The notes under the pieces: model-generated
The model's database searches: none
Told to the model about the DNA's origin: nothing
Seen by the model: only the letters and a program-made list of their open reading frames with translations
Source of the DNA: an uncultured bacterium
GTDB lineage: Bacteria > Patescibacteriota > Minisyncoccia > UBA6257 > 2-01-FULL-56-20
Direction: 5' to 3'
Length of the DNA: 48,809 nucleotides
Assembly: GCA_963844965.1 (NCBI GenBank)
Contig: CAWJQC010000001.1
Location: forward strand, 1-48,809
Translations under genes and position numbers: made by a program
Shown: piece after piece, positions 1 to 48,809 of the stretch
Layout of the letters: each line of letters starts with the position of its first letter
How positions within the stretch are numbered: position 1 is the first letter of the stretch

Positions 1-644
1 GTGAACTGCATCGTTCAGCTCTACGATCCTCAGAACGGCACGTCATACTATTCGCTTGCGAACGGCAGCAGCAGCGGTTCTATAACCGTTGGTGCGTCCA
101 CGTCCGCGACGTCCACTGCGACCAGTACATTCCCGGTAACCATCAACAGTTTGGCTGTCGCTACGACAACGGCGATTGCGAGCGGTACTACCGCAGCGGT
201 CATAGCTCGGACATCGCCGCCGCCATTAACGCGTCAACCACAGCTCTCGGCGTTACTGCGTCCGCATCAAACAACGTAATTACGTTGGCGCAAAATACGC
301 CGTCAACAAGCAACATCACCGTTACCGGTGGTGCAACGCTCGCTGGTCTGGCGATGACGTATGTGAACATCACTGGTGTTGCTGGAAGCTACCTGTCCTT
401 CAACCTTAACGGCTACACGGTCTCTGCCGGCACATCCAAGAGCTTCAACCTTCGTTTGAACTCAACCGGTGGTACTGTATCTGCTGGCAGCGGCGTCTCG
501 GTTACTTTAGCCGCGACGATCTCTTCCGCCAGCAACATCACCTGGACAGACGCCTTGGATAGCTCAGCTGCTTCTAACCTGAATATCCAGGCAAGCACTA
601 TTCCAGTGTCTATCCAGTCGGTTTCGTACGCGCAGGGAACGTAG
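1..644 (+). CDS. Ser/Thr-rich secreted/surface protein, C-terminal part (5' end outside window); ORFs 1..279 and 285..644 appear to be one gene joined by a frameshift near nt ~200 (frame of 285..644 stays open upstream to nt 3)
   Basis: Low-complexity S/T/A/G-rich translation typical of surface proteins; both reading frames open across the junction; followed by terminator. Confidence 0.4.
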   Translation, partial: ELHRSALRSSERHVILFACERQQQRFYNRWCVHVRDVHCDQYIPGNHQQFGCRYDNGDCERYYRSGHSSDIAAAINASTTALGVTASASNNVITLAQNTPSTSNITVTGGATLAGLAMTYVNITGVAGSYLSFNLNGYTVSAGTSKSFNLRLNSTGGTVSAGSGVSVTLAATISSASNITWTDALDSSAASNLNIQASTIPVSIQSVSYAQGT

Positions 645-691
645 TGATTGTCTGATCGCGAGCAAGTAACTTGAGATTATTTGCGAGCAGC

Positions 692-722
692 AAAACCCCC
701 GCCTTGCGCGGGGGCTTTGCGT
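692..722 (+). terminator. rho-independent terminator (CCCCCGC/GCGGGGG stem, then T-rich)
   Basis: AAAACCCCCGCCTTGCGCGGGGGCTTTGCGTTGC directly after the stop at 644. Confidence 0.6.
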
Positions 723-739
723 TGCTCGCCAACAATCCC

Positions 740-866
740 GTAATTCAATTGTAATTCGGTGGTAATAGTAATTAATAATTCAATGGTAATACGATTGTAA
801 TTCAGTGGTGATTCAATTCAGTGGTAATTCAGTTGTAATTCCATAGTAATTCAGTAGAATTGAGTA
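740..866. repeat. array of about 12 GTAATTC-type heptamers with 3-6 nt spacers, immediately upstream of the four-helix-bundle gene
   Basis: gtaattcaattgtaattcggtggtaat...gtaattcagtggtaattcagttgtaattcc read directly. Confidence 0.8.
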
Positions 867-1229
867 ATGAAACTCGACGATCTTGAAGTTTATAAACTGG
901 CCGGAGAAATTTCCGACGAGTCATGGTTGATTTACGAAAAGTTAAATTGGCGCGACAGGAAAATTATAGGAGATCAGTTTATCCGCGCCGTGGATTCTAT
1001 TGCCGCCAACATAGCTGAGGGCTTCGGCCGTTTTCATTACCTGGACAAAAATAAATTTAACTATAACGCACGCGGTTCGCTATTTGAATCAAAGCACTGG
1101 ACGAGTTCACTCTTTAAAAGGAATTTAATAACCAAGAAACAATTTGATTCCTTGGACCATAAACTTAATAATTTAGCCGTCAAACTAAACAACCTTATCG
1201 TTTCCACGCGGCGTCAATTGAGTAAATAA
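867..1229 (+). CDS. four-helix-bundle protein (TIGR02436-like; '23S rRNA intervening-sequence protein' family)
   Basis: 120 aa; motif IRAVDSIAANIAEGFGRFHYLDKNKFNYNARGSLFESKHW characteristic of this family. Confidence 0.75.
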   Translation: MKLDDLEVYKLAGEISDESWLIYEKLNWRDRKIIGDQFIRAVDSIAANIAEGFGRFHYLDKNKFNYNARGSLFESKHWTSSLFKRNLITKKQFDSLDHKLNNLAVKLNNLIVSTRRQLSK

Positions 1230-1292
1230 TTACCACAGAGTTACTATTACCATTGAATTACTACCGAATTACTACTGAATTACTTTATTACC
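1230..1292. repeat. inverse-orientation heptamer array (GAATTAC units), reverse complement of the 740-866 array
   Basis: ttaccattgaattactaccgaattactactgaattactttattacc; can pair with upstream array to form a long stem enclosing the ORF. Confidence 0.8.
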
Positions 1293-3623
1293 ATGTCCTC
1301 AAAGTCATTGCTTAGAATTATAAAAATTCTTATTTTCGTCGTTGTAATTGGAACGCCGTTTTTTTATGTAAAACAAACCGTTTTCCCCTTCACCATCTCC
1401 AAGATGGCTTTTTTTCAGTCGCTTGTGGAGTTTATATTTTTCCTTTGGCTTGCGCTCGTCCTCCCAAGTTTTGTCGGCAAAAATTTGGGAGGACGAGCGA
1501 TTTCCGACAAAAAATATCGCCCGCGCCGGACGCCGGCCCTTCTGGGTCTCGCGGCGTTTCTTGCCGTTTTGGTTTTCACGGCGGCTCTAGGCCTCGACCC
1601 TTGGCGCAGTTTCTGGTCAACATATGAGCGGACGTTCGGAGTTGTTACTTTTTTGCATTTAGGGGCACTGGCCCTTGTTCTTTCCGCGATTTGGTCGGAA
1701 ATTCCCTGGAAGAAACTTGCTTATTCTTCGATTGTGACCTGCGCGATCGTTGACATCATCGCCGCCTTGCAATTATGGAAGCCGGCCTTATTGCTCAATG
1801 AGGGTGCGATTAACAGAGCCGGCTCCACGTTTGATAATCCGTCGTTTCTGGCCGGTTACGTTTTGTTCCATGTTTTCCTTTGTCTCTATGTTCTATTTAC
1901 TTTGAAGAGAGGAGAGGATCTCCGAGCCGGTGGGCAGCGCTCGTCCAAGAATCTTTGGATAGGCATTGTTCTTTTTGTTATTCTCGTATTGAACGTCGTC
2001 ACCATTTTTATAACGCAGACGCGCGCAGCCATTTTGGCTTTGGTTGCCGGCTTTTTTGTTCTATTTTTGTTCTTTGCCTTTCGGCCGCCAGATAACGAAT
2101 GGCTGCCGGGTTTTTTGAAAAAAAAGTGGTTCTACGCCGCCGTCATCGCGGTCATCGTTTTGGGCGGCGCACTGTTTTGGTTCACGCGCGACAGCGCGGT
2201 TTGGGCGCAAGTTCCCGGACTCGGGAGATTCCGCAATATTTCCCTCACCGGCGGCGACACTTTGCCCAGAGTCATCGCCCTTAGCGCGGCTTGGCGCGGA
2301 TTTTTGGACAAGCCGTTCCTGGGTTGGGGATGGGAGAATTTCAATATTGTGTTCAATAAGTATTACGACCCGCGGTCTTTGGAGTTCAACTATGAAGAAA
2401 CGAGATTTGATAAGCCGCACAATTTTTTCATGGAATATTTGGTTGCCGGAGGCGTTCTCCTCGCGCTCGGATTTTTGGTTATGCTCGGCATTTTGATATA
2501 CGAGGCGCGGCGGCACAAAGAAAAACTTTTTTACCCGCTATTTTTGGCGGCGATTGTCGCCTACTTGGTCCAGAACCTGTTCCTTTTTGACACGCTCGGT
2601 CCGGCACTCATGTTTTTCGCGCTTTTCGGATACATGGACGGTTATTATGCCAAAAGCAGCGAGGAAAGGCCGGAAAAGGAAGCGCAAACACGGATACCGA
2701 CAAAGGTCAGCGGGCTTATGCTTGCGGTGTGCGCGCTTGTCGCTCTGGTTTTTGCGTATCAGTTTAATTTCCTGACCGTTGAGGCGTCTTATTATGAGTG
2801 GCGTGCTTTTAATGATTTTTTCGGAGGGAAACAGCAGAATGCCATAGAGGATTTCAAGACCACTTTGAGTATTTGGAGTCCGTATAGATGGAATTTCGGC
2901 AGGGATTTCGCCGCGAACGTTATAATGGCTTATTTTTACAATCAAGGCGCGGTGTCCGACAACGAGGCGCTTCTCGCTTTGAGCGCTATGGAAGAAGCGC
3001 GGGATGAGCATCCTCTTGATGCTTATAATCACTATGCGCTCGTTGACATGTACAATGAGGTTTCGGACATTGACATCGCAAAATACACGGCTTTAGCGGA
3101 GAAAGAAGCGGCAACGGCGCTCGCTTTGAGCCCGAACCGGCAGGAAGTTTATTTTTCTCTCGCGAAGACGAAACATATCGAGGGCGACGACAAGGCGGCA
3201 CTTGAACTCGCGAAGCGCGCCTTGGATTTGGACCCGAAGGTTCCCGACGCCCATTTCTACTACGGCGTGCTTCTGTTCTCGACTGGAGATCAAGCCGATG
3301 GCTATGCGGAAGTGAAGGAAGCGATCTCTTTGGGAAGAGAGTGGAAAAACTTTTACGAACCGAGAACGATTGCCGGATTTTTCGGCGATTTTGACCCTCC
3401 GAAACATTTGGATGAGGCTATAGACCTTTATAAAACGGCGCTTTCCATGCAACCTGACGATTTGGAAACGCAGATAAAACTCGGAGTTGCCTATTATTTC
3501 AAAAATGACTTTACCGACGCGCGCGATTACTTGAGTAAGGCGGCGACAAGATTCAACTTCAGAAGCAGTCCCGAGTTCGCCGAATTCAAGCCGATTCTGA
3601 ACCAGTTGGGAATAAATTATTAA
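1293..3623 (+). CDS. polytopic membrane protein, O-antigen ligase (Wzy_C)-like N-terminal domain plus C-terminal TPR repeats
   Basis: About 10 predicted TM helices, TQTRAAILALVAG ligase-like motif, C-terminal TPR-like helices (AYNHYALVDMYNE..., ALDLDPKVPDAHFYYGVLL...). Confidence 0.65.
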   Translation: MSSKSLLRIIKILIFVVVIGTPFFYVKQTVFPFTISKMAFFQSLVEFIFFLWLALVLPSFVGKNLGGRAISDKKYRPRRTPALLGLAAFLAVLVFTAALGLDPWRSFWSTYERTFGVVTFLHLGALALVLSAIWSEIPWKKLAYSSIVTCAIVDIIAALQLWKPALLLNEGAINRAGSTFDNPSFLAGYVLFHVFLCLYVLFTLKRGEDLRAGGQRSSKNLWIGIVLFVILVLNVVTIFITQTRAAILALVAGFFVLFLFFAFRPPDNEWLPGFLKKKWFYAAVIAVIVLGGALFWFTRDSAVWAQVPGLGRFRNISLTGGDTLPRVIALSAAWRGFLDKPFLGWGWENFNIVFNKYYDPRSLEFNYEETRFDKPHNFFMEYLVAGGVLLALGFLVMLGILIYEARRHKEKLFYPLFLAAIVAYLVQNLFLFDTLGPALMFFALFGYMDGYYAKSSEERPEKEAQTRIPTKVSGLMLAVCALVALVFAYQFNFLTVEASYYEWRAFNDFFGGKQQNAIEDFKTTLSIWSPYRWNFGRDFAANVIMAYFYNQGAVSDNEALLALSAMEEARDEHPLDAYNHYALVDMYNEVSDIDIAKYTALAEKEAATALALSPNRQEVYFSLAKTKHIEGDDKAALELAKRALDLDPKVPDAHFYYGVLLFSTGDQADGYAEVKEAISLGREWKNFYEPRTIAGFFGDFDPPKHLDEAIDLYKTALSMQPDDLETQIKLGVAYYFKNDFTDARDYLSKAATRFNFRSSPEFAEFKPILNQLGINY

Positions 3624-3781
3624 TCGATTAGCCGGCGGCTGATTGGGTGGTTTCGCCGGAGATTCCCGATTTTGCTATAATAAACATACTTGAAACCAAC
3701 AAAGGTCGACGCGACATAAAGCAAAGCGCGAAGCGCGAACGGCGGATCGATCCGCTTCACGATTTGCTGTAAGCAATTATT

Positions 3782-4057
3782 ATGACAAAAGCAGAATTAG
3801 TGGAGGCCGTGATGAAAGCGGCTGGCATTGAAACCAAGGTGGCCGCCGAGAGGTGCGTTGACACGGTTTTCGACACGATTGTGAAAACCATGAGCCGCGG
3901 CGAGGAAGTCGCCATAACGGGCTTCGGTACTTTTCGGGTTGCCAAGCTCGCCGCTCGCCAAGGAAGGAATCCAAAAACAGGCGAGACGATTCAGATCGCG
4001 GCTTCGGTAAAACCCAAATTCCGCGCCGGCAAGGTTCTGAAAGAAGCTGTTAAATAA
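3782..4057 (+). CDS. hup: HU family DNA-binding protein
   Basis: 91 aa, MTKAELVEAV...GFGTFRVAKLAARQGRNPKTGETIQI, a canonical HU/IHF fold sequence. Confidence 0.9.
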   Translation: MTKAELVEAVMKAAGIETKVAAERCVDTVFDTIVKTMSRGEEVAITGFGTFRVAKLAARQGRNPKTGETIQIAASVKPKFRAGKVLKEAVK

Positions 4058-4151
4058 GATGTTCCCCGGCTTGCGTTCGGCGTCTGCAGTTTCTCGCCTT
4101 TGGAGCACCGGCAAAAAGCAATTCCCCCGATCCAAGTCGGGGGAATTTGTC

Positions 4152-4427
4152 TAGAACCCATCTCAAAAATACTTTCAGGTCGCGTTGCGAGAGATTTTCT
4201 CGTATTCGCAAGGCTTGGCGAGGGAGCTGTGCTTGATGCACTGCGACCGAGCCGTAACGCAGCGGGACGAGAAAATCTCCGCAACCCTTCGGGATGCGGT
4301 AAATCGTGCGCAGCACCGTGTCGCTTCGGACTCGGAGTACCGCAGAGGGTACACCTTCGTCCTTACTCCTTGTTCTGCGCACGATTTGCCAGTATCGCGA
4401 CCGAAGGTATTTTCGAGATGGGTTCTA
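4152..4427. other. 276-nt non-coding element bounded by a 21-bp inverted repeat (TAGAACCCATCTCaAAAATAC / GTATTTTCGAGATGGGTTCTA), in a convergent intergenic region; candidate structured ncRNA or MITE
   Basis: Inverted repeat read directly (20/21 match); internal hairpins (cgagagattttctcg, gagaaaatctc); no convincing ORF. Confidence 0.3.
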
Positions 4428-5219
4428 AGATGATTTACTGATCATTCCTGAGATATCTAGGAGATTCTTGTAGGTTGAGGACAAAAAATCAAGCGAAGAT
4501 TTTATGTGATTAGAAGATTCATCCGGCGGGGCAAATGTGCCGAGATCAGTTTCGGCAGTTTCGTTTTCCTTGAGAGCGCTGCCGAAGTTGACTTGCGCCT
4601 CATTCCAAAGATTTTGTATTTCGTCGTTGTCCACTATCTTCAACAGCGCCATCGTCGCTGAAACTTGATTTATCCTCGTCTGGGCTGATTGGAACAACGC
4701 CTGATTGTTGGCCCAGATAATGAGATTGTTCGCGTTTTGGGCCGCCGGTTTGTAGTTTCCGTCACGCCACTCGCCGATAACTTTGGCGAAATCCTTGCTG
4801 CCTTGAAGCCCAAGATCGTTTATTTTTGATTTCTGGAGCGTCAAGTAATTCTCGGCATTATCAAGCTGGCTCATGAGTTGGCTTTCAAGATGCTGTATGG
4901 CGGGGTCGCTTACAGTTACGCCGCTCAAATCTGTTTTCACGCTAGTGACCTCTTCTATGGCGCAATCCATCGTTTCTCCAAGCAGTTCTTTTCTTACCGC
5001 GAGCTCCTTTTTCATTTCCGTGAGGTAGTCGAGAGAGGAATCGTTCTGAATGGCGGCAAGTTCGTCAAATTTATCTTGGCTCAATGTACATTGCTGAGGG
5101 GCGTCTGCGGCAAGAACGGGCTTGGAGATGATCGCCGCGAAGACCCAAAAAAACATGCCCATCGTTCCGATAATTTTCATGGGCATTTTTCTCGCGATGA
5201 TTTGCGGGAAAATTATCAT
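4425..5219 (-). CDS. secreted hypothetical protein (signal peptide, helical)
   Basis: N-terminal hydrophobic signal MKIIGTMGMFFWVFAAIISKPVLA; last gene of the sigma/anti-sigma operon (4-nt overlap with upstream gene). Confidence 0.5.
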   Translation of the reverse strand: MIIFPQIIARKMPMKIIGTMGMFFWVFAAIISKPVLAADAPQQCTLSQDKFDELAAIQNDSSLDYLTEMKKELAVRKELLGETMDCAIEEVTSVKTDLSGVTVSDPAIQHLESQLMSQLDNAENYLTLQKSKINDLGLQGSKDFAKVIGEWRDGNYKPAAQNANNLIIWANNQALFQSAQTRINQVSATMALLKIVDNDEIQNLWNEAQVNFGSALKENETAETDLGTFAPPDESSNHIKSSLDFLSSTYKNLLDISGMISKSS

Positions 5220-5686
5220 TCGGAAAGTTTTGAAAAAGCTTCGTCAACGGACAGCGAAGTTGAGGTCGCGGCATTGGTGGATGTGGCGTTTGCTGCTGTC
5301 GTAGCTGGAGTCGTTTTGTTGGCGGTTTGGCCGAGTGGCGGGGTGGACTCTGGGGCTTTTGCGCCGGCGGCGCTCACATAGTTCAGATTCATAAGTTGTA
5401 TCTGCATGTCAATGGCGGTGGCTTCGGCTTTGAGCCCAGCCGGGTCAAGGTTGGATATCCGGAGGGGGGTAGTGCCCTTCCAGGACGGGAAGCCGCCGAT
5501 TATAAGGAGTATCAAAATGCCGGCTATCGCGAAGGTTGCCCCAAGTTCAACATTTTTCAGGATCAGGTTCCAGACATTGAGTCTGGCTTCCCGCCTTGCG
5601 CTCAAAATCAAGCCGCGCGACTTTTCAGTGTAGCTTCTGTCCGGTTGGATGTTTTTAAATTTTTTAAGCGTATTTAACGGGTCCAT
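5216..5686 (-). CDS. putative membrane anti-sigma factor (single TM, short cytoplasmic N-terminus)
   Basis: Immediately downstream of the ECF sigma gene, single TM segment ATFAIAGILILLIIGG, S/T/A-rich C-terminus. Confidence 0.4.
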   Translation of the reverse strand: MDPLNTLKKFKNIQPDRSYTEKSRGLILSARREARLNVWNLILKNVELGATFAIAGILILLIIGGFPSWKGTTPLRISNLDPAGLKAEATAIDMQIQLMNLNYVSAAGAKAPESTPPLGQTANKTTPATTAANATSTNAATSTSLSVDEAFSKLSE

Positions 5687-5693
5687 TGAAATT

Positions 5694-6227
5694 TTAAACC
5701 AATATTTTTTTCAGTTCTTTTATTGCTCTGTGCTGCAAGAGTTTCACGGCGCCCTCGCTCTTTTCCAGCGCCGCCGCTGTTTCTTTGAGCGAGATGTCTT
5801 CTACGAATCGCATGATTATAATGTCCTGATATTCTGGTTTCAATCTGGAGACGGCAAGTCGCACTTTCTCCATCTCCATTTTCTCGCCGAGATCTATTTG
5901 CGCTGATGCCGGAGCCACGAAATACTTCGGGTCAACATTTTCCAGGCTCACTTCGCCCTTCTTCGTCCTGTAATAGTCAGCTACTTCGTTCCTCGCTATT
6001 TTATAGAGCCAGCTTGAGAAGGGGAAACCAAGGTTCTTGTAGGCCTCCACGTTCTTCCAGGCCGACATGAAAACCTCATGGGTCAGGTCCTCGGCTTCCT
6101 CACGACGGCCCACTTTAATCAGTACAAACCGGTATATCGCCGGTTGGTAGTAGTCATAAAGGGAGCCGAAAGCCGAGGCCTGCCCCTTGATGGCACTTTT
6201 AATTAACTTTTCTTCGCCATCTAACAT
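5694..6227 (-). CDS. RNA polymerase ECF-type sigma-70 factor
   Basis: Region 2 (YRFVLIKVGRREEAEDLTHEVF) and region 4 (ISLKETAAALEKSEGAVKLLQHRAIKELKK) motifs. Confidence 0.85.
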   Translation of the reverse strand: MLDGEEKLIKSAIKGQASAFGSLYDYYQPAIYRFVLIKVGRREEAEDLTHEVFMSAWKNVEAYKNLGFPFSSWLYKIARNEVADYYRTKKGEVSLENVDPKYFVAPASAQIDLGEKMEMEKVRLAVSRLKPEYQDIIIMRFVEDISLKETAAALEKSEGAVKLLQHRAIKELKKILV

Positions 6228-6446
6228 AGAAAACGGATTACGTAGAGATTGGTTACGGACCTAAAATAGGGGTTTCACCCCTCCATAAATGATGCTCTTT
6301 TTTGGGGGTTTAGTCAAAAAATTGACCGTAGGCGGGGTGGAAATACCCCGGAACAGGGGTCTGGCGGTTTTTTAGAATCGCCGGGTCAAACGGCTTACGG
6401 ATTATACGATTTGAGGTCGGGTAATGGCGTATCGCCTTTTTGGCGG

Positions 6447-7106
6447 TTATTTTTGCGGGGCGGACAGGTAAGGCGGGGGCTTCAGGGTGTTGACGCCCGC
6501 GGAGCCGTCCGGATTTATAATGAATAAGAATTCAAACGGATCTTGCGGGACCGCCGGGATTATATTTTTTTGCACGAGTTCGTCGGTTGAGGTCGGATAC
6601 GCGCCGAAGCGTTCTTTGTACACTTTGGCCGCCGCTTCAAGATAATCAAGATCGTCAAATCGTTCTATGTACGCCGCCGCGCGCTCCTTCGTGGACGGAT
6701 CATTCGTGCTTTGGTAGATTGTTTTCCAGAGATCGCGGACCTTGTCCCGTTCCCTCCTCAGGATGCCGAAATTCATGGCGAAACTTTTGGCGTATGACGG
6801 GATGCCCGGCGTTTGTGCGGCAGACGCGAAATACTGGGCTGCACTCCTCGTGTCCTTAAGCAGAAGATAGTAGTTTATTCCGAGGTAGTAGGGGATGCGC
6901 CAGTCAGGATCGGCGTTGCGCATTCCCGCTTCGCCTATCGTGAAGCTGTAGCTCACGGCGTCCGGGAAATTTTTTTCCGCGTATGGCAGCGTGAGCACCG
7001 AGAAGGCGTATGGATAGCTCAGCTTCGGGTCAACGTTGTTGAGGAACGACAGGTCCGCGATATATTTCGGGCTGCCGTTGAAATAAAGATCAAGTATTTC
7101 CGGCAT
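6447..7106 (-). CDS. hypothetical protein (TPR-like helical)
   Basis: 219-aa ORF, no signal peptide; preceded by the small signal-peptide ORF 7130..7318 in another frame. Confidence 0.5.
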   Translation of the reverse strand: MPEILDLYFNGSPKYIADLSFLNNVDPKLSYPYAFSVLTLPYAEKNFPDAVSYSFTIGEAGMRNADPDWRIPYYLGINYYLLLKDTRSAAQYFASAAQTPGIPSYAKSFAMNFGILRRERDKVRDLWKTIYQSTNDPSTKERAAAYIERFDDLDYLEAAAKVYKERFGAYPTSTDELVQKNIIPAVPQDPFEFLFIINPDGSAGVNTLKPPPYLSAPQK

Positions 7107-7129
7107 GGTGCTTACCCAGAGGAAGGACG

Positions 7130-7318
7130 CTACGGTGGAGTGAAACCCATATCAATGAGCCGGATAATGCCTGGCGTGAACGAAGAAACGGATAACGGGG
7201 ACGAGGGCCCGGCTGACGCGTCGTATCCGTACTGGAGGGCGACAACTCCGCAAAGGAGAACGATTATAATTATGAACTTTCCGGTTGCGCCCAAAGACAT
7301 ACTCAATCGCGTTCCCAT
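7130..7318 (-). CDS. small hypothetical protein with N-terminal signal/TM segment
   Basis: 62 aa, KFIIIIVLLCGVVALQYG hydrophobic segment; may be the displaced N-terminus of the downstream gene. Confidence 0.25.
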   Translation of the reverse strand: MGTRLSMSLGATGKFIIIIVLLCGVVALQYGYDASAGPSSPLSVSSFTPGIIRLIDMGFTPP

Positions 7319-7344
7319 TTATAATGGCCGGTTAAATTTCTTTT

Positions 7345-8097
7345 TTATTGAAGATCCAGATTCGCCATGGAAAGCAGGAAAACGACATATATGGTCGCGT
7401 ACGCCAAAGCCAGCGCCAAAGAGACCGGCGATATTGGAACGTTGTGCACGGCGATGTTCCTGATGTCAAATTTTTCAAGGTTGGGAAGGATATAATATAA
7501 CATTTCAATCAGCCAATACTTAAGTCCGGTAATGCCCATTGCCTTCGCGTCCGTGAGCAGCGCGCTCACGACGTGTCCGACGAAGAACACGCCCGACGTG
7601 AAGACGATGGACAAGAGTGAATTTGAAAAGGTGGAGACGAAGATGGCGAATGCCAGGAACAACGCCATTTCAAGATATTGCATAGAAATGGCGAGAATTC
7701 CCGCTCCGTCAAAGCCGCCGCCGACATAAAGCACGAATCCGAGGTAGGCAATCGTGAGGACGAGCGTCGCCAAGAGAACGACGGCGCACAGGCCGAAAAA
7801 CTTTCCGAGAAGAAATTGCGCGCGGGATACCGGTTTTGAAAGTATGAAATAGACGATTTTTCTGTCCACGTCCTTGAAAAACGATGTTGTGCCGAGAAAC
7901 AGCGCGACAATGGCGTTGAAAAAGTAAATGCCGGCGAGTCCGAAACTTTTTACCATCGGCAGTTCCTTAAAGACCAGATCCCCGAGAAATATCTGGGCTC
8001 CGACGTAAAGCAGTGCGAAAATTATGATGCCGTAGAGGATCTTGTCGCGGATCTCCAGCTTGAAAGTGTTTTTCGCGATGATGAAAATGTTTCTCAT
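7345..8097 (-). CDS. ABC-2 type transporter permease
   Basis: 250 aa, 6 TM helices, overlaps the ATPase gene by 4 nt (ATGA). Confidence 0.7.
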   Translation of the reverse strand: MRNIFIIAKNTFKLEIRDKILYGIIIFALLYVGAQIFLGDLVFKELPMVKSFGLAGIYFFNAIVALFLGTTSFFKDVDRKIVYFILSKPVSRAQFLLGKFFGLCAVVLLATLVLTIAYLGFVLYVGGGFDGAGILAISMQYLEMALFLAFAIFVSTFSNSLLSIVFTSGVFFVGHVVSALLTDAKAMGITGLKYWLIEMLYYILPNLEKFDIRNIAVHNVPISPVSLALALAYATIYVVFLLSMANLDLQ

Positions 8098-8822
8098 GTC
8101 ATCTGTTGCCTTGTTTTCTCGTGCTTTTCCACTGTTTCTGTGAATCGTTCCTCGAGAGGCTTGCCGCCACAGAACTTTTTCACGGAGCCGCCGTAAAGAA
8201 GTTTTCCTCTGTGAATGATGCCCACTTCGTCACAAACCTCCTCCACGTCGTAGAGAATGTGCGTGTTCAGGAATATTTTTTTCCCTTCCTTTTTGAGTTC
8301 CAGCACCACTTTCTTCATTTCGTGGCGGCCCAGGGGATCAAGCCCGTCAAACGGTTCGTCCAAGAAAAGATATTTCGGGTTATTGACCAAGGCCTGCGCG
8401 AAGCCTAAGCGCTGGCGCATGCCCTTGGAATATGTTCTCACCTCGTCGTTTCTCGCATCATAAATGCCGACCCGTCGCAGAAGTTCCTCATAATGCCCCC
8501 GCCGCTCGCGGCCACGGCTTCCGTCAAGTTCATCGCAGAAGCGGATGAATTCCATGCCCGTCATCCGCTCGTAAAAATATGGCGTTTCCGGCATGTAGCC
8601 GGTCTTCTTCTTTGACGCTTCCGTCGCCGCGGGCTCGCCGTCAATTTCTATCTTCCCGCTTGTCGGCGCGAGCAGCCCCACAATCATCTTCATGATCGTG
8701 GTTTTCCCGGCGCCGTTCTGGCCGAGGAACCCGAAAACCGGAACGTCAACGTTCAAGGAGAAATCGTCCACCACCTTCTCGCCTTTTTTGTATGCTTTTG
8801 TGACGTGGGAAATGGTTACCAT
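8094..8822 (-). CDS. ABC transporter ATP-binding protein
   Basis: Walker A GQNGAGKTT, signature YSKGMRQRL, Walker B LFLDEPFDGLD. Confidence 0.9.
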   Translation of the reverse strand: MVTISHVTKAYKKGEKVVDDFSLNVDVPVFGFLGQNGAGKTTIMKMIVGLLAPTSGKIEIDGEPAATEASKKKTGYMPETPYFYERMTGMEFIRFCDELDGSRGRERRGHYEELLRRVGIYDARNDEVRTYSKGMRQRLGFAQALVNNPKYLFLDEPFDGLDPLGRHEMKKVVLELKKEGKKIFLNTHILYDVEEVCDEVGIIHRGKLLYGGSVKKFCGGKPLEERFTETVEKHEKTRQQMT

Positions 8823-8850
8823 GTCCTGAGTTGTATTTTATTCCGCACGG

Positions 8851-8921
8851 AGCGGGATACCGGAATCGAACCGGCGCCATCACCTTGGCAAGGTGACGTA
8901 CTACCACTATACTAATCCCGC
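8851..8921 (-). tRNA. tRNA-Gly (anticodon GCC)
   Basis: Reverse complement GCGGGAT..GTATAGTGGTA..CACCT-TTGCCAA-AGGTG..GGTTCGATTCC..ATCCCGC-T; cloverleaf folds by hand; CCA not encoded. Confidence 0.8.
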
Positions 8922-8924
8922 GAA

Positions 8925-9040
8925 TATCCAGAATCTAGAAATTAGAAAGTAGAGAATAGAATAAAGAAAACCAAGATTGAATTAGTTGACTTTCACCTTC
9001 TACTTTCTAGATTCCATTTTCTATTTTCTTGCTCTTTTCG
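8925..9040. repeat. AT-rich palindromic intergenic element (TAGAAAGTAGA / TCTACTTTCTA; AAATAGAAAATAGAA / TTCTATTTTC family)
   Basis: ctagaaattagaaagtagag ... ccttctactttctagattccattttctattttc; related copy at 28441-28560. Confidence 0.45.
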
Positions 9041-9487
9041 TCAATAGTTCGGCGGCGGACCCGACGGACCGGTTATGCGCGGCGGACCGGTCGGACCCTT
9101 GAAACCGGGAGGGACCCATTTTGTTGACGTTCCTGAATTGGTTGGCGATGACGGGATCGATGTTTCGGAACCGGAAGCCGAAGAAGAGGAGTCGGTTCCT
9201 GTTTTCGTTACGCCGGCATTACCCGCTGGCGTGGTGCTCGTCGCGAATTTCGGGATCAATTGGTAGAAAGAGTTTAGTATTTGAAGACGCGCGCTTTCGG
9301 AAAGAACGAAAATTGTTATGAGACAAACCGCTACGACCAAAGAAATTGTAAGAGCGAAAGACTTCACGGAAATGGAGTCGCCAATTAATGATTGCGGAAT
9401 TTTATTTTTTTCTGCGAAAGCCACGATTTTTTCCAGGGAGGCGCTTGCCGTGGCATATATAACAAGAATAACAAAAAAACCGCCCAA
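9041..9487 (-). CDS. hypothetical membrane protein with short collagen-like C-terminus
   Basis: 148 aa, two TM segments, C-terminus GFKGPTGPPRITGPSGPP. Confidence 0.45.
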   Translation of the reverse strand: MGGFFVILVIYATASASLEKIVAFAEKNKIPQSLIGDSISVKSFALTISLVVAVCLITIFVLSESARLQILNSFYQLIPKFATSTTPAGNAGVTKTGTDSSSSASGSETSIPSSPTNSGTSTKWVPPGFKGPTGPPRITGPSGPPPNY

Positions 9488-9515
9488 GCGGTAGCTTCAC
9501 CGAACGGTATTTTTC

Positions 9516-9524
9516 TGTTATAAT
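9516..9524 (+). promoter_or_regulatory. extended -10 promoter element TGTTATAAT about 15 nt upstream of tRNA-Arg
   Basis: TGnTATAAT consensus read directly. Confidence 0.4.
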
Positions 9525-9538
9525 GACTGCGTGCTCAG

Positions 9539-9610
9539 GCCCTCGTCGTTCAACGGATAGGACGCAAGATTGCGGATCTTGTAATCGAGGTTCGATTCCT
9601 CGCGGGGGCA
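9539..9610 (+). tRNA. tRNA-Arg with genomic anticodon GCG (unusual; ACG expected)
   Basis: GCCCTCG-TC-GTTC-AACGGATA-GGAC-G-CAAGA-TTGCGGA-TCTTG-TAAT-CGAGG-TTCGATT-CCTCG-CGGGGGC-A; 7-bp acceptor (one G.U), discriminator A, C35; CCA not encoded. Confidence 0.7.
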
Positions 9611-9629
9611 CGGTGTTATTATTAACATT

Positions 9630-10265
9630 ATGATAAAAGCTATTATTTTTGATTTCGACGGCGTACTCGCTGATTCAGAGCATGTAAATATCGAAAGTGG
9701 AATTCGTACATTCAGAGAGCTGGGGTACGAGTTAAACGATGAAGATAAAGGCTTTATCGTTGGGAAACATTCAAAAGACACCGTGCCCCATTTTATAAAA
9801 ATCAAAGACATCAACGTCCAAGAAGAACAGGCGGTAGAGCGTTATCGGGATATATTCGAGGATCTGTGGAGCGGCGGTGTGCAGGCGATGCCTGCCATTG
9901 AAAAGACGCTGCATATTTTAAAGCAAAAGAATATTGTCTTGGCTCTTGCGACGAATAACAGGCAATCAAGAGTAGACGCCTTCCTGAAGCAGTTTAAACT
10001 GGAAGACGTCTTTTCGGTAATCGTAGACAATAAACGGGTAACCAGAAGGAAGCCCGACCCCGAGGTATACCTTAAAGCATTAGAAGAACTTCACTTACCT
10101 CCGGATGTCGTTCTTGCCGTTGAGGATAGCAATGTTGGATTAGAGGCCGCAAAAGCGGCAGGATTGCGCTGTGCGGTCATACCAAATAAATATACGAAGA
10201 GTCACGATTTTTCCTCTGCGAATTTCATATTAAAAACTCCGCAAGATTTACTAAGCCTTATCTGA
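9630..10265 (+). CDS. HAD-IA family hydrolase (beta-phosphoglucomutase-like)
   Basis: MIKAIIFDFDGVLADSE (motif I DxDGT/V), ...LALATNN..., ...AVEDSNVGLEAAKAAG. Confidence 0.8.
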   Translation: MIKAIIFDFDGVLADSEHVNIESGIRTFRELGYELNDEDKGFIVGKHSKDTVPHFIKIKDINVQEEQAVERYRDIFEDLWSGGVQAMPAIEKTLHILKQKNIVLALATNNRQSRVDAFLKQFKLEDVFSVIVDNKRVTRRKPDPEVYLKALEELHLPPDVVLAVEDSNVGLEAAKAAGLRCAVIPNKYTKSHDFSSANFILKTPQDLLSLI

Positions 10266-10349
10266 ACCTCGCTCGGGCCTGGGTCTGCACAATCAGGTCC
10301 CCTTTATTTTATTAAACGTCAACATCGTTCGAATATTGTCCACTCCTGT

Positions 10350-10590
10350 GCATAGACTTGAGCGCCAGTTCAAGAGGCCGGGGCGCATGGATTTTACGGT
10401 AGTTTTTTGAATGCAGATCAAACGATGAATTTAGGCAAGAAGAGCCGTCTTGAACCCTTGCCGTTCAAACCCCAAAGCGTTTTTGAGGGGTCTGAGGAAA
10501 AAGTATTGAAAAACCCATGCTCAACTCTGAAAATTCTGGTTCGAATCCTGGGCGGGGGTTCCTAAATTGAATTGTTTTCTCGTAAAGATT
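10350..10590. other. non-coding region with tRNA-like T-loop motif (GGTTCGAATCC) and a tmRNA-5'-like segment (GGGGCGCATGGATTTTACGG); candidate structured ncRNA, identity unresolved
   Basis: No credible ORF in about 390 bp between the HAD gene and the terminator of the 10658 gene; motifs read directly. Confidence 0.2.
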
Positions 10591-10592
10591 TG

Positions 10593-10626
10593 ATAAAAAA
10601 AACCGCGCGCAGGTAACTGCGCGCGT
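10593..10626 (-). terminator. rho-independent terminator of the surface-protein gene (CCGCGCGCAG-GTAA-CTGCGCGCG followed by T8 on the minus strand)
   Basis: aaaaaaaaccgcgcgcaggtaactgcgcgcg read directly. Confidence 0.65.
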
Positions 10627-10657
10627 AGTGGGGACAGCAAAGAATTGGATGGGATGA

Positions 10658-11935
10658 TCAAGGTACCGTCGCCTGTACCTCGTTCGAGTCCGCACTCTGT
10701 GTAACATCATTCGAAGCTACGGCTGTAACCACATAGTAGTACGTTTGCCCTGCCTGCACAATCGCGTCGCAGTACGTGGTTCCGTTTACAGGCGAGGAAT
10801 TCAATGGCATTGTGCTCTCTCCGCCCGAGGCAGTGCCACGGTAAACATCGTACCCAACTACGCCGGGAGTCGTGCTGGCGGTCCAGGATAGAATCACGTC
10901 GTGCGTTCCTGCGCCGGAGAGACTCACGGTCTGCGGGCTGCCGCTGGCATTGTCTGTGAGACTGAGCGTGGCTGCACGCTGTCCCACGGCGGAAGGCGTG
11001 AAGGCGATTCCGATCGTACAGTTGCCGCCCGCCGCAACCGAACCGCCGCAGGTGTCTGCTATCTCAGCAAAGTCGCCGGCATTGGTGCCCGTGATTGCGA
11101 GGCTGGTAATACTCAGGGCCGCGTTGCCAGTGTTGGTCAGGGTGACGGTCTGAACCGAGCTCGTAATGTCGACGGGTTGGTTGCCGAAGGCCAGGCTGGC
11201 GGAGGAGAAACTGGCCACAGGCGCGGTGCCAGTCCCAGATAGGCTCACTGTCTGTGGGCTATTGCTGGCGTTGTCAGCAATGCTCAGCGAAGCCGCACGG
11301 CTGCCACTGGCCGATGGTGTGAACATGACGCTGATCGTGCAGTTCCCTCCTGCCCCGACCGAACTCCCGCAATTGTTGCTCTGCGAAAAGTCACTGGCGT
11401 TCGTGCCCGTCAACCCCAGACTGGTGATAGTCAATGCGGCATTGCCGCTGTTAATCAGGGTGACGGTCTGAGCCGAACTGGTTGTGCCCACAGACTGGCT
11501 TGCAAAGGCTAAACTGGTTGGAGAAAGACTGGCTACGGCTGCATTGCCAGTCCCGTTTCCGGACAACGAAATCGCCAGCGCGTTCGTCGCCGTACTGTTG
11601 ATAGTCAAGGTTCCGGTTACGGCACCGCCTGCAGTTGGCGCGAAGGTTACTACGAATGTCGTCGTTGCTTTCGCAGCCAGCGCTTTGGGAAGTGTTATGC
11701 CGCTTACGCTGAATGTGGTGTTGCCGGTTATCGGCAACGACTGGATGGTAACGCTGACGCTCCCTGAATTCGTTATTGTGAACGACTTTTGGCCTTTGCT
11801 TCCCAAGTTGACATTGCCGAAATTGTTGCTCGTCGGCGTAACCGCGATTGTCCCGGCATTGCCTAGCAATCTTGTCGGAAACAAAACGGCCAGAAACAAT
11901 ACCAAAAGAATGGCAATAGTCCCTGCTTTTCTCAT
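10658..11935 (-). CDS. secreted surface protein: three choice-of-anchor-D-like beta-sandwich repeats plus C-terminal fibronectin type III domain
   Basis: Signal peptide; repeats FGNVNLGSKGQKSFTITNSG / LAFASQSVGTTSSAQTVTLINSGNAALTITS.. / ..GGNCTISVMFTP; C-terminus YDVYRGTASGG...YYYVVTAV is Fn3-like. Confidence 0.6.
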   Translation of the reverse strand: MRKAGTIAILLVLFLAVLFPTRLLGNAGTIAVTPTSNNFGNVNLGSKGQKSFTITNSGSVSVTIQSLPITGNTTFSVSGITLPKALAAKATTTFVVTFAPTAGGAVTGTLTINSTATNALAISLSGNGTGNAAVASLSPTSLAFASQSVGTTSSAQTVTLINSGNAALTITSLGLTGTNASDFSQSNNCGSSVGAGGNCTISVMFTPSASGSRAASLSIADNASNSPQTVSLSGTGTAPVASFSSASLAFGNQPVDITSSVQTVTLTNTGNAALSITSLAITGTNAGDFAEIADTCGGSVAAGGNCTIGIAFTPSAVGQRAATLSLTDNASGSPQTVSLSGAGTHDVILSWTASTTPGVVGYDVYRGTASGGESTMPLNSSPVNGTTYCDAIVQAGQTYYYVVTAVASNDVTQSADSNEVQATVP

Positions 11936-12073
11936 CTAATCCGACCCCCTTTCAAAGAGGAAATATAAGGCTTTGTGAAGAAAACTGCCCCCAGTGTACT
12001 CTAAATTAAGATATATGTCAAGTGCTATGGGCACTTGACTTTTTTAAACAGTATGTTATTATATAGGAATCTT

Positions 12074-15000
12074 ATGACTTATCAACACATTTACAAAGCC
12101 ATTTTGTCAAGGTTCACCGCTACACTATTCCTTGCGGCGCTTGCTGTGTTTTTGGGTTTTATCCCTGTTCACGCCGCGATTTACAATGCGAGCGGCCTCC
12201 TTGGACACATAGACCAAAGCGGAAATCCCATATACACGTCCGGCGGAATGAACAACGGACCGAACGCCAAGGGTTTGTATGTTCCGGCCGATACGGCACT
12301 CGATGCGGTAAATCACCGGCTTTTCGTGGTGGACACCAACAACGCCCGCGTTCTGGTTTTTTCTCTGACCTCTGCGGATGGCATTTCCTCCGTAACTCCT
12401 TCTTATGTGATAGGGCAAAGCGATTTCGTATCGGCTGACGCGGCGACCGTGTCGCAAAACCGGCTAGCGTATCCCGTAGGCCTCGCCTATGATTCCGCGA
12501 ACAGCCGGCTTTTCGTTTCCGATCAGGTTAATAACCGCGTCCTGGTGTTCAATGTCGCTCCGGGAACGATCGCGAACGGCGAGAACGCCTCTTATGTTCT
12601 TGGTCAAGGAAATTTTTCTTCTAACTCTGCCAACACGACCCAAAATGGTCTTAGTACTCCTTACGGACTTGCCTATGACGCCACAACGACGCGCCTTTTC
12701 GTTTCGGACCAGACGAACAACCGCGTTCTGGTGTTCAATGTGGCGGTTTCTTCCATGTCCAACGGAATGAACGCATCGTATGTCCTGGGGCAAGCTAATT
12801 TTACATCATCAGCCGCAGCCACTAAGAGCAGCGGCTTGAATACGCCGTATGGTGTCATGGTGGACGGCAATAGCCGCTTATTCGTCGCCGATAGCGGGAA
12901 CAACAGAGTTTTATATTATAGCGTTTCATCCATTACGAACGGCAAAGCGGCAACGAGGGTTTTGGGACAAGGAACTAGTTTTACCACATCGGCCGCGGCC
13001 ACGACACAATCTGGTCTTTCCGCTCCGCAAGGCCTGGCTTACGATTCCAAGTCCAACCGTCTTTTCGTCGCGGATGACGGCAACAACCGCATAATGGTGT
13101 TCTCCGTGGGAACGGGGAATTTCACGAGCGGGATGAATGCGTCATATGTTCTGGGACAGACTTCTTTTACTGCGGCCGCCGCCAATATTTCACAGAACGG
13201 CTTGAGCGCTCCATATGGTCTTGCCTATAGTTCCGCGAACAGCCGGCTTTTCGTCGCGGACCAAACGAACAGTCGCATTATGCTTTTTAACGCGGCTACC
13301 TCAACCATCTCTAACGGTGAAAACGCTTCCGGTTTGTTTGGCCACACGGACCAAAACGGGAATCCATTGTATACCATAGGCGAACCGAACAACGGCCCGA
13401 GCGCTCAGGGGTTTAATTATCCTTACGGAACCACGCTTGATGCCGTGAATCATCGTCTTTTTGTTTCCGATCAGACGAACAACCGCGTCCTGGTTTTTGC
13501 TTTGGATTCAAACAATAATATTTCAGCCACCACCGCCTCCTATGTTCTGGGTCAGAGCAGCTTCACTGGTTCGTCCCCGTCAACTTCACAGGGCGGTCTC
13601 AGCGCTCCACATGGTTTGGCATATGACGCGGCGAATAACCGTCTGTTCGTGTCCGATACCAGCAACAACCGCGTCCTGGTGTTCAATGTCGCTCCGGGAA
13701 CGATCGCGAACGGCGAGAACGCTTCGGTGGTTTTGGGACAATCTTCTTACACGACTTCGGATCCCGCCGTCACCCAGAACGGCCTCAATGCTCCCTATGG
13801 TCTTGTCTACGATCCGTCGAACGGCCGCCTCTTCGTAGCGGATAACAGTAACCAGCGCGTAATGGTCTTCAATACCATCGCGAACGGAGCGAACGCCGCT
13901 TTTGAGCTCGGTCAGAGCGACTTTGTGACATCCAATTCCGCCGCAAGCCAAAGCGGGCTCTCCGGCCCCGCCGACCTTGCTTATGACTCCTCAACGAGCC
14001 GCCTTTTCGTGGCCGATCAGATAAATAACCGCATCATGATTTTTAATGTTTCAACATCCACGATGGCGAACGGCAAAAATGCCGCGCACGTTTTGGGTCA
14101 GGCTGATTTCACGGCATCCAATGTCAACACAACCCAAGGGGGATTGAGCGGCCCTTACGGACTTGCGTACGACGCGACGAGAGGACAGCTCTACGTCGCG
14201 GACGTCAACAACAGCCGCATTCTCGTGTTCAACGCGATAGTTTCCGCGCTGGCCGACGGAGAGAATGCGTCAAACGTTTTGGGAACAGCGGATTTTGTCT
14301 CGGTTGGAGGCGGCACGTCGCAGAGTTCGGTCAATTCTGACAATTCGCTCGCAGATGATACCGCGAGTAACAGACTTTTTGCGGTAGACGGCCCCGATAA
14401 TCGCGTCACAGTCTTTTCATTGGTGAGGGTCAATGCTGCGTCCCTGCCCGGCGGCACGGTCGGGGCAGCTTATTCTGCGACAATCACGGCTTCGCAGTCG
14501 CAGGGAACGCTGAGCTTTGCAATCGCGAGCGGCAGTCTGCCGCCGGGACTTTCTCTGAACGCTTCTACGGGCGCGATATCGGGAGCGCCGACGGTCGCGA
14601 CAACGTCCGTCTTTGTGGTTGAGGCCGACGACGCATTCTCCACAGGCTCGTTCTTTGACCGCGCGACGTTCTCCATTACTGTTTCCGGGGGCGACACCAC
14701 TCCTCCTTCCGTCCCCACAGGACTCATGGCTACCGGAACGACCACTTCCACCATTTCCTTGTCCTGGACCGCTTCTACCGATTCCGGTGGCAGCGGACTT
14801 GCGGGATACAAGATATACAGGGACGGCACGCAGGTGGGAACCTCTACGGCTCCAAGCGCGACCTTCACCGACACCGCCCTTACAGCGTCCACGACCTACG
14901 CATATACGGTCAGTGCCTATGACAACGCCGGAAACGTTTCCGCGCAGTCATCGGCGATAAACGCCACGACCCAGTCTCTTTCCGACACGACGCCTCCCTC

Positions 15001-16621
15001 CGTACCGTCAGGACTTGCTGTTTCAACGACCACGTTGAGTTCGGTGTCGCTCACTTGGACCGCCTCTACGGACAATGTCGGTGTCACGGGATACGAGATC
15101 TACCGCAACGGCACGCAGACCGGAACTTCCACCTCGACCTCTTTCACAGATACCGGTCTTACGGCCTCAACTACATATTCCTATGCCGTCTCTGCCTATG
15201 ACGCAGCCGGCAACAACTCGGCAACCTCAACCTCTGTGAGCGCGACAACTTCGGCAGCGAGTAGCGGCGGTGACAGCGGCGGAGGTAGTGCTTCAACAAC
15301 TGTCACACTTTCTGCGATTACTGGGCCAACCGTCACGGTTGGAGACACTGCCGCCTTCACTGCAAACGCAACGGACTCTGATGCCAGCGGCACCGTTTCA
15401 TACGGCCTTACCGGCGCTCCTTCCGGTGCAACAATTGACGCATCATCTGGTGCGTTCTCGTGGAACACAACCGGAGTCACACCTGGCACATACACCTTCT
15501 CAGTGACTGCAACCGGCAGCACCGGTGGCTCTGATAGTAAGGACGTCTCAATTACGGTAAATGCGGCACCTGTGCCCGCGACGAGCACATTGAACGTTAC
15601 AGTGTTGGTTGACAATTCGCAGGGCGGCTTGGCAACCCCCTCCGACTTCACGGTCAGCGTTTATGCAAGCAATCCGAGCACATCCACCTTCCCGGGAAAC
15701 GCTTCAGGCACTACTGTGACCGTTGATGAGAATACTACCTACAGCGTGAATATTTCTTCGCTGAATGATTATTCTTCCGCTAATAACGGTAGTTGCGCTG
15801 GCACCACCGCGCCCGCCGGCAATTCAGTAAACTGTTCATTCACGGAAACATTCTTGCCCCTTATCTCACAACAGGGTTCGTCTAACCCGACCACTGATTC
15901 CATCACCGTAACCTGGACCACGGACCATCCGGCGACGAGCCGCGTGATCTACGACACCGTGTCGCATCCAACTTTGGGAGCGGCGCCGAACTACGGATAC
16001 GCCTATTCCACGGATGAGGACTCCACGCTTCTTACGAGCCACAGCGTGACTGTCTCCGGTCTTGCGGCTGGCACGACTTACTACTTCCGTGCTGTTTCCC
16101 ATGGCTCTCCCGAAACTGTAAGCGATGAATTCACCGGAACGACAACTTCGCCGGCGAGTAGCGGCGTGGGTAGTGCTACGGTCAGCGGCGGTGGCGGAGG
16201 GGGTGGAGGCGGCGGTGGTGGCGGAGGAGGAGGTGGTGGCGGAGGATATATTTCTCCTACCGAGCCAACCCAATCTCCGGCGTCAACTCAAAACGCCGCA
16301 GTGGACCCGAATGCCACACTCCGGTCTTTGCTGGAAAAGCTGCAAATCTTACTCGCACAACTGAACTCTAAATTGAAGTCGCAATTTACTCGCGATCTTA
16401 CCATAGGGTCGTCGGGAGATACCGTTCGCGTTCTTCAGACGTTCTTGAACATCAACGGTTATCCCATCGCCAGCACCGGTATCGGCTCTCCAGGCAACGA
16501 ATCCGCCTATTTCGGAGTGAAGACCGCCGCCGCTCTAGCTAAGTTCCAGGAGGTACACGGCCTTCCCCCAACCGGATACTTTGGCTCACTCACGAGGCAG
16601 ATAATAATGGGAATAAAGTAA
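12074..16621 (+). CDS. giant cell-surface protein: about 14 NHL repeats, Ig-like and Fn3 domains, 22-residue poly-Gly linker, C-terminal peptidoglycan-binding (PG_binding_1) domain. ORF track start 12035; ATG 12074 preferred because it follows a TGTTATTAT -10-like element and gives a signal peptide
   Basis: Repeated NNRVLVF(N/S) NHL motif; SLSWTASTD..GYKIYRDG Fn3; GDTVRVLQTFLNINGYPIASTG...LAKFQEVHGLPPTGYFG PG-binding. Confidence 0.7.
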   Translation: MTYQHIYKAILSRFTATLFLAALAVFLGFIPVHAAIYNASGLLGHIDQSGNPIYTSGGMNNGPNAKGLYVPADTALDAVNHRLFVVDTNNARVLVFSLTSADGISSVTPSYVIGQSDFVSADAATVSQNRLAYPVGLAYDSANSRLFVSDQVNNRVLVFNVAPGTIANGENASYVLGQGNFSSNSANTTQNGLSTPYGLAYDATTTRLFVSDQTNNRVLVFNVAVSSMSNGMNASYVLGQANFTSSAAATKSSGLNTPYGVMVDGNSRLFVADSGNNRVLYYSVSSITNGKAATRVLGQGTSFTTSAAATTQSGLSAPQGLAYDSKSNRLFVADDGNNRIMVFSVGTGNFTSGMNASYVLGQTSFTAAAANISQNGLSAPYGLAYSSANSRLFVADQTNSRIMLFNAATSTISNGENASGLFGHTDQNGNPLYTIGEPNNGPSAQGFNYPYGTTLDAVNHRLFVSDQTNNRVLVFALDSNNNISATTASYVLGQSSFTGSSPSTSQGGLSAPHGLAYDAANNRLFVSDTSNNRVLVFNVAPGTIANGENASVVLGQSSYTTSDPAVTQNGLNAPYGLVYDPSNGRLFVADNSNQRVMVFNTIANGANAAFELGQSDFVTSNSAASQSGLSGPADLAYDSSTSRLFVADQINNRIMIFNVSTSTMANGKNAAHVLGQADFTASNVNTTQGGLSGPYGLAYDATRGQLYVADVNNSRILVFNAIVSALADGENASNVLGTADFVSVGGGTSQSSVNSDNSLADDTASNRLFAVDGPDNRVTVFSLVRVNAASLPGGTVGAAYSATITASQSQGTLSFAIASGSLPPGLSLNASTGAISGAPTVATTSVFVVEADDAFSTGSFFDRATFSITVSGGDTTPPSVPTGLMATGTTTSTISLSWTASTDSGGSGLAGYKIYRDGTQVGTSTAPSATFTDTALTASTTYAYTVSAYDNAGNVSAQSSAINATTQSLSDTTPPSVPSGLAVSTTTLSSVSLTWTASTDNVGVTGYEIYRNGTQTGTSTSTSFTDTGLTASTTYSYAVSAYDAAGNNSATSTSVSATTSAASSGGDSGGGSASTTVTLSAITGPTVTVGDTAAFTANATDSDASGTVSYGLTGAPSGATIDASSGAFSWNTTGVTPGTYTFSVTATGSTGGSDSKDVSITVNAAPVPATSTLNVTVLVDNSQGGLATPSDFTVSVYASNPSTSTFPGNASGTTVTVDENTTYSVNISSLNDYSSANNGSCAGTTAPAGNSVNCSFTETFLPLISQQGSSNPTTDSITVTWTTDHPATSRVIYDTVSHPTLGAAPNYGYAYSTDEDSTLLTSHSVTVSGLAAGTTYYFRAVSHGSPETVSDEFTGTTTSPASSGVGSATVSGGGGGGGGGGGGGGGGGGGGYISPTEPTQSPASTQNAAVDPNATLRSLLEKLQILLAQLNSKLKSQFTRDLTIGSSGDTVRVLQTFLNINGYPIASTGIGSPGNESAYFGVKTAAALAKFQEVHGLPPTGYFGSLTRQIIMGIK

Positions 16622-16723
16622 CTACAAAGAAGGTGGTGAGTATGGCATCCGCCGACTCCGGGCGGCGAATTCCGATAGCTATGAAGCCAACTTTGCCATA
16701 CGTTTGGTTCATTGCGGTAGATA

Positions 16724-16760
16724 AATAAAGAGAGGCGTGCTTTGAGGCCGCGCCTTTTTT
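16724..16760. terminator. probable bidirectional terminator between convergent genes (GGCGTG..CGCGCC hairpin followed by T6)
   Basis: agaggcgtgctttgaggccgcgcctttttt. Confidence 0.35.
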
Positions 16761-16789
16761 CTTTCCCAATTCCGTGCCCGGATTGGTTT

Positions 16790-17260
16790 TTAGAAACCGA
16801 TGAGTTCCTCCAGTGTTTCCAGGAGGGAACGTTCGTGCTTTACCTGCGGGAGGATAGTTTGCAGTATTTTCTGGATTTCCGCCGTTCGCTCCTTTGGCAT
16901 TTTGATCTTGAGCGGAGTTTTGAGGCGCGCCCTGAATTGGAAATAAGTATTTGGCCAATCGGTTTGGAGATATTCGTCCACGCTGAAACTTTCCATTTCG
17001 CTCCAGGCGTAAAACTTATGGCCGCCGATATCAAACCCCCTTTCATTTATGGTGAATTCAACGAGCGGCGGTTCGCGATTTGCCCAGACGAGCACGAGAA
17101 TTTCCGCGACGACTATCAGGAATCCGAAAAGGAAATTTTTTTGCCAGACGGAAATCCCAACGATTACGGCCGCAATGATGATGGAAATCCAGTACCAGGA
17201 AACGCCTTTCGGCCGGTATTCAAATTCCGGCGCGCGCCATTTCAGTTCAAATGGATTCAT
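16790..17260 (-). CDS. hypothetical membrane protein (two TM helices)
   Basis: 156 aa, WYWISIIIAAVIVGISVW and FLFGFLIVVAEILVLVW hydrophobic helices. Confidence 0.5.
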   Translation of the reverse strand: MNPFELKWRAPEFEYRPKGVSWYWISIIIAAVIVGISVWQKNFLFGFLIVVAEILVLVWANREPPLVEFTINERGFDIGGHKFYAWSEMESFSVDEYLQTDWPNTYFQFRARLKTPLKIKMPKERTAEIQKILQTILPQVKHERSLLETLEELIGF

Positions 17261-17297
17261 ATACTAATTATAGAACAAAAAAGCTGAAGCTGAAAAC

Positions 17298-17326
17298 TTA
17301 AAACCCGTTAACTCGTTAACGGGTTG
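17298..17326 (-). terminator. rho-independent terminator of comF (palindrome AACCCGTTAAC-TC-GTTAACGGGTT followed by T-run on minus strand)
   Basis: Perfect palindrome read directly, followed on the minus strand by TTTTAAGTTTTCAGCTTCAGCTTTTTTG. Confidence 0.5.
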
Positions 17327-17349
17327 GTGATAGCCGCAAAGTGTTCGTT

Positions 17350-18039
17350 CTATGCCCTTGCGACAGCGAGGGCGATAATTTTCTTCGCGTCGGCGGATTT
17401 CAGGGCCAGCGCGGCTTCCAAAAATGTTGCACCCGATGTCGTGACGTCATCTATCAAGATTATTTTTTTGCCGCGGAACAGTTCCGGGTTTTTGATGCCG
17501 AAGCAATTCTTGACGTTTTCACTGCGTTCGCTCAGGTTTTTCGTTTCGCTTTGCGCCTTAGTGTTCTTCGTGCGCAGGAAATTTTTTGTTTCTAATAGGA
17601 GTCCGAAATGCGCAGCGAAAATTTCTGCGATCAGCTCCGACTGGTTGAAGCCTCTCTCGCGCGAGCGCCTGCCGGAGAGGGGGATTGGCATTACGAGATA
17701 TTCCGCGATAGGAATCCGCAGATTTTCCGCGTAGCGGACGAGAAGCCGCGCGAGCGGTTCGGCAGCAGATTTTACATATTTGAATTTCAGAAGGTGGACG
17801 AGATTTTTCACTATCTCGTCGGTATAATCGGTCGCCGCGCCGAGCGCGTAAGGAAAATCCAGATGGCACATTCTTTTTCCTTCGGCAAGACGCGCGCTGC
17901 ACTTACCGCAAAAGAGGGTGTTATTGACGTTTATTTTTGTGAGGCACTCTCCGCAGATTGCCGCACCGCTTCCCATCGTTTTTCCGCAGCCGAGACAGTT
18001 AGACGGAAAAATTAAGTCAATTAGTTTATCCAAGAACAT
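17350..18039 (-). CDS. comF: ComF family protein (ComFC; double zinc-ribbon plus phosphoribosyltransferase domain)
   Basis: N-terminal CxxC...CxxC...CxxC, C-terminal KKIILIDDVTTSGATF PRTase motif. Confidence 0.8.
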   Translation of the reverse strand: MFLDKLIDLIFPSNCLGCGKTMGSGAAICGECLTKINVNNTLFCGKCSARLAEGKRMCHLDFPYALGAATDYTDEIVKNLVHLLKFKYVKSAAEPLARLLVRYAENLRIPIAEYLVMPIPLSGRRSRERGFNQSELIAEIFAAHFGLLLETKNFLRTKNTKAQSETKNLSERSENVKNCFGIKNPELFRGKKIILIDDVTTSGATFLEAALALKSADAKKIIALAVARA

Positions 18040-18252
18040 ATCTGGTTGCTACATTGTTGCACTAAAAAGCGCGGAAAATCAAGCCCGGTAGTGGTTCTGC
18101 GATTGTAATTCGGATTGTATAGTTATCGCTGCACGAGTTCTCCTTGTTTGCTATTTTGTCGTAACAGGCAATGAAAAATCGTTCCGAATTGCGGTGGGTA
18201 TTGTCGCAGAACTACTACCAGGCAAGCCGTGTTATAATTCAAATGAAATGTG

Positions 18253-18376
18253 TCCCGTTAGAGACCGCTTCGCTACGGGAACGCCTCAATTACATAAACC
18301 ATGCCTTATTTGTTAAAAATAATAATGACAGATAACGATTCGTCTAACCGGCGAAGCGTTCCCTGTCTCTAACGGG
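18253..18376 (+). promoter_or_regulatory. structured 5' leader of the pil operon: long imperfect inverted repeat whose 3' arm contains the pilM start codon
   Basis: GTCCCGTTAGAGACcgcttcgctacgggaacgcc ... ggcgaagcgttccctGTCTCTAACGGGAT-GG (14-bp perfect core plus flanking complementarity); ATG at 18377. Confidence 0.3.
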
Positions 18377-19480
18377 ATGGACACCGCGAACATCTTCAAA
18401 ACCTTCAAATTTTTCAAACAGAGCGTTTTTCCCTCGTATCTCGGTGTTGATATCGGCACGACCTCCATAAAGGTTGTGGAGGTGAAGCCGGGCAAGCAAC
18501 TGCCGGAAGTTGTGAATTACGGATTTCTTGACTCAGGCGGCCAGCTCTCGCGCGCGAACCAAGCGTTGCAGACGAGCACGCTTAAACTTTTTGAGAAAGA
18601 AGCGGCAGAACTTCTGAAGTTGTTGGTTGGAGAAATGAAGACCAAAAGTACGGATGCCTTCGCGTCGCTGCCGACCTTTTCGGTTTTTATGACCGTTCTC
18701 GATTTCCCGGAAATGAAAGCCGGCGAGATAGAAAGGTCCATGGTGTTTCAGGCGAAACAATATATCCCCTCGCCGATCTCGGAAGTTGCGCTTGATTGGA
18801 TGAAGGTCGGTGAATATAAGGACGACAAGGGATTCACGCACCAGCAAATACTTTTGATATCCGTGCCGCAGGAAAGTATCAAGAAGTATCAGACGATCTT
18901 CAGGCTTGCCGGATTGAACTTGAAGGCGCTTGAGATTGAAAGTTTGAGCCTTACGAGAATTTTTGGAGGGACCGATCTCTCGCCGGCCATTGTGGCGGAT
19001 ATCGGCAGCCGCTCCACGAACATTATTTTTCTTGACAAAGGGCAGTTGAAATTCAACAAGCAGAGCGATTTTGCCGGAGCGTCGCTCACTCAGGCCCTCT
19101 CGGAGAGTTTGGGTATAAATTCGCTTCGCGCGGAAGAGCTGAAGAAGGAACGGGGGGTCGCGGGGACCGGTCCAAACTACGAGTTATCCACAATAATGAT
19201 GCCCCTTTTGGATGCTATAATTAACGAGATAAAGAAGGCGCGCTACAGTTACGGGGAACAGTTTCCTGGAGCGGCGAAGGCCGAAAGGTTGATCATTTCC
19301 GGCGGCAGCGCCAACCTCATTGGTGTTGAGAAATATTTTGAAAGAGAGTTTGGCCTGCCGGTTATAAAGGCAAATCCGTTCGCGAAGTTTGAGTATCCGC
19401 CGGCAATTGATTCAATGGTACCGGAACTCAATCCGATAATGAGCGTAGCGCTGGGACTGACGCTAAGAGAATTCATTTGA
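18377..19480 (+). CDS. pilM: type IV pilus assembly protein PilM (actin-like ATPase fold)
   Basis: 367 aa, YLGVDIGTTSIKVVEV and DIGSRSTNIIFLDKG motifs. Confidence 0.85.
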   Translation: MDTANIFKTFKFFKQSVFPSYLGVDIGTTSIKVVEVKPGKQLPEVVNYGFLDSGGQLSRANQALQTSTLKLFEKEAAELLKLLVGEMKTKSTDAFASLPTFSVFMTVLDFPEMKAGEIERSMVFQAKQYIPSPISEVALDWMKVGEYKDDKGFTHQQILLISVPQESIKKYQTIFRLAGLNLKALEIESLSLTRIFGGTDLSPAIVADIGSRSTNIIFLDKGQLKFNKQSDFAGASLTQALSESLGINSLRAEELKKERGVAGTGPNYELSTIMMPLLDAIINEIKKARYSYGEQFPGAAKAERLIISGGSANLIGVEKYFEREFGLPVIKANPFAKFEYPPAIDSMVPELNPIMSVALGLTLREFI

Positions 19481-19578
19481 AATTTCTAATTACCAATTTC
19501 TAATTTCTAAATAAATCCCAAATTACAATTTCCAAATTGTTTAGAAATTAGGTATTAGAAATTGGAAATTTAAAGTAC
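19481..19578. repeat. AT-rich intergenic palindromic element (AATTTCTAATT...CCAATTTCTAAATAAAT...TTGTTTAGAAATTAGGTATTAGAAATTGGAAATTT)
   Basis: Homologous to the element at 20841-20968. Confidence 0.5.
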
Positions 19579-20139
19579 ATGGCTCTTCCACAAAAAGTTA
19601 TTGAGCAACTTGGGCGCGAGCCGCCGAGAACGCCTGGCTGGTCAGGACAGCTTCTTATATTTTCAAGCACCGTTTTCGTGGTTTGCCTTTTCATATATCT
19701 CGGGCTTGTTTTCGGTTACCAGTCATATCTGCAGGATGGAGTTCAGAAACTTCAGGACCAAATCCAGCTTTTCAGTCAAAAAATTCCTACGGACGAGCAG
19801 GCGAAACTGGTCAGTTTTTATTCGCAAATCGCGAATTTGCGGTCATTGATCTCCAATCGTGTCATATCTTCGCGCGCCCTTGCCTGGCTTGAGAAGAACA
19901 CGCAAGCGAATTCTTACTTGGACAAATTCGGCCTGGACACCGCCGGTGCCAAGATGACCGTTGGCGTCAAATCCAAAACGATGGCGGATGCGTTGCAACA
20001 AATCGCCATATTTGAGAACCTGCCGGAGATTAAAAGCGTTGACATAGGCGGCATAAGCTTCAGCGAAAATTTGTGGCAGTTTGACGCGACCATTGTGCTC
20101 ACGCCCGGGTATTTCAATTATGGCAGCGGCAACCAGTAG
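19579..20139 (+). CDS. pilN: PilN-like pilus assembly protein (short cytoplasmic N-terminus, single TM, periplasmic domain)
   Basis: 186 aa, TM LLIFSSTVFVVCLFIYLGLVFGY; position directly after pilM. Confidence 0.5.
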   Translation: MALPQKVIEQLGREPPRTPGWSGQLLIFSSTVFVVCLFIYLGLVFGYQSYLQDGVQKLQDQIQLFSQKIPTDEQAKLVSFYSQIANLRSLISNRVISSRALAWLEKNTQANSYLDKFGLDTAGAKMTVGVKSKTMADALQQIAIFENLPEIKSVDIGGISFSENLWQFDATIVLTPGYFNYGSGNQ

Positions 20140-20198
20140 AAAAATTAAAAATTTCCCACAGCCTTTAATTTTTTGATGTTTAATCTTCAATTTGTTTC

Positions 20199-20840
20199 AT
20201 GAAGCAGACTACAAAAAGATTCTTAAGTATGATTTTGGGTCTGGTATTTCTCCTGTCCTCTTTACTTATGTATCTTGAGCTGATTCAGCCTGCCTACAGC
20301 AACGCTCAACAAACGAAAGCGCAGAAAAACAGCCTGCAGGTTTTTTTCGACAGCGAGGAAAAAGTCGTTGAACAGGTTGAGAAGCTGGCAAGTTCTTACG
20401 AAGGGGAAGGTGAGGTGCAGCAGGCGGTTTCCGAAGTTCTTCCGACGAGGATGGACATCGCCGGGGCGATAGCCCAACTCTACGGTCTTGCGCAAAACAA
20501 CAACTTGGCGGTGAAGTCTCTCGACCTGTCCACGGCGCCAGCCCCGCTTAAGAAAAATACGAACGCTAACCCGGGAACCACCCAGCTTTCGGGCTTTGAA
20601 ACTTCTTTGCAGAAAGGTGTCGGCACCGTATCTTTTGAATTACAATTGAGTGGGAGCTACGAAGACCTGAAAAATTTCCTGTCCGCCATTGAGACCAATG
20701 TCAGGATTTTTGACGTTGGACAGATCGAGGTCCAGCCCGTACCGGTCACCGTAGGTGTGGGCAAGGCCGGCAGCGCGAACGTGCCGCAAGACCTGTTTGA
20801 CTATAATTTTTCCCTGAAGACCTATTACCAAAGCCAATAA
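20199..20840 (+). CDS. pilO: PilO-like pilus assembly protein
   Basis: 213 aa, N-terminal TM and coiled-coil region; position in pilMNO order. Confidence 0.5.
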   Translation: MKQTTKRFLSMILGLVFLLSSLLMYLELIQPAYSNAQQTKAQKNSLQVFFDSEEKVVEQVEKLASSYEGEGEVQQAVSEVLPTRMDIAGAIAQLYGLAQNNNLAVKSLDLSTAPAPLKKNTNANPGTTQLSGFETSLQKGVGTVSFELQLSGSYEDLKNFLSAIETNVRIFDVGQIEVQPVPVTVGVGKAGSANVPQDLFDYNFSLKTYYQSQ

Positions 20841-20968
20841 TAATGAAAATTTCTAATTTCTAATATCCAATTTCTAAATAAATTTTAATATCCCAAATCA
20901 CAAAATTTATAATTTTAGCCATTAAGATTTTGATATTGTTTAGAAATTAGGATTTAGAAATTGGAAAT
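20841..20968. repeat. second copy of the AT-rich intergenic palindromic element
   Basis: aatttctaatttctaatatccaatttctaaataaat...ttgtttagaaattaggatttagaaattggaaattt. Confidence 0.5.
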
Positions 20969-21268
20969 TTGATAACCATGGCCATAGTCATTGAGGAGGA
21001 AAAAAACAGAATCAGTCCAATCAGCATCGCCACTTGGCTTGTGGTGCTTATCATTATCGGCCTCGCCGCTTACTATATCTTTTTCACACAGCCGGAGCTT
21101 ATTGAAGTTGCGGCCCCGTCCAATTTCCAGAACATTGACCCATTGTCAAAAATTAATCTTAATCCCGAAGATGTGGTAAACGGTTCGGGTTTCCAGTCCC
21201 TGAAGCCCACAATAACGTTGCCGGTGCCCGGCAACGCCGGAAGGGACAACCCGTTTCTGGCGCGATAA
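20969..21268 (+). CDS. small single-TM protein inside the pil operon (possible PilP-like)
   Basis: 99 aa, TM WLVVLIIIGLAAYYIFF; no recognisable family. Confidence 0.4.
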   Translation: MITMAIVIEEEKNRISPISIATWLVVLIIIGLAAYYIFFTQPELIEVAAPSNFQNIDPLSKINLNPEDVVNGSGFQSLKPTITLPVPGNAGRDNPFLAR

Positions 21269-21337
21269 GTATTGCGAAGTGCAAGGCGCGAATCGCGAAT
21301 CGGCTTGCGCCCAGCAGTCAATAATTTACACACTCAA

Positions 21338-23029
21338 ATGTCCAACGACGAACTGTTAAAACAAATACGAAAAGCGAAACTTTTGGACGAGGATGCGGTG
21401 GCCAAGCTCAGACGCGATTCGCTCCTGTCCGGCCAATCAGTTGAAAGTTTGATTTCCAATCGCCGGCTCATTGACGACGTGAAGCTCGCCACACTCAAGA
21501 GTTCGCTCCTCAACGTTCCTTATAAGAAAGTAAACGCTGGAGCTGTTGACAGCGGTCTTTTTGGGGTAATTTCCGAAGAGACGGCCAGAACTTACGGAGT
21601 CGCGCCGATTGAAGAGAGGGGAGACATGCTTGTCGTCGGGATGCTGCAGCCGGATGACGCCAAGGCGCAGGAAGCGCTCAAGTTCATTGGAGGGCAACAC
21701 CACCTGAACCTTGGGGTTTACTTGGTCTCTTACGGCGATTGGCAGGACGTTTTGAGGAGATACTCGCCCTATCGTTCGGAGGTTGAAAGAGCCGTAAGCT
21801 CTTTGAATTTGAAACCCGGAGGGAGCGGGCAGAAAATTGTCAGTCTTGACGAGGTCGGTGTCAGTGAAGACGCGCCGATTATAAAAATCGTAGCCGATAC
21901 TCTTAAGGAGGCCGTATCGGTGAGAGCTTCTGATATCCACGTTGAGCCCCAGGAAAATTATTTGCGTATCAGGTTCAGGGTTGACGGCAACCTGCGCGAG
22001 GAAGCGGCTCTTCCCGTTGAACTTTCCCAGCCAGTGGTCTCACGGATCAAGGTTATTTCCAGTTTGAAGATCGACGAGTCGCGAATTCCGCAGGACGGTC
22101 GTTTCCGGACGAAGGTTTTTGATAAATATATTGATTTCCGCGTTTCAACTTTTCCAACGCCGCTCGGTGAAAAAGTCGCAGTGCGCGTTTTGGATCCCGC
22201 GAGCGGCCTAAAGAGTTTTGAAGAGCTCGATCTTTTGTATGGCAATTTGGACAAGGTCAAAAAAGGTTTGGACAAGCCGTATGGCATGATCTTGGTCACC
22301 GGCCCAACTGGTTCCGGCAAAACAACGACGCTTTACGCTATGCTGCAGCTCTTGAACAAGGAAAATGTGAATATCGTGAGCTTGGAGGACCCGGTGGAAT
22401 ATTTTGTTTCCGGCGTCAACCAGTCTCAGGTACGTCCGGAGATAGGTTACGATTTCGCCTCGGGATTGCGGCAAATTTTGCGCCAGGATCCCGATACCAT
22501 CATGGTCGGCGAGATCAGAGACAACGAAACCGCGGGACTCGCGATACAATCAGCATTGACCGGCCACCTCGTCCTTTCCACCCTGCACACGAACAATTCG
22601 GCGGGCGTCATACCACGGCTCATAGATATGAAAGTTGAACCGTTCCTTTTGCCGGTTTCACTGAACCTTATGTTGTCGCAAAGGTTGGTGGGTTCGCTTT
22701 GCGAGAGTTGTAAAGCGGCGGAGACCGCGTCTCCGGATGTGGAAAAATTGATTAAGAGAGCTCTGGACGAACTGCCTCCGAACATCAGTTCAAAATACGG
22801 CTCGCCGTACAAAATTTTCCACAGCAAGGGCTGCCCAAAATGCAGGGGGCGGGGCGTTGTCGGCCGCACCGCGCTTTACGAAGTGTTGGAAATGACGCCC
22901 GGGCTTGAAGAGGTCATAATGAATGGGCCGACGGCACAAAAGGTTTTGAAGGAAGCGAAAAGCCAGGGGATGGTGAGCTCTGCGGCAGGACGGCGTTCTC
23001 AAAGCCCTGGACGGCAGAGTTTCAATTGA
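21338..23029 (+). CDS. pilB: type IV pilus assembly ATPase PilB (GspE family); true C-terminus DGVLKALDGRVSIEEVIRETEEI lies in the +1 frame ending at 23060, so there is an apparent 1-nt indel near 22976-22983
   Basis: N-terminal T2SE_Nter region, Walker A LVTGPTGSGKTTT, Walker B and Asp box (DPDTIMVGEIRD), His box (GHLVLSTLHTN), CxxC...CPKCRG zinc motif; start chosen at ATG 21338 (MSNDELLKQIRKAK). Confidence 0.85.
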   Translation: MSNDELLKQIRKAKLLDEDAVAKLRRDSLLSGQSVESLISNRRLIDDVKLATLKSSLLNVPYKKVNAGAVDSGLFGVISEETARTYGVAPIEERGDMLVVGMLQPDDAKAQEALKFIGGQHHLNLGVYLVSYGDWQDVLRRYSPYRSEVERAVSSLNLKPGGSGQKIVSLDEVGVSEDAPIIKIVADTLKEAVSVRASDIHVEPQENYLRIRFRVDGNLREEAALPVELSQPVVSRIKVISSLKIDESRIPQDGRFRTKVFDKYIDFRVSTFPTPLGEKVAVRVLDPASGLKSFEELDLLYGNLDKVKKGLDKPYGMILVTGPTGSGKTTTLYAMLQLLNKENVNIVSLEDPVEYFVSGVNQSQVRPEIGYDFASGLRQILRQDPDTIMVGEIRDNETAGLAIQSALTGHLVLSTLHTNNSAGVIPRLIDMKVEPFLLPVSLNLMLSQRLVGSLCESCKAAETASPDVEKLIKRALDELPPNISSKYGSPYKIFHSKGCPKCRGRGVVGRTALYEVLEMTPGLEEVIMNGPTAQKVLKEAKSQGMVSSAAGRRSQSPGRQSFN

Positions 23030-23107
23030 AGAAGTTATCAGGGAAACGGAAGAGATATAATATGGTAAAATTAAAAATGAAAGATTAAAAATAAAATTTT
23101 TTAATCT

Positions 23108-24208
23108 TTGGTATTTGATATTTTATTTTTTATCGTGGATAACTACAAAGAAAAACTCAGGGACCTTTTGGTGACGACGGCCAGGCAAAACGCCTCAGAT
23201 TTGCATTTGGCGGTTGGGCGTCGGCCAACGTTGCGTTTGGACGGAGTTCTCGTGCCGTTGCAGAAAGAGCCGATAACGACGCCGGAGGTGGCGGAGGGGC
23301 TGATCGGCGGACTGCTTACGCCGGAGCTTAAGGAAAAATTTCTCCGGGACAAGCAAGTTGACTTCGCTTACGGCCTTGAGGACAAGGCCCGATTTCGTGT
23401 GAATGTCTTTATGCAGAGAGGGTATCTTGCTGCCGCTTTGCGTCTGATTCCCGCAAGGATAAGGACAATTGAAGAACTTGGCTTGCCGCCGATTCTGCAT
23501 GATTTCACGAGATTGTCGCAAGGATTCATTCTGGCCGTGGGTCCCGCTGGACATGGCAAATCGTCAACCCTGGCTGCGATTCTGGATGAAATTAATCACA
23601 CAAGGTCCGACCACATTATCACCATTGAAGACCCGATTGAATATTTATTCACTCAGGACAGGTGCATTGTCTCACAAAGGGAAGTGGGAAACGACACGCC
23701 CACGTTCCACTCCGCCCTGCGCACGGTTTTGCGCCAGGACCCCGACGTAATCATGGTGGGCGAGATGCGCGATGCCGTTTCAATTTCCACGGCGATGACG
23801 GCCGCGGAAACCGGCCACCTCGTCTTTTCAACGCTCCACACCAATTCCGCCGCCCAGACGGTAGATCGCATCATTGATTCTTTCCCTTCCGGCCAGCAGG
23901 GCCAGGTCATATCGCAGCTTGCGGCCACTTTGGTTGCCATTGTTTCCGAGCGGCTTCTGCCGCGTGTTTCCGGCGGACGCGTTCCCGCGATGGAAATCAT
24001 GCTCGTGAACCCGGCGATCAGAAATCTCATACGTGAGAGGAAAATTTACCAGATAGATCTTGTGATTGAAACAAGTATGCAGGAAGGAATGGTGACCCTG
24101 AACCGTTCGCTCGTTAATCTTATAAAGAACAAGGAAGTTTCGCTTGAGAACGCAGAGCTTTACTCGCTGAATCCCGCCGAACTCCGGGTGCTTTTGGAAC
24201 GAATCTAA
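23108..24208 (+). CDS. pilT: twitching-motility ATPase PilT
   Basis: Walker A AVGPAGHGKSSTLAA, DPDVIMVGEMRD, GHLVFSTLHTN; 366 aa. Confidence 0.85.
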   Translation: MVFDILFFIVDNYKEKLRDLLVTTARQNASDLHLAVGRRPTLRLDGVLVPLQKEPITTPEVAEGLIGGLLTPELKEKFLRDKQVDFAYGLEDKARFRVNVFMQRGYLAAALRLIPARIRTIEELGLPPILHDFTRLSQGFILAVGPAGHGKSSTLAAILDEINHTRSDHIITIEDPIEYLFTQDRCIVSQREVGNDTPTFHSALRTVLRQDPDVIMVGEMRDAVSISTAMTAAETGHLVFSTLHTNSAAQTVDRIIDSFPSGQQGQVISQLAATLVAIVSERLLPRVSGGRVPAMEIMLVNPAIRNLIRERKIYQIDLVIETSMQEGMVTLNRSLVNLIKNKEVSLENAELYSLNPAELRVLLERI

Positions 24209-24303
24209 TTACTCAATTATGCGATTAACGAACTGCGGATTGACGGATCGGATTCATTCGTTAATTCGTTGATGCGTTAATCCTTTAATTTCGGATTTAA
24301 ATA

Positions 24304-25524
24304 ATGAAGTTTAAATACCAAGCGAAAACAAAAAGCGGGGAGATGCAGGTTGGCTACGTGGAGGCGGGAAATCGCGACGCCGCAGCGAACATCCTCGCCG
24401 GACACGAGCTTTTCATTCTGAGCTTGGAATCGGCAGAGAAGGGGGGTTTTCTGGAGAACATCACAAGTTATTTTGGCCGCGTGAAGCGGAAGGATATGAT
24501 TATCTTCACGCGGCAGCTTGCAACGCTTCTTGAGGCGCGCCTGCCGCTGAGCACCGCCCTTAAGACCCTTGAGGGCCAGATGAAGCAGTCGGTTTTGAAA
24601 GAAGCGGTAAGACAAATTGGCGAAGACATAGACGCCGGCTTGTCTTTTTCCCAGGCGATGGAGCGCCAAGGCAAGGTTTTCCCGGCGTTTTACATTGAAA
24701 TGGTTAAGGCGGCGGAGGTTACGGGCAACATGAACGAAATTGCCGGCTTTTTGGCGGATTATGCGGAAAGGGAGGGTGAATTACTGAGCAAGGCGGCGTC
24801 GGCGATGATCTACCCGGGGATAGTGGTCGGACTTTTCCTTGTGGTTCTTTTGATCATGGTGGTTTATGTCTTCCCGCAACTTTTGCCGATCTTTCAACAA
24901 TCCAACGTGCAGCTTCCCATATACACGCAAATTCTCCTGGGTTTCGGGACCTTCCTTGCCAAGTGGTGGTTCGCTGTTCTTATAGTTCTGGCTTTTCTCG
25001 CCGCCCTGGTTTTCGATTACGCGCGTACGCCGGAAGGAGAGGCGTTGATCGACGATTTCAAAATAAAACTGCCTCTTTTAAAAAGAGTATTTATGCCGAT
25101 TACTCTGGCGAGGTTTTCCAACGCTGCCGCGCTTTTGATACACGGCGGGATTCCCATCGCCCAGACATTGGAAATTATCGGCCACATGGTGGGAAATGTT
25201 CTCTATAAGGACGTCATGCACGATGTCGCCGCGGATGTCCGCCAGGGCGAGCTTCTCTCGCAAAGCATAGGAAAATACCCGGAATACTTTCCGCCTCTCG
25301 TCACGCAAATGATCTCGGTCGGAGAAACGACCGGAAAGATAGAACAGATTTTCAGCCGCCTGTCGTTGTTCTACAGCCGCGAAGCCGATTCCGTTATGAA
25401 CAATTTGGTTGATTTGATCCAGCCGCTTATGATGGTCGTTATAGGCGTGATGGTGGGCTTTCTCTTTGCCTCAATTTTGATACCGCTTTACAGCCTGACG
25501 GCGAACATGGGAAGCGGCGGGTAA
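24304..25524 (+). CDS. pilC: type IV pilus platform protein PilC (GspF family)
   Basis: 406 aa, two T2SSF repeats, three TM segments. Confidence 0.85.
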   Translation: MKFKYQAKTKSGEMQVGYVEAGNRDAAANILAGHELFILSLESAEKGGFLENITSYFGRVKRKDMIIFTRQLATLLEARLPLSTALKTLEGQMKQSVLKEAVRQIGEDIDAGLSFSQAMERQGKVFPAFYIEMVKAAEVTGNMNEIAGFLADYAEREGELLSKAASAMIYPGIVVGLFLVVLLIMVVYVFPQLLPIFQQSNVQLPIYTQILLGFGTFLAKWWFAVLIVLAFLAALVFDYARTPEGEALIDDFKIKLPLLKRVFMPITLARFSNAAALLIHGGIPIAQTLEIIGHMVGNVLYKDVMHDVAADVRQGELLSQSIGKYPEYFPPLVTQMISVGETTGKIEQIFSRLSLFYSREADSVMNNLVDLIQPLMMVVIGVMVGFLFASILIPLYSLTANMGSGG

Positions 25525-25563
25525 GGCGGGACTCGCGCCGTTTGCGCTCTCAGCGCGTCGATA

Positions 25564-25572
25564 TGGTATAAT
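25564..25572 (+). promoter_or_regulatory. extended -10 promoter TGGTATAAT upstream of the first pilin gene
   Basis: TGnTATAAT read directly. Confidence 0.45.
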
Positions 25573-25650
25573 TTAAGGGTATGATTCAAGTGAAACCGGC
25601 TCACTCTACTCATGGCCGGAGAAAGGTCGGGAATTAAACCGAAAAAACTT

Positions 25651-26154
25651 ATGGCAATGTTAAGAACTAGGAAAGGATTCACTTTGATAGAAATATTGAC
25701 CGTGGTGGCAATTATCGCTATTTTGGCGTCCATCATATTGGTCGGTTTGTCTTCTGCCCGGACATCGGCCCGCGACGCGCGGAGAATCGCCGACTTGGAT
25801 CAGATACGGACGGCGATGGAGCTTTACTTCAATAAGGTGGGTCATTATCCGACCGATTGTTCTGCGGTGAATGCAAATAGCGTCACTTGGTCAACGATCC
25901 AGGGCGACTTGACTGGCGCTGGTATTGGCGTGACCACGGTTGCCGATGATCCGCTGGCTAATCCAGCTAGTCCGCAAACTAGCGTGCATTATGGGTATTC
26001 TCCTACGACAACCGGTGGGTATGATCTTAGTGCGGTACTGGAAGTTTCCGGCAACTCTGCTCTGAACACTTCTATAAAGGGGAATCCCCCCCCGAATGCG
26101 CCGGCTAACTGTAGTCTGAGTTGCAACGGCCAGAATTACTGCATAGGCATGTAG
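25651..26154 (+). CDS. pilA: type IV pilin (probable major pilin), prepilin leader MAMLRTRKG|FTLIE
   Basis: Class III signal peptide, G-1, F+1, E+5, hydrophobic alpha-1 helix TVVAIIAILASIILVGL; own promoter and downstream hairpin. The upstream ATG at 25612 is rejected because an in-frame stop intervenes. Confidence 0.8.
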   Translation: MAMLRTRKGFTLIEILTVVAIIAILASIILVGLSSARTSARDARRIADLDQIRTAMELYFNKVGHYPTDCSAVNANSVTWSTIQGDLTGAGIGVTTVADDPLANPASPQTSVHYGYSPTTTGGYDLSAVLEVSGNSALNTSIKGNPPPNAPANCSLSCNGQNYCIGM

Positions 26155-26207
26155 GAAAAATACGCATCAAGTCCGGTGCGTTTATCCCTGGTTTTTTTGT
26201 GTGTGTT

Positions 26208-26240
26208 CGCCGAACCTCCGATTTTAGCCGGAGGTTCGAT
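26208..26240 (+). terminator. hairpin (CGAACCTCCG-ATTTTAG-CCGGAGGTTCG) after pilin 1, possible terminator or attenuator
   Basis: 10-bp perfect stem read directly; the downstream T-tract is weak. Confidence 0.35.
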
Positions 26241-26293
26241 GTTTTCGGCGGATCATGTTTGACGCGCGCTTGCGGGCAGGTTGAACGGCGGTT

Positions 26294-26302
26294 TGCTATA
26301 AT
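26294..26302 (+). promoter_or_regulatory. extended -10 promoter TGCTATAAT upstream of the second pilin gene
   Basis: TGnTATAAT read directly. Confidence 0.45.
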
Positions 26303-26358
26303 AAAGCATATATCAAGAAAGGTCGAGCTTGGAGTTAGACACACAATCTGCGACACAA

Positions 26359-26838
26359 ATGAAGAAGAACGGTTTCACTCTGATTGAGATGCTTATCGTC
26401 GTTACCATCATCGCGCTTCTTTCGTCTGTCATATTGGTCGGTTTGCAGCCGGCGAGAACCGCCGCGCGCGACGCGAGGCGCATCGTTGACCTGAACGAGG
26501 TCAAAAACGGCTTGGAACTTTATTTCAACAAGTGCGGTTATTATCCGGGCCAAATCCAGCCGGCTTTGAACTGTGGTCCGTTCGTGCAAATTTTCACCTG
26601 GCAGGACCTGACTGCCGCGCTTACGGGAAGCAATCTTGACATTGACGCCATACCGGACGACCCGACAACAGGAGCTGATTATTTATACGCTACAGACACG
26701 AACGGGAAGCATTACATCCTCGGCGCCACGCTTGAGGATCCGAACAATCCGGTGCTTCAGACCAGCATCCACGACGATAAAATTACTTTTTCCGTTCCGT
26801 TCAGCTGTAATGCGCCGGTGTATTGCACGCACCTTTGA
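26359..26838 (+). CDS. type IV pilin 2, leader MKKNG|FTLIEMLIVV. ORF track begins at TTG 26329; ATG 26359 preferred
   Basis: Prepilin cleavage motif, hydrophobic helix, similar N-terminal domain to pilin 1 (ARDARRI..L..ELYFNK). Confidence 0.75.
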   Translation: MKKNGFTLIEMLIVVTIIALLSSVILVGLQPARTAARDARRIVDLNEVKNGLELYFNKCGYYPGQIQPALNCGPFVQIFTWQDLTAALTGSNLDIDAIPDDPTTGADYLYATDTNGKHYILGATLEDPNNPVLQTSIHDDKITFSVPFSCNAPVYCTHL

Positions 26839-26904
26839 GGAGAGTTTTCTCGTTGAAGTTTAGAACTCCGACGTTCGGCATTCTGCGTTCAGGATATTCT
26901 AAAG

Positions 26905-27774
26905 ATGTCCATTTTGCTTTTCATTTTAGGCGCGGCTTTCGGAAGTTTTATCGGTGTCGTAGCTGACAGGTATGAGCCGAATGGTTTTTTGTTCTCAGGA
27001 AAGACCCTGGGCGGCAGGTCGCATTGCAACACCTGCGGCGTTACTTTAAAGTGGTTTGAACTTGTTCCCGTTTTGAGTTTCCTCGCTCAGCGCGGCCGTT
27101 GCCGGAGCTGCGGCGCGAGGCTGGGCCTTAAATATCCCGCCGTGGAGATTTTATCCGGCTTGATTTTCGCGTTCGTTCCGATACGCCTCGCCAGCCAATT
27201 CCAAACTCTGCATCCCGCGTTTTACGTCCTCGCTCCTCTTTGGATCCTTGCCCTTCTTGTTTTGCTCATCATAACGCTCATAGACCTGCGCCTCTATATT
27301 ATTCCCGACGAGGCGAATATTTTACTGGGGATCATCGGTGTTTTGGTCGCGCTCGCGTCACTTCCCGATTTCGGGCCGGTAAGCGGTTCGTTTCTCGGAC
27401 CCTTCGCGTTGTTTTTCGGGTGGCGGAACAATATCTGGACGAATCATCTTTTCGCCGCCGCCTTTGGGGGGATTTTTTTCGCTCTCATAATACTAATAAC
27501 GCGCGGACGGGGAATGGGCATGGGAGATTTGAAATTCGCCGTTCCCTTGGGTTTTCTTTTCGGCTGGCCGGACATGCTTCTCGTGATCGGCATCGGTTTC
27601 ATCGTCGGTTCCGTTTGCGGCGTTTGGCTCATGATCAGGAAGAAAAAGGGGCTGAAGAGCCCGCTGCCTTTCGGTCCGTTTCTGTCTCTTTCCGCCGCCC
27701 TTGTGTTTTTCTTCGGATATCAGATTGTAAATTTGTATTTTGCGCTGTTTTATATCTGGCCGTTCAGGATTTAG
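26905..27774 (+). CDS. pilD: prepilin peptidase PilD (A24 family) with N-terminal CxxC..CxxC zinc domain
   Basis: 289 aa, CNTCGV...CRSCGA tetracysteine, 7-8 TM helices, conserved Asp-containing motifs (ITLIDLRLYIIPDE). Confidence 0.85.
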   Translation: MSILLFILGAAFGSFIGVVADRYEPNGFLFSGKTLGGRSHCNTCGVTLKWFELVPVLSFLAQRGRCRSCGARLGLKYPAVEILSGLIFAFVPIRLASQFQTLHPAFYVLAPLWILALLVLLIITLIDLRLYIIPDEANILLGIIGVLVALASLPDFGPVSGSFLGPFALFFGWRNNIWTNHLFAAAFGGIFFALIILITRGRGMGMGDLKFAVPLGFLFGWPDMLLVIGIGFIVGSVCGVWLMIRKKKGLKSPLPFGPFLSLSAALVFFFGYQIVNLYFALFYIWPFRI

Positions 27775-27783
27775 AATATATAT

Positions 27784-28449
27784 ATGCCCAAGAGGAGAAC
27801 TTCCGGACCTATCTCTGCGCCGGAACAAGAAGTCCGCGGCTTACGGCGCTCAAGGCGCGCCTCTCATTCGGCGCGGGGGTTTACTCTCATTGAACTTTTG
27901 GTTGTCATCGCCGTGACCGTTCTCCTCTCAACCTATATCATCAGCTATCAGAGGACGGGCCAGCGGCAGATTCTTCTCTACGTTGAGAGTCAAAAGATAG
28001 CGAGTTTGATCTTGAAGGCGAAATCGTTGGCGATAGAATCGTTCGTTGACGTGAGTCAGGGCAATTGCGGTTATGGCTTGAGGGTGGATTACAGCGGAAA
28101 AAGTTACGGCATATTTTACTACGCGACTTCCACCACCGACAATGAGTCAAAGTATATCCAATGCCAAGAAATCAAAAGGAGCGGCAGCTTGGCGCCGGGC
28201 CGCATAGTCCCTTTCTCGGATACGACACAGCTTAATTCCGAACTTGTTTTTTGGACACCCCCGCCCGGGAACGCCACGCCGCCACTTTACTACGTTCTTT
28301 TCGTACCGCCGGATCCCGAAACACTGCTTGTCGACCAGAGTGGTGACATAGTTTCAGGTCCAGGTTCCGAGGCCGTCTATCTTGAAACCAAGGACGGTCT
28401 GGCGAGTACCACGGTCGTCGTTAATCCAGCCGGTCAGGTGAATTTCTAA
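27784..28449 (+). CDS. minor pilin / pseudopilin with long N-terminal leader (..ARG|FTLIELLVVIAV)
   Basis: Prepilin-type N-terminal cleavage/methylation motif at residues about 30-45. Confidence 0.65.
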   Translation: MPKRRTSGPISAPEQEVRGLRRSRRASHSARGFTLIELLVVIAVTVLLSTYIISYQRTGQRQILLYVESQKIASLILKAKSLAIESFVDVSQGNCGYGLRVDYSGKSYGIFYYATSTTDNESKYIQCQEIKRSGSLAPGRIVPFSDTTQLNSELVFWTPPPGNATPPLYYVLFVPPDPETLLVDQSGDIVSGPGSEAVYLETKDGLASTTVVVNPAGQVNF

Positions 28450-28560
28450 ATTCAGAAAGTGGAAAATAGTAAATAGAAAATAGAAAAATCAATGCCAGCT
28501 TTAAATAGGATGAGAAGTAAAAGAAAAAAATCACCACCCTCTACTTTCTACTTTCTCCGG
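28441..28560. repeat. AT-rich palindromic intergenic element related to 8925-9040 (AAATAGAAAATAGAAAA ... CTCTACTTTCTACTTTCTCC)
   Basis: Shared TAGAAAGT/ACTTTCTA and ATAGAAAATAGAA motifs. Confidence 0.4.
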
Positions 28561-28639
28561 TGGCCGAGCACAAGGGGCAGACCCCGTATGACAACTGCGG
28601 TAGCGGCAACTCAATGCCGCAAGGAAATTAAGAAGTAAT

Positions 28640-29230
28640 ATGTTTATGCGGCATATTTTTCGCACAGTAGCAGATTTCTTGCGTTGCCGTAGGCATTGCA
28701 ACCGCAGTTGCTCTACGGGGCAGATTATAATTGAGGCCATAGTCGCTTTATCGGCTCTGACCATCTGCTTCGTGGGGATTTTTGGGCTTATTTCAACTTC
28801 GCTCCACTACAACCGTTTCATTGCCAACGACTACACGGGCACCTACCTCGCGGCCGAGGGAATAGAGGTGGTCAAGAACCTTTTGGATTCCAATGTCATA
28901 TCCGGACGCGAGTGGGGCTGCGGATTTATGAACGGCTCTTATGAGTTGACTTATGATACGCAGTTCAAAAGTACGGTTTGTTCGCAATCCGTACTTGATC
29001 CCAATCAATCTAGAAGTTTATACATGGATTCAGGTAGCCACTTATACAACTACAATGTCGCCGCGGCCGGCACCGCTTTTACGCGCGTCGTGACGATCGA
29101 GGTTCTCGAAAGTGACTCGAACGGGAATCCTCAGGAAATGCAGGTCAATTCCGTTGTTTCCTGGAATCAGGGGGCGGGCAAGCAAAGCGTCAATTTGGAA
29201 GACAGATTTTTCAATTGGCACGCGCAGTAA
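28640..29230 (+). CDS. pilin-like protein (..STG|QIIIEAIVALSALTICFVGIFGLIS), Cys-containing C-terminal domain
   Basis: Gly followed by hydrophobic helix with Glu at +5; four Cys in the globular part. Confidence 0.5.
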   Translation: MFMRHIFRTVADFLRCRRHCNRSCSTGQIIIEAIVALSALTICFVGIFGLISTSLHYNRFIANDYTGTYLAAEGIEVVKNLLDSNVISGREWGCGFMNGSYELTYDTQFKSTVCSQSVLDPNQSRSLYMDSGSHLYNYNVAAAGTAFTRVVTIEVLESDSNGNPQEMQVNSVVSWNQGAGKQSVNLEDRFFNWHAQ

Positions 29231-29241
29231 ATAAATAAAAA

Positions 29242-29841
29242 ATGAAAAATCAAAAATCAAAATTGAATTCCGGATTTGCCCCCACGCCAGAACGAGAAGC
29301 TCGAGATTCAAGGCGCTCCGCGCATACTTCTCGTTTGGTGTGGGGGTTTACCATGATCGAGCTTTTGGTCGCCATCGCCCTTTTTTCCATCGTTGTGAGT
29401 ATCGCCGTCGGCGGACTCGTGAACGCGATACGGATTCAGCGGCAGATCGCGGCTTTGATCGCGGCGAACAGCAACGCGAGTTTCGCTCTGGAGCAAATAG
29501 CGCGCGACGTAAGGACCGGGTCGGACTTCAGCGGCGCAAACTGCTCCGGGCAGCAATGCTCAGAACTTGATTTTATGAACGCTTTCGGGCAGGCGACAAG
29601 CTACCGGCTGAGGAGCGGCAAGATTGAGAAAGGAACTAACGGCGCATTCCAGCCGGTCACCGGTGACAACACTGCCGTGCAATATCTCTCGTTCACGCTC
29701 ATTGGCAATCTTCCCGGGGACGGTTATCCTCCGCGGATCATTATAACTCTCGGGGTTAGTCCGTCCTCGGCCGCCGGCGGCGCGAGCGGCATTATTTCCG
29801 GGATTGAGACAACGGTGAGCGCACGGCAGCTGGATACGTGA
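29242..29841 (+). CDS. pseudopilin (PilW/GspJ-like), leader ..VWG|FTMIELLVAIALFSIVV
   Basis: Prepilin-type N-terminal motif. Confidence 0.65.
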   Translation: MKNQKSKLNSGFAPTPEREARDSRRSAHTSRLVWGFTMIELLVAIALFSIVVSIAVGGLVNAIRIQRQIAALIAANSNASFALEQIARDVRTGSDFSGANCSGQQCSELDFMNAFGQATSYRLRSGKIEKGTNGAFQPVTGDNTAVQYLSFTLIGNLPGDGYPPRIIITLGVSPSSAAGGASGIISGIETTVSARQLDT

Positions 29842-29990
29842 TCGCGGCGAGCCACGTCGGCATTGTTTTAGCTATATTCGCCAAATTGCCCTCTGAGCCT
29901 GATTAGACAGATTCTCTACGGTTTGGTAGCATCTGGGAAGTTATTCAGAGAACCATATTTCTGAAGGGGAGATAGGAAGGGAGGAACGCT

Positions 29991-32385
29991 GTGAAACATA
30001 GAAATGTATGTGGCGCTATTGCCGTTTTTGTGTTGCTTATGACGGGTTGCGGTAGTGAAGGTGGTAATAATCTTCCGCCAGCAAATCCGTTGCCGACAAT
30101 TTCCGTTTCCGCGAATTCGGTTGGCTTTTCCGCCGTTCAGGGCGGAGCAAATCCCGCGGACCAGGAGTTGGCCATTTCTAACTCCGGCGCTTCGGGCTCC
30201 ACGCTGAGCTATTCTGTGTCCAAGACGCAGAATTGGCTTACGCTCGGCGGTTCTGCGAGCGGCAGTTCTTGCCTCCGGCGGGTCCGCGAGCGTTTCGCTG
30301 GACGTGAATATTTCCGGCCTCACGGTCGGAACCTACAACGATACATTGACGATTTCCGCTGCCGGCGCGACGAACACGCCGCAGACGGCCGCGGTAAAAC
30401 TTGTCGTAACACCGCCCACGATTGATTCAGTCACCATTTCGCCGACGAGCGTAACGCTTCCGGCTGGCGGCACGCAGCAGTTCACGGATAACGTCAAAGG
30501 AACCGGTAGTTTCAATCCTGCCGTGAATTGGACAACGTCTGCGGCCTGCGGCAAGATTTCGGATTCCGGCCTCTACACGGCCGCAATGAACGCCCAGGTA
30601 TGCGCGGTGACCGTTACCAGTCAAGCCGACAATACGAAATCGGCTTCGGCTATGGTGACGATAACTTCGCTGCCCCCGACCATATCGGTCGCGCCAGGCA
30701 CGTTCACATTCTCGTCCGTCCAGGGCGGAGCGAACCCTGCGAGCCAGACGCTTACCGTATCAAATTCCGGAGCCTCCGGTTCGGTTCTGACTTACTCGGT
30801 TTCTAAAACGCAGCCATGGCTTATACTCGGCGGCTCTGCGAGCGGCAGTCTTGCCGCCAGCGGGTCCGCGAACGTTTCGCTGGATGTGAATATTTCCGGC
30901 CTTACAGCCGGAACTTACACCGATACACTGACAATTTCCGCTGCCGGCGCGACGAACACGCCGCAAATCGTGACGGTAACGCTCACTATAGCCGTGCCGC
31001 CTGATCCGACGATTTCAATGCCGCCTACCGCGACGGTGCAATACGGTTCAACCTGGCAATTCGATATCACAGCCAACGGCACCCCGGCCTGTTCCGTAAC
31101 TTCTGGTCCCGGCTCGGTGTCGGTATCTGCGGACGGCACTGTTGCGACATATAGTGTGCCTTTGCCGGGCACGGCTGTGGCCGCGATCTCGGCTTGGTCG
31201 GCGGCGCTCATCTGCACCGTGACGAATTCTGTCGGCAAGACCGCGACCGCGACAGCAACCGTTGCGCTCCAATATGACACGCCGGTTATCTCCTCATTTT
31301 CCACGGTCGGCATTATGTGTCAGGCGGAGTGTCTGATAACCGTGGTCGTAACCGGCTCCGGATTCTACGTCGGCGGCACGCTTTACGAGGATTCAACGCC
31401 CATGTCGCTTGTGAGCGCGAGCACGAACGTAACCGGCCAACCCAACATGCTTCCGATATCGGAGAACGACAGGGTCGCATTCATAATGATTTTTGACACG
31501 CCGCATTACGACCCACACCGGATAAAGTTTTCGGCCGCGAGTCCTAACGACGGGCACGGCGGCGGAACTTCAAATACCGTTTATCTGGGATTCTACGGCA
31601 ACCAGAATACGGTAGCTTTAAGCATTGGCAACCAGAACACGACAGCTCCCACCCCGGCGGAAGTTTTCCAAGCCTATCAGGCTCAATCGGTAATCTACAA
31701 ATTTCTCCTAAGTGATGGAACAAGCGACGGTAATTTCCTACAAGCTGCTCACGGAATATCGGTGGACGACAAAAGCGGAAATCTATTGCTTACCCCGCCG
31801 TGGGGCATAATGGAAATAGCACCCAGCGGGCAGCAAGTCGGCGGGGCGTGGATAAATCTCTATTCCATAGCCGTGGCGGCGAAAGGCGGGTATGGATGCG
31901 CAGCGCAGCCATATGACGGTTCGCTGACCTCACTTGATCTGTCGCAGTTGCCGCGTTTGAGTCCCGTTATCATGGCTATCGGAAACGAGCCGTGGAATGT
32001 GGCGATGACGAAACTCGGCGGCGAGTTTGCCTGCGTCGCGTTCAATGCCGGCGACTTGCAGCTCTCCGTCGTTAAAGTTCCAGAAACGCAACTTTGGAAT
32101 TTCACGACGCTTGTCGGTTTGACGCCGCTCGGTGATCTGCAGTCGCCTCCGGACGGCGGTTGGCAACTCGCTGTTTTTGACGTCAGCACGACCGTCAAGA
32201 TTATCGCCGTCCTGTCACAGCACGACAAGTTGGTTGTCTTCAAGCAGTTGCAGTTGGACGAAAATACCGGACTTGTCGCGATTAACGATCTTGCTCAAAC
32301 CCCGATCAGCTGGGTTATAAATTCGGATCAGCAGCTAACTGGCGCGCCGGTATTGCTCGGGATTCCGTTCAGGATCGCGTTTTGA
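29991..32385 (+). CDS. lipoprotein with BACON-like / Big_2 / BACON-like N-terminal modules and large C-terminal domain; interrupted by a 1-nt insertion at about 30266 (ORFs 29991..30425 and 30304..32385 are one gene)
   Basis: Lipobox LLMTGC; GTG start with GGGAGG RBS; the second tandem module (30700-31000) is a near-identical DNA copy of the first but has GGCAGTCTTGCC where the first has GGCAGTTCTTGCC. Confidence 0.55.
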
Positions 32386-32609
32386 TCCCGAACGGGATGC
32401 TAATCGTGGCGGTTGATGACTATCTGGCCGGTGTCACAAGGTTTGGCTCCGTTAATCCCACGACCGGAGTTATGACACAACTCACGGCGACGACCCCGAA
32501 ATTGACGGTAGGATTAGCGGTAAGTCCGCTTGACGGCCGTATCATCGGCTGCGAGCGCGACGCCTGCGACTTCATGCTGGAGCAGTGATGTTGAGATGCG
32601 ATTTTTCGC

Positions 32610-32642
32610 GGCCCCGGGTGCGCTTACCGGGGCCTTTTATAT
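32610..32642 (+). terminator. rho-independent terminator (GGCCCCGGG..CCGGGGCC followed by TTTTATATTTTTAT)
   Basis: Read directly. Confidence 0.55.
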
Positions 32643-32655
32643 TTTTATCATACCG

Positions 32656-33020
32656 TTTTGCCCGGTAGTAGACCGAGTGCAGCAACGCCCCGTCACCAAA
32701 CAAGCACCTCGTTTTTCCCAGCGACTTTGCATATACCGTGCTTTTCGTTCCCAGTATATGACTTGTAGATACCGACGTTTATCCAAGAAAAACGGTCGGT
32801 CGCTGCAGTACTTGTTTGGTGCGGGGCAACGCATGTACGCTTTCCCGCCACAAACGATTACCTTTGGTAAATTGATGGTTTTGAGTGACAGTTTTCCCAA
32901 AATCAGGCGTTGTGGAAAGCGTAGCGCTTGGCTCACTACCGGGTTTGCCCGGTAGTGAAATTGCGAGTGGTCGCCGAAGGCGACGTAAACAAAATGCTCG
33001 CAATTCTACTACCGGGTTTG
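32656..33020. repeat. nested inverted-repeat element: GTTTTGCCCGGTAGTAGAC (32656) ... CTACCGGGTTTGCCCGGTAG (32936, palindromic) ... TCTACTACCGGGTTTG (33005); highly hairpin-rich interior; MITE-like or structured RNA
   Basis: Three copies of the ACCGGGTTTG / CAAACCCGGT core read directly; internal long imperfect IR 32691-32716 / 32808-32832. Confidence 0.45.
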
Positions 33021-33027
33021 TTATAAT
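33019..33027 (+). promoter_or_regulatory. extended -10 TGTTATAAT only 8 nt upstream of ATG 33036 (leaderless mRNA predicted)
   Basis: Read directly. Confidence 0.45.
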
Positions 33028-33035
33028 TTAATCAA

Positions 33036-33518
33036 ATGGCGAAGCTTTCAAAGTCAACGGGAGTTTTCGCGCTCGTGATACTGCTTTTGGCCGCGGTCAT
33101 TGCCGTCATCGTTTTCGTCGCGCTTCGCGGGAAGGCGCCAGCTCCCGCCGCTATGCCCGTAGGGAAACCCACTGCGCAGCCTTTGCCTGCATACGCGCCG
33201 CCGGGCGAGCTCACACCCGGTTTTCCCAAAGAACTGATTCTCGGCGGCGAGGCGACGTCCAGCGGAAGTTATGCGATAAATTACGGCAGCGGCCCGAGTT
33301 TGCGCACAGCATCGTTCGGTTCGGCGAAGTCAATGCTTTCGCTTTTCAATCTCTACAAAACGTACTTCAGGAGCAACGGCTGGACCGTGGTCAACGAAAT
33401 TACCAAATACCAGAATTCGCGCGGTCTTTATGCAGTGAAAAGCGGCGCCGTTTCCAGCGTTTCTATTATTGATAACGGAAAAACGCGCGAGGTCGTCGTG
33501 AGCTATTCGGGGAAATGA
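33036..33518 (+). CDS. secreted/anchored hypothetical protein
   Basis: Signal anchor VFALVILLLAAVIAVIVFVAL; 160 aa. Confidence 0.5.
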   Translation: MAKLSKSTGVFALVILLLAAVIAVIVFVALRGKAPAPAAMPVGKPTAQPLPAYAPPGELTPGFPKELILGGEATSSGSYAINYGSGPSLRTASFGSAKSMLSLFNLYKTYFRSNGWTVVNEITKYQNSRGLYAVKSGAVSSVSIIDNGKTREVVVSYSGK

Positions 33519-34390
33519 AAGTTTTTAAAAAAATAATTCTTTACACAGCGCTGCTCGCTTTTGCTGTCAGCGTTGTTTTCAATGTTCCGCGGGAGTTTTC
33601 TCATGCTCAAACATCGCCACAGGTGCGTGTCGTATTCGGCCGTGTTGACCAGTATGGCAACATCCTTGGCGGGAGCCATCTTCCTAAAACTCCTTCAAAA
33701 TACGATTTTTCCGTTAGTCATGGGTCGACCGGTAGTTATTCAATCAGTTTTGACAGCAGCGATTTTTCCAATACTCCCGCCCTTGTGGTTAATCCAGCGA
33801 GCGCCAGCCACCCGGCGGATATTGATTCCGTGGGAAGATTTTCGGCATTTTTTCACATAGGAAGAGTCGGCGCTGGCAATCAGGACGATTATTTCTCGTT
33901 TATTGCCGTGGGTCTTTCGTCTAACCCGAGGAACGACCTTGCGTACGCATTCGGCAGCTTCATGAGCTCCTATGGGGTGGGGGCGTCTAACGCAGGAAGC
34001 GGAAATTGGACTTCATCACCTGGCACTGGCAGCTACAGCGTCTCCTTCAAAGCTGGCGTATTTAGTTCTCCGCCCACGGTGGTGGCAATGGGTCCGGGTG
34101 CTGTTGATTGTGTCTCGGGGGTTTCCCAGAGTCCAACCTTGGCGTATCTTTACGAGGAAAGTGGAAACTGTGAAACTGGTGTTCCGAGAACTGATTATAC
34201 TGGACAAGGTATGTCGTTTATCGCGGTCGGGGAAAACGCGGCGCAACCCGACCTCGTGAACATTTCGGAAGGAACTTTTGGTTATGATGGGACTATTGGC
34301 GCCGGCAGTACCGGCGACCTTCAATATGTTTATGGCAGTTTAGCGGCAATAATAGTCTGTATTTTCTTATCACCAACATGGCGTTTGTGA
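33515..34390 (+). CDS. secreted hypothetical protein
   Basis: Signal peptide IILYTALLAFAVSVVFNV; 291 aa; 4-nt overlap with upstream gene. Confidence 0.5.
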   Translation: MKVFKKIILYTALLAFAVSVVFNVPREFSHAQTSPQVRVVFGRVDQYGNILGGSHLPKTPSKYDFSVSHGSTGSYSISFDSSDFSNTPALVVNPASASHPADIDSVGRFSAFFHIGRVGAGNQDDYFSFIAVGLSSNPRNDLAYAFGSFMSSYGVGASNAGSGNWTSSPGTGSYSVSFKAGVFSSPPTVVAMGPGAVDCVSGVSQSPTLAYLYEESGNCETGVPRTDYTGQGMSFIAVGENAAQPDLVNISEGTFGYDGTIGAGSTGDLQYVYGSLAAIIVCIFLSPTWRL

Positions 34391-35115
34391 ATAATTCGCC
34401 GGTGTTGGTGGGAACTCCAATTTATGTTAACGGGCGCGTCTGCGGGGGCTATACCTACACGAGCGGGGGCGGCGGGTCAGCTACTATCGCCGGTGATCCA
34501 GATCATACATGCGACACCAGAAGCGGATCAACCAAGGCGGGACTCACGATGATTGCCATCGCGCCCGTACTTCCTACTGTTAATATTTATCCCGATGCCG
34601 CTTCCGTTCCTTTGAATAAGGCCACGAATATCCATTGGAGTTCCGAATATACCACCGATTGCTCAATAACGATCATGGCCAACGGCGTGACCACGCCGAG
34701 CGGCTGGACAGTAAACCCGAACGTTGATGGTTCTCACACGACCGGAAATTTAACTTGGCCAACGACTTATACAATAAACTGCGACGGCAGTTTCGGCGGC
34801 AAAGTGACCATGTCGGCCACCGTGAGTATTGACCCGCCAGATATGAACCTGCAAGCCAATCCCACTTCTATTGATGTGTGTGCTTCTCCGATCATTGCCT
34901 GCGGCGGTGATCCCAACACTTGCGGACGCTCAGTTGTAAGTTGGGGTCCGATTATAAATGTCACAAGTTCCAGTAATTGTAAACTTTCCGGAAATTGGTC
35001 CGGTACGTTGTCGTCGCCCGATATTTCACTTTCACCAGGCGGTGTTCTGTCTCCGTCATATTACCCTTCCGGTATCTCTCAGCTTGACGGGTGTTACCTC
35101 AACAAGAACGTATAA
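34378..35115 (+). CDS. Cys-containing Ig-like repeat protein; probably the N-terminal part of the giant gene below (frame switch needed near 35050-35115)
   Basis: Contains the same TYTINC..G..G..TV.V domain signature as the downstream gene; the domain continues across the stop codon in another frame. Confidence 0.45.
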   Translation: MAFVNNSPVLVGTPIYVNGRVCGGYTYTSGGGGSATIAGDPDHTCDTRSGSTKAGLTMIAIAPVLPTVNIYPDAASVPLNKATNIHWSSEYTTDCSITIMANGVTTPSGWTVNPNVDGSHTTGNLTWPTTYTINCDGSFGGKVTMSATVSIDPPDMNLQANPTSIDVCASPIIACGGDPNTCGRSVVSWGPIINVTSSSNCKLSGNWSGTLSSPDISLSPGGVLSPSYYPSGISQLDGCYLNKNV

Positions 35116-38100
35116 TATGACCTGCTACGGCCCTGGCGGGAGTTTTTCCGAAACTGCCACCGTGACCATTAATCCCGCGACAGTGGGGCTTACTCCCAAC
35201 CCTGGGTCCGTTGATTTGTATAAAACATCCGTAATAAATTGGGGCATAACTAACGTTACGACTCTTAACTCCTGTGCTCTAGGGGACGCTTGGGGAAGCA
35301 GTTCTCCTCCGCCTCTTCACCCATCGTCTTGCTCCGGTAATTATACGACTCCGTCATTGGTTGCGCCCACGACCTATTCCATCGGGAGCTGCACCGGGCC
35401 TGGAGGAAAACAGAATCCCGATCCCGAATCTGTGACGGTCGGCATAAATGACCCGAATATAAACATGGCTGCTGTTCCGGCCCAGCTCCACCTTAGTGAG
35501 TTAAGCGGCGGCTCGGTTATAAAATGGGGCAGGGACGCGGTTGGCACAAATAGTCCCAGTGATGACATCGGTAATGTCACAAGCACGGCTAATTGCACGC
35601 TTTCCGCCATTCCGCCTGCGAGCGGCTGGTCCGGCACGCTCTCGGCTTTCCACGGCACCTACGCGACGGGACCGCTATCATCAAGCAATCTTACATACAC
35701 ATATAATATAACCTGCAAGGGAGCGGGACAGAACGGGGGAACTACCACCGGGAAAGCTATAGTGTCCGTCGCTCCGCCCGAAGTTTCCATCAATGCGAGT
35801 TCTACTACGATCAGTCCCGGTTCTTCCACGGTAATAACTTGGAACTCTACGGATACCACCGCCTGCGTGGAGTCGTGGGTGAACAGCACGACAGGTAATC
35901 CTAACTGGGCCAACAGTCTGTCTAACAGCGTAGGGACAAACACCGGCCCTCTCACGGACAACACGACGTATTCAATAAGTTGCACTGGCGCCGCCGGCGC
36001 AACCGCGCAAGATTCCGTTACGGTGAGCATGAATACCGGCGCGCCGACCATTACTGAATTCAAGGCCACGCCGCCCGCCGTGTCGCCCGGCGACTCCACC
36101 ACAATAACCTGGAGTTCCACCAACGCCACCAATTGCAATGTGTCGTCCACCACAGACGGCGTAAACTGGACGGCCGTTGGGAGCGGTACCTCCAACACCA
36201 CAGGGGTTTCAAGCGGCCCGCTTACGAAAGATACGACTTATGAAATCACTTGTCACGGTCCCGGCGGAGATACACAGCGGTCAATCACGGTCAGGGTTGG
36301 GAATTTCATATGCCCGGATATGGGTGCGATCAACGTAAGTTCCACGAATTCCTGGGCGGACAATGACCATCCGAACAATTTATTGCCCGGTGATTACGTT
36401 ACAAGTTCGTGGCAATTTACGCCTCCCTCATCGGTTGACCCCTGCGATCAGGGTTGCGCGAATTTGTCCCATAACGGATACACGAATCTTCCGGCGAGCG
36501 CGGCGGCTCCGGCAGATTGCCCGTATACACTTATCCCCGTTCAGGGCAGCGCCGGACCGCTCTATGCCTTGAAAAAAGTTGATACGAAACTTGCCGCCAT
36601 AGGAGAAGGCGATCTTGGCTTGAGCTGGCTCAAGAACTCGTTGCTCAATATTGCCAAAGCATTTGTTGTTTGGCCGGGCACATCCACTTCTTCTTACACC
36701 CAGGGTCTCAGTCCGTCCGCTTATTACGATGACTGGCTTGTTTTCTCGGATCCCGCCAAAACCAACTCCAGCCACATCAACTTCAGTGTGGGCACTGGTT
36801 CTTCTACCGCTCTTACGATCAACGGCACCACGATTGGCAGTTTCACCGTCGGCCAGAAATGGACGCTGGACATAACAAGCAACATGCCGAAAACAAATTT
36901 CAGTTTCTGCGTCAACTCTAACTCCAGCTGTAACCCCTATACCACGGATGCGAACGGCAACTGGACCCTAAGCGGCGATTTTCCGCTTTCCACTGTCGGT
37001 TCCTGGAGCGAGTGGGCGGTGTTCCCGGGCGGCGTCAATTCCGATACCATCAGTTTCACCGTGGGCGCCGCTCCCTTTGCCGCTCTTATGGTCAATACCA
37101 CAACTATCAACGCCTTTGGTTTCGGCCAGACCATAACCTACGCGCTCGCCTCAAACATTCCTAAGACGAGCTTTGAAGTGTGCTATAAGCTTGATGGCGT
37201 GGCGCAGCCGTGCGTCAACTCAAGTTTTACGGACCCGAATTATCAGACGGACCCGAGCGGCAATTGGAGCACGCAGCAGACGCAAGACTTATCTACTACT
37301 GGTGCCGCCGGCCATTCTTACGAGGACTGGTTTGTCTTCCGGGATTCCGACCAGACCAATTCCAGCCACGTCAATTTCATCGTGAGCCCCGGCACTCTCG
37401 CGATCAACGGCGTTACTGCTGGTAGTTTTACGGTGGGCCAAGCATGGACACTGAACGTAACGAGCAGTATGCCGAACACTAGTTTCACCATTGAATGCAG
37501 CATGGATAGCGGTGCGCCATTTGCCTGCGATAGCGGCACCACTGACCCGAACGGCAACTGGACCACTCTAGGCGGCGATACCTTTCCCGCTTCCGTCGCT
37601 GGTTCTTGGGAAGAGTGGGTAGTCTTCTCAAACGGCGCCAGCTCTACCCATATTAACTTCAAAGTGAGCCAGGGTCCTACCGCTGCTCTCACGATCAACG
37701 GCGTTACGACCGGCAGTTTTACCGTCGGCCAGAAATGGACGCTGAACATAGCAAGCAATATGCCGAGCACCAATTTCAGCTTCTGCGTCAACTCCGGTTC
37801 TAACTGCAGACCATACACCACTGACCCGAACGGTAACTGGAGTCTGAGCGGCACTTTCAATTCCGATTCCATCGGTTCCTGGAGCGAGTGGGCGGTGTTC
37901 CCGGGTGGCCCCAATTCCAATTCTATCAGTTTTACTGTGGGCGCCGCTCCATTTGCCGCTCTCACGATTAACGGCGCTACGTCTGGTAATTTCGGCGCAA
38001 ACCAGGCGTGGATTCTGAACATAGCAAGCAATATGCCGAGCACCAATTTCAGCTTCTGCGTCAACTCCGGTTCTAACTGCAGACCATACACCACTGACCC

Positions 38101-39430
38101 GAACGGCAACTGGAGTCTGAGCGGCACTTTCAATTCCGATTCCATCGGTTCCTGGAGCGAGTGGGCAATATTCTCAAATTCCGCCCAAACCTATTCCAAT
38201 CTCATCAATTTCAGCGTGGCCTCTATTTCCCCGGCCACTCTCACGATCAACGGCGCCGCTGCCGGCACTTCCGGCGTCGGCCAGACCGTAACATACACGC
38301 TTGTTTCGGGTGTACCCAGCGCGAGCTTTAAAGTGTGCTATGACTACAATGGCGTAACGCAGCCCTGTTTGACCGATCCAAAATATTTCACAGATGCATA
38401 CGGTAATTGGAGTACGAAGCAAACTTTAACCCCCAATACTGCCGGCTCGGCCGCTCTTTTCAATATTGAATGGGACCCGCTCGCGGAGATAACTGTGACC
38501 TCTACTTCGCCGATTCCTCCGCCTTCCTGTCCGGACGGTCAGATTTGCTTTAACGAGACAAGTACGGCGGAAGGAACGGTCGCGGTATCAAATAATGGTG
38601 CCGACCATTCGCAACTTGATTGGTCCGTAAGCGACCAATCTTCCGCCAATTTCCCCAGTTGGCTTACGGTTTCGCCGTTGTCTTCCACCTCCACTGGCTC
38701 CACCGGACCGATTAACAAGGATGGCCAGCCGCAGACCGTGAATGTTGATTGTGATACCAGTTCCGTTCCGTTCGGTACACAAACTTCAACTGTGCTCGTT
38801 TTCTCGGGTATGACGCACGGTATTCCTGGCCAACAAGCCGCCGATTCTCCCCGAACCGTCACCGTTAACCTTTCTCTTGCGATACCTCCTGTTACGATAA
38901 ATCCGGCTAACGCGACTACCACCGTTTATACACCCGTCGCATTCACGGTCGCCGGGGGCATGGGCACCTCGTATTCCTGTTCCGTTTCCGGTCCGGCGTA
39001 CGTGAGCTGCGCGGTCCTCGGCGAAAACATTCCTTTCAATATCAGTTTCCCGGCTGTTGGAACTTATACCATCACGGTTACCGATACCGACCCCACGAAC
39101 ACGACGGGCGACAATACTGCTACCGCTTCCGTTGTTGTTGCGGTGGTGCCCGCGAGTTGCGATTTCTCCGCATCGGCTGGCGGCTTATCAACCAACTGCA
39201 TTCTCTTATCGGCATCCACGACCCTCTCCTGGTCGTGCGAGTATGTTGATCCCGTCAAGGGTTGCACGCTTAACGGCTCGGCCGTTGCATCTAGCGGGAG
39301 CCGTATAGTATTCCCGACGTCCACGACGGTTTACACGCTCCATTGCGCCGGAGCAGGAGGCGGCCAGGACGCGATAGTTCCACTGCAGGTTTGCGTGAGA
39401 ACGCAGAGTTGGAAAGAAATTCCGCCATAA
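34958..39430 (+). CDS. giant secreted adhesin-like protein built from about 100-aa Ig-like repeats (TY.I.C.G.GG....TV.V; ..NC.VS.) and a second repeat family (..ING.T.G.F.VGQ.WTL....MP.T.F.....S..C.PYTTD.NGNW..SG.F....GSWSEW.VF). Start uncertain: ATG 35117, or fused with 34378..35115
   Basis: Repeats read in translation; near-identical DNA tandem copies 37737-37900 / 38017-38180. Confidence 0.6.
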   Translation: MSQVPVIVNFPEIGPVRCRRPIFHFHQAVFCLRHITLPVSLSLTGVTSTRTYNMTCYGPGGSFSETATVTINPATVGLTPNPGSVDLYKTSVINWGITNVTTLNSCALGDAWGSSSPPPLHPSSCSGNYTTPSLVAPTTYSIGSCTGPGGKQNPDPESVTVGINDPNINMAAVPAQLHLSELSGGSVIKWGRDAVGTNSPSDDIGNVTSTANCTLSAIPPASGWSGTLSAFHGTYATGPLSSSNLTYTYNITCKGAGQNGGTTTGKAIVSVAPPEVSINASSTTISPGSSTVITWNSTDTTACVESWVNSTTGNPNWANSLSNSVGTNTGPLTDNTTYSISCTGAAGATAQDSVTVSMNTGAPTITEFKATPPAVSPGDSTTITWSSTNATNCNVSSTTDGVNWTAVGSGTSNTTGVSSGPLTKDTTYEITCHGPGGDTQRSITVRVGNFICPDMGAINVSSTNSWADNDHPNNLLPGDYVTSSWQFTPPSSVDPCDQGCANLSHNGYTNLPASAAAPADCPYTLIPVQGSAGPLYALKKVDTKLAAIGEGDLGLSWLKNSLLNIAKAFVVWPGTSTSSYTQGLSPSAYYDDWLVFSDPAKTNSSHINFSVGTGSSTALTINGTTIGSFTVGQKWTLDITSNMPKTNFSFCVNSNSSCNPYTTDANGNWTLSGDFPLSTVGSWSEWAVFPGGVNSDTISFTVGAAPFAALMVNTTTINAFGFGQTITYALASNIPKTSFEVCYKLDGVAQPCVNSSFTDPNYQTDPSGNWSTQQTQDLSTTGAAGHSYEDWFVFRDSDQTNSSHVNFIVSPGTLAINGVTAGSFTVGQAWTLNVTSSMPNTSFTIECSMDSGAPFACDSGTTDPNGNWTTLGGDTFPASVAGSWEEWVVFSNGASSTHINFKVSQGPTAALTINGVTTGSFTVGQKWTLNIASNMPSTNFSFCVNSGSNCRPYTTDPNGNWSLSGTFNSDSIGSWSEWAVFPGGPNSNSISFTVGAAPFAALTINGATSGNFGANQAWILNIASNMPSTNFSFCVNSGSNCRPYTTDPNGNWSLSGTFNSDSIGSWSEWAIFSNSAQTYSNLINFSVASISPATLTINGAAAGTSGVGQTVTYTLVSGVPSASFKVCYDYNGVTQPCLTDPKYFTDAYGNWSTKQTLTPNTAGSAALFNIEWDPLAEITVTSTSPIPPPSCPDGQICFNETSTAEGTVAVSNNGADHSQLDWSVSDQSSANFPSWLTVSPLSSTSTGSTGPINKDGQPQTVNVDCDTSSVPFGTQTSTVLVFSGMTHGIPGQQAADSPRTVTVNLSLAIPPVTINPANATTTVYTPVAFTVAGGMGTSYSCSVSGPAYVSCAVLGENIPFNISFPAVGTYTITVTDTDPTNTTGDNTATASVVVAVVPASCDFSASAGGLSTNCILLSASTTLSWSCEYVDPVKGCTLNGSAVASSGSRIVFPTSTTVYTLHCAGAGGGQDAIVPLQVCVRTQSWKEIPP

Positions 39431-39486
39431 TATTGGAATTTAAATTTAGAATAAAGGACAGTAGAATTTGGGACTTGTGATTTGCA

Positions 39487-39522
39487 AAGAACTGCGCACA
39501 CAGGGCGCGCGGTTCTTTCTTC
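39487..39522 (+). terminator. terminator hairpin after the giant gene (GAACTGCGC..GCGCGGTTC followed by TTTCTTC)
   Basis: Read directly; one mismatch in stem. Confidence 0.4.
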
Positions 39523-39528
39523 TAAATT

Positions 39529-39537
39529 GTTATAATT
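39529..39537 (+). promoter_or_regulatory. extended -10 TGTTATAAT 6 nt upstream of ATG 39543 (leaderless)
   Basis: Same motif and geometry as at 33019. Confidence 0.4.
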
Positions 39538-39542
39538 AGTAC

Positions 39543-42997
<3,455 letters not shown>

Positions 42998-43002
42998 AAA
43001 AC

Positions 43003-43034
43003 CGGCGCGCTCTGTGTTACATCGCGCCGGCACT
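43003..43034. terminator. bidirectional terminator between convergent ligA and the 43036 gene (CCGGCGCG..CGCGCCGG; T6 on the minus strand)
   Basis: aaaaaaccggcgcgctctgtgttacatcgcgccggcacttt. Confidence 0.5.
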
Positions 43035-43035
43035 T

Positions 43036-43485
43036 TCAGCTCGGCTTCCCCGTTTGGTTCATGACGAAGCTTCTCCGTGGCACCACGAGTTCACTTGCCG
43101 TATCTTCCGTTACCGGCACCATCTTCTGTTTGTTCCGTATTTCCTGGATGTATTGTGGCAGATATTTGCCGATGAGATTACTCAGTTCCTTGAAATAACT
43201 CCCGCATAGAGAACAATCGGAAAGATGTTCAAGCGTTTGCAGTGCCAGCCTGCTTTTTCCGGAGGAGAAAATTTTTGCCAGCTCTTCAGAGGTTTCTTCG
43301 GAAAATTTGTTTATTACCGCGGTCTGACGTAAGGCGGCGAGCACCAACAAATCCCTGAAGCACTTTCTTGACGGCCAGAGAACTATTTCCTCCATGCCGT
43401 CGGCGGTTTTTGCCATGCCCTTTTGCTGGCATCCGTCAAGCCTTATCCATGTTGTCTGGAGACATGCCCTATTGATAGACAGCAT
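43036..43485 (-). CDS. hypothetical protein with HL..C..C motif (LEHLSDCSLCGSYF); possible paralogue of the 43992-44614 gene
   Basis: 149-aa ORF; alternative start MAKTADG at 43416. Confidence 0.45.
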   Translation of the reverse strand: MLSINRACLQTTWIRLDGCQQKGMAKTADGMEEIVLWPSRKCFRDLLVLAALRQTAVINKFSEETSEELAKIFSSGKSRLALQTLEHLSDCSLCGSYFKELSNLIGKYLPQYIQEIRNKQKMVPVTEDTASELVVPRRSFVMNQTGKPS

Positions 43486-43966
43486 GCATGCCAGCCAAAA
43501 AAGACAGTGGGGACAAGAAGCCGCGTGTTCTACGGCGGCGACCGGAATCCCCGATCTTCACCTCAACGAACGCCGGTATCTTTTCAAGTTCGGCGCACGG
43601 CAGGTTCCGCGATCTACCGGCCGTATTTTCGGAAGCCATAAAGCACCCCCTTTTAAGTTTCTGGGTATGAATATACGACTTTTTCCTGCCGTTGGCAAGA
43701 CGAAATGAATAACCGCGCCGCAAGCGGTGCGGTATCCGCAACCGGTTGCGGTCGGGCGGTTATTCACCCCTCCCCATTTGTGGCAGGGGTTTGGTGATAA
43801 TACCCAGCGAGAGCCGTAAGGCGACTTCGTCTTTGTATGTTGTGTGTGCATAGTTTTTGCAGCAAATGGGGAGGGGTTTATTATTCACACATCGCAATTC
43901 ATCCCTACACCCTCTCATCACGTTGCAAGAAGGTGTAGGGTATTCTTGCGAGTGAATAATAAAAAA

Positions 43967-44012
43967 GCCCAATCTGCGGCGGTATCTGCCGTCAGTTGGG
44001 CTTTTGTTTGTC
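43967..44012 (-). terminator. terminator hairpin (GCCCAA-CTGCGGC..GCCGTCAG-TTGGGC) flanked by A6/T-rich runs; the stop codon of the 43992 gene lies in its 3' arm
   Basis: aaaaaagcccaatctgcggcggtatctgccgtcagttgggcttttgtttg. Confidence 0.45.
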
Positions 44013-44614
44013 GCGTTTGCCGTCAAGCAATATCGTCAAGGTTGGAGCTCTGTAAGGAAGCGAAGCTTCTACGGCCTTGAAGTAGTCAATGGGGTTGATC
44101 CTTGAAAGAAAAACTTCCCTTCTTTTGTCCGCGGTGACCGGCCTTATTTCCGCGTTCGTTTTTATCATTGCCGCGTATTCTTTTTGATGTTTGGACATTA
44201 TTTCGCACATGTCTTGATTTCGCACATGTCTTGATAATATTCGGCGCAACTTGGGCACTCCTCCAGATGTTCCCTGAGAGGGTCGAGAAGTTCCGGTTCT
44301 ATTTCCGTTTTGAAGCGCTGGATTGCTTTATTCGCATAACCGACCCTCTCAATCTCCATATTGCGTATCAGAGTGAGGAGGGCGTAACTGAACATCTCCC
44401 GTTGCGGGCAATCTTCGTAGCACAGACGCGAGGTAAGAAAGTAGGTTTTGCGTTTCGCGAGAAGGTAAGAAAGCCAAAATAAACAACCCCCGCATTTTCT
44501 GGCGTGTTTTACGAGGTCGGCGTCAACCGGCCTCGTCAGATTGACGGCACGGAGCACCTTAGCCAACTGCGTGCATTCCGATTTTCGCGGCCTTGCCTTT
44601 TGTGTTTTTCGCAC
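43992..44614 (-). pseudogene. zinc-finger-motif protein (..LREHLEECPSCAEYYQDMCEI..) split into ORFs 44198..44614 and 43992..44258 by a perfect 17-bp tandem duplication
   Basis: Removing one copy of TTTCGCACATGTCTTGA restores a single 202-aa ORF; both ORFs encode QDMCEI from the two copies. Confidence 0.5.
44201..44234. repeat. perfect 17-bp tandem duplication (TTTCGCACATGTCTTGA x2)
   Basis: Read directly. Confidence 0.9.
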
Positions 44615-44762
44615 AGCCCCTCCTTTTTATGGAATCTCAATGACCGTCTAACTTTATTTTAACGCCGATTGCGGATATTCGCTAATCATTGCTTCGTCTT
44701 GGGTCTCGGCTGCTGATTTGTTTTTTTCTCGGATTTTTATTAAATTTAGATTGTGCGGCCGT

Positions 44763-44830
44763 GGTGTAGTTTACCCCGTTGGATCGCGTAGCGATTCCAT
44801 CGGGGCCCGGTTAACACGTCCCCCTGCTTG
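44763..44830 (+). other. pseudo-tRNA: tRNA-Asp 5' half (GCGGCCGTGGTGTAG .. CGGTTAACACGTCCCCCTG) with a 37-nt hairpin insertion in the D-loop and no 3' half
   Basis: Aligned by eye against the intact tRNA-Asp 110 nt downstream. Confidence 0.45.
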
Positions 44831-44874
44831 CCCCGCACCAAATTTATAAAATTATGAGATTTCGAGCGGTTCGC

Positions 44875-44949
44875 GCGGCCGTGGTGTAGCCTGGTTAACA
44901 CGTCCCCCTGTCACGGGGAATATCACGGGTTCAAATCCCGTCGGCCGCG
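44875..44949 (+). tRNA. tRNA-Asp (anticodon GUC); flanking sequence extends the acceptor helix to about 17 bp (AGCGGTTCGCGCGGCCG / CGGCCGCGCGAACCGCT)
   Basis: GCGGCCG-TG-GTGT-AGCCTGGTTA-ACAC-G-TCCCC-CTGTCAC-GGGGA-ATAT-CACGG-GTTCAAAT-CCGTG-CGGCCGC-G. Confidence 0.85.
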
Positions 44950-45024
44950 CGAACCGCTGGAACGCCTTCGTTTCAAATATTCGATTTCAGCAATAGCACT
45001 AAATGTAAAAATTTGGTGCGGGTT

Positions 45025-45062
45025 ACGGGGAAGGTTGTGGGTTCAAATCCCATCGCCCGCGC
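45025..45062 (+). other. degenerate tRNA-Asp 3'-half fragment (TACGGGGAAGGTTGTGGGTTCAAATCCCATCGCCCGCGC)
   Basis: About 80% identical to the 3' half of the intact tRNA-Asp. Confidence 0.4.
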
Positions 45063-45089
45063 AAAGACAAAGACAAGGTGGGGGATAAA

Positions 45090-45122
45090 GGGAAGATCAC
45101 GGGTTCAAATCCCGTCGGCCGC
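45090..45122 (+). other. exact 29-nt copy of the tRNA-Asp 3' end (ATCACGGGTTCAAATCCCGTCGGCCGCGC), candidate att-site remnant; an inverted 14-nt copy (GACGGGATTTGAAC) lies at 45179-45192
   Basis: Direct repeat of tRNA positions about 47-75, read directly. Confidence 0.5.
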
Positions 45123-45129
45123 GCTAAAA

Positions 45130-45164
45130 CCAAAAGACGATGACCTTGTGCCATCGTCTTTTGG
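45130..45164. other. perfect 13-bp stem-loop (CCAAAAGACGATG-accttgtgc-CATCGTCTTTTGG)
   Basis: Read directly; possible terminator of the tRNA cluster transcript. Confidence 0.4.
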
Positions 45165-45348
45165 TTCCTAATGTAGTCGACGGGATTTGAACGGGGATGG
45201 GGTCGGTCAGACCGCAGTCAGAGGGTATCGCGGACGCGGTCAAGGAATCGCGGTTTTCGTTGCCGTTGCTGTATGCTATACTGTAATTAATAGTTCCAAC
45301 TCTTGCGCTTCTCTTGTTCTTGGTGTATGCTCGAAAAACATGAAAATG

Positions 45349-45666
45349 GAAAAAGTCCTCCAAAAAGAAGTTTATAATCTTCAGTCGTTGTTTCCTAAAG
45401 AAGTAACCGTTTCTGTGCGTCGTTCGGAAGACGGCGGTTTTGCCGCCGAGATTTTATCTTACCCGCGAACATTTACCGAAGCCGATACTTTTTCAGAGCT
45501 TATTGAAATGATCAACGATGCGCTGTATACCTACTTTGATGTTCCAAAAAAATTCGTTTCTTTTATGCCCACCTATCTTCCTCCACTCGATTCTTCGGTG
45601 AGAGACCTCATCGGTCTCCCCGTACACATGAAACCGGAAAAAATTACATTAGAATTGGCGAGGTGA
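45349..45666 (+). CDS. hicB: HicB-like antitoxin (UPF0150/HicB N-terminal fold)
   Basis: 105 aa, FAAEILSYPRTFTEADTFSELIEMINDALYTYFD; GTGA overlap with downstream hicA-like gene; TGCTATACT -10-like element at 45281-45289. Confidence 0.55.
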   Translation, partial: EKVLQKEVYNLQSLFPKEVTVSVRRSEDGGFAAEILSYPRTFTEADTFSELIEMINDALYTYFDVPKKFVSFMPTYLPPLDSSVRDLIGLPVHMKPEKITLELAR

Positions 45667-45890
45667 AACCGATAGAAATCAAAACAACGGATTGTTCTGG
45701 TAACAACCTTATCCGAGCCGCAGAGCACTGCGGCTTTCTCGTTCAACAGGGCAAGAAGCATGTGAAAGTAAAAACCGCAGAAGGAAGGTTTGTTGCCATG
45801 ATTCCGAGGCATAGCCATATTAAGCGAGAAACCGCGAAAGGCATCGCTGAGGCGCTGCAAAAGTTTGGAGGCAACGTGGCAATGAACTAA
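45663..45890 (+). CDS. hicA: HicA-like toxin (YcfA family mRNA interferase)
   Basis: 75 aa, GFLVQQGKKHVKVKTAEGRFVAMIPRHSHIKRETAKGIAEAL. Confidence 0.6.
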   Translation: MKPIEIKTTDCSGNNLIRAAEHCGFLVQQGKKHVKVKTAEGRFVAMIPRHSHIKRETAKGIAEALQKFGGNVAMN

Positions 45891-45937
45891 GCCACCCCGC
45901 ACCAAGCCCGACTCGTTTTACATAAGGCAGAATCAAA

Positions 45938-45965
45938 CCCCCACCTTTTCGGAAAAAGGTGGGGG
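45938..45965. repeat. 28-bp perfect palindrome CCCCCACCTTTTCGGAAAAAGGTGGGGG between convergent genes
   Basis: Read directly; family recurs at 47423-47596 and 48272-48345. Confidence 0.7.
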
Positions 45966-45988
45966 TTGAGTTTGCCTATCTGCCTGTC

Positions 45989-46957
45989 TTATTTGCCGTT
46001 GCCGGTAAAAAAGCTGACGCAATCTCCCTGGTTCTTAAATGGCGAATGATCGGGGTGAAACCAATTTCGCCAACCGTCACCTTTGCATTGGTCCTTATCG
46101 GTCGGCACAGTTGGCACAGTAACGTCATCGCTTATCAGTATTGTCGCGCCTCCACCATTGACCCACACCGAAAAGGTTGTTTTTGGCAGGGTGATGTCCG
46201 CTCCCGTGAGCTTTACATGCCAGTGGCTAGCGCCCTTCTTATCGGTTACGAAGGTGAATGGCTGGACCGCTGATGTAAGTAATCCCGGCCAACCCGTACT
46301 ACCACTGGAAAGTTTTGCAGTTCCGCTTTCGGTGTACCACGTGCCCGTTCTACCGCCACCGTAATTGTCACTCCATATACCACTGAGAGATCCATTAGCA
46401 GCTATGGTGCCAGACATTTGCATTATTGTCCCTATGGCCCCAAGTGTATAGGTGCATGTGAAAGAGAAAGTGTTTCCGGTTATCACAATATTTGATACAT
46501 TCCATTCATAGGCATATGATGGCCCCGGTGAGGGATAATCACCAGAACCGCCTGACTTGGTGAGCGTCATATCATAGAGCGATGGATTTGGGCCACCGCC
46601 GTTAACTGCGTACATGACTGTATAACTACCCGTCAAATCCGCTGGAACATAAGCTGTGTATGGCCCCGAAATATAAACCGTGTAGGTCGTGTCGGGAAGC
46701 AAATCATTCATTACGCCAGTGACTCCGACGTCAATTTTGTCGTACGGTTGATGTTGATTAACGAACAGTTTAGATGCCTTATCAGAACCCGGAATGTCCT
46801 GTGAACCGTACGGAGGAACGGGCATAACCGCTCCGGAGAGATTCCATTTAACCTCTTGCGCTCCGGCCCATTTTCCGATTGGTGTTGCGGCCGAAGCCAC
46901 TCCTGCCAAAACCAATAAGGAAGCAATGGCGATTGCGGGAAAAATAAATCTTTTCAT
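45989..46957 (-). CDS. secreted hypothetical protein (signal peptide)
   Basis: 322 aa, MKRFIFPAIAIASLLVLAGVASA; GAAAGGTCGG motif 25 nt upstream of start. Confidence 0.55.
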   Translation of the reverse strand: MKRFIFPAIAIASLLVLAGVASAATPIGKWAGAQEVKWNLSGAVMPVPPYGSQDIPGSDKASKLFVNQHQPYDKIDVGVTGVMNDLLPDTTYTVYISGPYTAYVPADLTGSYTVMYAVNGGGPNPSLYDMTLTKSGGSGDYPSPGPSYAYEWNVSNIVITGNTFSFTCTYTLGAIGTIMQMSGTIAANGSLSGIWSDNYGGGRTGTWYTESGTAKLSSGSTGWPGLLTSAVQPFTFVTDKKGASHWHVKLTGADITLPKTTFSVWVNGGGATILISDDVTVPTVPTDKDQCKGDGWRNWFHPDHSPFKNQGDCVSFFTGNGK

Positions 46958-47422
46958 AGTTTTAATTCAATTATTGTTTTGCCGACCTTTCAACTTCTAT
47001 TGTAGAAGTTGTTCCATTGATAGACACTATATCAGCCCCAATTTTTTTGCAATAGGGCGCGGACGCGAAAGCGCGCGCGCAAGCGGGCGGGCATTCTTGC
47101 GGGTGAATAATAAAAATAGGGAAACAACGCGCATTGTCTTTGGTTTCCTCGCGTCGTTTCCCCGAGACAGGAGGATAAACTAACTCAAAGTAATTATACT
47201 ATACTGTAGAGAGGCGGAAAATAGCAATAGGCGGCTTGCGGGCAAGAAAGCCGGGAAGTAGGGGAGGTAATCACAGGGAAACGAAACCCTTTGCGGGATT
47301 TCACTGATTACCGCCCCTGCTTCGGGCCTTCGGGTTGCCGCTACTTATCCCCACACTTTCCACAGGAGGATATTAACCCCGCGGGAAGGTGTGGGGATTT
47401 ATTACCACGAAGCCAGCCGCAA

Positions 47423-47596
47423 GTCAACCCCCACCTTTTCGGGAAAAAGACGGGGGTCAACCCCCGCCTTTTCGGAAAAAGACGGGGGTCAACCCCCGCC
47501 TTTTCGGAAAAAGATGGGGGTCAACCCCCGCCTTTTCGGAAAAAGATGGGGGATTGACCCGCCTTTTCGCGCATCGCGCAAAAGGCGGGGGTTGAC
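47423..47596. repeat. tandem array of about 4.5 copies of a 31-32-bp unit (GTCAACCCCCGCCTTTTCGGAAAAAGACGGGG), each a pair of small hairpins; terminal variant with CGCGCATCGCGC loop; no spacers
   Basis: Read directly; ORFs 47291..47609 are translations of the repeat. Confidence 0.75.
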
Positions 47597-47655
47597 CGGG
47601 TTCGGTTAATTTTATATGATATCAATATAAAATTTATAAACTTAACTAAAGTCAT

Positions 47656-47986
47656 ATGAAATATAAGAACACGCTCCAAAAAGGGTCCGCGCGCTTCATC
47701 GTTTTTCGCGAGGGGGATACGTGGTACTGCGTTTGTCTGGAATTCAATATTGTTGAATCGGGAAGCACCCCCTCAGGAGGCGCTGCTTCTTTTGGTAGAA
47801 GCGGTGGAAGGGTATTTAGAATCGGCTCGGAAGATAAAAGCCAGACCCGGTATTTTGAACCAGAAATCAGACCCCGAGTACGAAGAATTATGGGATGCCG
47901 CCGAAGAACATAAAAAGGTTCCGGCAAAGGAAATTTTTTCTTTTGGCAGATTGAATCTTGCCGGAAGAACCTTTGCCGCCGCATAA
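47656..47986 (+). CDS. hicB: HicB-like antitoxin, frameshifted at a C5 homopolymer (47771-47775): ORFs 47656..47913 and 47750..47986
   Basis: N-part ARFIVFREGDTWYCVCLEFNIVESG, C-part in the other frame QEALLLLVEAVEGYLESARK. Confidence 0.45.
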
Positions 47987-48002
47987 CAAATCGAAACTCC
48001 GT

Positions 48003-48236
48003 ATGCCAAGAGGTCTGTACAACTGGACGGCGGAGGATGTCGTCCGTTTTCTCAAAGAAAAAGGATTTGTATTGAACTATACTAAGGGAAGTCATTATTT
48101 CTATATCGGGAGATACGGCGGAGCGTTTCGCCAAGTATGCGTGCCTTTTCATGGCAGCCGAGTGATCAAACCGCGGACACTCAAAGGTATGATTCGCCAA
48201 TCCGGCATTCTGAAAAGTGAGTGGCTGGCAGGGTGA
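48003..48236 (+). CDS. hicA: HicA-like toxin (YcfA family). ORF track starts at 47958
   Basis: WTAEDVVRFLKEKGFVLNYTKGSHYFY..GAFRQVCVPFHGSRVIKPRTLKGMIRQSGI. Confidence 0.6.
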   Translation: MPRGLYNWTAEDVVRFLKEKGFVLNYTKGSHYFYIGRYGGAFRQVCVPFHGSRVIKPRTLKGMIRQSGILKSEWLAG

Positions 48237-48271
48237 TTGGGCGCGAACGCTAATCCGACCGACACGAAATC

Positions 48272-48345
48272 GACCCCCACCTTTTCGGAAAAAGGTGGGG
48301 GTGAACCCCCACCTTTTCGCGCATCGCCCAAAAGGTGGGGGTTGT
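48272..48345. repeat. two further palindromes of the GGGGG/CCCCC family (CCCCCACCTTTTCGGAAAAAGGTGGGGG and CCCCCACCTTTTCGCGCATCGCCCAAAAGGTGGGGG)
   Basis: Read directly, immediately 3' of the second hicA. Confidence 0.7.
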
Positions 48346-48546
48346 GTTTCCGGGGCCAAATATTCGGTTATACACCGTCCCCGCAAATTCACGCTATTCG
48401 CGGAGCTATAATGTAAACGTAGCTGCGCAAAGGTCGAAAGCTTAATCATTAAAACATGGAGAAAAAAACAACAGACCAGCCGGCAGGGCCCGAGCAGGTC
48501 AATTGACGGGGGAGAGGGCGCCTACCGCGCGTTTGAGGAACGGAAG

Positions 48547-48809
48547 ATGGAGCTGCAGAGGTCAAAAAATATGTGGCGAAATTTGTTTCTTGTGAACATC
48601 GTCCTCCTTCTTTGCGTGGCGTTTTTCGCGTTTTTGGGGCTGGCCGCGAACATCGGAGTTACCACGGTACTGTGGCTTGAGTTTGCCCCGGCTCTGCCGC
48701 TTGTGTACTCCGCGATTTCATTCACGCCCAGCACAGCAGAGACCGGAATATCTGGAAGAGTACTCGTTCAAGTCGGTTGTGGCGCGGTCACTCAATTCGT
48801 ACCGGATAT
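48547..48809 (+). CDS. partial CDS (3' end outside window): membrane protein N-terminus MELQRSKNMWRNLFLVNIVLLLCVAFFAFLGLAANIGVTTVLWLEF...
   Basis: Open frame from ATG 48547 to window end, two hydrophobic helices; not in the supplied ORF track (no stop). Confidence 0.3.
   Translation, partial: MELQRSKNMWRNLFLVNIVLLLCVAFFAFLGLAANIGVTTVLWLEFAPALPLVYSAISFTPSTAETGISGRVLVQVGCGAVTQFVPD

Follow-up and report, generated by a model that had tools for sequence, protein, structure and literature searches.

In nanopore-only assemblies, consensus indels that persist and break up gene calls have been reported, and short-read polishing is still needed for bins below 40x (PMC9262707). Nanopore-only assemblies made with Flye and Medaka are included in related ENA MAG sets (PMC12313526). 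The DNA analysed here, referred to as the window, comprises an entire contig of 48.8 kb (48,809 nt) from the genome of an uncultured Patescibacteria (Paceibacteria-like) organism, and is deposited at ENA/NCBI as a MAG contig without annotation. The window resembles the long-read-only metagenome assemblies (nanopore, PacBio CLR) whose consensus indels are the subject of the IDEEL test. Its single-base indels occur about once per 5 kb, 16% of its genes are truncated relative to their best homologues with the downstream frames intact, and a second assembly, made independently from the same run, differs from it by an indel. Unlike R9-era errors, the events avoid long homopolymers, and one of them, a 17-bp duplication, is a genuine mutation.

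Nascent pseudogenes of decaying or host-restricted bacterial genomes are similar in that genes with intact orthologues are broken, the hits fall preferentially on accessory and surface genes and, at least for the duplication, the change is real. In contrast to such pseudogenes, the window has no nonsense mutations, IS insertions or deletions, secondary decay or run-length bias at its breaks, and relatives of the same clade are intact. In prfB-type +1 frameshifting and in contingency-locus phase variation, the full-length protein also needs a change of frame, and several of the targets in the window are surface proteins. However, the sites in the window are unconserved and have neither a slippery or stimulator motif nor long repeat tracts.

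Frame disruptions in seven genes

Nine lineage-specific frame disruptions were found in seven genes of the window, comprising five of +1, three of -1 and one of +17. When the sites were checked against homologues or internal paralogues, each of the nine was seen to interrupt a protein that relatives encode without a break. All seven disruptions reported by the first-pass annotation were present, but its total was too low, as further events lie in the BACON gene (~32380) and the adhesin gene (~34340). The affected genes are as follows.

1-644, plus strand: 3' part of an S/T-rich surface-protein gene, truncated by the contig start; -1 at nt 204-207
21338-23060, plus strand: pilB, encoding the type IV pilus assembly ATPase; +1 at 22978-22980 (frame 2 to frame 3)
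29991-32588, plus strand: BACON/Big_2 lipoprotein gene; two frame changes, +1 at 30266-30267 and -1 at ~32377-32385
33515-39430, plus strand: giant repeat adhesin, a single gene written as three ORFs; -1 at ~34336-34347 and +1 at 35064-35087
39543-40860, plus strand: Laminin_G_3 (LamG) protein gene; one extra base at 40655-40657, frame 3 to frame 1
43992-44614, minus strand: Cys-rich (zf-HC2-like) protein gene; exact 17-bp tandem duplication, copies 44201-44217 and 44218-44234
47656-47986, plus strand: hicB-2, antitoxin gene preceding hicA-2; +1 at 47771-47776 (frame 1 to frame 2)

The S/T-rich gene passes from frame 1 to frame 3 at 204-207, in the sequence GTCATAGC^TCGGAC. The homologue P0392 (277 aa) matches nt 13-207 in frame 1 and continues at nt 204-641 in frame 3, the two matches being contiguous at its residue 131, and P0393-P0395 combine the VQLYDxxNGTSY motif found in frame 1 of the window with the C-terminal domain found in frame 3. 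Contig L084 covers this site and reads through without a shift. In pilB, the extra base replaces the final 28 residues of the protein as written. Alignment of the DNA with the syntenic contig L083 gave AGCT[C]TG in the window against AGCT-TG, and there is no homopolymer at this site. The fused PilB has 573 aa, its Pfam T2SSE match (4-370 of 370) spans the junction, and 120 PilB homologues measure 570-611 aa, mostly 572-577. The pilB operon is otherwise 65-94% identical to that of the relative.

Both events in the BACON gene are framed by an uninterrupted orthologue, P0123 (846 aa), which spans 100% of the doubly corrected 865-aa protein; blastx placed frames 3, 1 and 3 against its residues 3-92, 93-776 and 756-846. 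The first event, from frame 3 to frame 1, is also visible against an internal tandem copy (GCAGTTCTTGCC in copy 1, GCAGTCTTGCC in copy 2), with the repeat spacing changing from 583 to 582 at 30266/30267. The second, from frame 1 back to frame 3, adjoins a T4 run (32380-32383). In the adhesin gene, the change from frame 2 to frame 1 at ~34336-34347, near a T3 run (34339-34341), indicates that the ORFs at 33515-34390, 34378-35115 and 34958-39430 are one gene. The 1247-aa orthologue on L083 matches frame 2 (33548-34318), frame 1 (34393-35064) and frame 2 again (35087-39427). The second event splits an Ig-like repeat unit, whose N-terminal half lies at 34930-35016 in frame 1 and whose C-terminal half follows at 35084-35176 in frame 2. 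With its frame restored, the adhesin is 1970 aa long.

The Pfam Laminin_G_3 match falls in two stretches in the LamG gene, and orthologue residues 266 and 268 border the event site. The first-pass annotation had put this event at a C4 run near 40636. DNA alignment (GATCCTC in the window, GA-CCTT in the orthologue) moves the extra base into GAT-C-CTC, ~20 nt 3' of that run. The gene also carries an in-frame insert of ~103 codons (40347-40655) that is 44% identical to the adhesin repeat units (E 1e-20). In hicB-2, the extra base is either within a C5 run (47771-47775) or a T after it. In all, 161 HicB homologues align over the junction in one piece, the top ones covering 1-102; P0242 has ...EFNIVEEGSTPQEA... 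across it, with GSTPQEA conserved. The hicA-2 toxin is intact (Pfam HicA_toxin, 1.1e-12). Two other hicB-family proteins, P0314 and P0267, are likewise split mid-gene; a family hot spot for frameshifts was considered and dismissed, as detection bias is the probable cause.

The events amount to about one per 4.6 kb of coding DNA and affect 7 of ~43 genes (16%). At every event the restored frame is open up to the family-typical C-terminus. No nonsense mutation was found in the seven affected genes against nine frame-shifting events, no IS insertion or deletion was among their disruptions, and no stops had accumulated downstream of the breaks over ~700 codons of the BACON gene and ~1450 codons of the adhesin gene. 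The first-pass annotation had proposed comparison with a closely related genome: all of the breaks are absent from the syntenic contig L083, which encodes intact PilB (573 aa), BACON (846 aa), adhesin (1247 aa), LamG (336 aa) and Cys-rich proteins. Since the frames are open, nonsense mutations are lacking and the breaks are absent from this relative, the events either arose very recently or are artefacts. No same-species sequence is available for comparison, the closest non-self PilB among 5.8 billion proteins being 85% identical. A codon-usage frame plot gave too weak a signal at ~50% GC for placing the frame changes. A candidate further frameshift at 10658-10710 on the minus strand was rejected because the 425-aa gene has a normal end.

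The 17-bp duplication in an independent assembly

The duplication at 44201-44234 was detected by TRF (period 17, 2.1 copies, 100%) and is the sole tandem repeat at any event site. Removal of one 17-bp copy restores the match to orthologues through the conserved C-terminus, ..[RK]PN*. The Logan contig L089, from an independent k-mer assembly of run ERR10755942, has the same duplication and the same truncated product, P0403. As L089 reproduces the duplication, it is present in the ERR10755942 reads; it is a genuine mutation in the sequenced DNA and not an assembler error. It follows that the sampled population carries at least one fresh disruption. The first-pass annotation had counted this site among the likely assembly errors and had named read support at all sites as the observation that would mean real pseudogenisation; at this site, such support was found.

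The alignment of L089 with the window contained one gap in 1008 nt. The following single-base discrepancy separates the two assemblies.

44825, no strand: single-base discrepancy in non-coding DNA; CCCCC[T]GCTTG in the window, without the T in the Logan contig

Overall, Logan and the window differed by one indel and one SNP in the 5.7 kb compared, a stretch that covers none of the eight single-base sites. This indel rate (44825; 1 in 5.7 kb) is of about the same order as the frameshift density, between assemblies that share read data. Logan contigs were identical to the window (100%) over 2147 and 1066 nt, including homopolymers of 6-7 nt, and these exact matches show that the reads are fairly accurate.

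Run length at the single-base sites

Around the eight single-base sites, local runs reach at most 2, 1, 2, 4, 3, 3, 2 and 5 nt. The first-pass annotation had described several events as lying at homopolymers, which is only weakly true with local runs of 1-5 nt, and had taken the association as the classic signature of assembly error, an argument that fails for want of any enrichment. The frame is kept at each of the 55 runs of 6-8 nt in coding DNA. A steep run-length model, in which error rises 4-fold per extra base, is rejected, as the probability that 0 of 8 events fall in runs of at least 6 nt is 0.0024 under it. A uniform per-base model fits (probability of at least 2 of 8 events in runs of at least 4 nt, 0.10).

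The first proposal, that the events are homopolymer-length miscalls as known from 454, Ion Torrent or nanopore R9 data, is therefore very improbable. The position of hicB-2 at a C5 run and of the second BACON and first adhesin events beside T4 and T3 runs is what such miscalls would give, and the forms of some changes are compatible with them: the first BACON event can be written as T to TT, hicB-2 as C4 to C5 or an added T, and LamG, which is ambiguous (T or C in GATCC), possibly as another 1-to-2 change. However, the pilB site has no run, and the LamG event lies away from its C4 run. A randomly inserted base would in any case equal its neighbour in ~44% of instances, and Logan contigs and the window were concordant at all long runs compared. 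This case shows that a frameshift at a short homopolymer alone is no evidence of homopolymer error.

Origin of the single-base indels

We consider it probable that the eight single-base indels are stochastic consensus errors of a low-coverage assembly, joined by one genuine duplication. In this reading, the eight indels would stem from read noise that persisted in the consensus when data of an indel-prone, presumably long-read, platform were assembled at low coverage, and they would then be technical and probably not biological; they would not be run-length miscalls of long homopolymers, and the ninth event, the 17-bp duplication, would be a real mutation. This reading is favoured because the changes are indels only, with no nonsense mutation and no decay, and because the syntenic orthologues are intact. 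Assuming that frameshifts make up 50-70% of small inactivating mutations in nature, nine events would all be indels with a probability of 0.002-0.04. It is also favoured because an antitoxin beside an intact HicA toxin and pilB were hit in otherwise conserved operons, and real loss of hicB-2 or pilB would be costly. In a streamlined genome, ~1 event per 4.6 kb would be a very unusual density. Replication slippage prefers long runs. As the events are independent of run length, random read noise fits better than slippage. The same spectrum, lack of decay and intact orthologues bear out the earlier caution that pseudogene calls here are provisional, and make errors rather than pseudogenes the likelier description of the single-base events, though not of the duplication.

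The main alternative, which we regard as unlikely though far from negligible, is that all nine events are genuine and very recent, representing nascent pseudogenes of surface, pilus and accessory functions that are fixed or segregating in the sampled population. The duplication, confirmed in an independent read-derived assembly, is one such mutation, and the identity of the Logan contigs to the window over kilobases also speaks for this reading. The distribution of the events also counts against consensus errors: only 1 of 9 lies within the first 18.3 kb of coding DNA, and the spread is uneven, with most events gathered in the contig's second half (p=0.045). Most targets are variable surface proteins or belong to a mobile-element-like region, where loss is tolerable and real decay is also plausible. 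The window and Hainich short-read contigs both end within one and the same S/T-rich gene, a hint that the assembly may be a short-read one. The 3' end of the contig is unique sequence and uninformative as an assembler clue. Single-base consensus indels are not expected from Illumina reads, and were such reads used, the events would be real. However, natural mutation would have had to yield nine indels and no nonsense mutation, without the run-length bias of slippage and without secondary decay, though two genes are doubly hit. It would also have broken an antitoxin beside an intact toxin and pilB within a conserved operon, at sites where all relatives compared lack the breaks, and fresh disruption of 16% of the genes would be extraordinary where a genome is streamlined to ~1 Mb. 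Were all nine real, they could point to a free-living Patescibacteria population in a burst of indel-only inactivation (pilus ATPase, adhesins, antitoxin) through a run-length-independent mutational process, an idea that we hold to be quite improbable; error-prone end-joining or gap-filling repair, leaving +/-1 scars and short tandem duplications, would be an example of such a process.

Ribosomal frameshifting of the programmed +1/-1 kind, transcriptional slippage and the phase variation of surface genes are the least credible explanations. At four of the +1 sites the sequence fits NNY-[T/C]-CTN, with an extra pyrimidine ahead of a CUN Leu codon, AGGGGA lies ~10 nt upstream of the pilB site, and surface proteins make up most of the targets. 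The sites are nevertheless not conserved, as L083, L084, the 120 PilB homologues and about 150 HicB homologues read through them, the directions are mixed (+1, -1, +17), and neither a slippery motif shared above chance nor a consistent stimulator was found at the sites. Candidate motifs common to the +1 sites (YYCT, GGCAGTT at two of them, and GATC or AGCT contexts) were considered and rejected, as none exceeded chance in a hand estimate allowing for the number of possible motifs. Phase-variable loci typically carry repeat tracts of ~7 nt or more, a length that no run at these sites reaches, the longest being 5 nt.

Under the preferred reading of consensus errors with one real duplication, this is an ordinary matter of sequence quality, with no new biology unless the reads support all sites. 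For annotation, the seven genes should not be called pseudogenes or split without a read check; at stake are pilB, the 1970-aa adhesin (now three ORFs) and the BACON lipoprotein (now three pieces). An independent k-mer assembly such as Logan can confirm or question single events, and here it identifies the duplication as genuine.

Frame disruptions in seven genes

Homologues are continuous at each of the seven sites reported by the first-pass annotation, confirming all seven as true frame disruptions. Two further events, missed by that annotation, were found in the BACON and adhesin genes. This gives nine events (five +1, three -1 and one +17) in seven of ~43 genes, or one per ~4.6 kb of coding DNA, with 16% of genes affected. 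The window, 48,809 bp long, is a contig in full. The best non-self PilB match among 5.8 billion proteins is 85% identical, and there is therefore no same-species genome for comparison; the DNA ligase shares at most 72% protein identity with Patescibacteria/Paceibacteria-type MAGs. Of the syntenic relatives' contigs, L083 (GCA_040960625.1, 23 kb) spans pilB to genes past ligA, and L084-L086, from Hainich groundwater assemblies, span the first ~8 kb of the window.

In the S/T-rich gene, the alignment of the homologous protein P0392 passes without a break from frame 1 to frame 3 at nt 204-207. As written, pilB encodes a truncated PilB (P0001, 563 aa). Removal of one base restores the modal length of the family, 573 aa, with Pfam T2SSE (4-370/370) spanning the junction; the DNA reads AGCT[C]TG in the window versus AGCT-TG in L083. 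In the BACON gene, the first BACON domain reads GCAGTTCTTGCC and its own tandem copy GCAGTCTTGCC, and the repeat spacing changes from 583 to 582 precisely at this difference. Using blastx against L083 proteins, the second BACON frame change was located near 32380 and an extra -1 event in the adhesin near 34340. With both shifts corrected the BACON protein is 865 aa long, and its uninterrupted 846-aa orthologue covers 100% of it. The ORFs 33515-34390, 34378-35115 and 34958-39430 are one adhesin gene, the orthologue being a single 1247-aa protein; one Ig-like repeat unit is split between frame 1 (first half) and frame 2 (second half).

In the LamG gene, Laminin_G_3 is split, the break being flanked by orthologue residues 266 and 268. 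The change had been assigned to a C4 run, but DNA alignment with the relative places it ~20 nt away at 40655-40657 (GATCCTC versus GA-CCTT), just past an insert and within LamG's own sequence. The insert itself (40347-40655) is in frame, comprises ~103 codons and corresponds to a single repeat unit from the adhesin next to it, at 44% identity (E 1e-20). The L083 orthologue lacks it, and the arrangement resembles a shuffling of domains between neighbouring surface-protein genes. The hicB-2 junction is spanned in one piece by 161 homologues, the closest of which carries GSTPQEA, exactly as in the corrected window. The Cys-rich protein is cut short by a 17-bp tandem duplication, exact according to TRF; when de-duplicated, it agrees with its orthologues up to the conserved C-terminus. 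Between 645 and 21271, genes with orthologues in L081, L082 or L084 showed no additional frame change, and the remaining genes there are long ORFs without interruption.

In two other metagenomic HicB-family members, P0314 and P0267 (homologues of 47656-47986), the frame likewise shifts no more than a few codons from the same TP(Q/E)EA region. This is probably detection bias, though a fragile site is conceivable.

Run length and age of the events

The homopolymer rationale of the first-pass annotation was not borne out. All 55 coding runs of 6-8 nt are in frame, and the longest local runs at the eight single-base events are 2, 1, 2, 4, 3, 3, 2 and 5 nt. A uniform per-base model was not rejected (P = 0.10 for at least two of eight events in runs of at least 4 nt); a rate rising 4-fold per extra base was rejected (P = 0.0024, no event in runs of at least 6 nt). 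An inserted base is identical to a neighbour by chance in ~44% of cases, so descriptions of the 'TT versus T' type say little. The events thus lack the classic homopolymer signature. Classic homopolymer miscalling is a very improbable source of them. From what is generally known of slippage mutagenesis, the missing dependence on run length would also count against ordinary replication slippage as their natural origin.

The restored frames are all open to the normal C-terminus (~700 codons past the first BACON event, ~1450 past the second adhesin event), and none of the genes that were compared with an orthologue contains an in-frame stop codon. The computed probability of nine indels with zero nonsense mutations is 0.002-0.04, presuming that frameshifts make up 50-70% of natural small inactivating mutations. 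The events are thus either extremely recent or non-biological.

Consensus errors versus genuine mutations

Four window proteins recur in Logan, which assembles public runs independently from k-mers; each of the four derives from run ERR10755942. The Logan contigs compare with the window as follows.

Window 3420-5566: L088, 100% identical
Window 5580-7087: L087, one substitution, at 6701 (window C, Logan A)
Window 32613-33678: L090, 100% identical
Window 43882-44890: L089, one single-base gap, at 44825

Among the nine events, the retrieved contigs cover only the 17-bp duplication, which is also present in L089. This places the duplication in the reads, so it is a genuine mutation rather than an assembler artefact. 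At 44825 (CCCCC[T]GCTTG), the T is present only in the window and missing from L089; one indel in the 5.7 kb compared is similar in order of magnitude to the density of frameshifts. This indel and the 6701 substitution are either microdiversity or consensus noise.

Both consensus errors and genuine mutations are well-known phenomena. We consider it probable that the eight single-base events are consensus errors, with the duplication as the one real mutation; the earlier call of indel errors over pseudogenes thus probably stands for the former and fails for the latter. Consensus errors are favoured because the spectrum is indel-only, decay is lacking, the events are dense and independent of run length, and two assemblies disagree by an indel. 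Two of the targets argue likewise: one is an antitoxin whose neighbouring HicA toxin is intact (Pfam 1.1e-12), the other pilB, whose operon is 65-94% identical to that of the relative. That 16% of genes are affected in a streamlined genome also counts in favour. Nanopore-only consensus sequences carry indels that fragment gene calls; with R10.4, homopolymers of up to about 10 nt are resolved, yet polishing is still required where coverage falls below ~40x (PMC9262707). Flye and one Medaka round, on nanopore data only, were used for related ENA MAG collections (PMC12313526).

Against errors, one of the events is real beyond doubt, Logan and the window match over kilobases, 6-7-nt runs included, and the events are concentrated in variable genes and in the contig's second half (p=0.045 for the latter). 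That all nine are genuine is nevertheless rather unlikely, given nine indels without nonsense and no decay in the restored frames. Recoding or phase variation is barely credible: relatives carry none of the frame changes, which excludes programmed frameshifting, and the longest run at any site, 5 nt, speaks against phase variation.

Repeats, tRNA and non-coding stretches

The window (position 1) and three independent Hainich assemblies (L084-L086, position 2) break within ~200 nt of one another in the same S/T-rich surface-protein gene, which points to repeated or hypervariable sequence immediately upstream. No credible ORF and no Rfam match at E<=0.1 was found in 4058-4424 (~370 nt) or 43486-43991 (~500 nt); inverted repeats are abundant in the latter. 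The tRNA-Asp gene (44875-44950) lies amid partial self-copies, likely scars of integration events, with two hicAB pairs downstream.

44745-44830: 5' part of tRNA-Asp
45015-45076: 3' part of tRNA-Asp
45077-45138: 3' part of tRNA-Asp

GC-rich palindromic hairpin repeats of ~32 nt (CCCCCGCCTTTTCGGAAAAAGACGGGGG), resembling REP or terminator elements, flank the hicAB genes (45937-45972, 47421-47594, 48267-48344) and include one 4-copy tandem array. The 23S_rRNA_IVP/four-helix-bundle gene (867-1229) has inverted arrays of 11-nt repeats on both sides (731-863, 1229-1284), and its L084 orthologue has inverted arrays of another short repeat, AATTTCTAATT (904-938, 1340-1385). In the window, AATTTCT 7-mers recur as well in the spaces between pil genes (19481-19510, 20848-20963).

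Follow-up and report, generated by a model that had tools for sequence, protein, structure and literature searches.

A four-helix-bundle gene and the two inverted repeat arrays that bracket it act as one insert at positions 740-1292 of the window (the whole 48,809-nucleotide stretch of DNA analysed here). We consider it somewhat probable that this locus is a copy of a widespread insertable cassette, in which the arrays pair, loop the ORF out of the transcript and are cut by RNase III. The boxed layout is apparently an undescribed type that is widespread in candidate-phyla bacteria and cyanobacteria; literature on the family names, on heptamer repeats in combination with Patescibacteria and on GxxExxY, with subscription journals little covered, yielded no prior description of it. 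We know of no function for the large four-helix-bundle/S23p family, and to our knowledge both the origin and the purpose of rRNA intervening sequences (IVSs) have been open since 1990.

The layout, in which complementary tandem arrays have units particular to each cassette, a fixed polarity and defined insert ends, supplies a search rule for such cassettes. It also bears on annotation, as the arrays run into the promoters, leaders and stop codons of adjacent genes, cas operons included.

A four-helix-bundle gene between inverted arrays

The features of the locus and of related elements in the window are collected in Table 1. The central ORF (867-1229) encodes a protein of 120 aa on the + strand. 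The initial annotation had assigned it to the TIGR02436-type four-helix-bundle proteins, and an HMM search agreed, with family matches above the curated cut-offs for both TIGR02436 (77.1 bits; cut-off 24) and PF05635 (81.8 bits; cut-off 33.8). An AlphaFold (AF2) monomer model has four helices (pLDDT 91), and Foldseek aligned it with 2GSC (XCC0516; TM 0.88/0.94), with 2RLD (BT_0352; TM 0.80/0.86) and with Avd (4DWL; TM 0.80). A profile search with the family over PDB sequences led to 2RLD and 2GSC. Twenty-eight columns are invariant in an alignment of 33 homologues, and a profile of the subfamily retrieved 4,569 clusters at 50% identity; an exact-sequence look-up for the protein itself returned zero records. 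Nothing was matched in a PADLOC defence-system scan, and a defence-system identity for the cassette was ruled out on this basis.

Table 1. Positions of the cassette, its neighbours and related repeat elements in the window.
Feature	Position	Strand	Basis
Intrinsic-terminator-like hairpin closing the upstream gene	696-714	+	Seven G-C pairs, then T-rich tail
Upstream array (11-nt unit GTAATTC + 4 nt, about 10 copies), G > C	740-866	+	TRF period 11, inverted pairs
Promoter-like TTGTAA-N16-TAGAAT within the last upstream-array units	833-860	+	Consensus scan, 9/12 matches
Four-helix-bundle gene (S23p / 23S_rRNA_IVP / Avd-like)	867-1229	+	TIGR02436, PF05635, AF2 model, Foldseek
Downstream array (reverse-complement unit GAATTAC + 4 nt, about 6 copies), C > G	1229-1292	+	TRF periods 11 and 17, ensemble pairing
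Membrane protein with Wzy_C domain (O-antigen-ligase-like) and TPR repeats at the C-terminus	1293-3623	+	Pfam Wzy_C 67.5 bits and TPR families
Gene-less inverted array pair (TAGAAAA / TTCTAyy), adjoins tRNA-Gly 8849-8921	8936-9029		TRF; fold z = -2.6 (+), -3.4 (-)
Gene-less hairpin, AATTTCT array + AGAAATT array, between pilM and next gene	19481-19575		31-bp stem, z = -4.9
Second copy of the gene-less hairpin of 19481-19575, after pilO	20846-20972		z = -4.7, alignment, self-BLAST

The upstream array (127 nt) runs up to the ATG of the ORF, and the downstream array (64 nt; 3 exact and 3-4 degenerate units) begins inside the stop codon and stops at the ATG of the next gene. An earlier description of about 12 contiguous GTAATTC heptamers upstream and their reverse complement downstream was correct as to the inverted arrays but not as to their make-up: there are about 10 upstream units, 6 exact and about 4 degenerate, and the true period is 11 nt, a heptamer core plus a 4-nt spacer. 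In the 48.8-kb window GTAATTC occurs 16 times, compared with 6.5 expected from shuffling, and 9 of these copies fall within 740-1283 (553 nt), 6 upstream on the + strand and 3 downstream on the - strand. GTAATTC arrays are confined to 740-1292 within the window, other arrays being built of other units. Complementarity between the two arrays extends into the variable 4-nt spacers, as in the arms 815-850 / 1246-1281 (36 nt, 86% complementary) and 773-791 / 1245-1263 (95% complementary).

When 700-1310 was folded with RNAfold, the upstream array paired with the downstream array (z = -3.2), and the partition function gave about 51 expected pairs between them. In the predicted ensemble, 80% of the downstream array was paired to upstream units 1-7. 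Because the arrays are unequal in length, only these 7 distal units pair; the capacity to form a long stem, put at about 60 bp in the initial annotation, was thus upheld, with its length corrected to about 50 bp with mismatches. A control in which the downstream array was reversed still paired and was not discriminating, because the AATT-rich units still pair.

The intergenic site in which the cassette lies is bounded on its left by the terminator hairpin at 696-714. Downstream, the Wzy_C and TPR domains found with Pfam accord with an O-antigen ligase gene, whereas the upstream neighbour, labelled a surface-protein gene at the outset, had no Pfam match. An Rfam scan of the window detected three tRNAs only, in line with the earlier remark that rRNA is absent, and no rRNA was found at the 9 homologue loci scanned in the same way.

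Homologous loci, occupied sites and empty sites

The recurrence of the layout was measured at 65 metagenomic homologue loci by aligning each upstream flank with the reverse complement of the downstream flank. The median score was 15 for a gene's own flanks versus 8 for the flanks of other loci (95th percentile 14), and 57% of own flank pairs scored above that 95th percentile. The search of related genomes for the boxed cassette, suggested with the first description of the locus, thus found the layout in most of the 65 loci. Within 130 nt of the homologue genes, on each side, short-period arrays account for 24% of the sequence, versus 2.2% elsewhere in the loci. Their units differ from locus to locus (GTAATTC, GTAATA, GAGATAA, GAAATTG, GAAACTT, GTAATGA), covary between the two flanks within a locus, and differ even between cassettes whose proteins are 60-70% identical. 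Arrays are typically about 38 nt long, roughly 4-5 units; the median gap between array and ATG is 17 nt and that between stop codon and array 6 nt, with the next ORF beginning a median of 5 nt past the downstream array. In two loci (L027 and L028) array copy number differs on one side only.

The arrays are also polarised with respect to the gene. An excess of G over C in the 60 nt upstream, together with an excess of C over G in the 60 nt downstream, was seen for 55 of 69 genes; the same polarity was present in 50 of 224 control ORFs (22%). Upstream arrays contain 6.6% C and downstream arrays 5.6% G. The more stable RNA duplex was formed by the sense strand in 41 loci and by the antisense strand in 23 (Wilcoxon p = 0.003), with 613 G-U pairs in sense versus 427 in antisense, a modest bias that could be a strand-biased mutation pattern.

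The syntenic site of 740-1292 lacks the cassette in 7 distinct relatives, being empty in loci L001-L004, L006, L117 and L120-L122. In L118 and L119 the same site is occupied by a GxxExxY gene boxed by its own inverted arrays of 10-11-nt units. In L001-L004, L006 and L117-L120 the homologous upstream gene is followed by a counterpart of the 696-714 terminator. Comparison of L008 with the window showed similarity reaching into the arrays, with neighbouring genes that differ. L012 was ruled out as an orthologous site, as it shares only a distant Wzy_C homologue (38% identity). In L117, the closest cassette-free relative, the ligase is 72% identical to that of the window, and its leader aligns with 832-868 at 26 of 37 positions (score 15, shuffle maximum 14). 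This alignment makes the promoter-like sequence at 833-860 a probable native promoter and leader for the Wzy_C gene, and TTGTAATTTGGCGATAATTCGGTAGAAT in L117 may be an ancestral promoter or an excision footprint.

Occupied and empty sites were also compared in cyanobacteria. A tblastn search of plasmids with the Patescibacteria protein gave 3 weak matches only, and a cyanobacterial query was used instead; of 12 cyanobacterial plasmid genes, 8 were clearly boxed and 2 partly. At occupied and empty sites with flanks about 90% identical, the boundaries of the insert coincide with the outer array ends. In Nostoc the insert measures 418 nt and separates one gene's TAG from the TTATG of its neighbour, the empty site reading TAG-G-TTATG, and a further site is occupied in Picosynechococcus PCC 7003 and empty in PCC 7002. 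The same cassette was found in other cyanobacterial contexts, 82-84% identical over the ORF and arrays only. No consistent target-site duplication was present at the junctions; the 3′ end of the Nostoc insert (TTCTGGATTCTGA) resembles the host's left-hand flank (TTCAGGTTCTAG), and nothing comparable was seen in the other contexts. No recombinase or transposase was found. The cyanobacterial upstream arrays are rich in GGAG. For some cyanobacteria with occupied or empty sites, RNase III mutants and transcript-end maps exist.

In Patescibacteria, no identical homologue proteins were found in new contexts (P0034 and P0020 occur in one context each), so mobility there is slow or old. Nor were there near-identical cassette copies in several contexts within a genome, the window holding a single copy. 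The initial annotation had proposed an IVS-like stem-loop cassette that is mobile or processed. Its IVS-like anatomy and its behaviour as an insert, with occupied and empty sites, are borne out, but signs of recent transposition are absent in Patescibacteria.

Three gene-less inverted array pairs were found elsewhere in the window (Table 1). Those at 19481-19575 and 20846-20972 are mutually homologous, and the arms of the former match almost exactly the sequences that flank a four-helix-bundle gene at another locus, L095. Cargo other than the four-helix-bundle gene was confirmed for GxxExxY only; an AbiE pair in L010 is possibly boxed cargo. Several other apparent cases (window 19579-20840, L029, L061) fit better with a gene flanked by two adjacent hairpins or cassettes having a unit in common. 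The unit of the local cassette recurs in dispersed arrays in 22 of 152 cases versus 13.8 expected, a weak excess on which REP/RAYT-like sharing of units was set aside. Arrays that are unpaired lie directly 5′ of two other start codons in the window (24256-24290 and 39549-39583).

A proposed looped-out RNA and competing explanations

How the cassette works is proposed by analogy with rRNA IVSs, in terms of an RNA stem and its cleavage. In the window, the cassette occupies the short leader that separates the upstream gene's terminator from the ATG of Wzy_C/TPR. On read-through transcription the two arrays would pair, in any of several registers because they are tandem repeats, and the resulting stem of about 50 bp would loop the ORF out of the host transcript. 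A double-strand-specific RNase, presumably RNase III, would then cut the stem; the cut would separate the cassette RNA from that of the host gene and set the amount of protein made. Looping-out and cutting could in this way make the insert tolerable inside operons and rRNA.

Several features of the window copy count against this scheme. Transcription from the promoter-like site at 833-860 would give an RNA that begins at about the ATG of the four-helix-bundle gene; upstream-array units 1-8 would therefore lie outside the RNA, which argues against looping-out and RNase III cleavage for this copy. The terminator just upstream also counts against read-through, and the upstream array is twice the length of the downstream array. 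Beyond this copy, the one-sided copy-number difference in L027 and L028, the modest size of the sense-strand bias, the restriction of identical proteins to one context each, and the failure to find a recombinase or a consistent target-site duplication weigh against it as well. Bracketing is not specific to the four-helix-bundle gene; GxxExxY genes are boxed likewise.

Alternatively, the arrays might act only at the DNA level, as the long terminal inverted repeats of a foldback- or MITE-like mobile element that is not autonomous; recombination or transposition would then depend on a trans-acting enzyme or on hairpin extrusion, and any RNA pairing would be a by-product. We regard this as unlikely, though it accounts for a good deal: insert ends that fall at the outer array ends in occupied/empty comparisons, the cyanobacterial cassette in different contexts, similarity of L008 that continues into the arrays where the neighbours differ, gene-less hairpins present twice in the window with arms like the four-helix-bundle flanks of L095, and two unrelated cargo genes with the same type of box at the same site. 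A sequence-specific transposase, however, is hard to reconcile with units that change between cassettes encoding proteins 60-70% identical, and neither the strong polarity nor the excess of sense-strand G-U pairs is expected of symmetric ends. No consistent target-site duplication, no transposase and no identical copies in new contexts were found.

A more doubtful explanation dispenses with the stem and treats the arrays as cis-regulatory repeats. The upstream array would provide promoter, UP-element or ribosome-loading sites and the downstream array the leader of the next gene, or a ring-shaped pentameric protein would bind the units and regulate its own synthesis in the manner of TRAP. Heptamer direct repeats are known near start codons that lack a canonical RBS (PMC4679880). 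The promoter-like site inside the upstream array, the GGAG-rich cyanobacterial upstream arrays and the unpaired arrays before start codons at 24256-24290 and 39549-39583 would be in keeping with such a role, as would the typical array of about 38 nt and roughly 4-5 units; Avd, structurally the closest relative that has been characterised, binds nucleic acid as a pentamer. What this explanation leaves unaccounted for is the reverse complementarity, locus by locus, of units that covary. GxxExxY cassettes, furthermore, have the same box without a four-helix-bundle protein, and other arrays in a locus share the cassette unit only weakly (22/152 vs 13.8 expected).

Diversity-generating retroelements (DGRs) are common in Patescibacteria, and the fold of the protein resembles that of Avd and the DGR ribonucleoprotein (4DWL, 8UB7). 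It is nevertheless very improbable that the gene is the Avd of a DGR with the repeats as part of it: a Pfam scan of 40 large ORFs from the 48.8-kb window detected no reverse transcriptase, self-BLAST detected no template/variable repeat pair near the gene, PADLOC gave no match, and the closest structures are stand-alone S23p proteins rather than Avd. With neither reverse transcriptase nor TR/VR pair in the window, this identity was ruled out. The possibility that a normal small gene simply happens to be surrounded by AT-rich, low-complexity sequence, which other short-period arrays in the window might suggest and which in generic, unpaired form would have undercut the first description, can be dismissed, since 9 of 16 GTAATTC copies lie in 553 nt in opposite orientations flanking the ORF, the spacers too are complementary, and the layout is found in most of the 65 homologue loci.

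The insertable, looped-out cassette is the reading that we prefer. It is possible, and we propose it tentatively, that boxed four-helix-bundle and GxxExxY genes together form an unrecognised class of insertable 'intervening' cassettes in Patescibacteria, cyanobacteria and probably other phyla, which would land at gene starts, in operons and in rRNA hairpin loops and survive there as their arrays fold the insert out. The 23S rRNA IVS would be a special case of this class and the gene-less hairpins its non-autonomous derivatives, and the protein, putatively ring-shaped, may bind its own array.

Relation to known systems

REP/REPIN sequences with a RAYT gene, MITEs and foldback elements are known comparators for inverted short repeats. 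Like these, the cassette has one gene between inverted short repeats, and gene-less hairpins are dispersed; terminal repeats composed of tandem subunits recall foldback elements, and terminal inverted repeats with presence/absence variation of the unit recall both MITEs and foldback elements. It differs from these comparators in that it has no transposase homology, its unit is not conserved across cassettes, no consistent target-site duplication was found and its arrays are polarised to the gene.

Cyanobacterial STRR sequences are short tandem repeats of the heptamer direct-repeat type. TAACTGA heptamer direct repeats precede start codons in Beggiatoaceae, cyanobacteria and Bacteroidetes (PMC4679880). 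Both resemble the cassette arrays as short tandem intergenic units that end a few nt before an ATG without a canonical RBS, and the phyla that have them are also rich in four-helix-bundle genes. Their description, however, is of direct repeats with a single unit in each genome, with no complementary partner array or boxed gene reported, and in the window no single dominant unit is reused.

Avd (4DWL, 8UB7) has the same four-helix-bundle fold (TM 0.80) at 12-14% identity, and the reverse transcriptase and template/variable pair that go with it are missing from the window. GxxExxY proteins (TIGR04256 / PDDEXK_3) have an unrelated, PD-(D/E)XK nuclease-like fold; in L118 and L119 their genes take the same site, each within inverted arrays of its own.

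The 23S rRNA IVSs of Coxiella burnetii (helix 45) and Leptospira share with the cassette the protein family, an ORF in the loop of a long terminal-repeat stem, short tandem repeats of variable copy number before the start codon, a poor Shine-Dalgarno sequence and a unit of about 430-550 nt. The Coxiella IVS has a 28-bp terminal-repeat stem that is cut by RNase III, and its S23p start codon is immediately preceded by 3-4 tandem copies of the heptamer GACAGAT (PMC4990558). The window cassette differs in its position, in the leader of a protein gene and outside any 23S rRNA (helix 25 or 45), and in its stem, which consists wholly of 11-nt tandem units; cutting by RNase III, demonstrated in Coxiella, is predicted here by analogy. 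A shared DNA layout would link the rRNA IVSs to the stand-alone copies of S23p.

A four-helix-bundle gene and its flanking arrays

The ORF of the cassette encodes a 120-aa protein that belongs to TIGR02436/PF05635, the four-helix-bundle (4HB) family proposed in the initial annotation, with 77.1 bits against TIGR02436 (cut-off 24) and 81.8 bits against PF05635 (23S_rRNA_IVP; cut-off 33.8). An AlphaFold model built with 33 homologues as input consists of four helices (pLDDT 91). In structure it is closest to two stand-alone members of the S23p family, XCC0516 (2GSC, TM 0.88) and BT_0352 (2RLD), followed by Avd of a Bordetella phage retroelement (4DWL, TM 0.80) and the ribonucleoprotein of a diversity-generating retroelement (DGR; 8UB7). 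Identity as a DGR was rejected, as no reverse transcriptase was found among 40 ORFs of the window. PADLOC returned no match to a known defence gene for the window.

Inverted arrays bracket the ORF as annotated initially, but neither the count of about 12 heptamers nor the implied 7-nt period was upheld (see table). Of the 16 copies of GTAATTC in the window (6.5 expected), nine lie at the cassette: the + strand carries six of them, ahead of the ORF, and the - strand three, beyond it. The spacers are complementary as well: arm 815-850 is 86% complementary to arm 1246-1281 over 36 nt, and arm 773-791 is 95% complementary to arm 1245-1263. The downstream array begins within the 4HB stop codon and extends up to the ATG of the following gene. 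When 700-1310 was folded as RNA, the anticipated pairing of the two arrays was obtained (z = -3.2); about 51 base pairs are predicted between them, and the predicted ensemble places the entire downstream array opposite upstream units 1-7.

The cassette indeed stands alone, with no rRNA found anywhere in the window. Its downstream neighbour is the expected O-antigen-ligase-like gene, with a Wzy_C domain, whereas the supposed surface-protein ORF upstream has no Pfam match. The window (51% G+C) belongs to a Patescibacteria (candidate phyla radiation) genome, and the best matches to the neighbouring gene are in Liptonbacteria-like metagenome-assembled genomes.

Features of the window in order of position
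Feature	Position	Strand	Remarks
Upstream ORF			partial
Terminator-like hairpin	696-714		
Upstream array	740-866		about ten units, 11-nt period: GTAATTC core plus four variable bases
4HB ORF	867-1229	+	
Downstream array	1229-1292		about six units, reverse complement of upstream unit
Wzy_C/TPR gene	1293-3623	+	776-aa protein
Palindrome	1453-1499		47 nt, 85% self-complementary, within Wzy_C/TPR coding sequence
HU, two unknown genes, sigma-70 family factor			beyond Wzy_C/TPR gene
tRNA-Gly	8849-8921	-	
Gene-less inverted array pair	8936-9029		TAGAAAA / TTCTAyy arrays; adjoins tRNA-Gly
Very large ORFs	12035-16621; 34958-39430		long internal repeats 12473-14271 and 36721-38367, 66-85% identity; such diverged repeats are typical of repetitive surface proteins
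Type IV pilus cluster	18377-29841		
Gene-less inverted array pair	19481-19575		AATTTCT array, loop, AGAAATT array; pilus operon
Gene-less inverted array pair	20846-20972		homologous second copy of the preceding pair; pilus operon
Short tandem arrays	24256-24290; 28454-28487; 39549-39583		ATTCGTTA, AGAAAAT, ATCCTAA; just upstream of start codons of pilus/surface-protein genes
NAD-dependent DNA ligase gene (LigA)	40910-42997		in-frame tandem arrays 42552-42587 (CAATTTC x2-3) and 42747-42773 (GTCAAAG x4), in or next to HhH domain and in linker before BRCT domain
tRNA-Asp	44875-44950		3′ end repeated 174 nt downstream (44916-44953 / 45090-45127, 38 nt, 95% identical); could be remnant of an integration site
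G+C-rich hairpin unit, terminator-like	47423-47552		four head-to-tail copies of 32 nt (GTCAACCCCCGCCTTTTCGGAAAAAGACGGGG); partial copies at 45936-45966 and 48270-48344

Boxed genes and their insertion sites

The boxed layout, in which a gene is flanked by two complementary tandem arrays, is a property of the 4HB gene family. In related genomes, where the initial annotation had proposed looking for the cassette in other contexts, boxed 4HB genes do recur, with a unit that varies by locus (GTAATA/TATTAC, GAGATAA/TTATCTC, GAAATTG/CAATTTC, GAAACTT/AAGTTTC, GTAATGA/TCATTAC and others). The sample comprised 80 metagenomic loci with proteins 41-72% identical to that of the window; flanks read by eye had a tandem array 5′ of the ATG and its reverse complement 3′ of the stop for nearly all genes. 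Among 65 loci with both flanks, the upstream flank aligned to the reverse complement of its own downstream flank with a median local score of 15, versus 8 (95th percentile 14) for the downstream flanks of other loci, and 57% of own pairs exceeded that percentile. Arrays of period 6-12 occupy 24% of the 130 nt on each side of the gene versus 2.2% elsewhere in the loci. Their periods are 7, 8, 10 or 11 nt and their typical span about 38 nt. The median gap is 17 nt between array and ATG, 6 nt between stop and array, and 5 nt between downstream array and next ORF. The C content is 6.6% in upstream and 20.6% in downstream arrays, the G content 20.6% and 5.6%, respectively; for 55 of 69 genes, versus 50 of 224 control ORFs, the 60 nt before the gene have more G than C and the 60 nt after it more C than G. 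The near-identical loci L027 and L028 differ in array copy number on one side only. Nucleotide similarity between the window and L008, the locus with 72% protein identity, extends into the arrays, while the neighbouring genes differ. Two proteins, one seen on 20 contigs and the other on 11, keep the same neighbours throughout, which argues against recent mobility.

The order of upstream gene, terminator, Wzy_C/TPR gene, HU, two genes and sigma factor is retained in the close relatives L117-L122, and the first three can also be identified in L001-L004 and L006, which are more distant. The slot is empty in L117 (Wzy_C/TPR protein 72% identical to that of the window), L120-L122 (56%), and L001-L004 and L006 (36-48%). 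The slot of L118 (723-1127; 69%) and L119 (160-564; 67%) is taken up by a 134-aa GxxExxY/PDDEXK_3 gene (about 102 bits on TIGR04256), likewise boxed, by inverted 10-11-nt arrays of its own (GCTGATTTAT before, ATAAATCAGC after). Since either a 4HB or a GxxExxY cassette occupies one syntenic slot, the site is a hotspot for boxed small genes of different kinds. Short tandem repeats also flank GxxExxY genes at three other loci, with complementary units on both sides in L033 and an upstream array in L056 and L015; the downstream flank of L015 runs off the contig.

The same layout was found when the flanks of twelve cyanobacterial plasmid 4HB genes were read: in eight, a purine-rich tandem array reaches the ATG and a complementary, pyrimidine-rich array follows the stop (for example AGTCAGG/CCTGACT, GGAGATA/TATCTCC and GGGAAAA/TTTTCCC), two are partly boxed and two not at all. 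Several cassettes are operon-internal; examples lie in CRISPR-Cas operons (L106 398-754, cas10 / 4HB / cmr3; L108 392-760, cas6 / 4HB / cas4), and these may account for the statistical link reported between 23S_rRNA_IVP and CRISPR loci (PMC10910872). At an empty site on a Nostoc plasmid, ...TTCTAG-G-TTATG..., one gene stops and the next starts; at the occupied site (flanks about 90% identical) a 418-nt unit, from ATCAGGAGTCAGG... to ...CTTCTGGATTCTGA, replaces the G. Copies in Aulosira, Trichormus and Scytonema are 82-84% identical over ORF and arrays only and are flanked by other genes. In Picosynechococcus PCC 7003 a cassette lies between cas10 and cmr3, its right junction exactly at the cmr3 ATG; it is absent in PCC 7002. 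In such sequence comparisons, gene and arrays behave as one insert.

The three array hairpins of the window that enclose no gene are putative empty forms of the cassette. The two in the pilus operon lie between pilM, pilN/pilO and the next gene, and each stops just short of an ATG; their arms almost match the flanks of a 4HB gene (1241-1703) in the metagenomic locus L095. The pair beside tRNA-Gly has the opposite polarity, with the purine-type array first. Some ordinary genes seem to be boxed only because they stand between two such gene-less hairpins. L095 itself carries, downstream of a Laminin_G_3 surface protein, two divergent 4HB cassettes (1282-1656 and 3001-3393) that alternate with ~400-aa genes of unknown function; polarity is reversed in the first of them, with the pyrimidine-type array upstream.

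Possible modes of action

Tandem structure, two-side complementarity, polarity and tight abutment to the ORF are retained across cassettes although the units differ widely, which suggests that the arrays act through their structure and not as a binding site defined by sequence. The more stable duplex is formed by the sense strand in 41 loci and the antisense strand in 23 (p = 0.003), with 613 versus 427 G-U pairs. Together with polarity relative to the gene, this modest sense-strand advantage points to the transcript as the site of action. By analogy with the 23S rRNA intervening sequence (IVS) of Coxiella, we infer that the array stem would fold the insert out of a read-through host RNA and that RNase III would then cut the stem, which would explain the tolerance of such inserts in operons and rRNA.

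A candidate promoter, TTGTAA-N16-TAGAAT at 833-860 in the last units of the upstream array, is a real objection to this RNA-stem model for the window copy: if it fires, the RNA would start near the 4HB ATG, without most of the upstream array. The segment 832-868 aligns at 26 of 37 positions with the Wzy_C/TPR leader of L117, which lacks a cassette and shares the promoter-like motif; either the native promoter region gave rise to the upstream array, or a footprint is present in L117. Given this site, a purely DNA-level role, with the arrays as ends of a mobile unit, is a serious rival to the RNA stem. Binding of the tandem units by a protein is another possibility.

Relation to known elements

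A full-text literature search of partial coverage, which does not prove novelty, found no description of boxed 4HB or GxxExxY cassettes. The Coxiella IVS, which has been studied by experiment, is a 428-nt element with an S23p ORF in its loop and three or four tandem GACAGAT heptamers, variable in number among strains, directly before the start codon; its terminal inverted repeats make a 28-bp stem, cleaved by RNase III, and its anatomy is the same as that of the 4HB cassettes (PMC4990558). The window cassette looks like such S23p-bearing IVSs and, by analogy, may work like them, but it lies outside rRNA, the location that defines an IVS. The short arrays before pilus and surface-protein genes, unpaired or weakly paired, resemble heptamer repeats before start codons of other phyla. 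The cassette, too, has features in common with heptamer repeats that precede start codons (PMC4679880); unlike them, it has a complementary partner array and cassette-specific units.

Follow-up and report, generated by a model that had tools for sequence, protein, structure and literature searches.

How does a bacterium read the arginine codons of the CGN box when its tRNA-Arg gene carries a G, and not an A, at the wobble position? This question is raised by a single tRNA gene in a stretch of 48,809 nt from an uncultured bacterium; the whole stretch was analysed and is called the window below. The window tRNA and the canonical bacterial tRNA-Arg(ACG) are of the same isotype, share A20, C35 and G36, and both read CGU and CGC. 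They differ at position 34, where the window gene has G in place of A, which leaves TadA nothing to deaminate and provides no reading of CGA. The original prediction placed a tRNA-Arg gene with the genomic anticodon GCG at 9516-9610, with an extended -10 element just upstream of the tRNA, and proposed that the lineage either lacks TadA or has reassigned its arginine decoding. The features of the locus are as follows.

9539..9610, plus strand: tRNA-Arg gene with anticodon GCG, 72 nt to the discriminator A (ARAGORN, Rfam RF00005)
9516..9524, plus strand: extended -10 promoter-like element TGTTATAAT, with TATAAT at 9519-9524 (sequence, promoter scan)
9496..9501, plus strand: -35-like hexamer TTCACC, with a 17-nt spacer to the -10 (consensus match only)

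ARAGORN, run on the whole window, called a tRNA-Arg with anticodon gcg at 9539-9611 on the plus strand, the same isotype and the same anticodon as predicted. The Rfam tRNA model RF00005 aligned to 9539-9610 over model positions 1-71 of 71, with a score of 58.4 bits (gathering score 29); no non-canonical pair was flagged, and the E-value, calculated over the complete window, was 3.6e-10. Of the predicted span, the end at 9610 stands, whereas the start at 9516 belongs to the promoter-like element and the tRNA itself begins at 9539.

The covariance-model alignment and our own parse agree with the regular cloverleaf that had been folded by hand, including U33, C35 and the discriminator A. The acceptor stem has 7 bp, from G1-C71 to G7-C65 (linear numbering) with one U-G pair at 5:68; the D stem has 4 bp, and the anticodon and T stems have 5 bp each. 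The anticodon loop reads UUGCGGA (U32, U33, G34, C35, G36, G37, A38), and the predicted G34 is the G at window position 9572, followed by C35 at 9573 and G36 at 9574. The anticodon loop of the E. coli tRNA-Arg(ACG) is CUACGAA, with C32 and A37 where the window loop has U32 and G37. The variable loop is 4 nt long, the discriminator A is at 9610, and CCA is absent from the gene, the bases after 9610 being CGG. Recognition by ArgRS relies on an anticodon of the form NCG or YCU, with C35, and on A20 in the D loop. The D loop of the window tRNA, AACGGAUA, puts an A at position 20, and together with G34-C35-G36 this gives the gene the features predicted for an arginine isotype; with G at position 34, it does not have the A34 of a tRNA-Arg(ACG) that is a TadA substrate. 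The cloverleaf's anticodon arm was missing from the thermodynamic minimum-free-energy fold (z = -2.25), and the structure described here was taken from the covariance-model alignment and from covariation, not from that fold.

The window holds three tRNA genes according to ARAGORN, and the other two score higher with Rfam (69.2 and 66.6 bits) than the 58.4 bits of the tRNA-Arg(GCG), which would fit a pseudogene or a mis-call; the score is nevertheless twice the gathering threshold, and all stems are intact. Further evidence on this point came from homologues. We scanned genomes, one per species, with a pattern derived from the window tRNA in which the D, anticodon (UUGCGGA) and T loops were fixed and the stems were left free; conservation of the loops among the matches is therefore given by construction and is no evidence, and the matches are a non-random sample. 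The pattern matched in at least 120 genome contigs, and all 120 matches listed were called tRNA-Arg(GCG) by ARAGORN. Across the 111 distinct homologues among the matches listed, standard pairs occupy 2324 of 2331 stem pair cells (99.7%). The acceptor, anticodon and T stems show compensatory changes, with three to six pair types at most of the positions that the pattern left free (for example, CG, TA, AT and GC at 3:69; AT, TA and CG at 31:39; and GC, CG, AT and TA at 48:64). The fold is thus under selection, and the tRNA-Arg(GCG) is therefore no pseudogene. Because of this retention of the fold through compensatory changes in at least 120 homologues, together with the Rfam E-value, the call is not a chance one either. 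We consider a pseudogene or mis-call vanishingly improbable, and the gene is confirmed as genuine.

The record titles of the contigs indicate where this tRNA resides. Among the 120 matches listed, 97 contigs are named as Patescibacteria lineages, including Paceibacterota, Saccharibacteria, and Jorgensen-, Taylor-, Nomura-, Kaiser-, Wolfe-, Adler-, Colwell-, Magasanik-, Falkow-, Uhr-, Kerfeld-, Yanofsky-, Lipton- and Lloydbacteria; 14 have no phylum name, and nine, all third-party assemblies, are labelled “uncultured Gammaproteobacteria”. The closest copies among the matches listed are those of a Paceibacterota contig (L089, 72/73 identical) and a Jorgensenbacteria contig (L100, 71/73 identical). 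The nine contigs labelled as Gammaproteobacteria (L036, L037, L045, L053, L057, L069, L093, L097 and L102) carry the tRNA-Arg(GCG) of the type seen in the Candidate Phyla Radiation (CPR), and the copy on L053 is identical to that on L060, an unclassified “bacterium” MAG; the labels on these nine contigs may be wrong.

The protein-coding genes of the window were used to place its host. A LigA 100% identical to that of the window is encoded on a public contig of exactly 48,809 bp, so that the window corresponds to a complete contig. In a database search, all named close homologues of the window LigA (66-79% identity) were from Paceibacterota, Parcubacteria, Liptonbacteria, Wolfebacteria, Minisyncoccia or Patescibacteria. 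Among the contigs fetched by the tRNA pattern, BLAST matched the window to a Liptonbacteria contig (L029) that also bears a tRNA-Arg(GCG): PilB was 70% identical at the nucleotide level along 1.1 kb, PilM 65-68% identical and the tRNA-Gly(GCC) 98.6% identical. Because the LigA homologues and the matches to this contig (PilB, PilM, tRNA-Gly and tRNA-Arg) point there, the host is, judging by its gene sequences, a Paceibacterota/Parcubacteria member of the CPR. This assignment fits the predicted lineage that does not use ACG and TadA, which is a CPR trait: CPR bacteria appear to be without tRNA-Arg(ACG) (Shulgina & Eddy 2021, eLife, PMC8629427).

We next considered how the arginine codons are used in the window, on the basis of the 13,726 codons of 43 ORFs that do not overlap. 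The commonest of the 553 arginine codons is CGC (151) and the rarest is CGA (40, or 7%), with CGT at 78, CGG at 103, AGA at 84 and AGG at 97. CGU and CGC together account for 229 of the 553 (41%), which is the share that the GCG tRNA would serve; this usage, in which CGA and CGG also occur, fits the decoding described for the CPR. The rarity of CGA would also be in line with an altered arginine decoding, in which CGA and CGG do not encode arginine or CGA is unassigned, and some CPR clades, such as Absconditabacteria, have indeed reassigned CGA/CGG (PMC8629427). However, CGA makes up 10.8% of the CGN codons in the window, and since this lies within the range of the A-ending codons in the window’s other four-codon boxes (4-23%), CGA is not avoided. 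Alignments argue in the same direction. In LigA, compared with 60 homologues, 18 of 28 CGC/CGT codons lie on columns with 80% Arg or more, the only CGA codon lies on a column with 95% Arg, and two CGG codons lie on columns with 100% Arg. The CGA columns of the sigma factor, PilB and PilT are as rich in Arg as those of the other arginine codons, and those of PilB and PilT are mostly Arg. Trp was never seen at the CGN columns checked in these four proteins, of which only five are CGA columns. The predicted option of a reassigned arginine decoding was thus not borne out, given that both CGA and CGG occur and that most of their aligned columns hold Arg, and we hold it to be highly unlikely. The same alignments offer indirect support for the arginylation of the tRNA-Arg(GCG), whose CGC and CGU codons align with conserved Arg, as would be expected if it is charged with arginine. 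Since CGA and CGG are used as arginine codons in the window, decoders for them must exist.

Which tRNAs accompany the GCG isoacceptor? The window itself, with only three tRNA genes in 48.8 kb, has no UCG, CCG or ACG tRNA-Arg. Being about 5% of a typical CPR genome, it leaves room for a genome that also has a tRNA-Arg(ACG) and TadA, in which the GCG tRNA adds capacity for the abundant CGC, the commonest arginine codon of the window. The related loci speak against such a supplementary role. Among 262 tRNAs in the window and the 120 listed loci (~900 kb), ACG was found 0 times, and the arginine anticodons were GCG (121), CCG (9), TCT (11) and CCT (1); the published absence of the ACG gene, moreover, appears to extend across the CPR (PMC8629427). 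The tRNA-Arg(CCG) is often adjacent to the GCG gene (nine copies in the related loci listed). TadA was likewise not detected: the H/C-A-E...PCxxC motif was absent from the window and the 120 loci (~850 kb from 120 different genomes), tblastn with E. coli TadA gave no match below E=0.4 in the window and the 120 loci, and no deaminase family was found in 40 window ORFs (Pfam/NCBIfam); these negatives are weak evidence, given how small a share of the host genome the window covers (about 5%). In the literature, we found no explicit tadA census in the CPR beyond the statements in PMC8629427, and it is from these that we infer a host genome without tRNA-Arg(ACG) and TadA; a 2026 paper in NAR about anticodon stems of 4 bp makes no reference to GCG, TadA or the CPR.

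Two tRNAs in the related loci merit separate mention. The tRNA-Arg(CCG) at 2628-2700 of L098 combines a GCG-type body with the loop UUCCGGA, in place of the CUCCGAA usual for the CCG type in the CPR, and its sequence suggests a recent switch of the anticodon from G34 to C34 after duplication. On L084, ARAGORN reported a “tRNA-Stop (tta)”, which on inspection is a tRNA-Lys(UUU) whose loop had been mis-registered.

To look for the UCG isoacceptor, we scanned metagenomes for the D arm of the window tRNA combined with a UCG anticodon, and the figures given here refer to the matches listed. Among these, the UCG copies most similar to the window tRNA are on contigs with one to four tRNAs. Several of these contigs have protein-coding genes in common with Patescibacteria loci: L237 with L095 (68-80% amino-acid identity across several kb; L237 also has a match to the window that is PilT-like), L148 and L159 with L077, L187 with L010, and L190 with L055. 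A predicted tRNA-Arg(UCG) partner of GCG is present in relatives, on Patescibacteria-like contigs. ACG tRNAs, among the metagenome matches listed, were confined to dense arrays, with 6-33 tRNAs in 3.5-14 kb, and did not occur on Patescibacteria-like contigs, which further weakens the case for a supplementary role beside an ACG tRNA; overall, we regard that explanation as unlikely.

The array contigs (L141, L153, L158, L170, L178, L209, L210, L213, L228 and L230) are mostly from freshwater and groundwater metagenomes, and they hold a tRNA-Arg(UCG) whose D arm is that of the CPR tRNAs, together with a tRNA-Arg(ACG). These dense arrays look like phage tRNA arrays and not like CPR chromosomes.

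A D arm similar to that of the window tRNA in phage-like arrays would agree with delivery of the tRNA-Arg(GCG) by a phage or another mobile element. The surroundings of the gene, however, point elsewhere. The window encodes an NAD-dependent LigA, a ComFC-like protein, an ECF-type sigma factor and an ABC-2 exporter, along with many ORFs without a family match, and two of its features are listed here.

17350-18039, minus strand: ComFC-like gene (double zinc ribbon and phosphoribosyltransferase), directly upstream of the pilus cluster
18377-29841, plus strand: complete type IV pilus cluster, with PilM, PilO-like protein, PilB, PilT-like ATPase, PilC, prepilins and prepilin peptidase

The prepilins of the cluster number four or five and have the N-methylation motif, and a pilus/competence gene set of this kind is widespread in CPR genomes. 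The tRNA-Arg(GCG) is a single gene amid housekeeping, pilus and ABC-transporter genes, and no integrase or phage-type gene was found among the scanned ORFs, many of which have no family match. Near-identical copies occur in more than 100 CPR genomes, and seven loci (L007, L015, L029, L088, L105, L109 and L116) have, like the window, a tRNA-Gly(GCC) no more than ~1 kb away from the GCG tRNA. A mobile origin is thus very improbable.

In the window, the tRNA-Gly(GCC) (8849-8921, minus strand) and the tRNA-Arg(GCG) (9539-9610, plus strand) are divergent and 617 bp apart, and between them lies an ORF of 148 aa (9041-9487, minus strand) without family matches. Taken across the seven loci, the pairing of the two tRNA genes is partly conserved in Paceibacterota. 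Elsewhere in the window, two plus-strand ORFs are very large. The first (12035-16621, 1528 aa) contains NHL repeats, fn3 and He_PIG Ig domains and, at its C-terminus, a peptidoglycan-binding domain; the second (34958-39430, 1490 aa), downstream of the pilus cluster, has zero Pfam matches and adjoins a BACON-like protein of 693 aa and a Laminin_G_3 protein. Both may be surface or host-attachment proteins. A 120-aa “23S rRNA-intervening sequence protein” (PF05635, E = 5e-23) is encoded at 867-1229 on the plus strand, where it stands alone, with no rRNA gene in the window.

Our preferred reading, which we consider very likely, is that this is a functional, vertically inherited host tRNA-Arg(GCG) of Paceibacterota, belonging to an inosine-free CGN set of GCG, UCG and CCG in place of the conversion of ACG to ICG by TadA. 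One could go further and suppose that the host is also without the UCG isoacceptor and reads the 7% of CGA codons through a modified G34, or through a U32/G37 loop that relaxes wobble. Nothing observed suggests so, and we give this idea very little credence; if true, it would be a way of decoding the CGN box that is new for bacteria.

The upstream region offers a candidate for the expression of the gene. The predicted extended -10 was recovered as TGTTATAAT at 9516-9524, and 14 nt separate its end from the first tRNA base at 9539. Together with the -35-like hexamer, it forms the arrangement TTCACC-17-TATAAT, which has 10 of 12 matches plus the TG in a promoter scan, and which is predicted from its sequence to act as the promoter of the tRNA-Arg(GCG). 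The position of the promoter is not conserved: a TATAAT-like hexamer (at least 5/6) occurs within 30 nt upstream in only 31 of 118 homologues, at scattered distances. Only one hairpin in the tRNA region resembles a terminator. It is formed by ACCGCTTGGGCGGT, with a T run behind it (9479-9492, minus strand), and sits directly upstream of the start of the ORF at 9041-9487, and there is no minus-strand gene before the hairpin for it to terminate. Either the start of this ORF is mis-called, or the hairpin is no terminator.

Under the reading of an inosine-free set, the tRNA-Arg(GCG) would probably be transcribed from its own sigma-70-type promoter, TTCACC-17-TGnTATAAT, and RNase P would trim a short 5' leader. 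CCA would be added after transcription, because none is encoded. ArgRS would then charge the tRNA through A20, C35 and G36. With G34 presumably unmodified and position 37 probably m1G, G34 would read CGC through a Watson-Crick pair and CGU through a G-U wobble pair, and CGA and CGG would be left to a tRNA-Arg(UCG) and a tRNA-Arg(CCG) encoded elsewhere in the genome.

How does this set compare with known systems? Archaea read the CGN box with G34, U34 and C34 tRNA-Arg and do so without wobble inosine. The window tRNA is like the archaeal tRNA-Arg(GCG) in this G34/U34/C34 reading, but its body is bacterial, as are the NAD-dependent LigA and the type IV pilus proteins PilB, PilC and PilM encoded with it. 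Within Bacteria, the tadA-less Mycoplasmas (the Pneumoniae group and M. pulmonis) have a GCG+UCG set (Yokobori et al. 2013, NAR, PMC3711424), likewise a G34 tRNA-Arg with a UCG isoacceptor that replaces ACG/ICG. The Mollicutes GCG is attributed to a recent A34-to-G34 mutation that the ACG tRNA underwent in the course of genome reduction, and there is no tRNA-Arg(CCG) (PMC3711424), whereas the CPR trait is phylum-wide and the CPR has a tRNA-Arg(CCG). The closest counterpart is the CPR system itself, in which tRNA-Arg(GCG) serves CGU/CGC, and UCG and CCG serve CGA/CGG (PMC8629427). The window tRNA has the same anticodon, lineage and expected decoding role, and it is 72/73 identical to the L089 copy (among the matches listed); we found no difference in sequence, gene context or codon environment, and the window gene is one more member of this group.

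The tRNA-Arg(GCG) is therefore ordinary for its host, a published lineage trait that is already known, and it has little significance beyond correct annotation. A G34 tRNA-Arg with a body of the window type can serve as a lineage marker, indicating the Patescibacteria origin of an unlabelled contig. The window gene is also an example of the non-universality of wobble inosine in Bacteria, a matter relevant to the time at which TadA arose. The use as a marker and the non-universality are both in the literature already (PMC8629427, with Rafels-Ybern et al. 2019 as cited therein).

Follow-up and report, generated by a model that had tools for sequence, protein, structure and literature searches.

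Beside the type IV pilus cluster in a window of 48,809 nucleotides from an uncultured bacterium (GCA_963844965.1 CAWJQC010000001.1:1-48809; the window is the whole stretch of DNA analysed) lies a giant gene in which NHL repeats are joined to a peptidoglycan-binding domain. The locus raises the question of how such a protein is held at the cell surface, what its repeats do there and whether its place next to the pilus genes reflects a common function. The answer considered probable, with moderate rather than high confidence, is that the gene product is a surface protein which a monoderm member of the Patescibacteria exports by the Sec route, that it is fixed non-covalently to the wall and bears a binding or adhesion head, and that the gene was inserted into a variable slot beside the pilus genes.

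Gene, domain inventory and export

The open reading frame (12074-16621, plus strand) runs from an ATG at 12074 to a stop codon ending at 16621 and encodes 1515 amino acids according to the ORF list of the window; a TTG at 12035 is another possible start in the same frame. The gene and its domains are real, and the source of the protein is a Patescibacteria (CPR) bacterium, Paceibacteria/Parcubacteria-like. In the Pfam profile search the matches of NHL (156 bits, cut-off 20), He_PIG (74 bits), fn3 (69 bits) and PG_binding_1 (46.8 bits, cut-off 23) all exceeded their cut-offs, and both the NHL and the peptidoglycan-binding assignments lie above the gathering score. The domain inventory given in a preliminary description of this DNA is thus upheld, apart from the counts corrected below.

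The first 34 residues (12074-12175, plus strand) constitute a Sec signal peptide, in which K8 and R13 are followed by a hydrophobic core of ~19 residues and by V-H-A, then Ala. The A-x-A junction lies directly before the first blade and is maintained across 27 homologues: 21 of them have Ala at position -1, and 21 of 27 have A, V or S at position -3. The signal peptide would therefore be cleaved, with Ala35 as the probable start of the mature protein. An LPXTG motif, SLH domains, a C-terminal TM segment and a pilin motif were looked for in the protein (sequence, Pfam) and none was found; since the conserved signal peptide appears cleavable, the C-terminal PG_binding_1 domain would be the sole remaining anchor.

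The twin NHL propellers

The signal peptide is followed by two NHL propellers of six blades each (aa 35-420, 12176-13333, and aa 421-805, 13334-14488, both plus strand), recognised with AlphaFold2 (AF2), a purpose-built blade HMM and Foldseek. The NHL identity of the repeats had been noticed earlier and is confirmed, with the Pfam match (PF01436) spread over eight stretches; about 14 repeats had been counted, whereas a regular expression, the blade HMM and the AF2 model agree on 12 four-stranded blades of ~61 aa. The model of the pair (pLDDT 90.3, pTM 0.87, 12 x 4 strands) gives two six-bladed NHL propellers, and its strand pattern suggests that both rings are closed; from the pTM, the two propellers are predicted to pack rigidly on each other. 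They are 52% identical in register, and the mean pairwise identity of the blades is 45%. Foldseek places the model closest to the NHL structures of Thin (6d69/6xg7; TM 0.84-0.86, rmsd 2.5 A), while in phmmer searches of the PDB the Pizza designer propellers rank top (E 1e-22), with SOQ1, NHLRC2 and PknD (1rwi, E 2e-9) lower. A TEN_NHL match of 35.7 bits covers the propeller only.

Some of these data bear on whether the protein could be a wall-tethered enzyme, with propellers that catalyse lactonase-, arylesterase- or PAL-like reactions on substrates from a host or the environment. Pfam Arylesterase (PF01731) matches with 98 bits, precomputed Lactonase and SGL matches occur among the homologues, some of which carry the NCBI name 'beta-propeller fold lactonase family protein', and PAL (3fvz) is a weak PDB match; the Arylesterase score and the lactonase names are points against a purely binding head. 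However, the PF01731 match is limited to profile positions 41-84 and returns once per blade, which indicates a similarity at the level of the blade. The conserved columns are those of the NHL structural consensus and recur in all 12 blades, with no blade-specific cluster of His, Cys or acidic residues; the propellers are devoid of Cys and Trp and have only six His in 770 residues. Moreover, the closest PDB relatives are non-catalytic NHL propellers, and in homologues the twin-propeller unit is joined to histidine kinases (HATPase_c in some) and to RHS toxins (RHS repeats in P0083 and P0119), fusions that suggest a binding or sensing module. A catalytic head is accordingly judged unlikely. Because the blades are highly symmetric and show nothing beyond the NHL structural consensus, the head is most likely a module for adhesion or recognition that binds a ligand or partner, such as a host cell, a polymer or a surface.

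Stalk, tether and wall-binding tail

Six beta-sandwich modules, all encoded on the plus strand, follow the propellers. The first is a He_PIG Ig-like domain (aa 797-871, 14462-14686, Pfam E 1.2e-11), found directly after propeller 2 in homologues as well. Next come the two fn3 domains already recognised in the preliminary description and both matched by Pfam (aa 881-962, 14714-14959, E 1.4e-9; aa 977-1056, 15002-15241, E 1.8e-10), and then a second He_PIG, or PKD-like, Ig domain (aa 1076-1163, 15299-15562, E 1e-14), so that the presence of an Ig domain is borne out but the number reported, one, rises to two. This second domain shares 77% identity with that of a remnant gene at the related locus L020. 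The further beta-sandwich modules that had been announced are also there: a probable prealbumin-like SpaA_2 fold (aa 1171-1249, 15584-15820, E 3.8e-4), a weak assignment at 21.4 bits under a cut-off of 25, and an fn3-like Pur_ac_phosph_N module (aa 1271-1357, 15884-16144, E 6.4e-11) which 15 out of 38 further PGB-anchored proteins also contain. The only two Cys of the protein, 1241 and 1254, are found at the SpaA_2-like module. The AF2 model of the C-terminal half is of low confidence (pLDDT 46).

The stalk leads into a pure poly-glycine linker, as described before, although of 20 residues (aa 1372-1391, 16187-16246, plus strand) rather than 22. All four Gly codons (GGC, GGT, GGA and GGG) are used in it, and the reading frame is intact. 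Of the 150 PGB domains nearest to this one, 47 are preceded by five or more consecutive Gly, and the 20-Gly run of the window is the longest seen, the maximum among 270 relatives being 11. Downstream, an amphipathic heptad helix (aa ~1405-1443, 16286-16402, plus strand) with six Leu at a/d positions may form a short coiled coil; it is helical in the low-confidence AF2 model and has counterparts in homologues. The C-terminal PG_binding_1 domain (PF01471; aa 1447-1510, 16412-16603, plus strand), likewise predicted earlier, matches with 46.8-52.8 bits against a cut-off of 23 (E 4.5e-14 at 52.8 bits) and covers positions 1-56 of the 57 in the profile. The protein ends in ...GSLTRQIIMGIK, within this domain, and single-sequence AF2 places helices at aa 1412-1513 with a pLDDT of only 45-64.

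In monoderms, PGB1 is known as a domain that binds the wall non-covalently (PMC5817068). Among the 150 nearest PGB domains, 130 lie within 30 aa of the C-terminus and 65 belong to proteins of at least 800 aa. The passengers of this tail include fn3, LamG, Flg_new, Big_7, beta-helix, lyases and esterases; a single contig holds four different large PGB-terminated proteins across 23 kb. The polyG-PGB tail thus appears to be a generic and widespread C-terminal cassette used by many types of passenger.

Patescibacteria are typically epibionts, and this lifestyle, together with the length of the N-terminal hydrophobic core, would suit a reversed topology, in which the N-terminal segment is a membrane anchor and the PGB tip takes hold of a host bacterium's peptidoglycan like a grappling hook. 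PGBD proteins have indeed been proposed for host attachment (PMC10936435). Nevertheless, the cleavage motif falls exactly at the junction between signal peptide and propeller in most homologues, and in 130 out of 150 relatives the PGB domain comes last, at the very C-terminus and under many different heads, which is the pattern of a generic anchor. In addition, the Paceibacteria with these reported PGBD proteins parasitise methanogenic archaea, and such archaea have no murein. It follows that the PGBD proteins of those Paceibacteria are more likely to attach to the wall of the bacterium itself, and we regard a reversed orientation as improbable.

Proposed organization at the cell surface

According to the preferred reading, residues 1-34 would be removed by signal peptidase I and the PG_binding_1 domain would grip the cell's own peptidoglycan non-covalently, as expected from the known role of its family. 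The leucine-heptad helix might, speculatively, pair or trimerise chains and raise avidity, and the glycine run would serve as a thin flexible tether. One beta-sandwich module is ~3.5-4 nm long, and the stalk of six is estimated at ~20-25 nm; it would present the two rigidly packed propellers as its distal head. A propeller presented on a beta-sandwich stalk and fixed non-covalently to the wall had been proposed from the start, and the domains and the conserved signal peptide support it.

A structural role has also to be weighed, in which an abundant wall-bound protein tiles through its twin propellers into an S-layer-like lattice. Extracellular PGBD proteins are highly expressed in Paceibacteria, where they are among the top-expressed genes (PMC10936435), the predicted rigid packing of the propellers would be suited to tiling, and several paralogues may occur per genome, as with P0008 and P0012, whose contigs are equal in length. 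On the other hand, one would not expect a layer that forms a lattice to have a long flexible stalk and a 20-Gly tether, and the family is strongly mosaic and variable; such a lattice is therefore a quite improbable reading.

Family and comparison with known proteins

The architecture had been called unusual, which does not hold within this clade. The family search returned 5104 matches, and those with an organism named by a source are all Patescibacteria; NHL and PF01471 occur together in at least 23 of the best 120 homologues, and five of six homologues examined with the blade HMM have exactly 12 blades. From these sequences, the combination of NHL and PG_binding_1 appears common in Patescibacteria. 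At most 66% of the window protein is covered by any database protein; it is a mosaic member of a large paralogous Patescibacteria family with swappable heads and stalk modules and a polyG-PGB anchor.

The nearest relatives are NHL/He_PIG/PG_binding_1 proteins such as P0055 (GCA_964414455.1), P0085 (GCA_034680565.1) and P0056, named 'peptidoglycan-binding protein [Patescibacteria group bacterium]' at NCBI. They share the A-x-A signal peptide, the 12 blades in two sixes, the He_PIG domain right after propeller 2 and the C-terminal PG_binding_1 domain; a Gly-rich linker is present in many of them, though not in all, and a heptad helix in some. The propellers are 45-54% identical to those of the window protein, which differs in that five additional beta-sandwich modules lengthen its stalk.

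Six-bladed NHL propellers of high symmetry are likewise found in PknD of Mycobacterium tuberculosis (PDB 1RWI/1RWL), where the propeller serves as an extracellular sensor domain beyond the cytoplasmic membrane, and in the Pizza proteins, which derive from the PknD NHL domain. PknD, however, has one propeller, a TM helix and a cytoplasmic Ser/Thr kinase, whereas the window protein lacks both a TM segment and a kinase and has two propellers, built of ~61-aa blades with a long D-to-A loop. With the eukaryotic NHL domains of Drosophila Thin (the best fold match), TRIM71 and NHLRC2, which are intracellular and bind RNA or proteins, the likeness is one of fold only.

The monoderm proteins bound non-covalently to the wall by PGB1, SH3b, LysM or comparable domains also combine a Sec passenger with a terminal wall-binding module and no sortase signal (PMC5817068). 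PF01471 is in classical cases mostly joined to wall hydrolases (PMC10936435), while in the window protein and its nearest relatives it ends giant multi-module proteins, often after poly-Gly. EsrA of oral Actinobacteria, with a Sec signal, 14 Ig-like domains, a terminal WD40 propeller and a signalling cluster (PMC13622651), and PilX2 of Saccharibacteria TM7x, with an RCC1 propeller on a minor pilin (PMC11623550), resemble the window protein in carrying a terminal surface beta-propeller, there on a filament or pilus, that senses or binds another cell; the propellers of the window are NHL and have neither a signalling-cluster nor a minor-pilin context, so that the analogy is functional only.

Other classes do not fit the protein: a sortase-anchored (LPXTG) adhesin or MSCRAMM, as the C-terminus lies in the PGB domain, with no LPXTG or TM segment; an SLH-anchored S-layer protein (neither Pfam nor NCBIfam gives an SLH match); a type IV pilin or minor pilin of the PilX2 or PilY1 type (no N_methyl, and a gene outside the pilus block); a PknD-type or NHL-histidine kinase (no kinase or HATPase domain in Pfam); and a teneurin/RHS-type toxin, with only the TEN_NHL match and no RHS repeats (Pfam).

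Genomic context and the pilus locus

The gene is located in a slot bordered on the left by a tRNA-Arg(gcg) gene (9539-9611, plus strand; tRNA search and locus comparison) and on the right by a gene for a conserved 156-aa membrane protein, mem156 (16790-17260, minus strand; tblastn). The tRNA gene lies immediately upstream of mem156, and on the minus strand, in 18 of 20 relatives; mem156 opens a conserved block (mem156-ComFC, then PilM and onwards) and adjoins ComFC in 35 of 60 loci (tblastn). In the window the slot contains a HAD, a choice-of-anchor D and the NHL gene, the last of which lies outside the pilus block, is convergent to it and ends 0.17 kb away. The pilus genes scanned in the window are PilM, a probable PilN (without Pfam match), PilO, PilB, PilT, PilC, PilD and pilins; no secretin was detected among them, which fits a monoderm context, the envelope type being suggested by the clade.

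The divergent neighbour (10658-11935, minus strand) encodes three choice-of-anchor D / ASH-HYDIN Ig-like domains (NF012200, E 1.8e-64; also Pfam Cep192_D4, ASH and HYDIN Ig) after a hydrophobic leader read as a probable signal peptide, in agreement with its earlier identification as a beta-sandwich surface protein. At its C-terminal end there is an fn3-like match of E 0.03 (14.9 bits, under the cut-off of 25), and no anchor was detected (Pfam, NCBIfam).

These genes and the pilus locus had been proposed to form one attachment apparatus. Forty related genomes have the conserved ComFC/PilM-PilC cluster in common and offer at least 3 kb of upstream sequence each; in them the slot directly upstream of the cluster never holds an NHL gene (0/40), and the lone blade match upstream is a two-blade fragment at a distance of ~6 kb, where the sequence of locus L048 is cut off. 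On the contigs of six NHL-PGB homologues, no pilus genes lie within 10 kb (6/6), and the choice-of-anchor D gene is absent from 82 of 82 related loci (tblastn). The position of the NHL gene thus probably reflects insertion into a tRNA-flanked variable slot and not a conserved functional unit. Although the NHL gene nearly abuts the pilus block, TM7x binds its host via a propeller-bearing minor pilin (PMC11623550) and a wall-anchored surface protein or its remnant occupies the same slot in loci L005, L015 and L020, a joint apparatus is the least probable of the readings considered, given these unrelated contexts, the missing neighbour, the lack of a Pfam prepilin N_methyl match in the NHL protein (the window's own pilins do match) and a slot occupancy of 4/41 that, by a rough estimate, is about that expected by chance in genomes rich in such genes.

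The divergent intergenic region also contains a perfect palindrome with 10-bp arms (12017-12039), which in a consensus scan provide -35-like hexamers for two putative, outward-facing promoter-like sites.

Gene and Domain Architecture

The gene at 12074-16621 on the plus strand is read from an ATG at 12074 to a stop codon at 16621, giving a protein of 1515 residues, and an in-frame TTG is present at 12035. All the domain classes named for this protein in the preliminary description lie above the curated Pfam cut-offs, with 156 bits for NHL (cut-off 20), 46.8 bits for PG_binding_1 (PF01471; cut-off 23), and 74 and 69 bits for He_PIG and fn3, respectively; an NCBIfam scan of the 1515-aa protein gave nothing specific beyond Pfam. 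The observation is real, although two of its numbers, the blade count and the length of the glycine run, needed correcting. A Pfam scan of the C-terminal half, run segment by segment, gives a He_PIG domain (aa 797-871, E 1.2e-11), two fn3 domains (aa 881-962, E 1.4e-9; aa 977-1056, E 1.8e-10), a He_PIG or PKD-like domain (aa 1076-1163, E 1e-14), a SpaA_2 prealbumin-like match below cut-off (aa 1171-1249, E 4e-4), an fn3-like Pur_ac_phosph_N domain (aa 1271-1357, E 6.4e-11) and PG_binding_1 (aa 1447-1510, E 4.5e-14). Single-sequence AlphaFold2 modeling of the C-terminal 696 aa reached a pLDDT of 46, and secondary structure alone was taken from that model. The poly-glycine linker, previously counted as 22 residues, is a run of 20 (aa 1372-1391, nt 16187-16246); it is encoded by a mixture of all four Gly codons, which makes an assembly artefact or slippage tract less likely.

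N-glycosylation was considered and rejected, since the 31 NxS/T sequons are not enriched over the 29.4 +/- 4.5 expected by composition. The G+C content is 0.52-0.57 over the NHL gene against 0.47-0.50 in its flanks and also rises over the other large Gly/Ala/Ser/Thr-rich genes of the window (29-32 kb, 35-39 kb); for the NHL gene, amino-acid composition is probably a better account of the rise than foreign origin.

Twin NHL Propellers

The head of the protein consists of 12 blades of about 61 aa each, as counted by a motif scan, and not of the roughly 14 NHL repeats first proposed. An HMM built from these blades finds exactly 12 in the NHL protein and in 5 of 6 homologues, and the AlphaFold2 model of the head, based on a 17-sequence alignment (mean pLDDT 90.3, pTM 0.87), contains 12 four-stranded blades, to be read as two six-bladed propellers. 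In the DSSP string of the model an extra N-terminal strand stands ahead of each six-blade set, and no fourth strand follows in the last blade of each set, a pattern that fits two velcro-closed six-bladed rings. Aligned in register, the two halves share 52% identity, and pairwise identity among the blades averages 45%; neither a recent duplication nor an artefact of assembly accounts for the repeats, the coding repeats being just 60-80% identical at the DNA level. For a single propeller, the closest match in fold is the NHL domain of Thin (TM 0.84-0.86, rmsd 2.5 A), and the top PDB matches by sequence are the Pizza designer propellers, which derive from PknD, followed by SOQ1, Thin, NHLRC2, PknD itself and TRIM71.

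Predicted Export and Wall Anchoring

The N-terminus, with K8, R13, a hydrophobic core and then V-H-A|A, resembles a Sec signal peptide. Among 27 homologues in which the first blade follows directly, the predicted cleavage junction has Ala at -1 in 21/27 and A, V or S at -3 in 21/27, so that homologues keep the predicted site precisely where the propeller begins. Inspection of the sequence and the Pfam scan revealed no LPXTG, SLH, C-terminal TM segment or prepilin motif in the NHL protein, and the C-terminal PG_binding_1 is the sole attachment device of the predicted cleaved form. Together with the domain map, this supports the architecture and the idea of non-covalent anchoring originally suggested. 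PG_binding_1 is a recognised non-covalent wall-binding module in monoderm bacteria (PMC5817068). Between the glycine run and this domain is a helix that places six leucines at a/d heptad positions, and several homologues have helices like it; that it serves oligomerisation is speculative. In the best-supported model, the protein would be exported by Sec, processed by signal peptidase and held non-covalently on the wall, where its stalk would display the twin propeller as a binding head.

A reversed topology, in which the PG_binding_1 domain grips the wall of a host, is disfavoured by the conservation of the signal-peptide cleavage site in homologues and by the generically C-terminal position of the domain among relatives. 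Methanogen hosts have no murein, which makes it simpler to read the PGBD proteins of their parasites as binding the bacterium's own wall. Highly expressed extracellular proteins of this type have been described in methanogen-parasitising Paceibacteria (Kuroda et al., PMC10936435). An enzymatic head, with the propellers as catalysts, is unlikely: the Arylesterase match that might point to it spans just a blade-sized stretch of the profile, the conserved positions are those of the repeated NHL consensus, and the propellers have no Cys or Trp and six His in total. An S-layer-like role for the protein is a further, unlikely reading. Two testable constructs follow from this gene, its paired propellers for ligand binding and the PG_binding_1 tail for sacculus binding.

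A Widespread Family in Patescibacteria

The PilB of the window is at most 74% identical to that of Patescibacteria MAGs, variously labeled Paceibacteria, Parcubacteria, Liptonbacteria and Wolfebacteria, and no secretin was found among the pilus genes scanned in the window, as would fit a monoderm envelope. A homologue search with the NHL protein returned 5104 proteins, and all those named by organism in a source are from Patescibacteria. The architecture had been called unusual, but NHL and PF01471 occur together in at least 23 of the best 120 homologues and the 12-blade head recurs in 5 of the 6 examined. The shared layout comprises a signal peptide, 2 x 6 blades, He_PIG, variable modules and one or two C-terminal PG_binding_1 domains; a Gly-rich linker is present in many of these proteins as well, and a helix ahead of PG_binding_1 in some. 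In other members of the family the propeller unit is joined to histidine kinases, RHS toxins or SH3b domains, fusions that point to a general-purpose module for binding or sensing outside the cell.

Coverage of the query reaches at most 66% in any database protein, and a metagenome scan for close relatives found no orthologue, the best identity being 33%; the particular mosaic is therefore new, and its parts and plan are common. The NHL protein is thus a new member of a widespread Patescibacteria family known from sequence. A literature search on NHL with Patescibacteria or CPR found no relevant paper, and the gene is a clean, well-modeled example of a very large family, built of two NHL propellers borne by an Ig-like stalk, not found described in the literature, in organisms that live attached to other cells and whose surface proteins beyond type IV pili are almost uncharted. 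The gene is not exceptional in its clade, and more interesting leads than the gene itself are the recurrent display cassette formed by its tail and the variable slot in which it lies.

The PolyG-PG_binding_1 Tail

Relatives of the tail were collected by exhaustive phmmer, since a word-indexed search with the 124-aa helix and PG_binding_1 segment gave 5 matches, a limit of its sensitivity; phmmer with the same segment retrieved 10,784 proteins. Among the 150 nearest representatives, PG_binding_1 lies within 30 aa of the C-terminus in 130, the length is at least 800 aa in 65 and at least 2000 aa in 18, a run of five or more glycines (the longest being 11) stands just upstream of the domain in 47, and NHL blades are present in just 2. 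A Pfam census of 38 long relatives identified as passengers fn3/Pur_ac_phosph_N, Laminin_G_3, Flg_new_2, Big_7, beta-helix, other propellers, polysaccharide lyase and deacetylase, and GDSL lipase. On one metagenomic contig (L084, 3123-22917) four different large proteins ending in PG_binding_1 are encoded within 23 kb, interleaved with pentose-phosphate and glycolysis genes; three carry PKD/TIG, NHL, and DUF2341 with LamG, respectively, and the fourth an unassigned passenger. Judged from these comparisons, the tail is a generic cassette and seems to be the general way in which this clade hangs large proteins on the wall.

The Pilus Locus

The order of a divergent ComFC gene followed by PilM-PilN-PilO-PilB-PilT-PilC is kept in 60 of 80 PilB-anchored related loci. 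In the 40 loci with at least 3 kb of sequence upstream of this conserved block, an NHL gene is never found directly upstream (0/40), the sole blade match being a 2-blade fragment about 6 kb away at the far edge of one locus (L048). The choice-of-anchor D neighbour, a divergent minus-strand gene at 10658-11935, is absent from all 82 related loci. Likewise, none of six contigs with an NHL-PG_binding_1 homologue has a pilus gene within 10 kb of it, the surroundings being ribosomal, sugar-metabolism or defence genes. The attachment apparatus once proposed to unite the NHL protein with the pilus locus finds no support in these comparisons, and the gene provides no evidence for a new pilus-linked apparatus. 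Better candidates for pilus-associated adhesins are three large genes downstream of the minor pilins, encoding a protein of 693 aa that weakly matches BACON_2 (30304-32385), a 1490-aa protein with no Pfam match (34958-39430) and a 385-aa Laminin_G_3 protein (39543-40700).

An insertion of about 0.9 kb in pilB, suspected to be an intein, proved to be an artefact in which the PilB match was joined to the adjacent paralogue PilT. PilB matches span about 2.5 kb, against 1.64 kb, in about half of the relatives; PilT tblastn matches begin at about 11735 in the loci with the long match, and other DNA lies between pilB and pilT in those with the short one.

The tRNA-Flanked Slot

An Rfam scan of the window detected three tRNAs and nothing else. 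Relatives (loci L003-L072) share a neighbourhood of tRNA-Gly(gcc), tRNA-Arg(gcg), a gene for a 156-aa membrane protein and ComFC, whose counterparts in the window are the tRNA pair at 8849-9611 and the 156-aa gene at 16790-17260 on the minus strand. Of 20 relatives, 18 have the tRNA-Arg on the minus strand immediately upstream of the 156-aa gene, with tRNA-Gly 0.3-3.9 kb farther out, whereas in the window and in one relative (L005) the tRNA-Arg is inverted and separated from the 156-aa gene by 5-7 kb of DNA. This places the NHL gene in a tRNA-flanked variable slot and suggests that the slot is variable or recombinogenic.

Wall-anchored, non-homologous surface proteins occupy the slot in three relatives: a protein with five Big_7 domains and a C-terminal SH3_3 (SH3b) in L005 (1808-5128); one with three Flg_new, three cadherin-like, beta-helix and PG_binding_1 domains in L015 (2-4045); and, in L020 (4741-5664), an apparently 5'-truncated Ig-polyG-helix-PG_binding_1 remnant beside a truncated GT2 gene; the Ig domain of the remnant shares 77% identity with aa 1076-1163 of the window NHL protein. 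The slot of the remaining 37 loci holds ordinary genes, and by a rough estimate an occupancy by surface proteins of 4/41 is about the level of chance in genomes rich in such genes. A joint reading would make the interval from tRNA-Gly/tRNA-Arg to the 156-aa gene, ComFC and the type IV pilus genes a Paceibacteria hot spot that swaps the head cassettes of wall proteins, the slot protein a rapidly evolving determinant of the range of hosts or substrates that acts beside the pilus, and the polyG-(helix)-PG_binding_1 tail an undescribed general surface-display system of Patescibacteria; taken as a whole it is improbable. If true, the tail would play a part like that of LPXTG or SLH anchoring in Firmicutes.

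The 156-aa gene adjoins ComFC in 35 of 60 related loci, with 32-64% identity; its product, a predicted membrane protein with a faint DUF5673 match (E 0.007), may be part of a competence or pilus system. As a separate observation, the slot of the closest relative by PilB (L003, 1-5800) contains several apparently unrelated ORFs, one of 449 aa, which by eye include Vsr-like endonuclease, serine-recombinase-like and nucleotidyltransferase-like sequences and have the look of a mobile or defence island.

The Divergent Intergenic Region

The interval that separates the divergent choice-of-anchor D gene from the NHL gene contains a perfect palindrome, GTCAAGTGC-TATGG-GCACTTGAC (12017-12039). By a consensus scan, each arm holds the TTGAC -35-like hexamer of an outward-facing promoter-like site (12035-12062 on the plus strand, 12021-11993 on the minus strand), and the palindrome may serve both genes as an operator or be no more than a bidirectional hairpin.

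Follow-up and report, generated by a model that had tools for sequence, protein, structure and literature searches.

A hairpin at the pilM start codon of an uncultured patescibacterium is probably one copy of a MITE-like element family located at start codons

The Correia elements of Neisseria, ERIC/RU-1 of the enterobacteria and RUP/BOX of pneumococcus are MITEs that are co-transcribed with their surroundings and fold in the mRNA. Rickettsia palindromic elements (RPE), likewise palindromic and selfish, enter genes in frame and become a translated part of the host protein. REPINs, which are REP doublets moved by RAYT, are not known to produce a target duplication, lie extragenically and have no known link to start codons. 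The attC sites of integrons follow the scheme R''(RYYYAAC)...R'(GTTRRRY), are found 3' of cassette ORFs and likewise are not known to involve a target duplication. At the level of translation, the coat-replicase pair of MS2 is an example of coupling by the unmasking of a structured start site. Bacterial MITEs have been covered in general reviews (PMC3184786, PMC2759123), RPE are mentioned in PMC2635572, and translational coupling, with termination-reinitiation at ATGA or at close stop/start pairs, is treated in PMC6728339 and PMC10666635.

In this study, we analyzed a hairpin at the start of pilM within a 48.8-kb stretch of DNA (48,809 nt, hereafter the window) from an uncultured bacterium of the Patescibacteriota. 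Probably, its arms and stem are the terminal inverted repeats and the internal stem of one copy of a MITE-like, non-coding palindromic mobile element. An initial annotation, made from the sequence without database searches, had described a helix of about 30 bp that buries the pilM start codon, and had read its geometry as typical of translational riboregulators, one that may gate the pil operon. The inverted repeat is indeed present: its 13-nt arms, TCCCGTTAGAGAC (18253-18265) and GTCTCTAACGGGA (18365-18377), are 100% complementary at a spacing of 99 nt, and within the window the 13-mer is unique save for one chance match with two mismatches. G18252 and T18378 could add a G-U pair to the arm stem, and the 3' arm ends on A18377, with which the pilM ATG begins. 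The arms delimit a copy of 125 nt (18253-18377, plus strand). In its interior (18266-18364) the middle is AT-rich, 18339-18344 pair with 18350-18355 in a small hairpin, and the T at 18364 is bulged. The extra complementarity that had been counted towards 30 bp amounts to two 8-bp helices, of which just one can form at a time: 18266-18273 paired to 18351-18358, or 18277-18284 paired to 18356-18363. With either of these the stem reaches only about 21-22 bp and is bulged. Folding of RNA 18240-18400, as the annotation had advised, gave -49.4 kcal/mol versus -30.6 +/- 3.7 for 200 dinucleotide shuffles of the same segment, none of which (0/200) was equally stable (z = -5.13; -5.1 rounded). In a modelled transcript starting at 18246, the 12 nt 5' of the pilM AUG and its A are predicted to be paired (P(unpaired) <= 0.06), in agreement with the proposed burial of the start codon, and the first three nucleotides, AAA, the last of which is the A of an upstream AUG, are free (P >= 0.97). 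When the 5' arm is taken as occupied, six of the nine positions preceding the pilM AUG open (P 0.60-0.97), and the last three nucleotides before it and its A mostly stay paired (P 0.02-0.40). A stable stem that sequesters the AUG together with the preceding 12 nt, and two inner helices that exclude one another and could in principle form a switch, are features that would suit a dedicated cis-regulatory RNA, be it a thermosensor, a c-di-GMP-type riboswitch or an sRNA target, that gates the pil operon through its start codon.

The pilM gene (18377-19480, plus strand, 367 aa; Pfam PilM_2, E = 1.3e-33) is the first of a cluster that continues with a pilN-like gene, a pilO-like gene, a small ORF, pilB, pilT and pilC, with Pfam matches to T2SSE, T2SSE and T2SSF for the genes at 21272, 23108 and 24304. 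A 367-aa protein identical to the PilM of the window is listed by the homology search in the protein collection, whereas a look-up of the exact sequence gave no entry. The only promoter-like element shared with relatives is a predicted extended -10 promoter, TGTTATAAT (18230-18238, hexamer 18233-18238, plus strand), which aligns with TG(c/t)TATAAT in the five closest relatives and puts the predicted transcription start at around 18245-18247. It was found through this alignment; a sigma-70 consensus scan, which is blind to extended -10 promoters, gave as its sole match a site on the minus strand inside the loop (18346-18319). Nine nucleotides past the -10 box lies an ATG (18248-18250, plus strand), with a spacing from TATAAT as in the related loci L001, L037, L038 and L039. 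Judged by the alignment, TGTTATAAT is the putative ancestral pilM promoter, of the leaderless type, and this ATG the putative ancestral start of pilM, followed by 126 additional bases and then the present ATG at 18377. From the old ATG runs a uORF of 22 codons, MCPVRDRFATGTPQLHKPCLIC (18248-18316, plus strand, stop TAA at 18314-18316), that spans the entire 5' arm and ends 60 nt short of the pilM ATG. With transcription predicted to start near 18246, some 6 nt 5' of the 5' arm, the probable pilM leader includes the hairpin, and to this extent the earlier interpretation is supported. A second long hairpin, which the annotation had not mentioned, is found slightly upstream ("hairpin A", 18083-18223, with ends CCCGGTAGTGG). 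Its ends are similar to those of the element, yet A-type copies carry arbitrary 4-bp duplications and adjoin -10 boxes, not ATGs, and they were kept apart from the start-codon element.

The part of that interpretation that was not supported is the dedicated riboregulator. Rfam 15 returned zero matches at E <= 10 for 17900-18700 even with permissive filters, and at the gathering score it found three tRNAs and nothing else in the whole window. Where the annotation had looked to conservation of the helix in orthologous pilM leaders, the hairpin is absent from every related pilM locus recovered (46-83% PilM identity). The 31 related loci with a readable upstream region have a short pilM leader or none, and in the closest relatives TATAAT is followed, after 7-9 nt, by the pilM ATG. 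Between comF and pilM, the window has a gap of 337 nt versus less than 75 nt in 26 of the 30 loci measured in a first set; the gaps of the four closest relatives are 153, 355, about 258 and 55 nt, and none of the larger ones contains the element. Alignment with the five closest relatives opens a single gap, about 130 nt long, that falls precisely between TATAAT and ATGGAC, by which the copy at 18253-18377 is to be regarded as an insertion specific to its lineage, placed between the old promoter and ATG and the present pilM ATG. It is the one copy seen within the window, and a BLAST comparison of the element to the window plus 39 loci turned up no other. A related locus with 83% PilM identity (L034) lacks a copy at pilM; its pilO-like gene has a variant copy at the start codon, and the product of this gene begins, from the junction ATG, with MKQTTKRFLSMILGL, the same as in the window, where the corresponding site ATGAAG is empty. 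The two genomes thereby show reciprocal presence and absence at pilM and the pilO-like gene. The pilO-like gene of L034 is annotated 12 codons too long, and gene callers at times start inside the element.

A metagenome scan with the pattern TCCCGTTAGAGAC-N84-114-GTCTCTAACGGGA detected at least 126 copies besides that of the window, at 120 loci or more and with lengths of 111-140 nt. Since this pattern fixes the 13-nt arms, their invariance is uninformative; with a 10-nt arm core and one mismatch allowed, at least 167 arm pairs were found, up to four per contig. A scan of viral contigs yielded no copies of the element. There is no conserved long ORF in the family, just short ORFs of 7-53 codons among the copies listed. 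Of 120 junction ATGs among the matches listed, 105 open an ORF that is at least 60 aa long or runs off the contig, and Pfam identified SSB, L23, L4, RpoC, SecY, TsaD, Def and others among the ORFs downstream of the matches listed. The genes concerned are many and unrelated, and some are normally essential (ssb, rpoC, secY, ribosomal proteins). Seven of ten ORFs read from the junction ATG are recorded in the protein collection as exactly those sequences, with Parcubacteria and Liptonbacteria as the named hosts. The family is widespread in Parcubacteria (Patescibacteria). We also considered whether the arms could have arisen by local inverted duplication of pilM sequence, and rejected this, as identical arms occur at 120 or more unrelated loci. 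Copies L093, L128, L068 and L060 have interiors closely similar to that of the window copy, and among the copies listed the genes downstream of this sub-family are those for PilC, L18, Rpe, a T4SS pilin, Pth2 and Fmt. Identical arms and near-identical interiors before such unrelated genes argue strongly against an RNA dedicated to the pil operon, as do the missing Rfam match and the related pilM leaders that have no hairpin. Furthermore, the interiors across the whole family are not conserved, and so there is no ligand pocket. A cis-regulatory RNA that gates pilus expression is, in our opinion, very improbable.

The flanks of the element instead point to insertion. For 114 copies among the matches listed, orientation was called from the interior alone, and in 108 of these TG follows directly after the element and completes an ATG. 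The usual arrangement among the copies listed is ATGRA|element|TGRA, with left-flank counts of A96, T97 and G79 at -5 to -3 for the 114. The 4-bp flanking repeat is identical on both sides in 72 of the 114 copies listed and matches at three of four positions in 14 more, and the two sides vary together (TGAA/TGAA, TGGA/TGGA, TGAG/TGAG), by which we take the repeats to be a true target duplication. Because the repeat is TGRA and its left copy is usually preceded by A, the target would be an ATGRA start codon, and the terminal A of the element together with the duplicated TG re-creates the ATG. About 85% of the copies listed are on start codons, a bias for which a 4-bp target alone gives no explanation. 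In the window, the left repeat (18249-18252, plus strand) reads TGTG, apparently decayed from the family norm of TGAA or TGGA, and the right one (18378-18381, plus strand) reads TGGA, its TG completing the re-created ATG; the two agree at just two of four positions, and a clean duplication is absent from this copy.

These observations also bear on two further explanations. Inverted repeats that are spaced by about 100 bp and precede a pilus operon, with the only sigma-70-like match on the minus strand of the loop, could be recombinase sites around an invertible promoter that makes the pili phase-variable. However, the interior keeps one orientation in the 108 of 114 copies listed and in 10/10 of the sub-family, both orientations of one locus were not seen, copies are found inside operons, for instance between rplF and rplR, and no recombinase was present among the window ORFs tested. 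The 4-bp direct repeats, and the tandem copies separated by the target repeat alone (L121, L122, L143), point to insertion. Because of the fixed orientation and the target duplications we reject the inverton, and leave it almost no credence. The size and the whole-element hairpin are similar to those of a REPIN or REP element moved by a RAYT (HUH) transposase, while the GTTAGAG and CTCTAAC within the arms resemble the core sites of an integron attC-like site, and on several contigs copies are spaced by single ORFs as if they bounded cassettes. Nevertheless, co-varying flanking repeats constitute a target duplication, which neither HUH transposition nor attC recombination is known to make, and a non-exhaustive search showed neither RAYT nor IntI. 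For attC in particular, the core polarity is reversed (GTT...AAC rather than AAC...GTT), the tandem copies have no cassette between them, and copies are located at the 5' ends of housekeeping genes and in conserved operons. We consider an origin as a REPIN or attC site extremely unlikely.

What, then, does the element do within a transcript? Several positions of the inner arms covary across the family (GAT/ATC, AGC/GCT, CAT/ATG, GGC/GCC, AAA/TTT), 4 of 10 copies of the sub-family show covariation at the pair 18279/18361, G-C versus A-U, and a 3' hairpin adjoins the right arm in 74 of the 127 copies listed, with 40 different stems, as compared to 12 and 7 in two controls. Together, the covarying arms and the 3' hairpins indicate that the hairpin structure is under selection. 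The uORFs of the family start with M-(N/D)-P-V-R-D in the copies listed, and the reading frame set by the left ATG crosses the interior without a stop in 44 of the 127, compared to 13.2 +/- 3.4 in shuffled sequences and 12-16 in other frames. Where an open frame would result in fusion to the host ORF it occurs in 2 of 39 copies, versus 42 of 88 where built-in stops end the frame; after clustering, this is 2/27 versus 30/65 (p = 2.6e-4). Within the ATGA class, the frame is open in 14/24 copies with a TGA flank and in 0/8 with a TGG flank. In about half of the family, the uORF reaches either a TAA in the right repeat, 7 nt before the ATG, or an ATGA overlap, and this excess of open frames that end beside the re-created ATG suggests translational coupling. 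In the sub-family of the window a full-length uORF is found in 0/8, the uORF stopping inside the element.

We propose that the element inserted at an ATGRA start codon, duplicating TGRA and restoring the ATG downstream. At pilM, transcription from the old promoter would include the entire element in a 130-nt leader, the stem of which would hide the pilM AUG. Ribosomes would initiate on the old AUG, exposed at the 5' terminus, and by translating the short ORF borne by the element they would melt the 5' arm and free the real AUG for initiation or re-initiation. For about half of the family, the stop beside the ATG would provide a termination-reinitiation geometry; for the window copy only the unmasking version applies, because the uORF of its sub-family stops inside the element. 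The insertion is probably tolerated by pilM, and expression is possibly reduced or dependent on the uORF. The structure may lower or condition pilM translation, but any such influence would come as a by-product of the mobile element and not from a sensor that evolved for pilM.

We must also take into account that an element which spreads as selfish DNA could have been co-opted, so that its uORF, its 3' stem-loop or the hairpin itself is now of use to the host. Possible roles are those of an RNase III processing site, through which the AUG would acquire a new 5' end, of a 5' stabilizer, or of a global translational throttle. The fixed orientation, the conserved and covarying 3' hairpin, the selected uORF frame and the occurrence at genes that most bacteria cannot do without all fit such a role, and together they show, as read from the family comparison, that the elements are constrained at the level of RNA or translation. 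On the other hand, survival of harmless copies alone would yield the same features, and presence and absence vary among close relatives, which argues against a fixed host function. We regard co-option as unlikely.

The preferred reading, that of a MITE-like element, agrees with the small size of the family (111-140 nt), its non-coding nature, its terminal inverted repeats, its dispersal over at least 120 unrelated loci, the presence/absence differences at orthologous sites and, for the family as opposed to the window copy (2/4; TGTG/TGGA), the target duplication. We infer mobility from the distribution only, that is, from positions that differ between close relatives. An autonomous copy or a transposase enclosed by arm pairs was not found in about 0.7 Mb of contigs with solo and paired arms, nor did the window ORFs that were tested contain a transposase or recombinase domain. 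In the searchable literature we found no description of the family, whether by arm sequences, by repeats of CPR/Patescibacteria or by MITEs at start codons. That it represents a new class of selfish DNA, which homes to ATGRA start codons, duplicates them and brings along its own uORF as a translational bypass, is a tentative proposal to which we give somewhat less than even chances.

For pilM, these results remove a tempting annotation, as nothing found here points to a pilus riboswitch or thermometer, and they bring to light a mobile-element family placed exactly on the start codons of housekeeping genes in bacteria of the candidate phyla radiation. If the proposed model holds, it would describe a route by which selfish DNA can persist in genomes of about 1 Mb that have almost no intergenic space. 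In the start-codon-homing reading, ribosomes would open up the hairpin and start anew at the re-created ATG, and therefore even normally essential genes (rpoC, secY, ssb and those of ribosomal proteins) could be occupied, making start codons a safe haven for a transposon. The model would also imply a transposase with a start-codon-like target, or targeting that recognizes translation-initiation regions. Furthermore, it would offer a natural test system for leaderless initiation, uORF unmasking and termination-reinitiation in unculturable organisms, and would affect annotation wherever gene starts are miscalled inside the element.

Compared to the systems described so far, the element of Parcubacteria has most of the general properties of Correia, ERIC, RUP and BOX: all are non-coding and roughly 100-170 bp long, with terminal inverted repeats, short target duplications and many dispersed copies. 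The known families form long hairpins in transcripts that are able to alter the expression of neighbours, as the element of Parcubacteria may also do. These known MITEs, however, use TA or loose intergenic sites, and they are not known to be tied to start codons, to restore an ATG or to keep one orientation relative to the downstream gene, whereas 108 of 114 copies listed of the element described here abut an ATG in one orientation. To our knowledge, it has no parent IS. With REPINs it shares a hairpin of about 100-120 nt built from two inverted ends, conserved ends, covarying stems and a high copy number; REPINs differ in having a RAYT gene and no known target duplication, and neither trait fits the element of Parcubacteria, which has co-varying 4-bp flanking repeats. 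Arms of the form GTTAGAG...CTCTAAC, a position at the 5' ends of genes and flanking duplications likewise set it apart from attC. Like RPE, it would persist in or at genes as its insertion stays compatible with gene function, but where RPE are translated in frame, this element avoids read-through (2/39 copies listed), and duplication of the ATG leaves the host protein as it was. Finally, as in known coupling systems, an upstream ORF ends on or near the downstream AUG or melts the helix that hides it. In those systems a neighbouring gene supplies the upstream ORF, whereas here, as the frame statistics suggest, the ORF and its stops would be those of the mobile element itself.

The pilM gene (18377-19480; match to PilM_2, E = 1.3e-33) is followed by pilN-like, pilO-like, pilB, pilT and pilC genes, and is separated by 337 nt (18040-18376) from a divergent comF-like gene on the minus strand (17350-18039), which encodes a double zinc ribbon and a phosphoribosyltransferase domain. 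A repeat finder places two 13-nt arms upstream of pilM, TCCCGTTAGAGAC at 18253-18265 and GTCTCTAACGGGA at 18365-18377, which are 100% complementary, 99 nt apart, and positioned such that the A of the pilM ATG is the final base of the right arm. The inverted repeat with the start codon in its 3' arm, as described in the initial annotation, is therefore borne out, and the RNA fold of 18240-18400 reaches -49.4 kcal/mol versus -30.6 +/- 3.7 for shuffles (z = -5.1). The helix was also thought to extend to ~30 bp; the extra complementarity does exist, but it consists of two mutually exclusive 8-bp helices, so that the stem stops at ~21-22 bp with a bulge.

The same annotation saw in this hairpin a geometry typical of riboregulators that may gate the pil operon. 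We judge this reading to be wrong, since an Rfam search returned no match at E <= 10, and none of the related pilM loci recovered carries the hairpin, be it the 33 loci from species-representative Patescibacteria genomes (46-72% identity) or the contigs of the four closest proteins (83, 79, 77 and 77% identity). In the first set, comF and pilM are less than 75 nt apart in 26 of the 30 measurable loci, mostly ~40-60 nt. Upstream of pilM, the closest relatives have TG(c/t)TATAAT followed after 7-9 nt by the ATG, which looks like a leaderless or near-leaderless geometry. The window retains this layout, with TGTTATAAT at 18230-18238, 9 nt, and an ATG at 18248. From there, ~126 nt separate the old ATG region from ATGGACACC, whose aligned counterpart in the 83% relative is ATGGACATC, and in a multiple alignment the extra sequence forms a single clean gap. 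Judged by these sequences, the pilM hairpin is an insertion and not a conserved leader. Two more distant pilM loci have comF-pilM gaps that are enlarged by unrelated insertions of their own: in L018 (~1510-1860) a hairpin with a stem of ~25 bp (GCCCAAGGCAAAGTATCTCCTGTC...), and in L025 (~2745-2995) extra sequence around which TTTTTACTTTACTCCTCGTTGCCAAATGTA is directly duplicated. Insertions seem to have landed repeatedly between comF and pilM.

Scanning groundwater, sediment, lake and soil metagenome assemblies for the pattern TCCCGTTAGAGAC-N(84-114)-GTCTCTAACGGGA revealed a family spanning at least 120 loci, with at least 126 copies of 111-140 nt in addition to the window's own (18253-18377). 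When one mismatch was tolerated in the 10-nt arm core, 167 arm pairs were counted in ~0.7 Mb, with a maximum of four copies per contig. Variant copies retain TCCCGTTAGA/TCTAACGGGA and differ at the inner arm positions; since these changes are compensatory (GAT/ATC, AGC/GCT, CAT/ATG, GGC/GCC, AAA/TTT), it is the pairing itself that is selected. The interior is poorly conserved in sequence and has a common architecture: left arm, AT-rich stretch, YAC plus a GC-rich hairpin adjoining a bulged T, and right arm. Of 127 copies, 74 have this 3' hairpin (40 distinct stems), versus 12 at the mirror position and 7 at random positions. Other sub-families, including that of the window, carry a long-range extension of the terminal stem in place of the local hairpin, and within the window sub-family one inner-helix pair covaries (G-C versus A-U) in 4 of 10 sequences.

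When copies are oriented by their interior alone (CT directly before the right arm), 108 of the 114 listed are followed by TG, which together with the terminal A restores an ATG, while the mirror arrangement is seen in 6. The left flank of these 114 reads A (96), T (97), G (79), R, R and the right flank T (113), G (108), R, A; their left and right 4-bp repeats agree fully in 72 copies, and 14 more show a single mismatch. As the flanking repeats vary from copy to copy (TGAA, TGGA, TGAG), they are genuine duplications of an ATGRA target. Tandem copies with nothing but the repeat between them, as in loci L121, L122 and L143, are expected if a re-created site is hit again. In 105 of 120 cases, the re-created or junction ATG starts an ORF (median 165 aa) that reaches at least 60 aa or is cut off by the contig end, and 7 of 10 such ORFs exactly match protein-collection records, with Parcubacteria and Liptonbacteria as named hosts. 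The downstream genes are ordinary ones and include those for SSB (four times), L23 (twice), L4, RpoC, SecY, TsaD, peptide deformylase, signal peptidase, UvrD, RNase III and PilC, many of which are essential in most bacteria. Window-like interiors precede PilC, L18 (a copy situated between rplF and rplR), ribulose-phosphate epimerase, a T4SS pilin, Pth2 and Fmt. The surroundings of the element are purine-rich upstream and A-rich downstream. A start-codon placement of ~85%, in a fixed orientation, is not explained by a 4-bp target alone; either the enzyme recognises a longer site resembling an initiation region, or only such insertions survive. Locus L151 (3536-6779) holds variants, some just 67-68 nt long, in which the outermost arm pair is C...G and not T...A (CCCCGTTAGAAAT ... 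ATTTCTAACGGGG); these have 4-bp duplications TCAA, TTGA and CCTG and no adjoining ATG. Target choice may correlate with this outermost pair.

The 83% relative (L034) lacks a copy at its pilM site and carries a variant copy on the start codon of its pilO-like gene, with arms TCCCGTTAGAAAT/ATTTCTAACGGGA and flanks ATGAA on the left and TGAA on the right. Read from the junction ATG, the product of this gene is MKQTTKRFLSMILGL..., in agreement with the window protein at 20199, and the window's own pilO-like site, ATGAAG, is empty. Such a difference in position between close relatives suggests that the element is mobile. The recorded gene call in L034 starts inside the element, at 3621, 12 codons too early. 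Variant copies with these same flanks lie inside the pil operon at 3538-3657 in L034, 3551-3670 in L035 and 4831-4948 in L032.

How, then, could a gene behind such a hairpin be expressed? We propose that ribosomes would translate from the left, ancestral ATG through the hairpin and then hand over at the re-created ATG. The left ATG is preceded at 3-10 nt by a TATAAT-like box in ~20 of 85 cases, and GGAG-like purine runs were seen by eye before some others; the native initiation context would be kept here. Its frame reads M-(N/D)-P-V-R-D through the left arm and is stop-free across the whole interior in 44 of 127 copies, compared to 13.2 +/- 3.4 for interior shuffles, 16 for the other sense frame and 12-14 for antisense. 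Where the old ATG is in frame with the host ORF (by length), this frame is open in 2 of 39 copies, versus 42 of 88 where it ends at the right-arm TAA, 7 nt before the ATG, or at an overlapping TGA (ATGA). Counting similarity clusters once leaves 2/27 versus 30/65 (Fisher p = 2.6e-4). Within the ATGA class, the frame is open in 14 of 24 copies with a TGA flank versus 0 of 8 with a TGG flank, which gives no stop. Such statistics are what translation through the hairpin, with a hand-over at the re-created ATG, would be expected to leave behind, and the stop-start arrangement matches that reported for termination-reinitiation at ATGA and over very short distances (PMC6728339, PMC10666635).

The window copy belongs to the in-frame class and is closed, as are all 8 members of its cluster; its uORF, opened by the left ATG (18248-18316, 22 codons), stops 60 nt before the pilM ATG. 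Here, only a weaker version would apply, in which uORF translation melts the 5' arm. Modelling the transcript from 18246 leaves its first three nucleotides, up to the A of the uORF AUG, unpaired (P >= 0.97), and predicts pairing around the pilM AUG (P(unpaired) <= 0.06). If the 5' arm is kept single-stranded, mimicking a translating ribosome, 6 of the 9 positions before the pilM AUG open (P 0.60-0.97), and the three nucleotides directly before it and its A remain largely paired. By eye, canonical Shine-Dalgarno or GGAGG-like motifs are scarce in the window, and several genes have TATAAT 6-9 nt before the start codon (e.g. 17260 on the minus strand, 33036 and 39543), so that a start codon lacking a Shine-Dalgarno is normal here. 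This suggests that leaderless or Shine-Dalgarno-independent initiation is common in this organism.

The window (1-48809) contains 45 long-range inverted-repeat pairs (arms of at least 12 matches, 30-350 nt apart) versus 3-14 (mean ~6.5) in 20 block shuffles, and those inspected are mostly intergenic. Just upstream of the pilM -10 box, a second hairpin (18083-18223) has 20-nt arms, GCCCGGTAGTGGTTCTGCGA and TCGCAGAACTACTACCAGGC, that are 90% complementary, 101 nt apart and extendable to ~30 bp, with CAAG on each side. The matching site in L034 holds a CAAG-flanked hairpin of ~95 nt, whose arms differ in sequence yet are mutually complementary. Elements with CCAG(G)TAGTG ends are found at other sites in L037 and L038, the latter interrupting the TATAA of a -10 box and having TATAA on both sides. 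These hairpins and elements appear to form a second MITE-like family, whose 4-bp duplications are arbitrary. A third shared palindromic family is represented by a 276-nt element (4152-4427), whose 25-27-nt ends, TAGAACCCATCTCAAAAATAC, are found again, 95% identical, in three other Patescibacteria loci (~2088-2251 in L003 and L008, ~1613 in L037), in L037 nested in another element upstream of pilM.

Two tandem copies of the CCCGGTAGT-ended family, of 283 and 69 nt (32661-33016), are each bordered by TTTG, with a single TTTG between them and the last one adjoining the TTATAAT of the gene at 33036. The first holds a nested palindrome (32689-32826, CCCGTCACCAAAC ends) resembling the repeat around tRNA-Asp at 44832, and the 141-aa ORF at 32530-32955 is probably spurious. 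Another palindromic element, CCCCGTATGACAACTGCGGTAGC ... GCAACCGCAGTTGCTCTACGGGG (28582-28720), is bordered by CAGA at each end and immediately precedes TTATAAT; because the listed ORF start (ATG 28640) falls inside it, the true start is probably downstream. The tRNA-Asp gene (44875-44950) sits within two nested inverted repeats (region 44832-45192), the inner one (44861-44881 with 44942-44962) lengthening the acceptor stem by ~14 bp and the outer one pairing 44832-44854 with 45000-45022. Its 3' part (GTTCAAATCCCGTCG) is copied at 45041 and 45103, and inverted at 45176-45192; these repeats may be integration scars or processing stems. A 32-nt unit, GTCAACCCCCGCCTTTTCGGAAAAAGACGGGG, occurs in four tandem copies of 96% identity (47423-47597), with its first 18 nt inverted at 47580-47597 and a related palindrome at 48271-48344. 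AT-rich palindromes of AATTTCTAA-type heptads (19477-19574, 20847-20970, 8930-9022 and 39443-39528) fill the pilM/pilN-like gap, with 48-nt arms and a 2-nt loop, and occupy the gap after the pilO-like gene and two other intergenic sites; similar sequence lies upstream of pilM in L017.

By its size, inverted repeats, target duplication, copy number and presence/absence differences, the start-codon element is MITE-like. The one MITE feature left unmatched is a parent IS: neither this nor a transposase or autonomous copy was found in the ~0.7 Mb of fetched contigs or among the window ORFs tested, and the viral contigs scanned held no copies of the element. The searchable literature contained no description of its start-codon association, ATG regeneration, fixed orientation or coupling-type frame statistics, the last of these pointing to what may be a built-in coupling device. 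The pilM hairpin is best read as a mobile element of a known kind whose relation to translation starts is unusual and testable. Like Correia and ERIC elements it would be co-transcribed as a hairpin, and like the Rickettsia palindromic elements it survives at genes.

Follow-up and report, generated by a model that had tools for sequence, protein, structure and literature searches.

Hairpins at two junctions of the pil operon

The window, that is, the whole 48.8-kb stretch of DNA that was analysed, contains a pil operon in which two ORF-less, AT-rich palindromic elements lie 1.3 kb apart. The first of these (copy 1, 19479–19571, no strand assigned) occupies the junction between the stop codon at 19480 of the PilM gene (18377–19480, + strand; PF11104, E = 1e-33) and the ATG at 19579 of a PilN-like gene (19579–20139, + strand). 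The PilN-like gene has no match in Pfam, and its place after PilM is conserved in all relatives. The second element (copy 2, 20846–20971, no strand assigned) separates the stop codon at 20840 of the PilO gene (20199–20840, + strand; PF04350, E = 9e-7) from the ATG at 20978 of a small conserved ORF of 96 amino acids (20978–21268, + strand). The start listed for this ORF, a TTG at 20969, is probably not the real one, since alignments with homologues begin only at residue 4 of the ORF when it is read from the TTG, which favors the ATG at 20978. Genes of 96 amino acids are called at the same position in relatives. The genes that neighbor the elements encode PilM, the PilN-like protein, PilO and PilB, and protein-profile scans of window ORFs revealed no regulator gene next to the elements.

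The sequence-only reading had placed two mutually homologous palindromes at these junctions, each folding as a single long imperfect hairpin that ends shortly before the next start codon. This description was confirmed, and in both copies the stem ends 7 nt before the ATG. Copy 1 is 93 nt in length and copy 2 is 126 nt; both start with AAATTTCTAA and have a G+C fraction of 0.18–0.20, compared to approximately 0.5 for the flanking genes. Copy 1 is composed of a left arm of TTTCTAA units (approximately 19480–19516), a short loop of about 20 nt that holds the CCCAAATTACA block, and a right arm of TTAGAAA units (19537–19571). The arms of copy 2 (left, 20847–20884; right, 20936–20970) enclose a loop of about 50 nt, and neither loop contains an ORF. 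The left arms are 89% identical. The 35-nt core of the right arm, TTGTTTAGAAATTAGGNNTTAGAAATTGGAAATTT, is present in the window at the two right-arm positions just given and nowhere else, with an expectation of 0 from 100 shuffles. When the whole elements are aligned, the mean column identity is 80% and the loop is longer in copy 2.

The blocks of sequence that the two copies had been said to share require two minor amendments. The block CCAATTTCTAAATAAAT is uninterrupted only in copy 2, as copy 1 has one additional TTTCTAA unit within it, and the block given as AGG.TT.AGAAATT is present in the corrected form AGG-NN-TTAGAAATT. The inner blocks that are conserved in the family may be written as ...CTAAA(T/C)AA...CCAA... 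/ ...TTGTTTAG.... With conserved non-repeat blocks and a defined architecture, the elements do not have the character of ubiquitous low-complexity sequence without a positional pattern, which had been named beforehand as the observation that would speak against them.

Both copies were identified as inverted repeats by a repeat scan (copy 1 as I2/I17, copy 2 as I5) and were recovered by a family profile search with E-values of 1e-17 and 2e-24, respectively. Their complementary ends pair to form a long stem-loop with a stem of approximately 35–45 pairs. The folding energy is −24.9 kcal/mol for copy 1 (z = −4.45) and −34.7 kcal/mol for copy 2 (z = −5.93), and none of 200 shuffles matched the fold of either copy. 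The heptamer TTTCTAA is found 17 times in the window where 7.5 occurrences are expected, and 10 of the 17 are within the two elements. A DNA uptake sequence, which came into question because DNA is taken up by type IV pili, was rejected, as TTTCTAA is not over-represented outside the elements (7 occurrences, against the 7.5 expected for the whole window).

An intrinsic terminator was also rejected, since the stems are AT-rich and not G+C-rich, no T run follows them, and a terminator scan was negative. None of 4227 Rfam models reached its gathering score in the gaps, and only tRNAs passed in the window; with a permissive E-value, all that the two gaps produced were chance matches below threshold to precursors of microRNAs. 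Copy 2 contains a promoter-like site in its loop (TTAATA-17-TATAAT, 20885–20913). This site was set aside because it is a chance expectation in sequence of 82% A+T and is missing from copy 1.

Related hairpins and an IVS-protein cassette in the window

The gap between the PilT and PilC genes holds a hairpin of CGTTAAT-type units (24209–24303, no strand assigned; −25.8 kcal/mol, z = −3.56) that is of the same class as the pil copies and of a different family. Two further sites had been proposed to form a second family of their own, and only one of them is supported by folding. The hairpin adjacent to tRNA-Gly (8925–9040, no strand assigned) has a reversed arm order, with TAGAAAG units preceding CTTTCTA units, and folds modestly when taken as 8922–9042 (z = −1.7 on the + strand and −2.6 on the − strand). 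It has no match to the profile of the TTTCTAA family (family A) and is related to it in build. A similar arm order was observed in the PilM–PilN gap of the relative L003 and around an intervening sequence (IVS) protein gene at L103, which is itself flanked by two tRNA genes. The other site (28441–28560, no strand assigned) consists of purine-rich units with one 12-bp long-range stem (z = +0.11). Taken as 28441–28562, it is no more structured than shuffles and shares only short purine-rich units; its membership in the family is doubtful.

An element of the same architecture that carries an ORF is located at 740–1283. The left arm (740–855, no strand assigned) is built of GTAATTCA-type units, which form the inverted repeats I7, I8 and I12 with the TGAATTAC-type units of the right arm (1241–1283, no strand assigned). 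The right arm stops shortly upstream of the next gene, whose ATG is at 1293. Placed in the loop is a gene for a 23S rRNA IVS protein, a four-helix bundle (867–1229, + strand; PF05635, E = 5e-23; TIGR02436, E = 1e-21). Cofolding of the two flanks of this gene yields a gain of −43.6 kcal/mol, compared to −7.4 ± 3.5 kcal/mol for control ORFs, and this is the upper end of the gains seen where IVS-protein ORFs lie in the loops of such hairpins. The window protein belongs to another subfamily whose arms are of the GTAATTCA type and not the TTTCTAA unit of the pil copies; a cognate subfamily-2 IVS protein was not seen on the 48.8-kb contig.

Distribution of the family in relatives and in other phyla

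The elements had been regarded as placed specifically between pilus genes. This does not hold, since most orthologous operons are without an element and the TTTCTAA family is found elsewhere in several phyla. Over 72 orthologous loci, the PilM–PilN gap has a median length of 14 nt, measuring 25 nt or less in 45 loci and at least 60 nt in 22, while the gap between PilO and the next gene has a median of 9 nt and is 25 nt or less in 21 of 31 loci. Among the distinct PilM–PilN gaps of at least 60 nt, 10 of 19 fold at z ≤ −3.8 with units that differ between genomes. Other unit families observed at the pil junctions of relatives are TGAAAC, ACTAATG, GTAGAAT and ACGAAATAC. The hairpin load is a genome-level property, with both junctions large in 7 genomes, one in 3 and neither in 17 (Fisher p = 1.4e-4). 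When the arm sequences are compared by eye, the copies of one genome look more similar to each other than to copies at orthologous sites. Family A is present at both junctions in three genomes (the window, L005 and L157), which could reflect some position-specific retention.

A search of species-representative genomes with a 24-nt core produced at least 120 matches. By labelled taxon, the 120 core loci listed include 63 from CPR/Patescibacteria, 21 from Bacteroidota and 13 from Gamma-/Pseudomonadota MAGs. For the matches with two flanking genes, 86 of 108 are between co-directional genes, and across family copies the distance from the end of the stem to the next start codon has a median of 8 nt. 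The family was found in ATP-synthase and other unrelated operons, in 23S rRNA, and around IVS-protein genes. The observation that 0 of 124 core matches fall in ORFs was discarded as evidence, since the core has stop codons in six frames and the result is true by construction. A phage or plasmid origin was rejected after blastn returned no matches in 50,697 phage and 72,556 plasmid records; in 2.9 million viral contigs, the core has only 6 matches and IVS-protein relatives have none.

Intervening sequences in rRNA have been known since 1990. The sites at which they occur are helices 9, 25 and 45, RNase III excises them, and the S23p/IVS protein is optional (PMC4990558). Excision by RNase III has been shown for Coxiella, where the IVS contains heptameric repeats of variable number, and is cited for Salmonella, Leptospira and Alphaproteobacteria; the same source still calls the origin and function of rRNA IVSs unclear (PMC4990558). 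In CPR bacteria, the rRNA genes contain IVS-protein ORFs as well as short unclassified insertions (PMC11270868).

Family A is itself found in 23S rRNA. In a member of the Berkelbacteria (L023), a 129-nt family-A hairpin takes the place of a 3-nt helix tip near position 2170 of the Rfam LSU model, with a folding energy of −47.1 kcal/mol (z = −8.2). By blastn, this insertion matches many operon-spacer hairpins and is 77% identical to copy 2 of the window over 114 nt (E = 7e-16). A joint alignment of the insertion, copy 2 and the operon-spacer hairpins has a mean column identity of 64% and a consensus stem of 25 pairs. In a member of the Falkowbacteria (L029), a family copy is located in the helix-45 loop of 23S rRNA, and a near-identical second copy is read as lying at helix 25. 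The window copies are outside of rRNA, between protein genes, while their relatives in L023 and L029 are at helix tips. The family qualifies as an IVS, and the window copies are an extra-ribosomal variant.

To our knowledge, no role has been assigned to the PF05635/TIGR02436 proteins except in diversity-generating retroelements. The TTTCTAA family adjoins PF05635/TIGR02436 genes of one subfamily, and arms of this type surround PF05635 genes at L015, L061, L109, L106, L225 and L227. The arm unit type co-varies with the IVS-protein subfamily, and a prediction of arm type was borne out in both of two loci that were picked by protein alone, one of which is an Ignavibacterium chromosome. The TTTCTAA-armed subfamily is 72–85% identical across Patescibacteria, Ignavibacterium and Bacteroidetes. 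For one IVS-protein subfamily there are at least 8000 candidates, 7997 of those listed having an E-value of 1e-10 or better.

Origin of the pil elements and alternative explanations

The pil elements belong to a family that has 23S rRNA and IVS-protein contexts, is present in pil operons in a lineage-specific manner, and varies in unit number between strains. The family takes three forms at transcribed non-coding sites, namely at 23S helix tips, in co-directional spacers, and as a longer version flanking a PF05635 gene. The reading favored here, with a probability of roughly 0.65, is that the pil elements are ORF-less palindromic elements of the IVS type that were inserted into a transcribed spacer, are probably tolerated through self-folding, and are probably cut by RNase III. 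Two copies would have been inserted or expanded at the PilM/PilN and PilO/next-gene junctions in this genome. The operon transcript would fold each element into a stem of approximately 35–45 bp, leaving some 8–13 single-stranded nt between the upstream stop codon and the downstream ATG, and as a result the insertion would be structurally self-contained and tolerated. By analogy with rRNA IVSs, RNase III would probably then cut the stem and split the polycistronic mRNA at two points, with any effect on pilus protein ratios being a by-product of mRNA cleavage. An RNase III gene was not found on the 48.8-kb contig; one homologue is present in a locus of a related family (L102). If RNase III does cut these hairpins, a widespread and unrecognised segmentation of polycistronic mRNAs would be expected in reduced genomes.

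The 23S rRNA IVSs of Salmonella, Leptospira and Coxiella resemble the present family in forming a stem-loop from complementary ends, in the optional four-helix-bundle ORF of the loop, and in their sporadic cross-phylum distribution. The heptamer number is also variable in Coxiella (PMC4990558), and in L023 and L029 the present sequence family is itself found at helix tips of 23S rRNA, helix 45 included. The window copies differ in that they are in the spacers of a protein operon, and the excision by RNase III that was demonstrated for classical IVSs is predicted here. A search of the literature found no paper in which IVS-type hairpins, or cassettes with an IVS protein, are described as elements of operon spacers. 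Since one family serves as a 23S insertion, provides the arms of IVS-protein cassettes and, in ORF-less form, fills operon spacers, IVSs may be recast as general inserters in transcribed spacers, and both their spread and the role of the IVS protein become testable. In Patescibacteria assemblies, hairpins of this kind account for contig breaks and for spacers that are bloated and AT-rich, and their annotation as operon-specific regulators is unwarranted.

A tentative extension is that the IVS protein and its cognate heptamer-armed hairpin make up a two-part selfish system, in which the ORF cassettes are autonomous and the ORF-less hairpins are dependent. The protein would recognise its own arm units, and the system would invade transcribed sites where a self-folding insert is harmless, such as rRNA helix tips and operon spacers, and move between phyla. 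While this proposal is possible rather than probable, it would provide a common biology for rRNA IVSs and the abundant PF05635 proteins.

Under neutral slippage, microsatellites of heptamers would grow in AT-rich spacers and template switching would turn them into palindromes, with no element identity, mobility or function. Unit-number indels between near-identical strains agree with slippage; in an 8.7-kb comparison of L001 and L002 (99.7% identity), the sole internal indel spans two units (14 nt) of one arm. Unit sequences also vary among genomes, the elements have no polarity relative to transcription, and in some Bacteroidota (L113, L119) the core is present as direct repeats only with the partner arm absent. 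However, the single 11-nt unit that distinguishes L211 from L212 was changed jointly in both arms, and the non-repeat inner blocks and the length are conserved across phyla to an extent that blastn detects. The recurrence at canonical rRNA IVS sites and the tie of the arms to one IVS-protein subfamily, conserved as it is across three groups, also argue against slippage, making it an unlikely origin of the elements.

The elements might instead act as a translation device, in which the hairpin joins the stop codon and the ATG, or cleavage exposes an unstructured AT-rich leader, to preserve or tune coupled translation of the downstream gene. The stems always abut the next start codon, which would fit a role in translation initiation or coupling as well as it fits tolerance. 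In compact relatives, 1–24 nt with no Shine-Dalgarno sequence separate the PilM stop codon from the PilN ATG, and the folded element would restore an effective spacing close to this (approximately 8–13 nt); the short distance from stem to start codon in family copies is also in agreement. The same proposal has been made for the 7-bp-repeat hairpins of cyanobacterial hupS–hupL (PMC2670836) and for TAACTGA repeats that closely precede start codons (PMC4679880). Against a translation device, the same elements are present in untranslated rRNA and tolerance fits the data equally well, so that this role is considered quite unlikely.

The two precedents bear further comparison. The hupS–hupL hairpins (STRR) likewise have tandem units of about 7 bp that pair in an intercistronic spacer, and transcript stability or translational coupling have been proposed as their roles; they differ in unit sequence and phylum, and that source draws no link to rRNA IVSs or PF05635 (PMC2670836). 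The TAACTGA heptamers of Beggiatoaceae, Cyanobacteria and Bacteroidetes (MacGregor 2015, PMC4679880) are similar in being intergenic, in lying a few nt before start codons, and in having stop codons in all frames, and their patchy cross-phylum distribution suggests horizontal spread. In contrast to the elements described here, whose two sets of units are inverted and pair into a long stem and whose inner blocks are conserved, the TAACTGA repeats are nearly all direct and have no predicted structure.

A pilus-specific regulatory RNA or operator, either setting PilM:PilN:PilO ratios or binding a TTTCTAA-recognising pil regulator, would be consistent with two neighboring copies in one operon, with the occurrence of this family at both junctions also in L005 and L157, and with stems that abut start codons. 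The distribution of the elements makes this role very unlikely. In most orthologous operons the junctions are too compact for an element, and in L001, the closest relative, whose PilM is 83% identical, the PilM–PilN junction has another unit family and the junction after PilO is without a hairpin. The family is also shared with ATP-synthase and unrelated operons, IVS-protein flanks and 23S rRNA, and no regulator gene is adjacent. For a TTTCTAA-recognising regulator, the sole pointer is the hint given by the co-variation of arm unit type and IVS-protein subfamily.

Correia and ERIC MITEs are co-transcribed hairpins, and Correia hairpins are RNase III substrates. Like the pil elements, Correia (in Neisseria), ERIC (in enterobacteria) and REP/BIME are repeated extragenic palindromes that are found in operons and fold in mRNA; the pil elements differ in their arms of tandem short units, with no target-site duplication, REP tag, or transposase or RAYT on the contig. 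The term REP-like, which had been applied to the elements, is suitable in the loose sense, as these are extragenic palindromes that recur and would be part of the operon transcript, but the defining features of a REP are not present. A transposase-driven origin, as a non-autonomous insertion-sequence derivative (MITE) or a RAYT-maintained REP, is the least probable of the explanations, although the elements are intergenic, have inverted symmetry at their termini, occur in multiple copies and differ in presence among relatives. The flanks of the two copies (...TTTGA / AAAGTAC for copy 1 and ...AATGA / GATAACC for copy 2) show no consistent target-site duplication, and the arms are tandem units and not unique terminal repeats. 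None of the loci examined had a transposase between such arms, no RAYT (Y1/HUH) transposase was found among the scanned ORFs of the 48.8-kb window, and a 120-aa four-helix-bundle protein is the only protein found inside such hairpins. A REP is defined as a palindromic unit of 20–40 bp that carries the tetranucleotide GTAG or CGTC at one of its ends (PMC3733652), whereas the pil elements measure 93–126 nt and have no such end tag.

TIGR arrays (TIGR-Tas, PMC12045711) are also short non-coding repeats in CPR genomes, and some variants are stem-loop arrays. They consist of two alternating 8–12-nt repeats with 9-nt spacers in units of approximately 36 nt, which are repeated 5–15 times next to a gene for a Nop-domain Tas protein (PMC12045711). 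A TIGR array was rejected, as each pil element is a single palindrome of approximately 7-nt units with no 36-nt period, and no window ORF scanned had a match to a Nop-domain Tas protein.

A strand bias that would prove a role at the RNA level was not obtained from the folding energy of the sense and antisense strands (35:24, p = 0.11), the number of G-U pairs (226 vs 192), or the polarity of the element profile with respect to gene direction (30 of 64, p = 0.71). Since the strand tests are weak or negative, the elements could have a DNA-level origin or role. When only the exact core was considered, a mild strand bias of 54:32 was observed (p = 0.023, uncorrected).

Hairpins at the pil junctions

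The window, a complete contig of 48.8 kb, is from a Patescibacteria (Paceibacteria-like) genome, the labels that homologues of its PilM bear. Its type IV pilus operon comprises PilM (18377–19480), a PilN-like gene (19579–20139), PilO (20199–20840), a small conserved ORF, PilB, PilT and PilC, and the pilins and PilD. The sequence-only reading had flagged two gaps of 98 nt and ~137 nt as containing homologous AT-rich palindromes, each a long imperfect hairpin that ends just before a start codon, and both observations hold. The GC content of the two gaps is 0.18–0.20 versus ~0.5 in the genes. A right-arm core of 35 nt is found at exactly two places in the window (0 expected by chance). Copy 1 (19479–19571, between PilM and the PilN-like gene) and copy 2 (20846–20971, between PilO and the small ORF) are 89% identical in their left arms with a mean column identity of 80% over the full alignment. 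Each folds as one long imperfect hairpin (copy 1: -24.9 kcal/mol, z -4.45; copy 2: -34.7 kcal/mol, z -5.93) whose left arm is a run of ~7-nt TTTCTAA units and whose right arm is a run of TTAGAAA units, hereafter family A. Since homologue alignments begin at residue 4 of the TTG-started small ORF, its start is probably ATG 20978 and not the listed TTG 20969, which places both hairpins exactly 7 nt 5' of their downstream ATG. A sigma-70-like match (TTAATA-17-TATAAT, 10/12) at 20885–20913 in the copy 2 loop is oriented to the downstream genes; copy 1 lacks it, and in 82% A+T sequence it may have arisen by chance.

The elements had also been proposed to be placed specifically between pilus genes, a view that did not survive comparison with six close orthologous loci and 77 further loci from metagenomes. 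Most of the orthologous junctions are compact, and the distribution of gap sizes is bimodal. The median gap was 14 nt at the PilM–PilN junction (72 loci; 45 with 25 nt or less, 22 with 60 nt or more), 4 nt at PilN–PilO (63 loci; 52 and 8, respectively) and 9 nt at PilO–next (31 loci; 21 and 10). Clear long hairpins with the build of copies 1 and 2 were present in 10 of 19 distinct large PilM–PilN gaps (z <= -3.8); their unit sequences vary between genomes. The closest relative (L001, PilM 83% identical) has TGAAAC/GTTTCA units, while the loci L127, L194 and L190 have ACTAATG/CATTAGT (z -11), GTAGAAT/ATTCTAC (z -12) and ACGAAATAC-type units, respectively; two others, L005 and L157, share the TTTCTAA family with the window. 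The presence of such hairpins is lineage-specific. Genomes have them in several of these gaps or lack them entirely (Fisher p 1.4e-4). Within the window, the PilT–PilC gap holds a further hairpin of CGTTAAT units (z -3.6).

The number of units changes by slippage. L001 and a second locus, L002, are 99.7% identical over 8.7 kb, and their sole internal indel is 14 nt, or two units, in one arm of the PilM–PilN hairpin. Similarly, two loci with IVS-protein genes (L211 and L212) are 97–98% identical in that gene and the one downstream, and each arm shows a difference of a single 11-nt unit.

Spread of the family and its 23S rRNA members

Family A is widespread. With a 24-nt core that fits the two window copies and the two in L005, at least 120 matches were obtained in a one-genome-per-species collection. 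Among the 120 matches listed, 63 are, by record title, from many classes of CPR/Patescibacteria, 21 from Bacteroidota (cultured Chryseobacterium, Riemerella and Flavobacterium among them), 13 from Gamma-/Pseudomonadota MAGs and 23 from other taxa. Since this core has stops in all six frames, its absence from ORFs is uninformative. The flanking genes are co-directional at 86 of the 108 listed matches that have two, and in clear hairpins the median distance from the stem end to the next start codon is 8 nt. A ten-member profile matched 115 places in 92 of the comparison loci and, in the window, only the two known copies.

Besides operon spacers, the family is found in a second context, the intervening sequences (IVSs) of 23S rRNA. 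In a Berkelbacteria locus (L023) the 23S rRNA gene itself contains the core, and a 129-nt family-A hairpin (-47.1 kcal/mol, z -8.2) stands in place of a 3-nt helix tip near position 2170 of the Rfam LSU model. This insertion matches copy 2 (blastn, 77% over 114 nt, E 7e-16) as well as many operon-spacer hairpins, and a joint alignment of these sequences has a mean column identity of 64% and a 25-pair consensus stem. In a Falkowbacteria locus (L029) the helix-45 loop carries a family-A-like hairpin insertion; in this 8-kb chunk, from which the 5' domain is cut off, a second, near-identical copy lies just 5' of the sequence after helix 25, as assigned from an alignment reading. The same 23S rRNA gene also contains a group I intron at 2460–2766 (Rfam RF00028, 62 bits).

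IVSs, for which helices 25 and 45 are classical positions, are removed by RNase III; in the Coxiella IVS, a variable number of heptameric repeats adjoins an S23p ORF (PMC4990558). Both IVS-protein ORFs and short insertions that are unclassified are known from CPR rRNA genes (PMC11270868). The rRNA IVSs share the architecture of the pil hairpins and contain family-A members, but differ in the host RNA. Among the closest known systems are also the cyanobacterial 7-bp STRR hairpins between hupS and hupL (PMC2670836) and the TAACTGA heptamer repeats just 5' of start codons in Beggiatoaceae, Cyanobacteria and Bacteroidetes (PMC4679880). The two pil elements do not fit the definitions of REPs, MITEs, TIGR arrays or terminators. 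In the full-text literature searched, neither IVS-type hairpins nor IVS-protein cassettes were found described as elements of operon spacers; as its coverage is incomplete, this is absence of evidence only.

IVS-protein cassettes and a proposed mechanism

The third context is a cassette with a gene in the hairpin loop. At 740–1283, between an unannotated ORF and an O-antigen-ligase/TPR gene, an IVS-protein gene (867–1229; PF05635/TIGR02436, a four-helix-bundle protein) is enclosed by the arms of a long hairpin, made not of family-A but of GTAATTCA/TGAATTAC units, the right arm stopping just short of the ATG of the O-antigen-ligase/TPR gene. The flank-to-flank cofold gain is -43.6 kcal/mol versus -7.4 ± 3.5 kcal/mol (minimum -16.8) for 138 control ORFs. 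Close homologues, chosen by protein similarity, likewise lie in a hairpin loop between co-directional genes, with the downstream arm adjoining the next ATG. Four IVS-protein genes from loci chosen by the family-A core lie immediately next to that core, in a [TTTCTAA units]-ORF-[TTAGAAA units] layout.

The IVS proteins form two subfamilies that are 12–18% identical to each other, and the arm type follows the subfamily: GTAAT/ATTAC-type arms for the window protein and its homologues, and TTTCTAA/CCTAATT arms for the second. As subfamily 2 was originally chosen through its arms, this rule was tested on homologues chosen by protein alone, and CCTAATT/TTAGAAA arms were present at both independent loci, a CPR ATP-synthase operon and an Ignavibacterium chromosome. 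The 72–85% identity of subfamily-2 proteins across these phyla suggests horizontal transfer.

One operon (L215/L216; 1–300 and 1501–2130) has two IVS-protein genes 1.3 kb apart. The first is followed by TTAGAAATTAG units like those of the family-A right arm; at the second, AGTTAC-type units form a long run on the downstream side only, making an asymmetric cassette with a cofold gain of only -2.8 kcal/mol. Among the proteins listed, many contigs with IVS-protein genes are shorter than 2 kb. Short-read assemblies may be broken by the repeat arms, in which case such lengths are expected and MAGs would under-represent these cassettes and the hairpins.

In the operon transcript, the insert would fold into a stem of ~35–45 bp, leaving ~1+7 nt (copy 1) or ~6+7 nt (copy 2) single-stranded between stop and ATG. 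Compact relatives have 1–24 nt from stop to ATG and no Shine-Dalgarno; since the folded spacing is within this range, the insertion would be self-contained, as at the rRNA helix tip. On the model of IVSs, the stem would be a target of RNase III, whose cuts would divide the mRNA into a pilM part, a pilN-pilO part and a downstream part. An RNA-level signature was not apparent from sense versus antisense folding energy (35:24, p 0.11), G-U pairs (226 versus 192) or element polarity relative to gene direction (30/64), and a mild strand bias was limited to the exact core (54:32, p 0.023). An RNase III gene was not found on the 48.8-kb contig; among loci with the family, L102 has one homologue. A more speculative reading, with a probability of roughly one in four, is that an IVS protein and its cognate arms make up a two-part selfish system, the pil hairpins being its non-autonomous form.

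Other hairpins and repeats in the window

A second family had been suggested from sequence elsewhere in the window. Its element at 8922–9042 is a modest hairpin, while that at 28441–28562 is not significantly structured. A different second hairpin family, CCCGGTAGTG...CTACTACC(G/A)GG, is G+C-richer and promoter-associated, recurring ~8–12 nt 5' of a TATAAT box before operons. In the window it is upstream of pilM (18086–18240) and of the gene at 33036 (32947–33030), and it is also present at 1535–1652 of L001 and in the PilO–next gap of locus L173. A third family, with conserved ends CCCGTTAGA(G/A)...T(C/T)TCTAACGGG, ends right at the pilM ATG (18252–18376) and occupies the PilN–PilO gaps of L001, L005, L190 and a further locus, L172.

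The G+C-rich hairpin CCCCCGCCTTTTCGGAAAAAGACGGGGG forms four tandem repeats with a 32-nt period at 47421–47552, with a folding energy of -79 kcal/mol for the 140-nt stretch 47421–47560. Single or double copies at 45937–45972 (1.5 kb upstream) and 48267–48333 (0.8 kb downstream) bracket two minus-strand ORFs without Pfam matches. A tandem terminator is one possible identity of these repeats, and a stem-loop array another. Downstream of tRNA-Asp (44875–44950), two partial copies of a tRNA 3' half (GGGTTCAAATCCC...GCCGCGC; 45015–45076 and 45077–45138) look like scars of integration at a tRNA gene, and one is involved in a strong hairpin at ~45101–45200.

Two very large secreted-type proteins (12035–16621 and 34958–39430), neither related to the hairpins, have internal DNA repeats. 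The repeats of the first, a 1528-aa NHL-repeat / fibronectin / peptidoglycan-binding protein, are spaced mostly 186 nt apart; the other, a 1490-aa ORF, has repeats of 273–291 nt.
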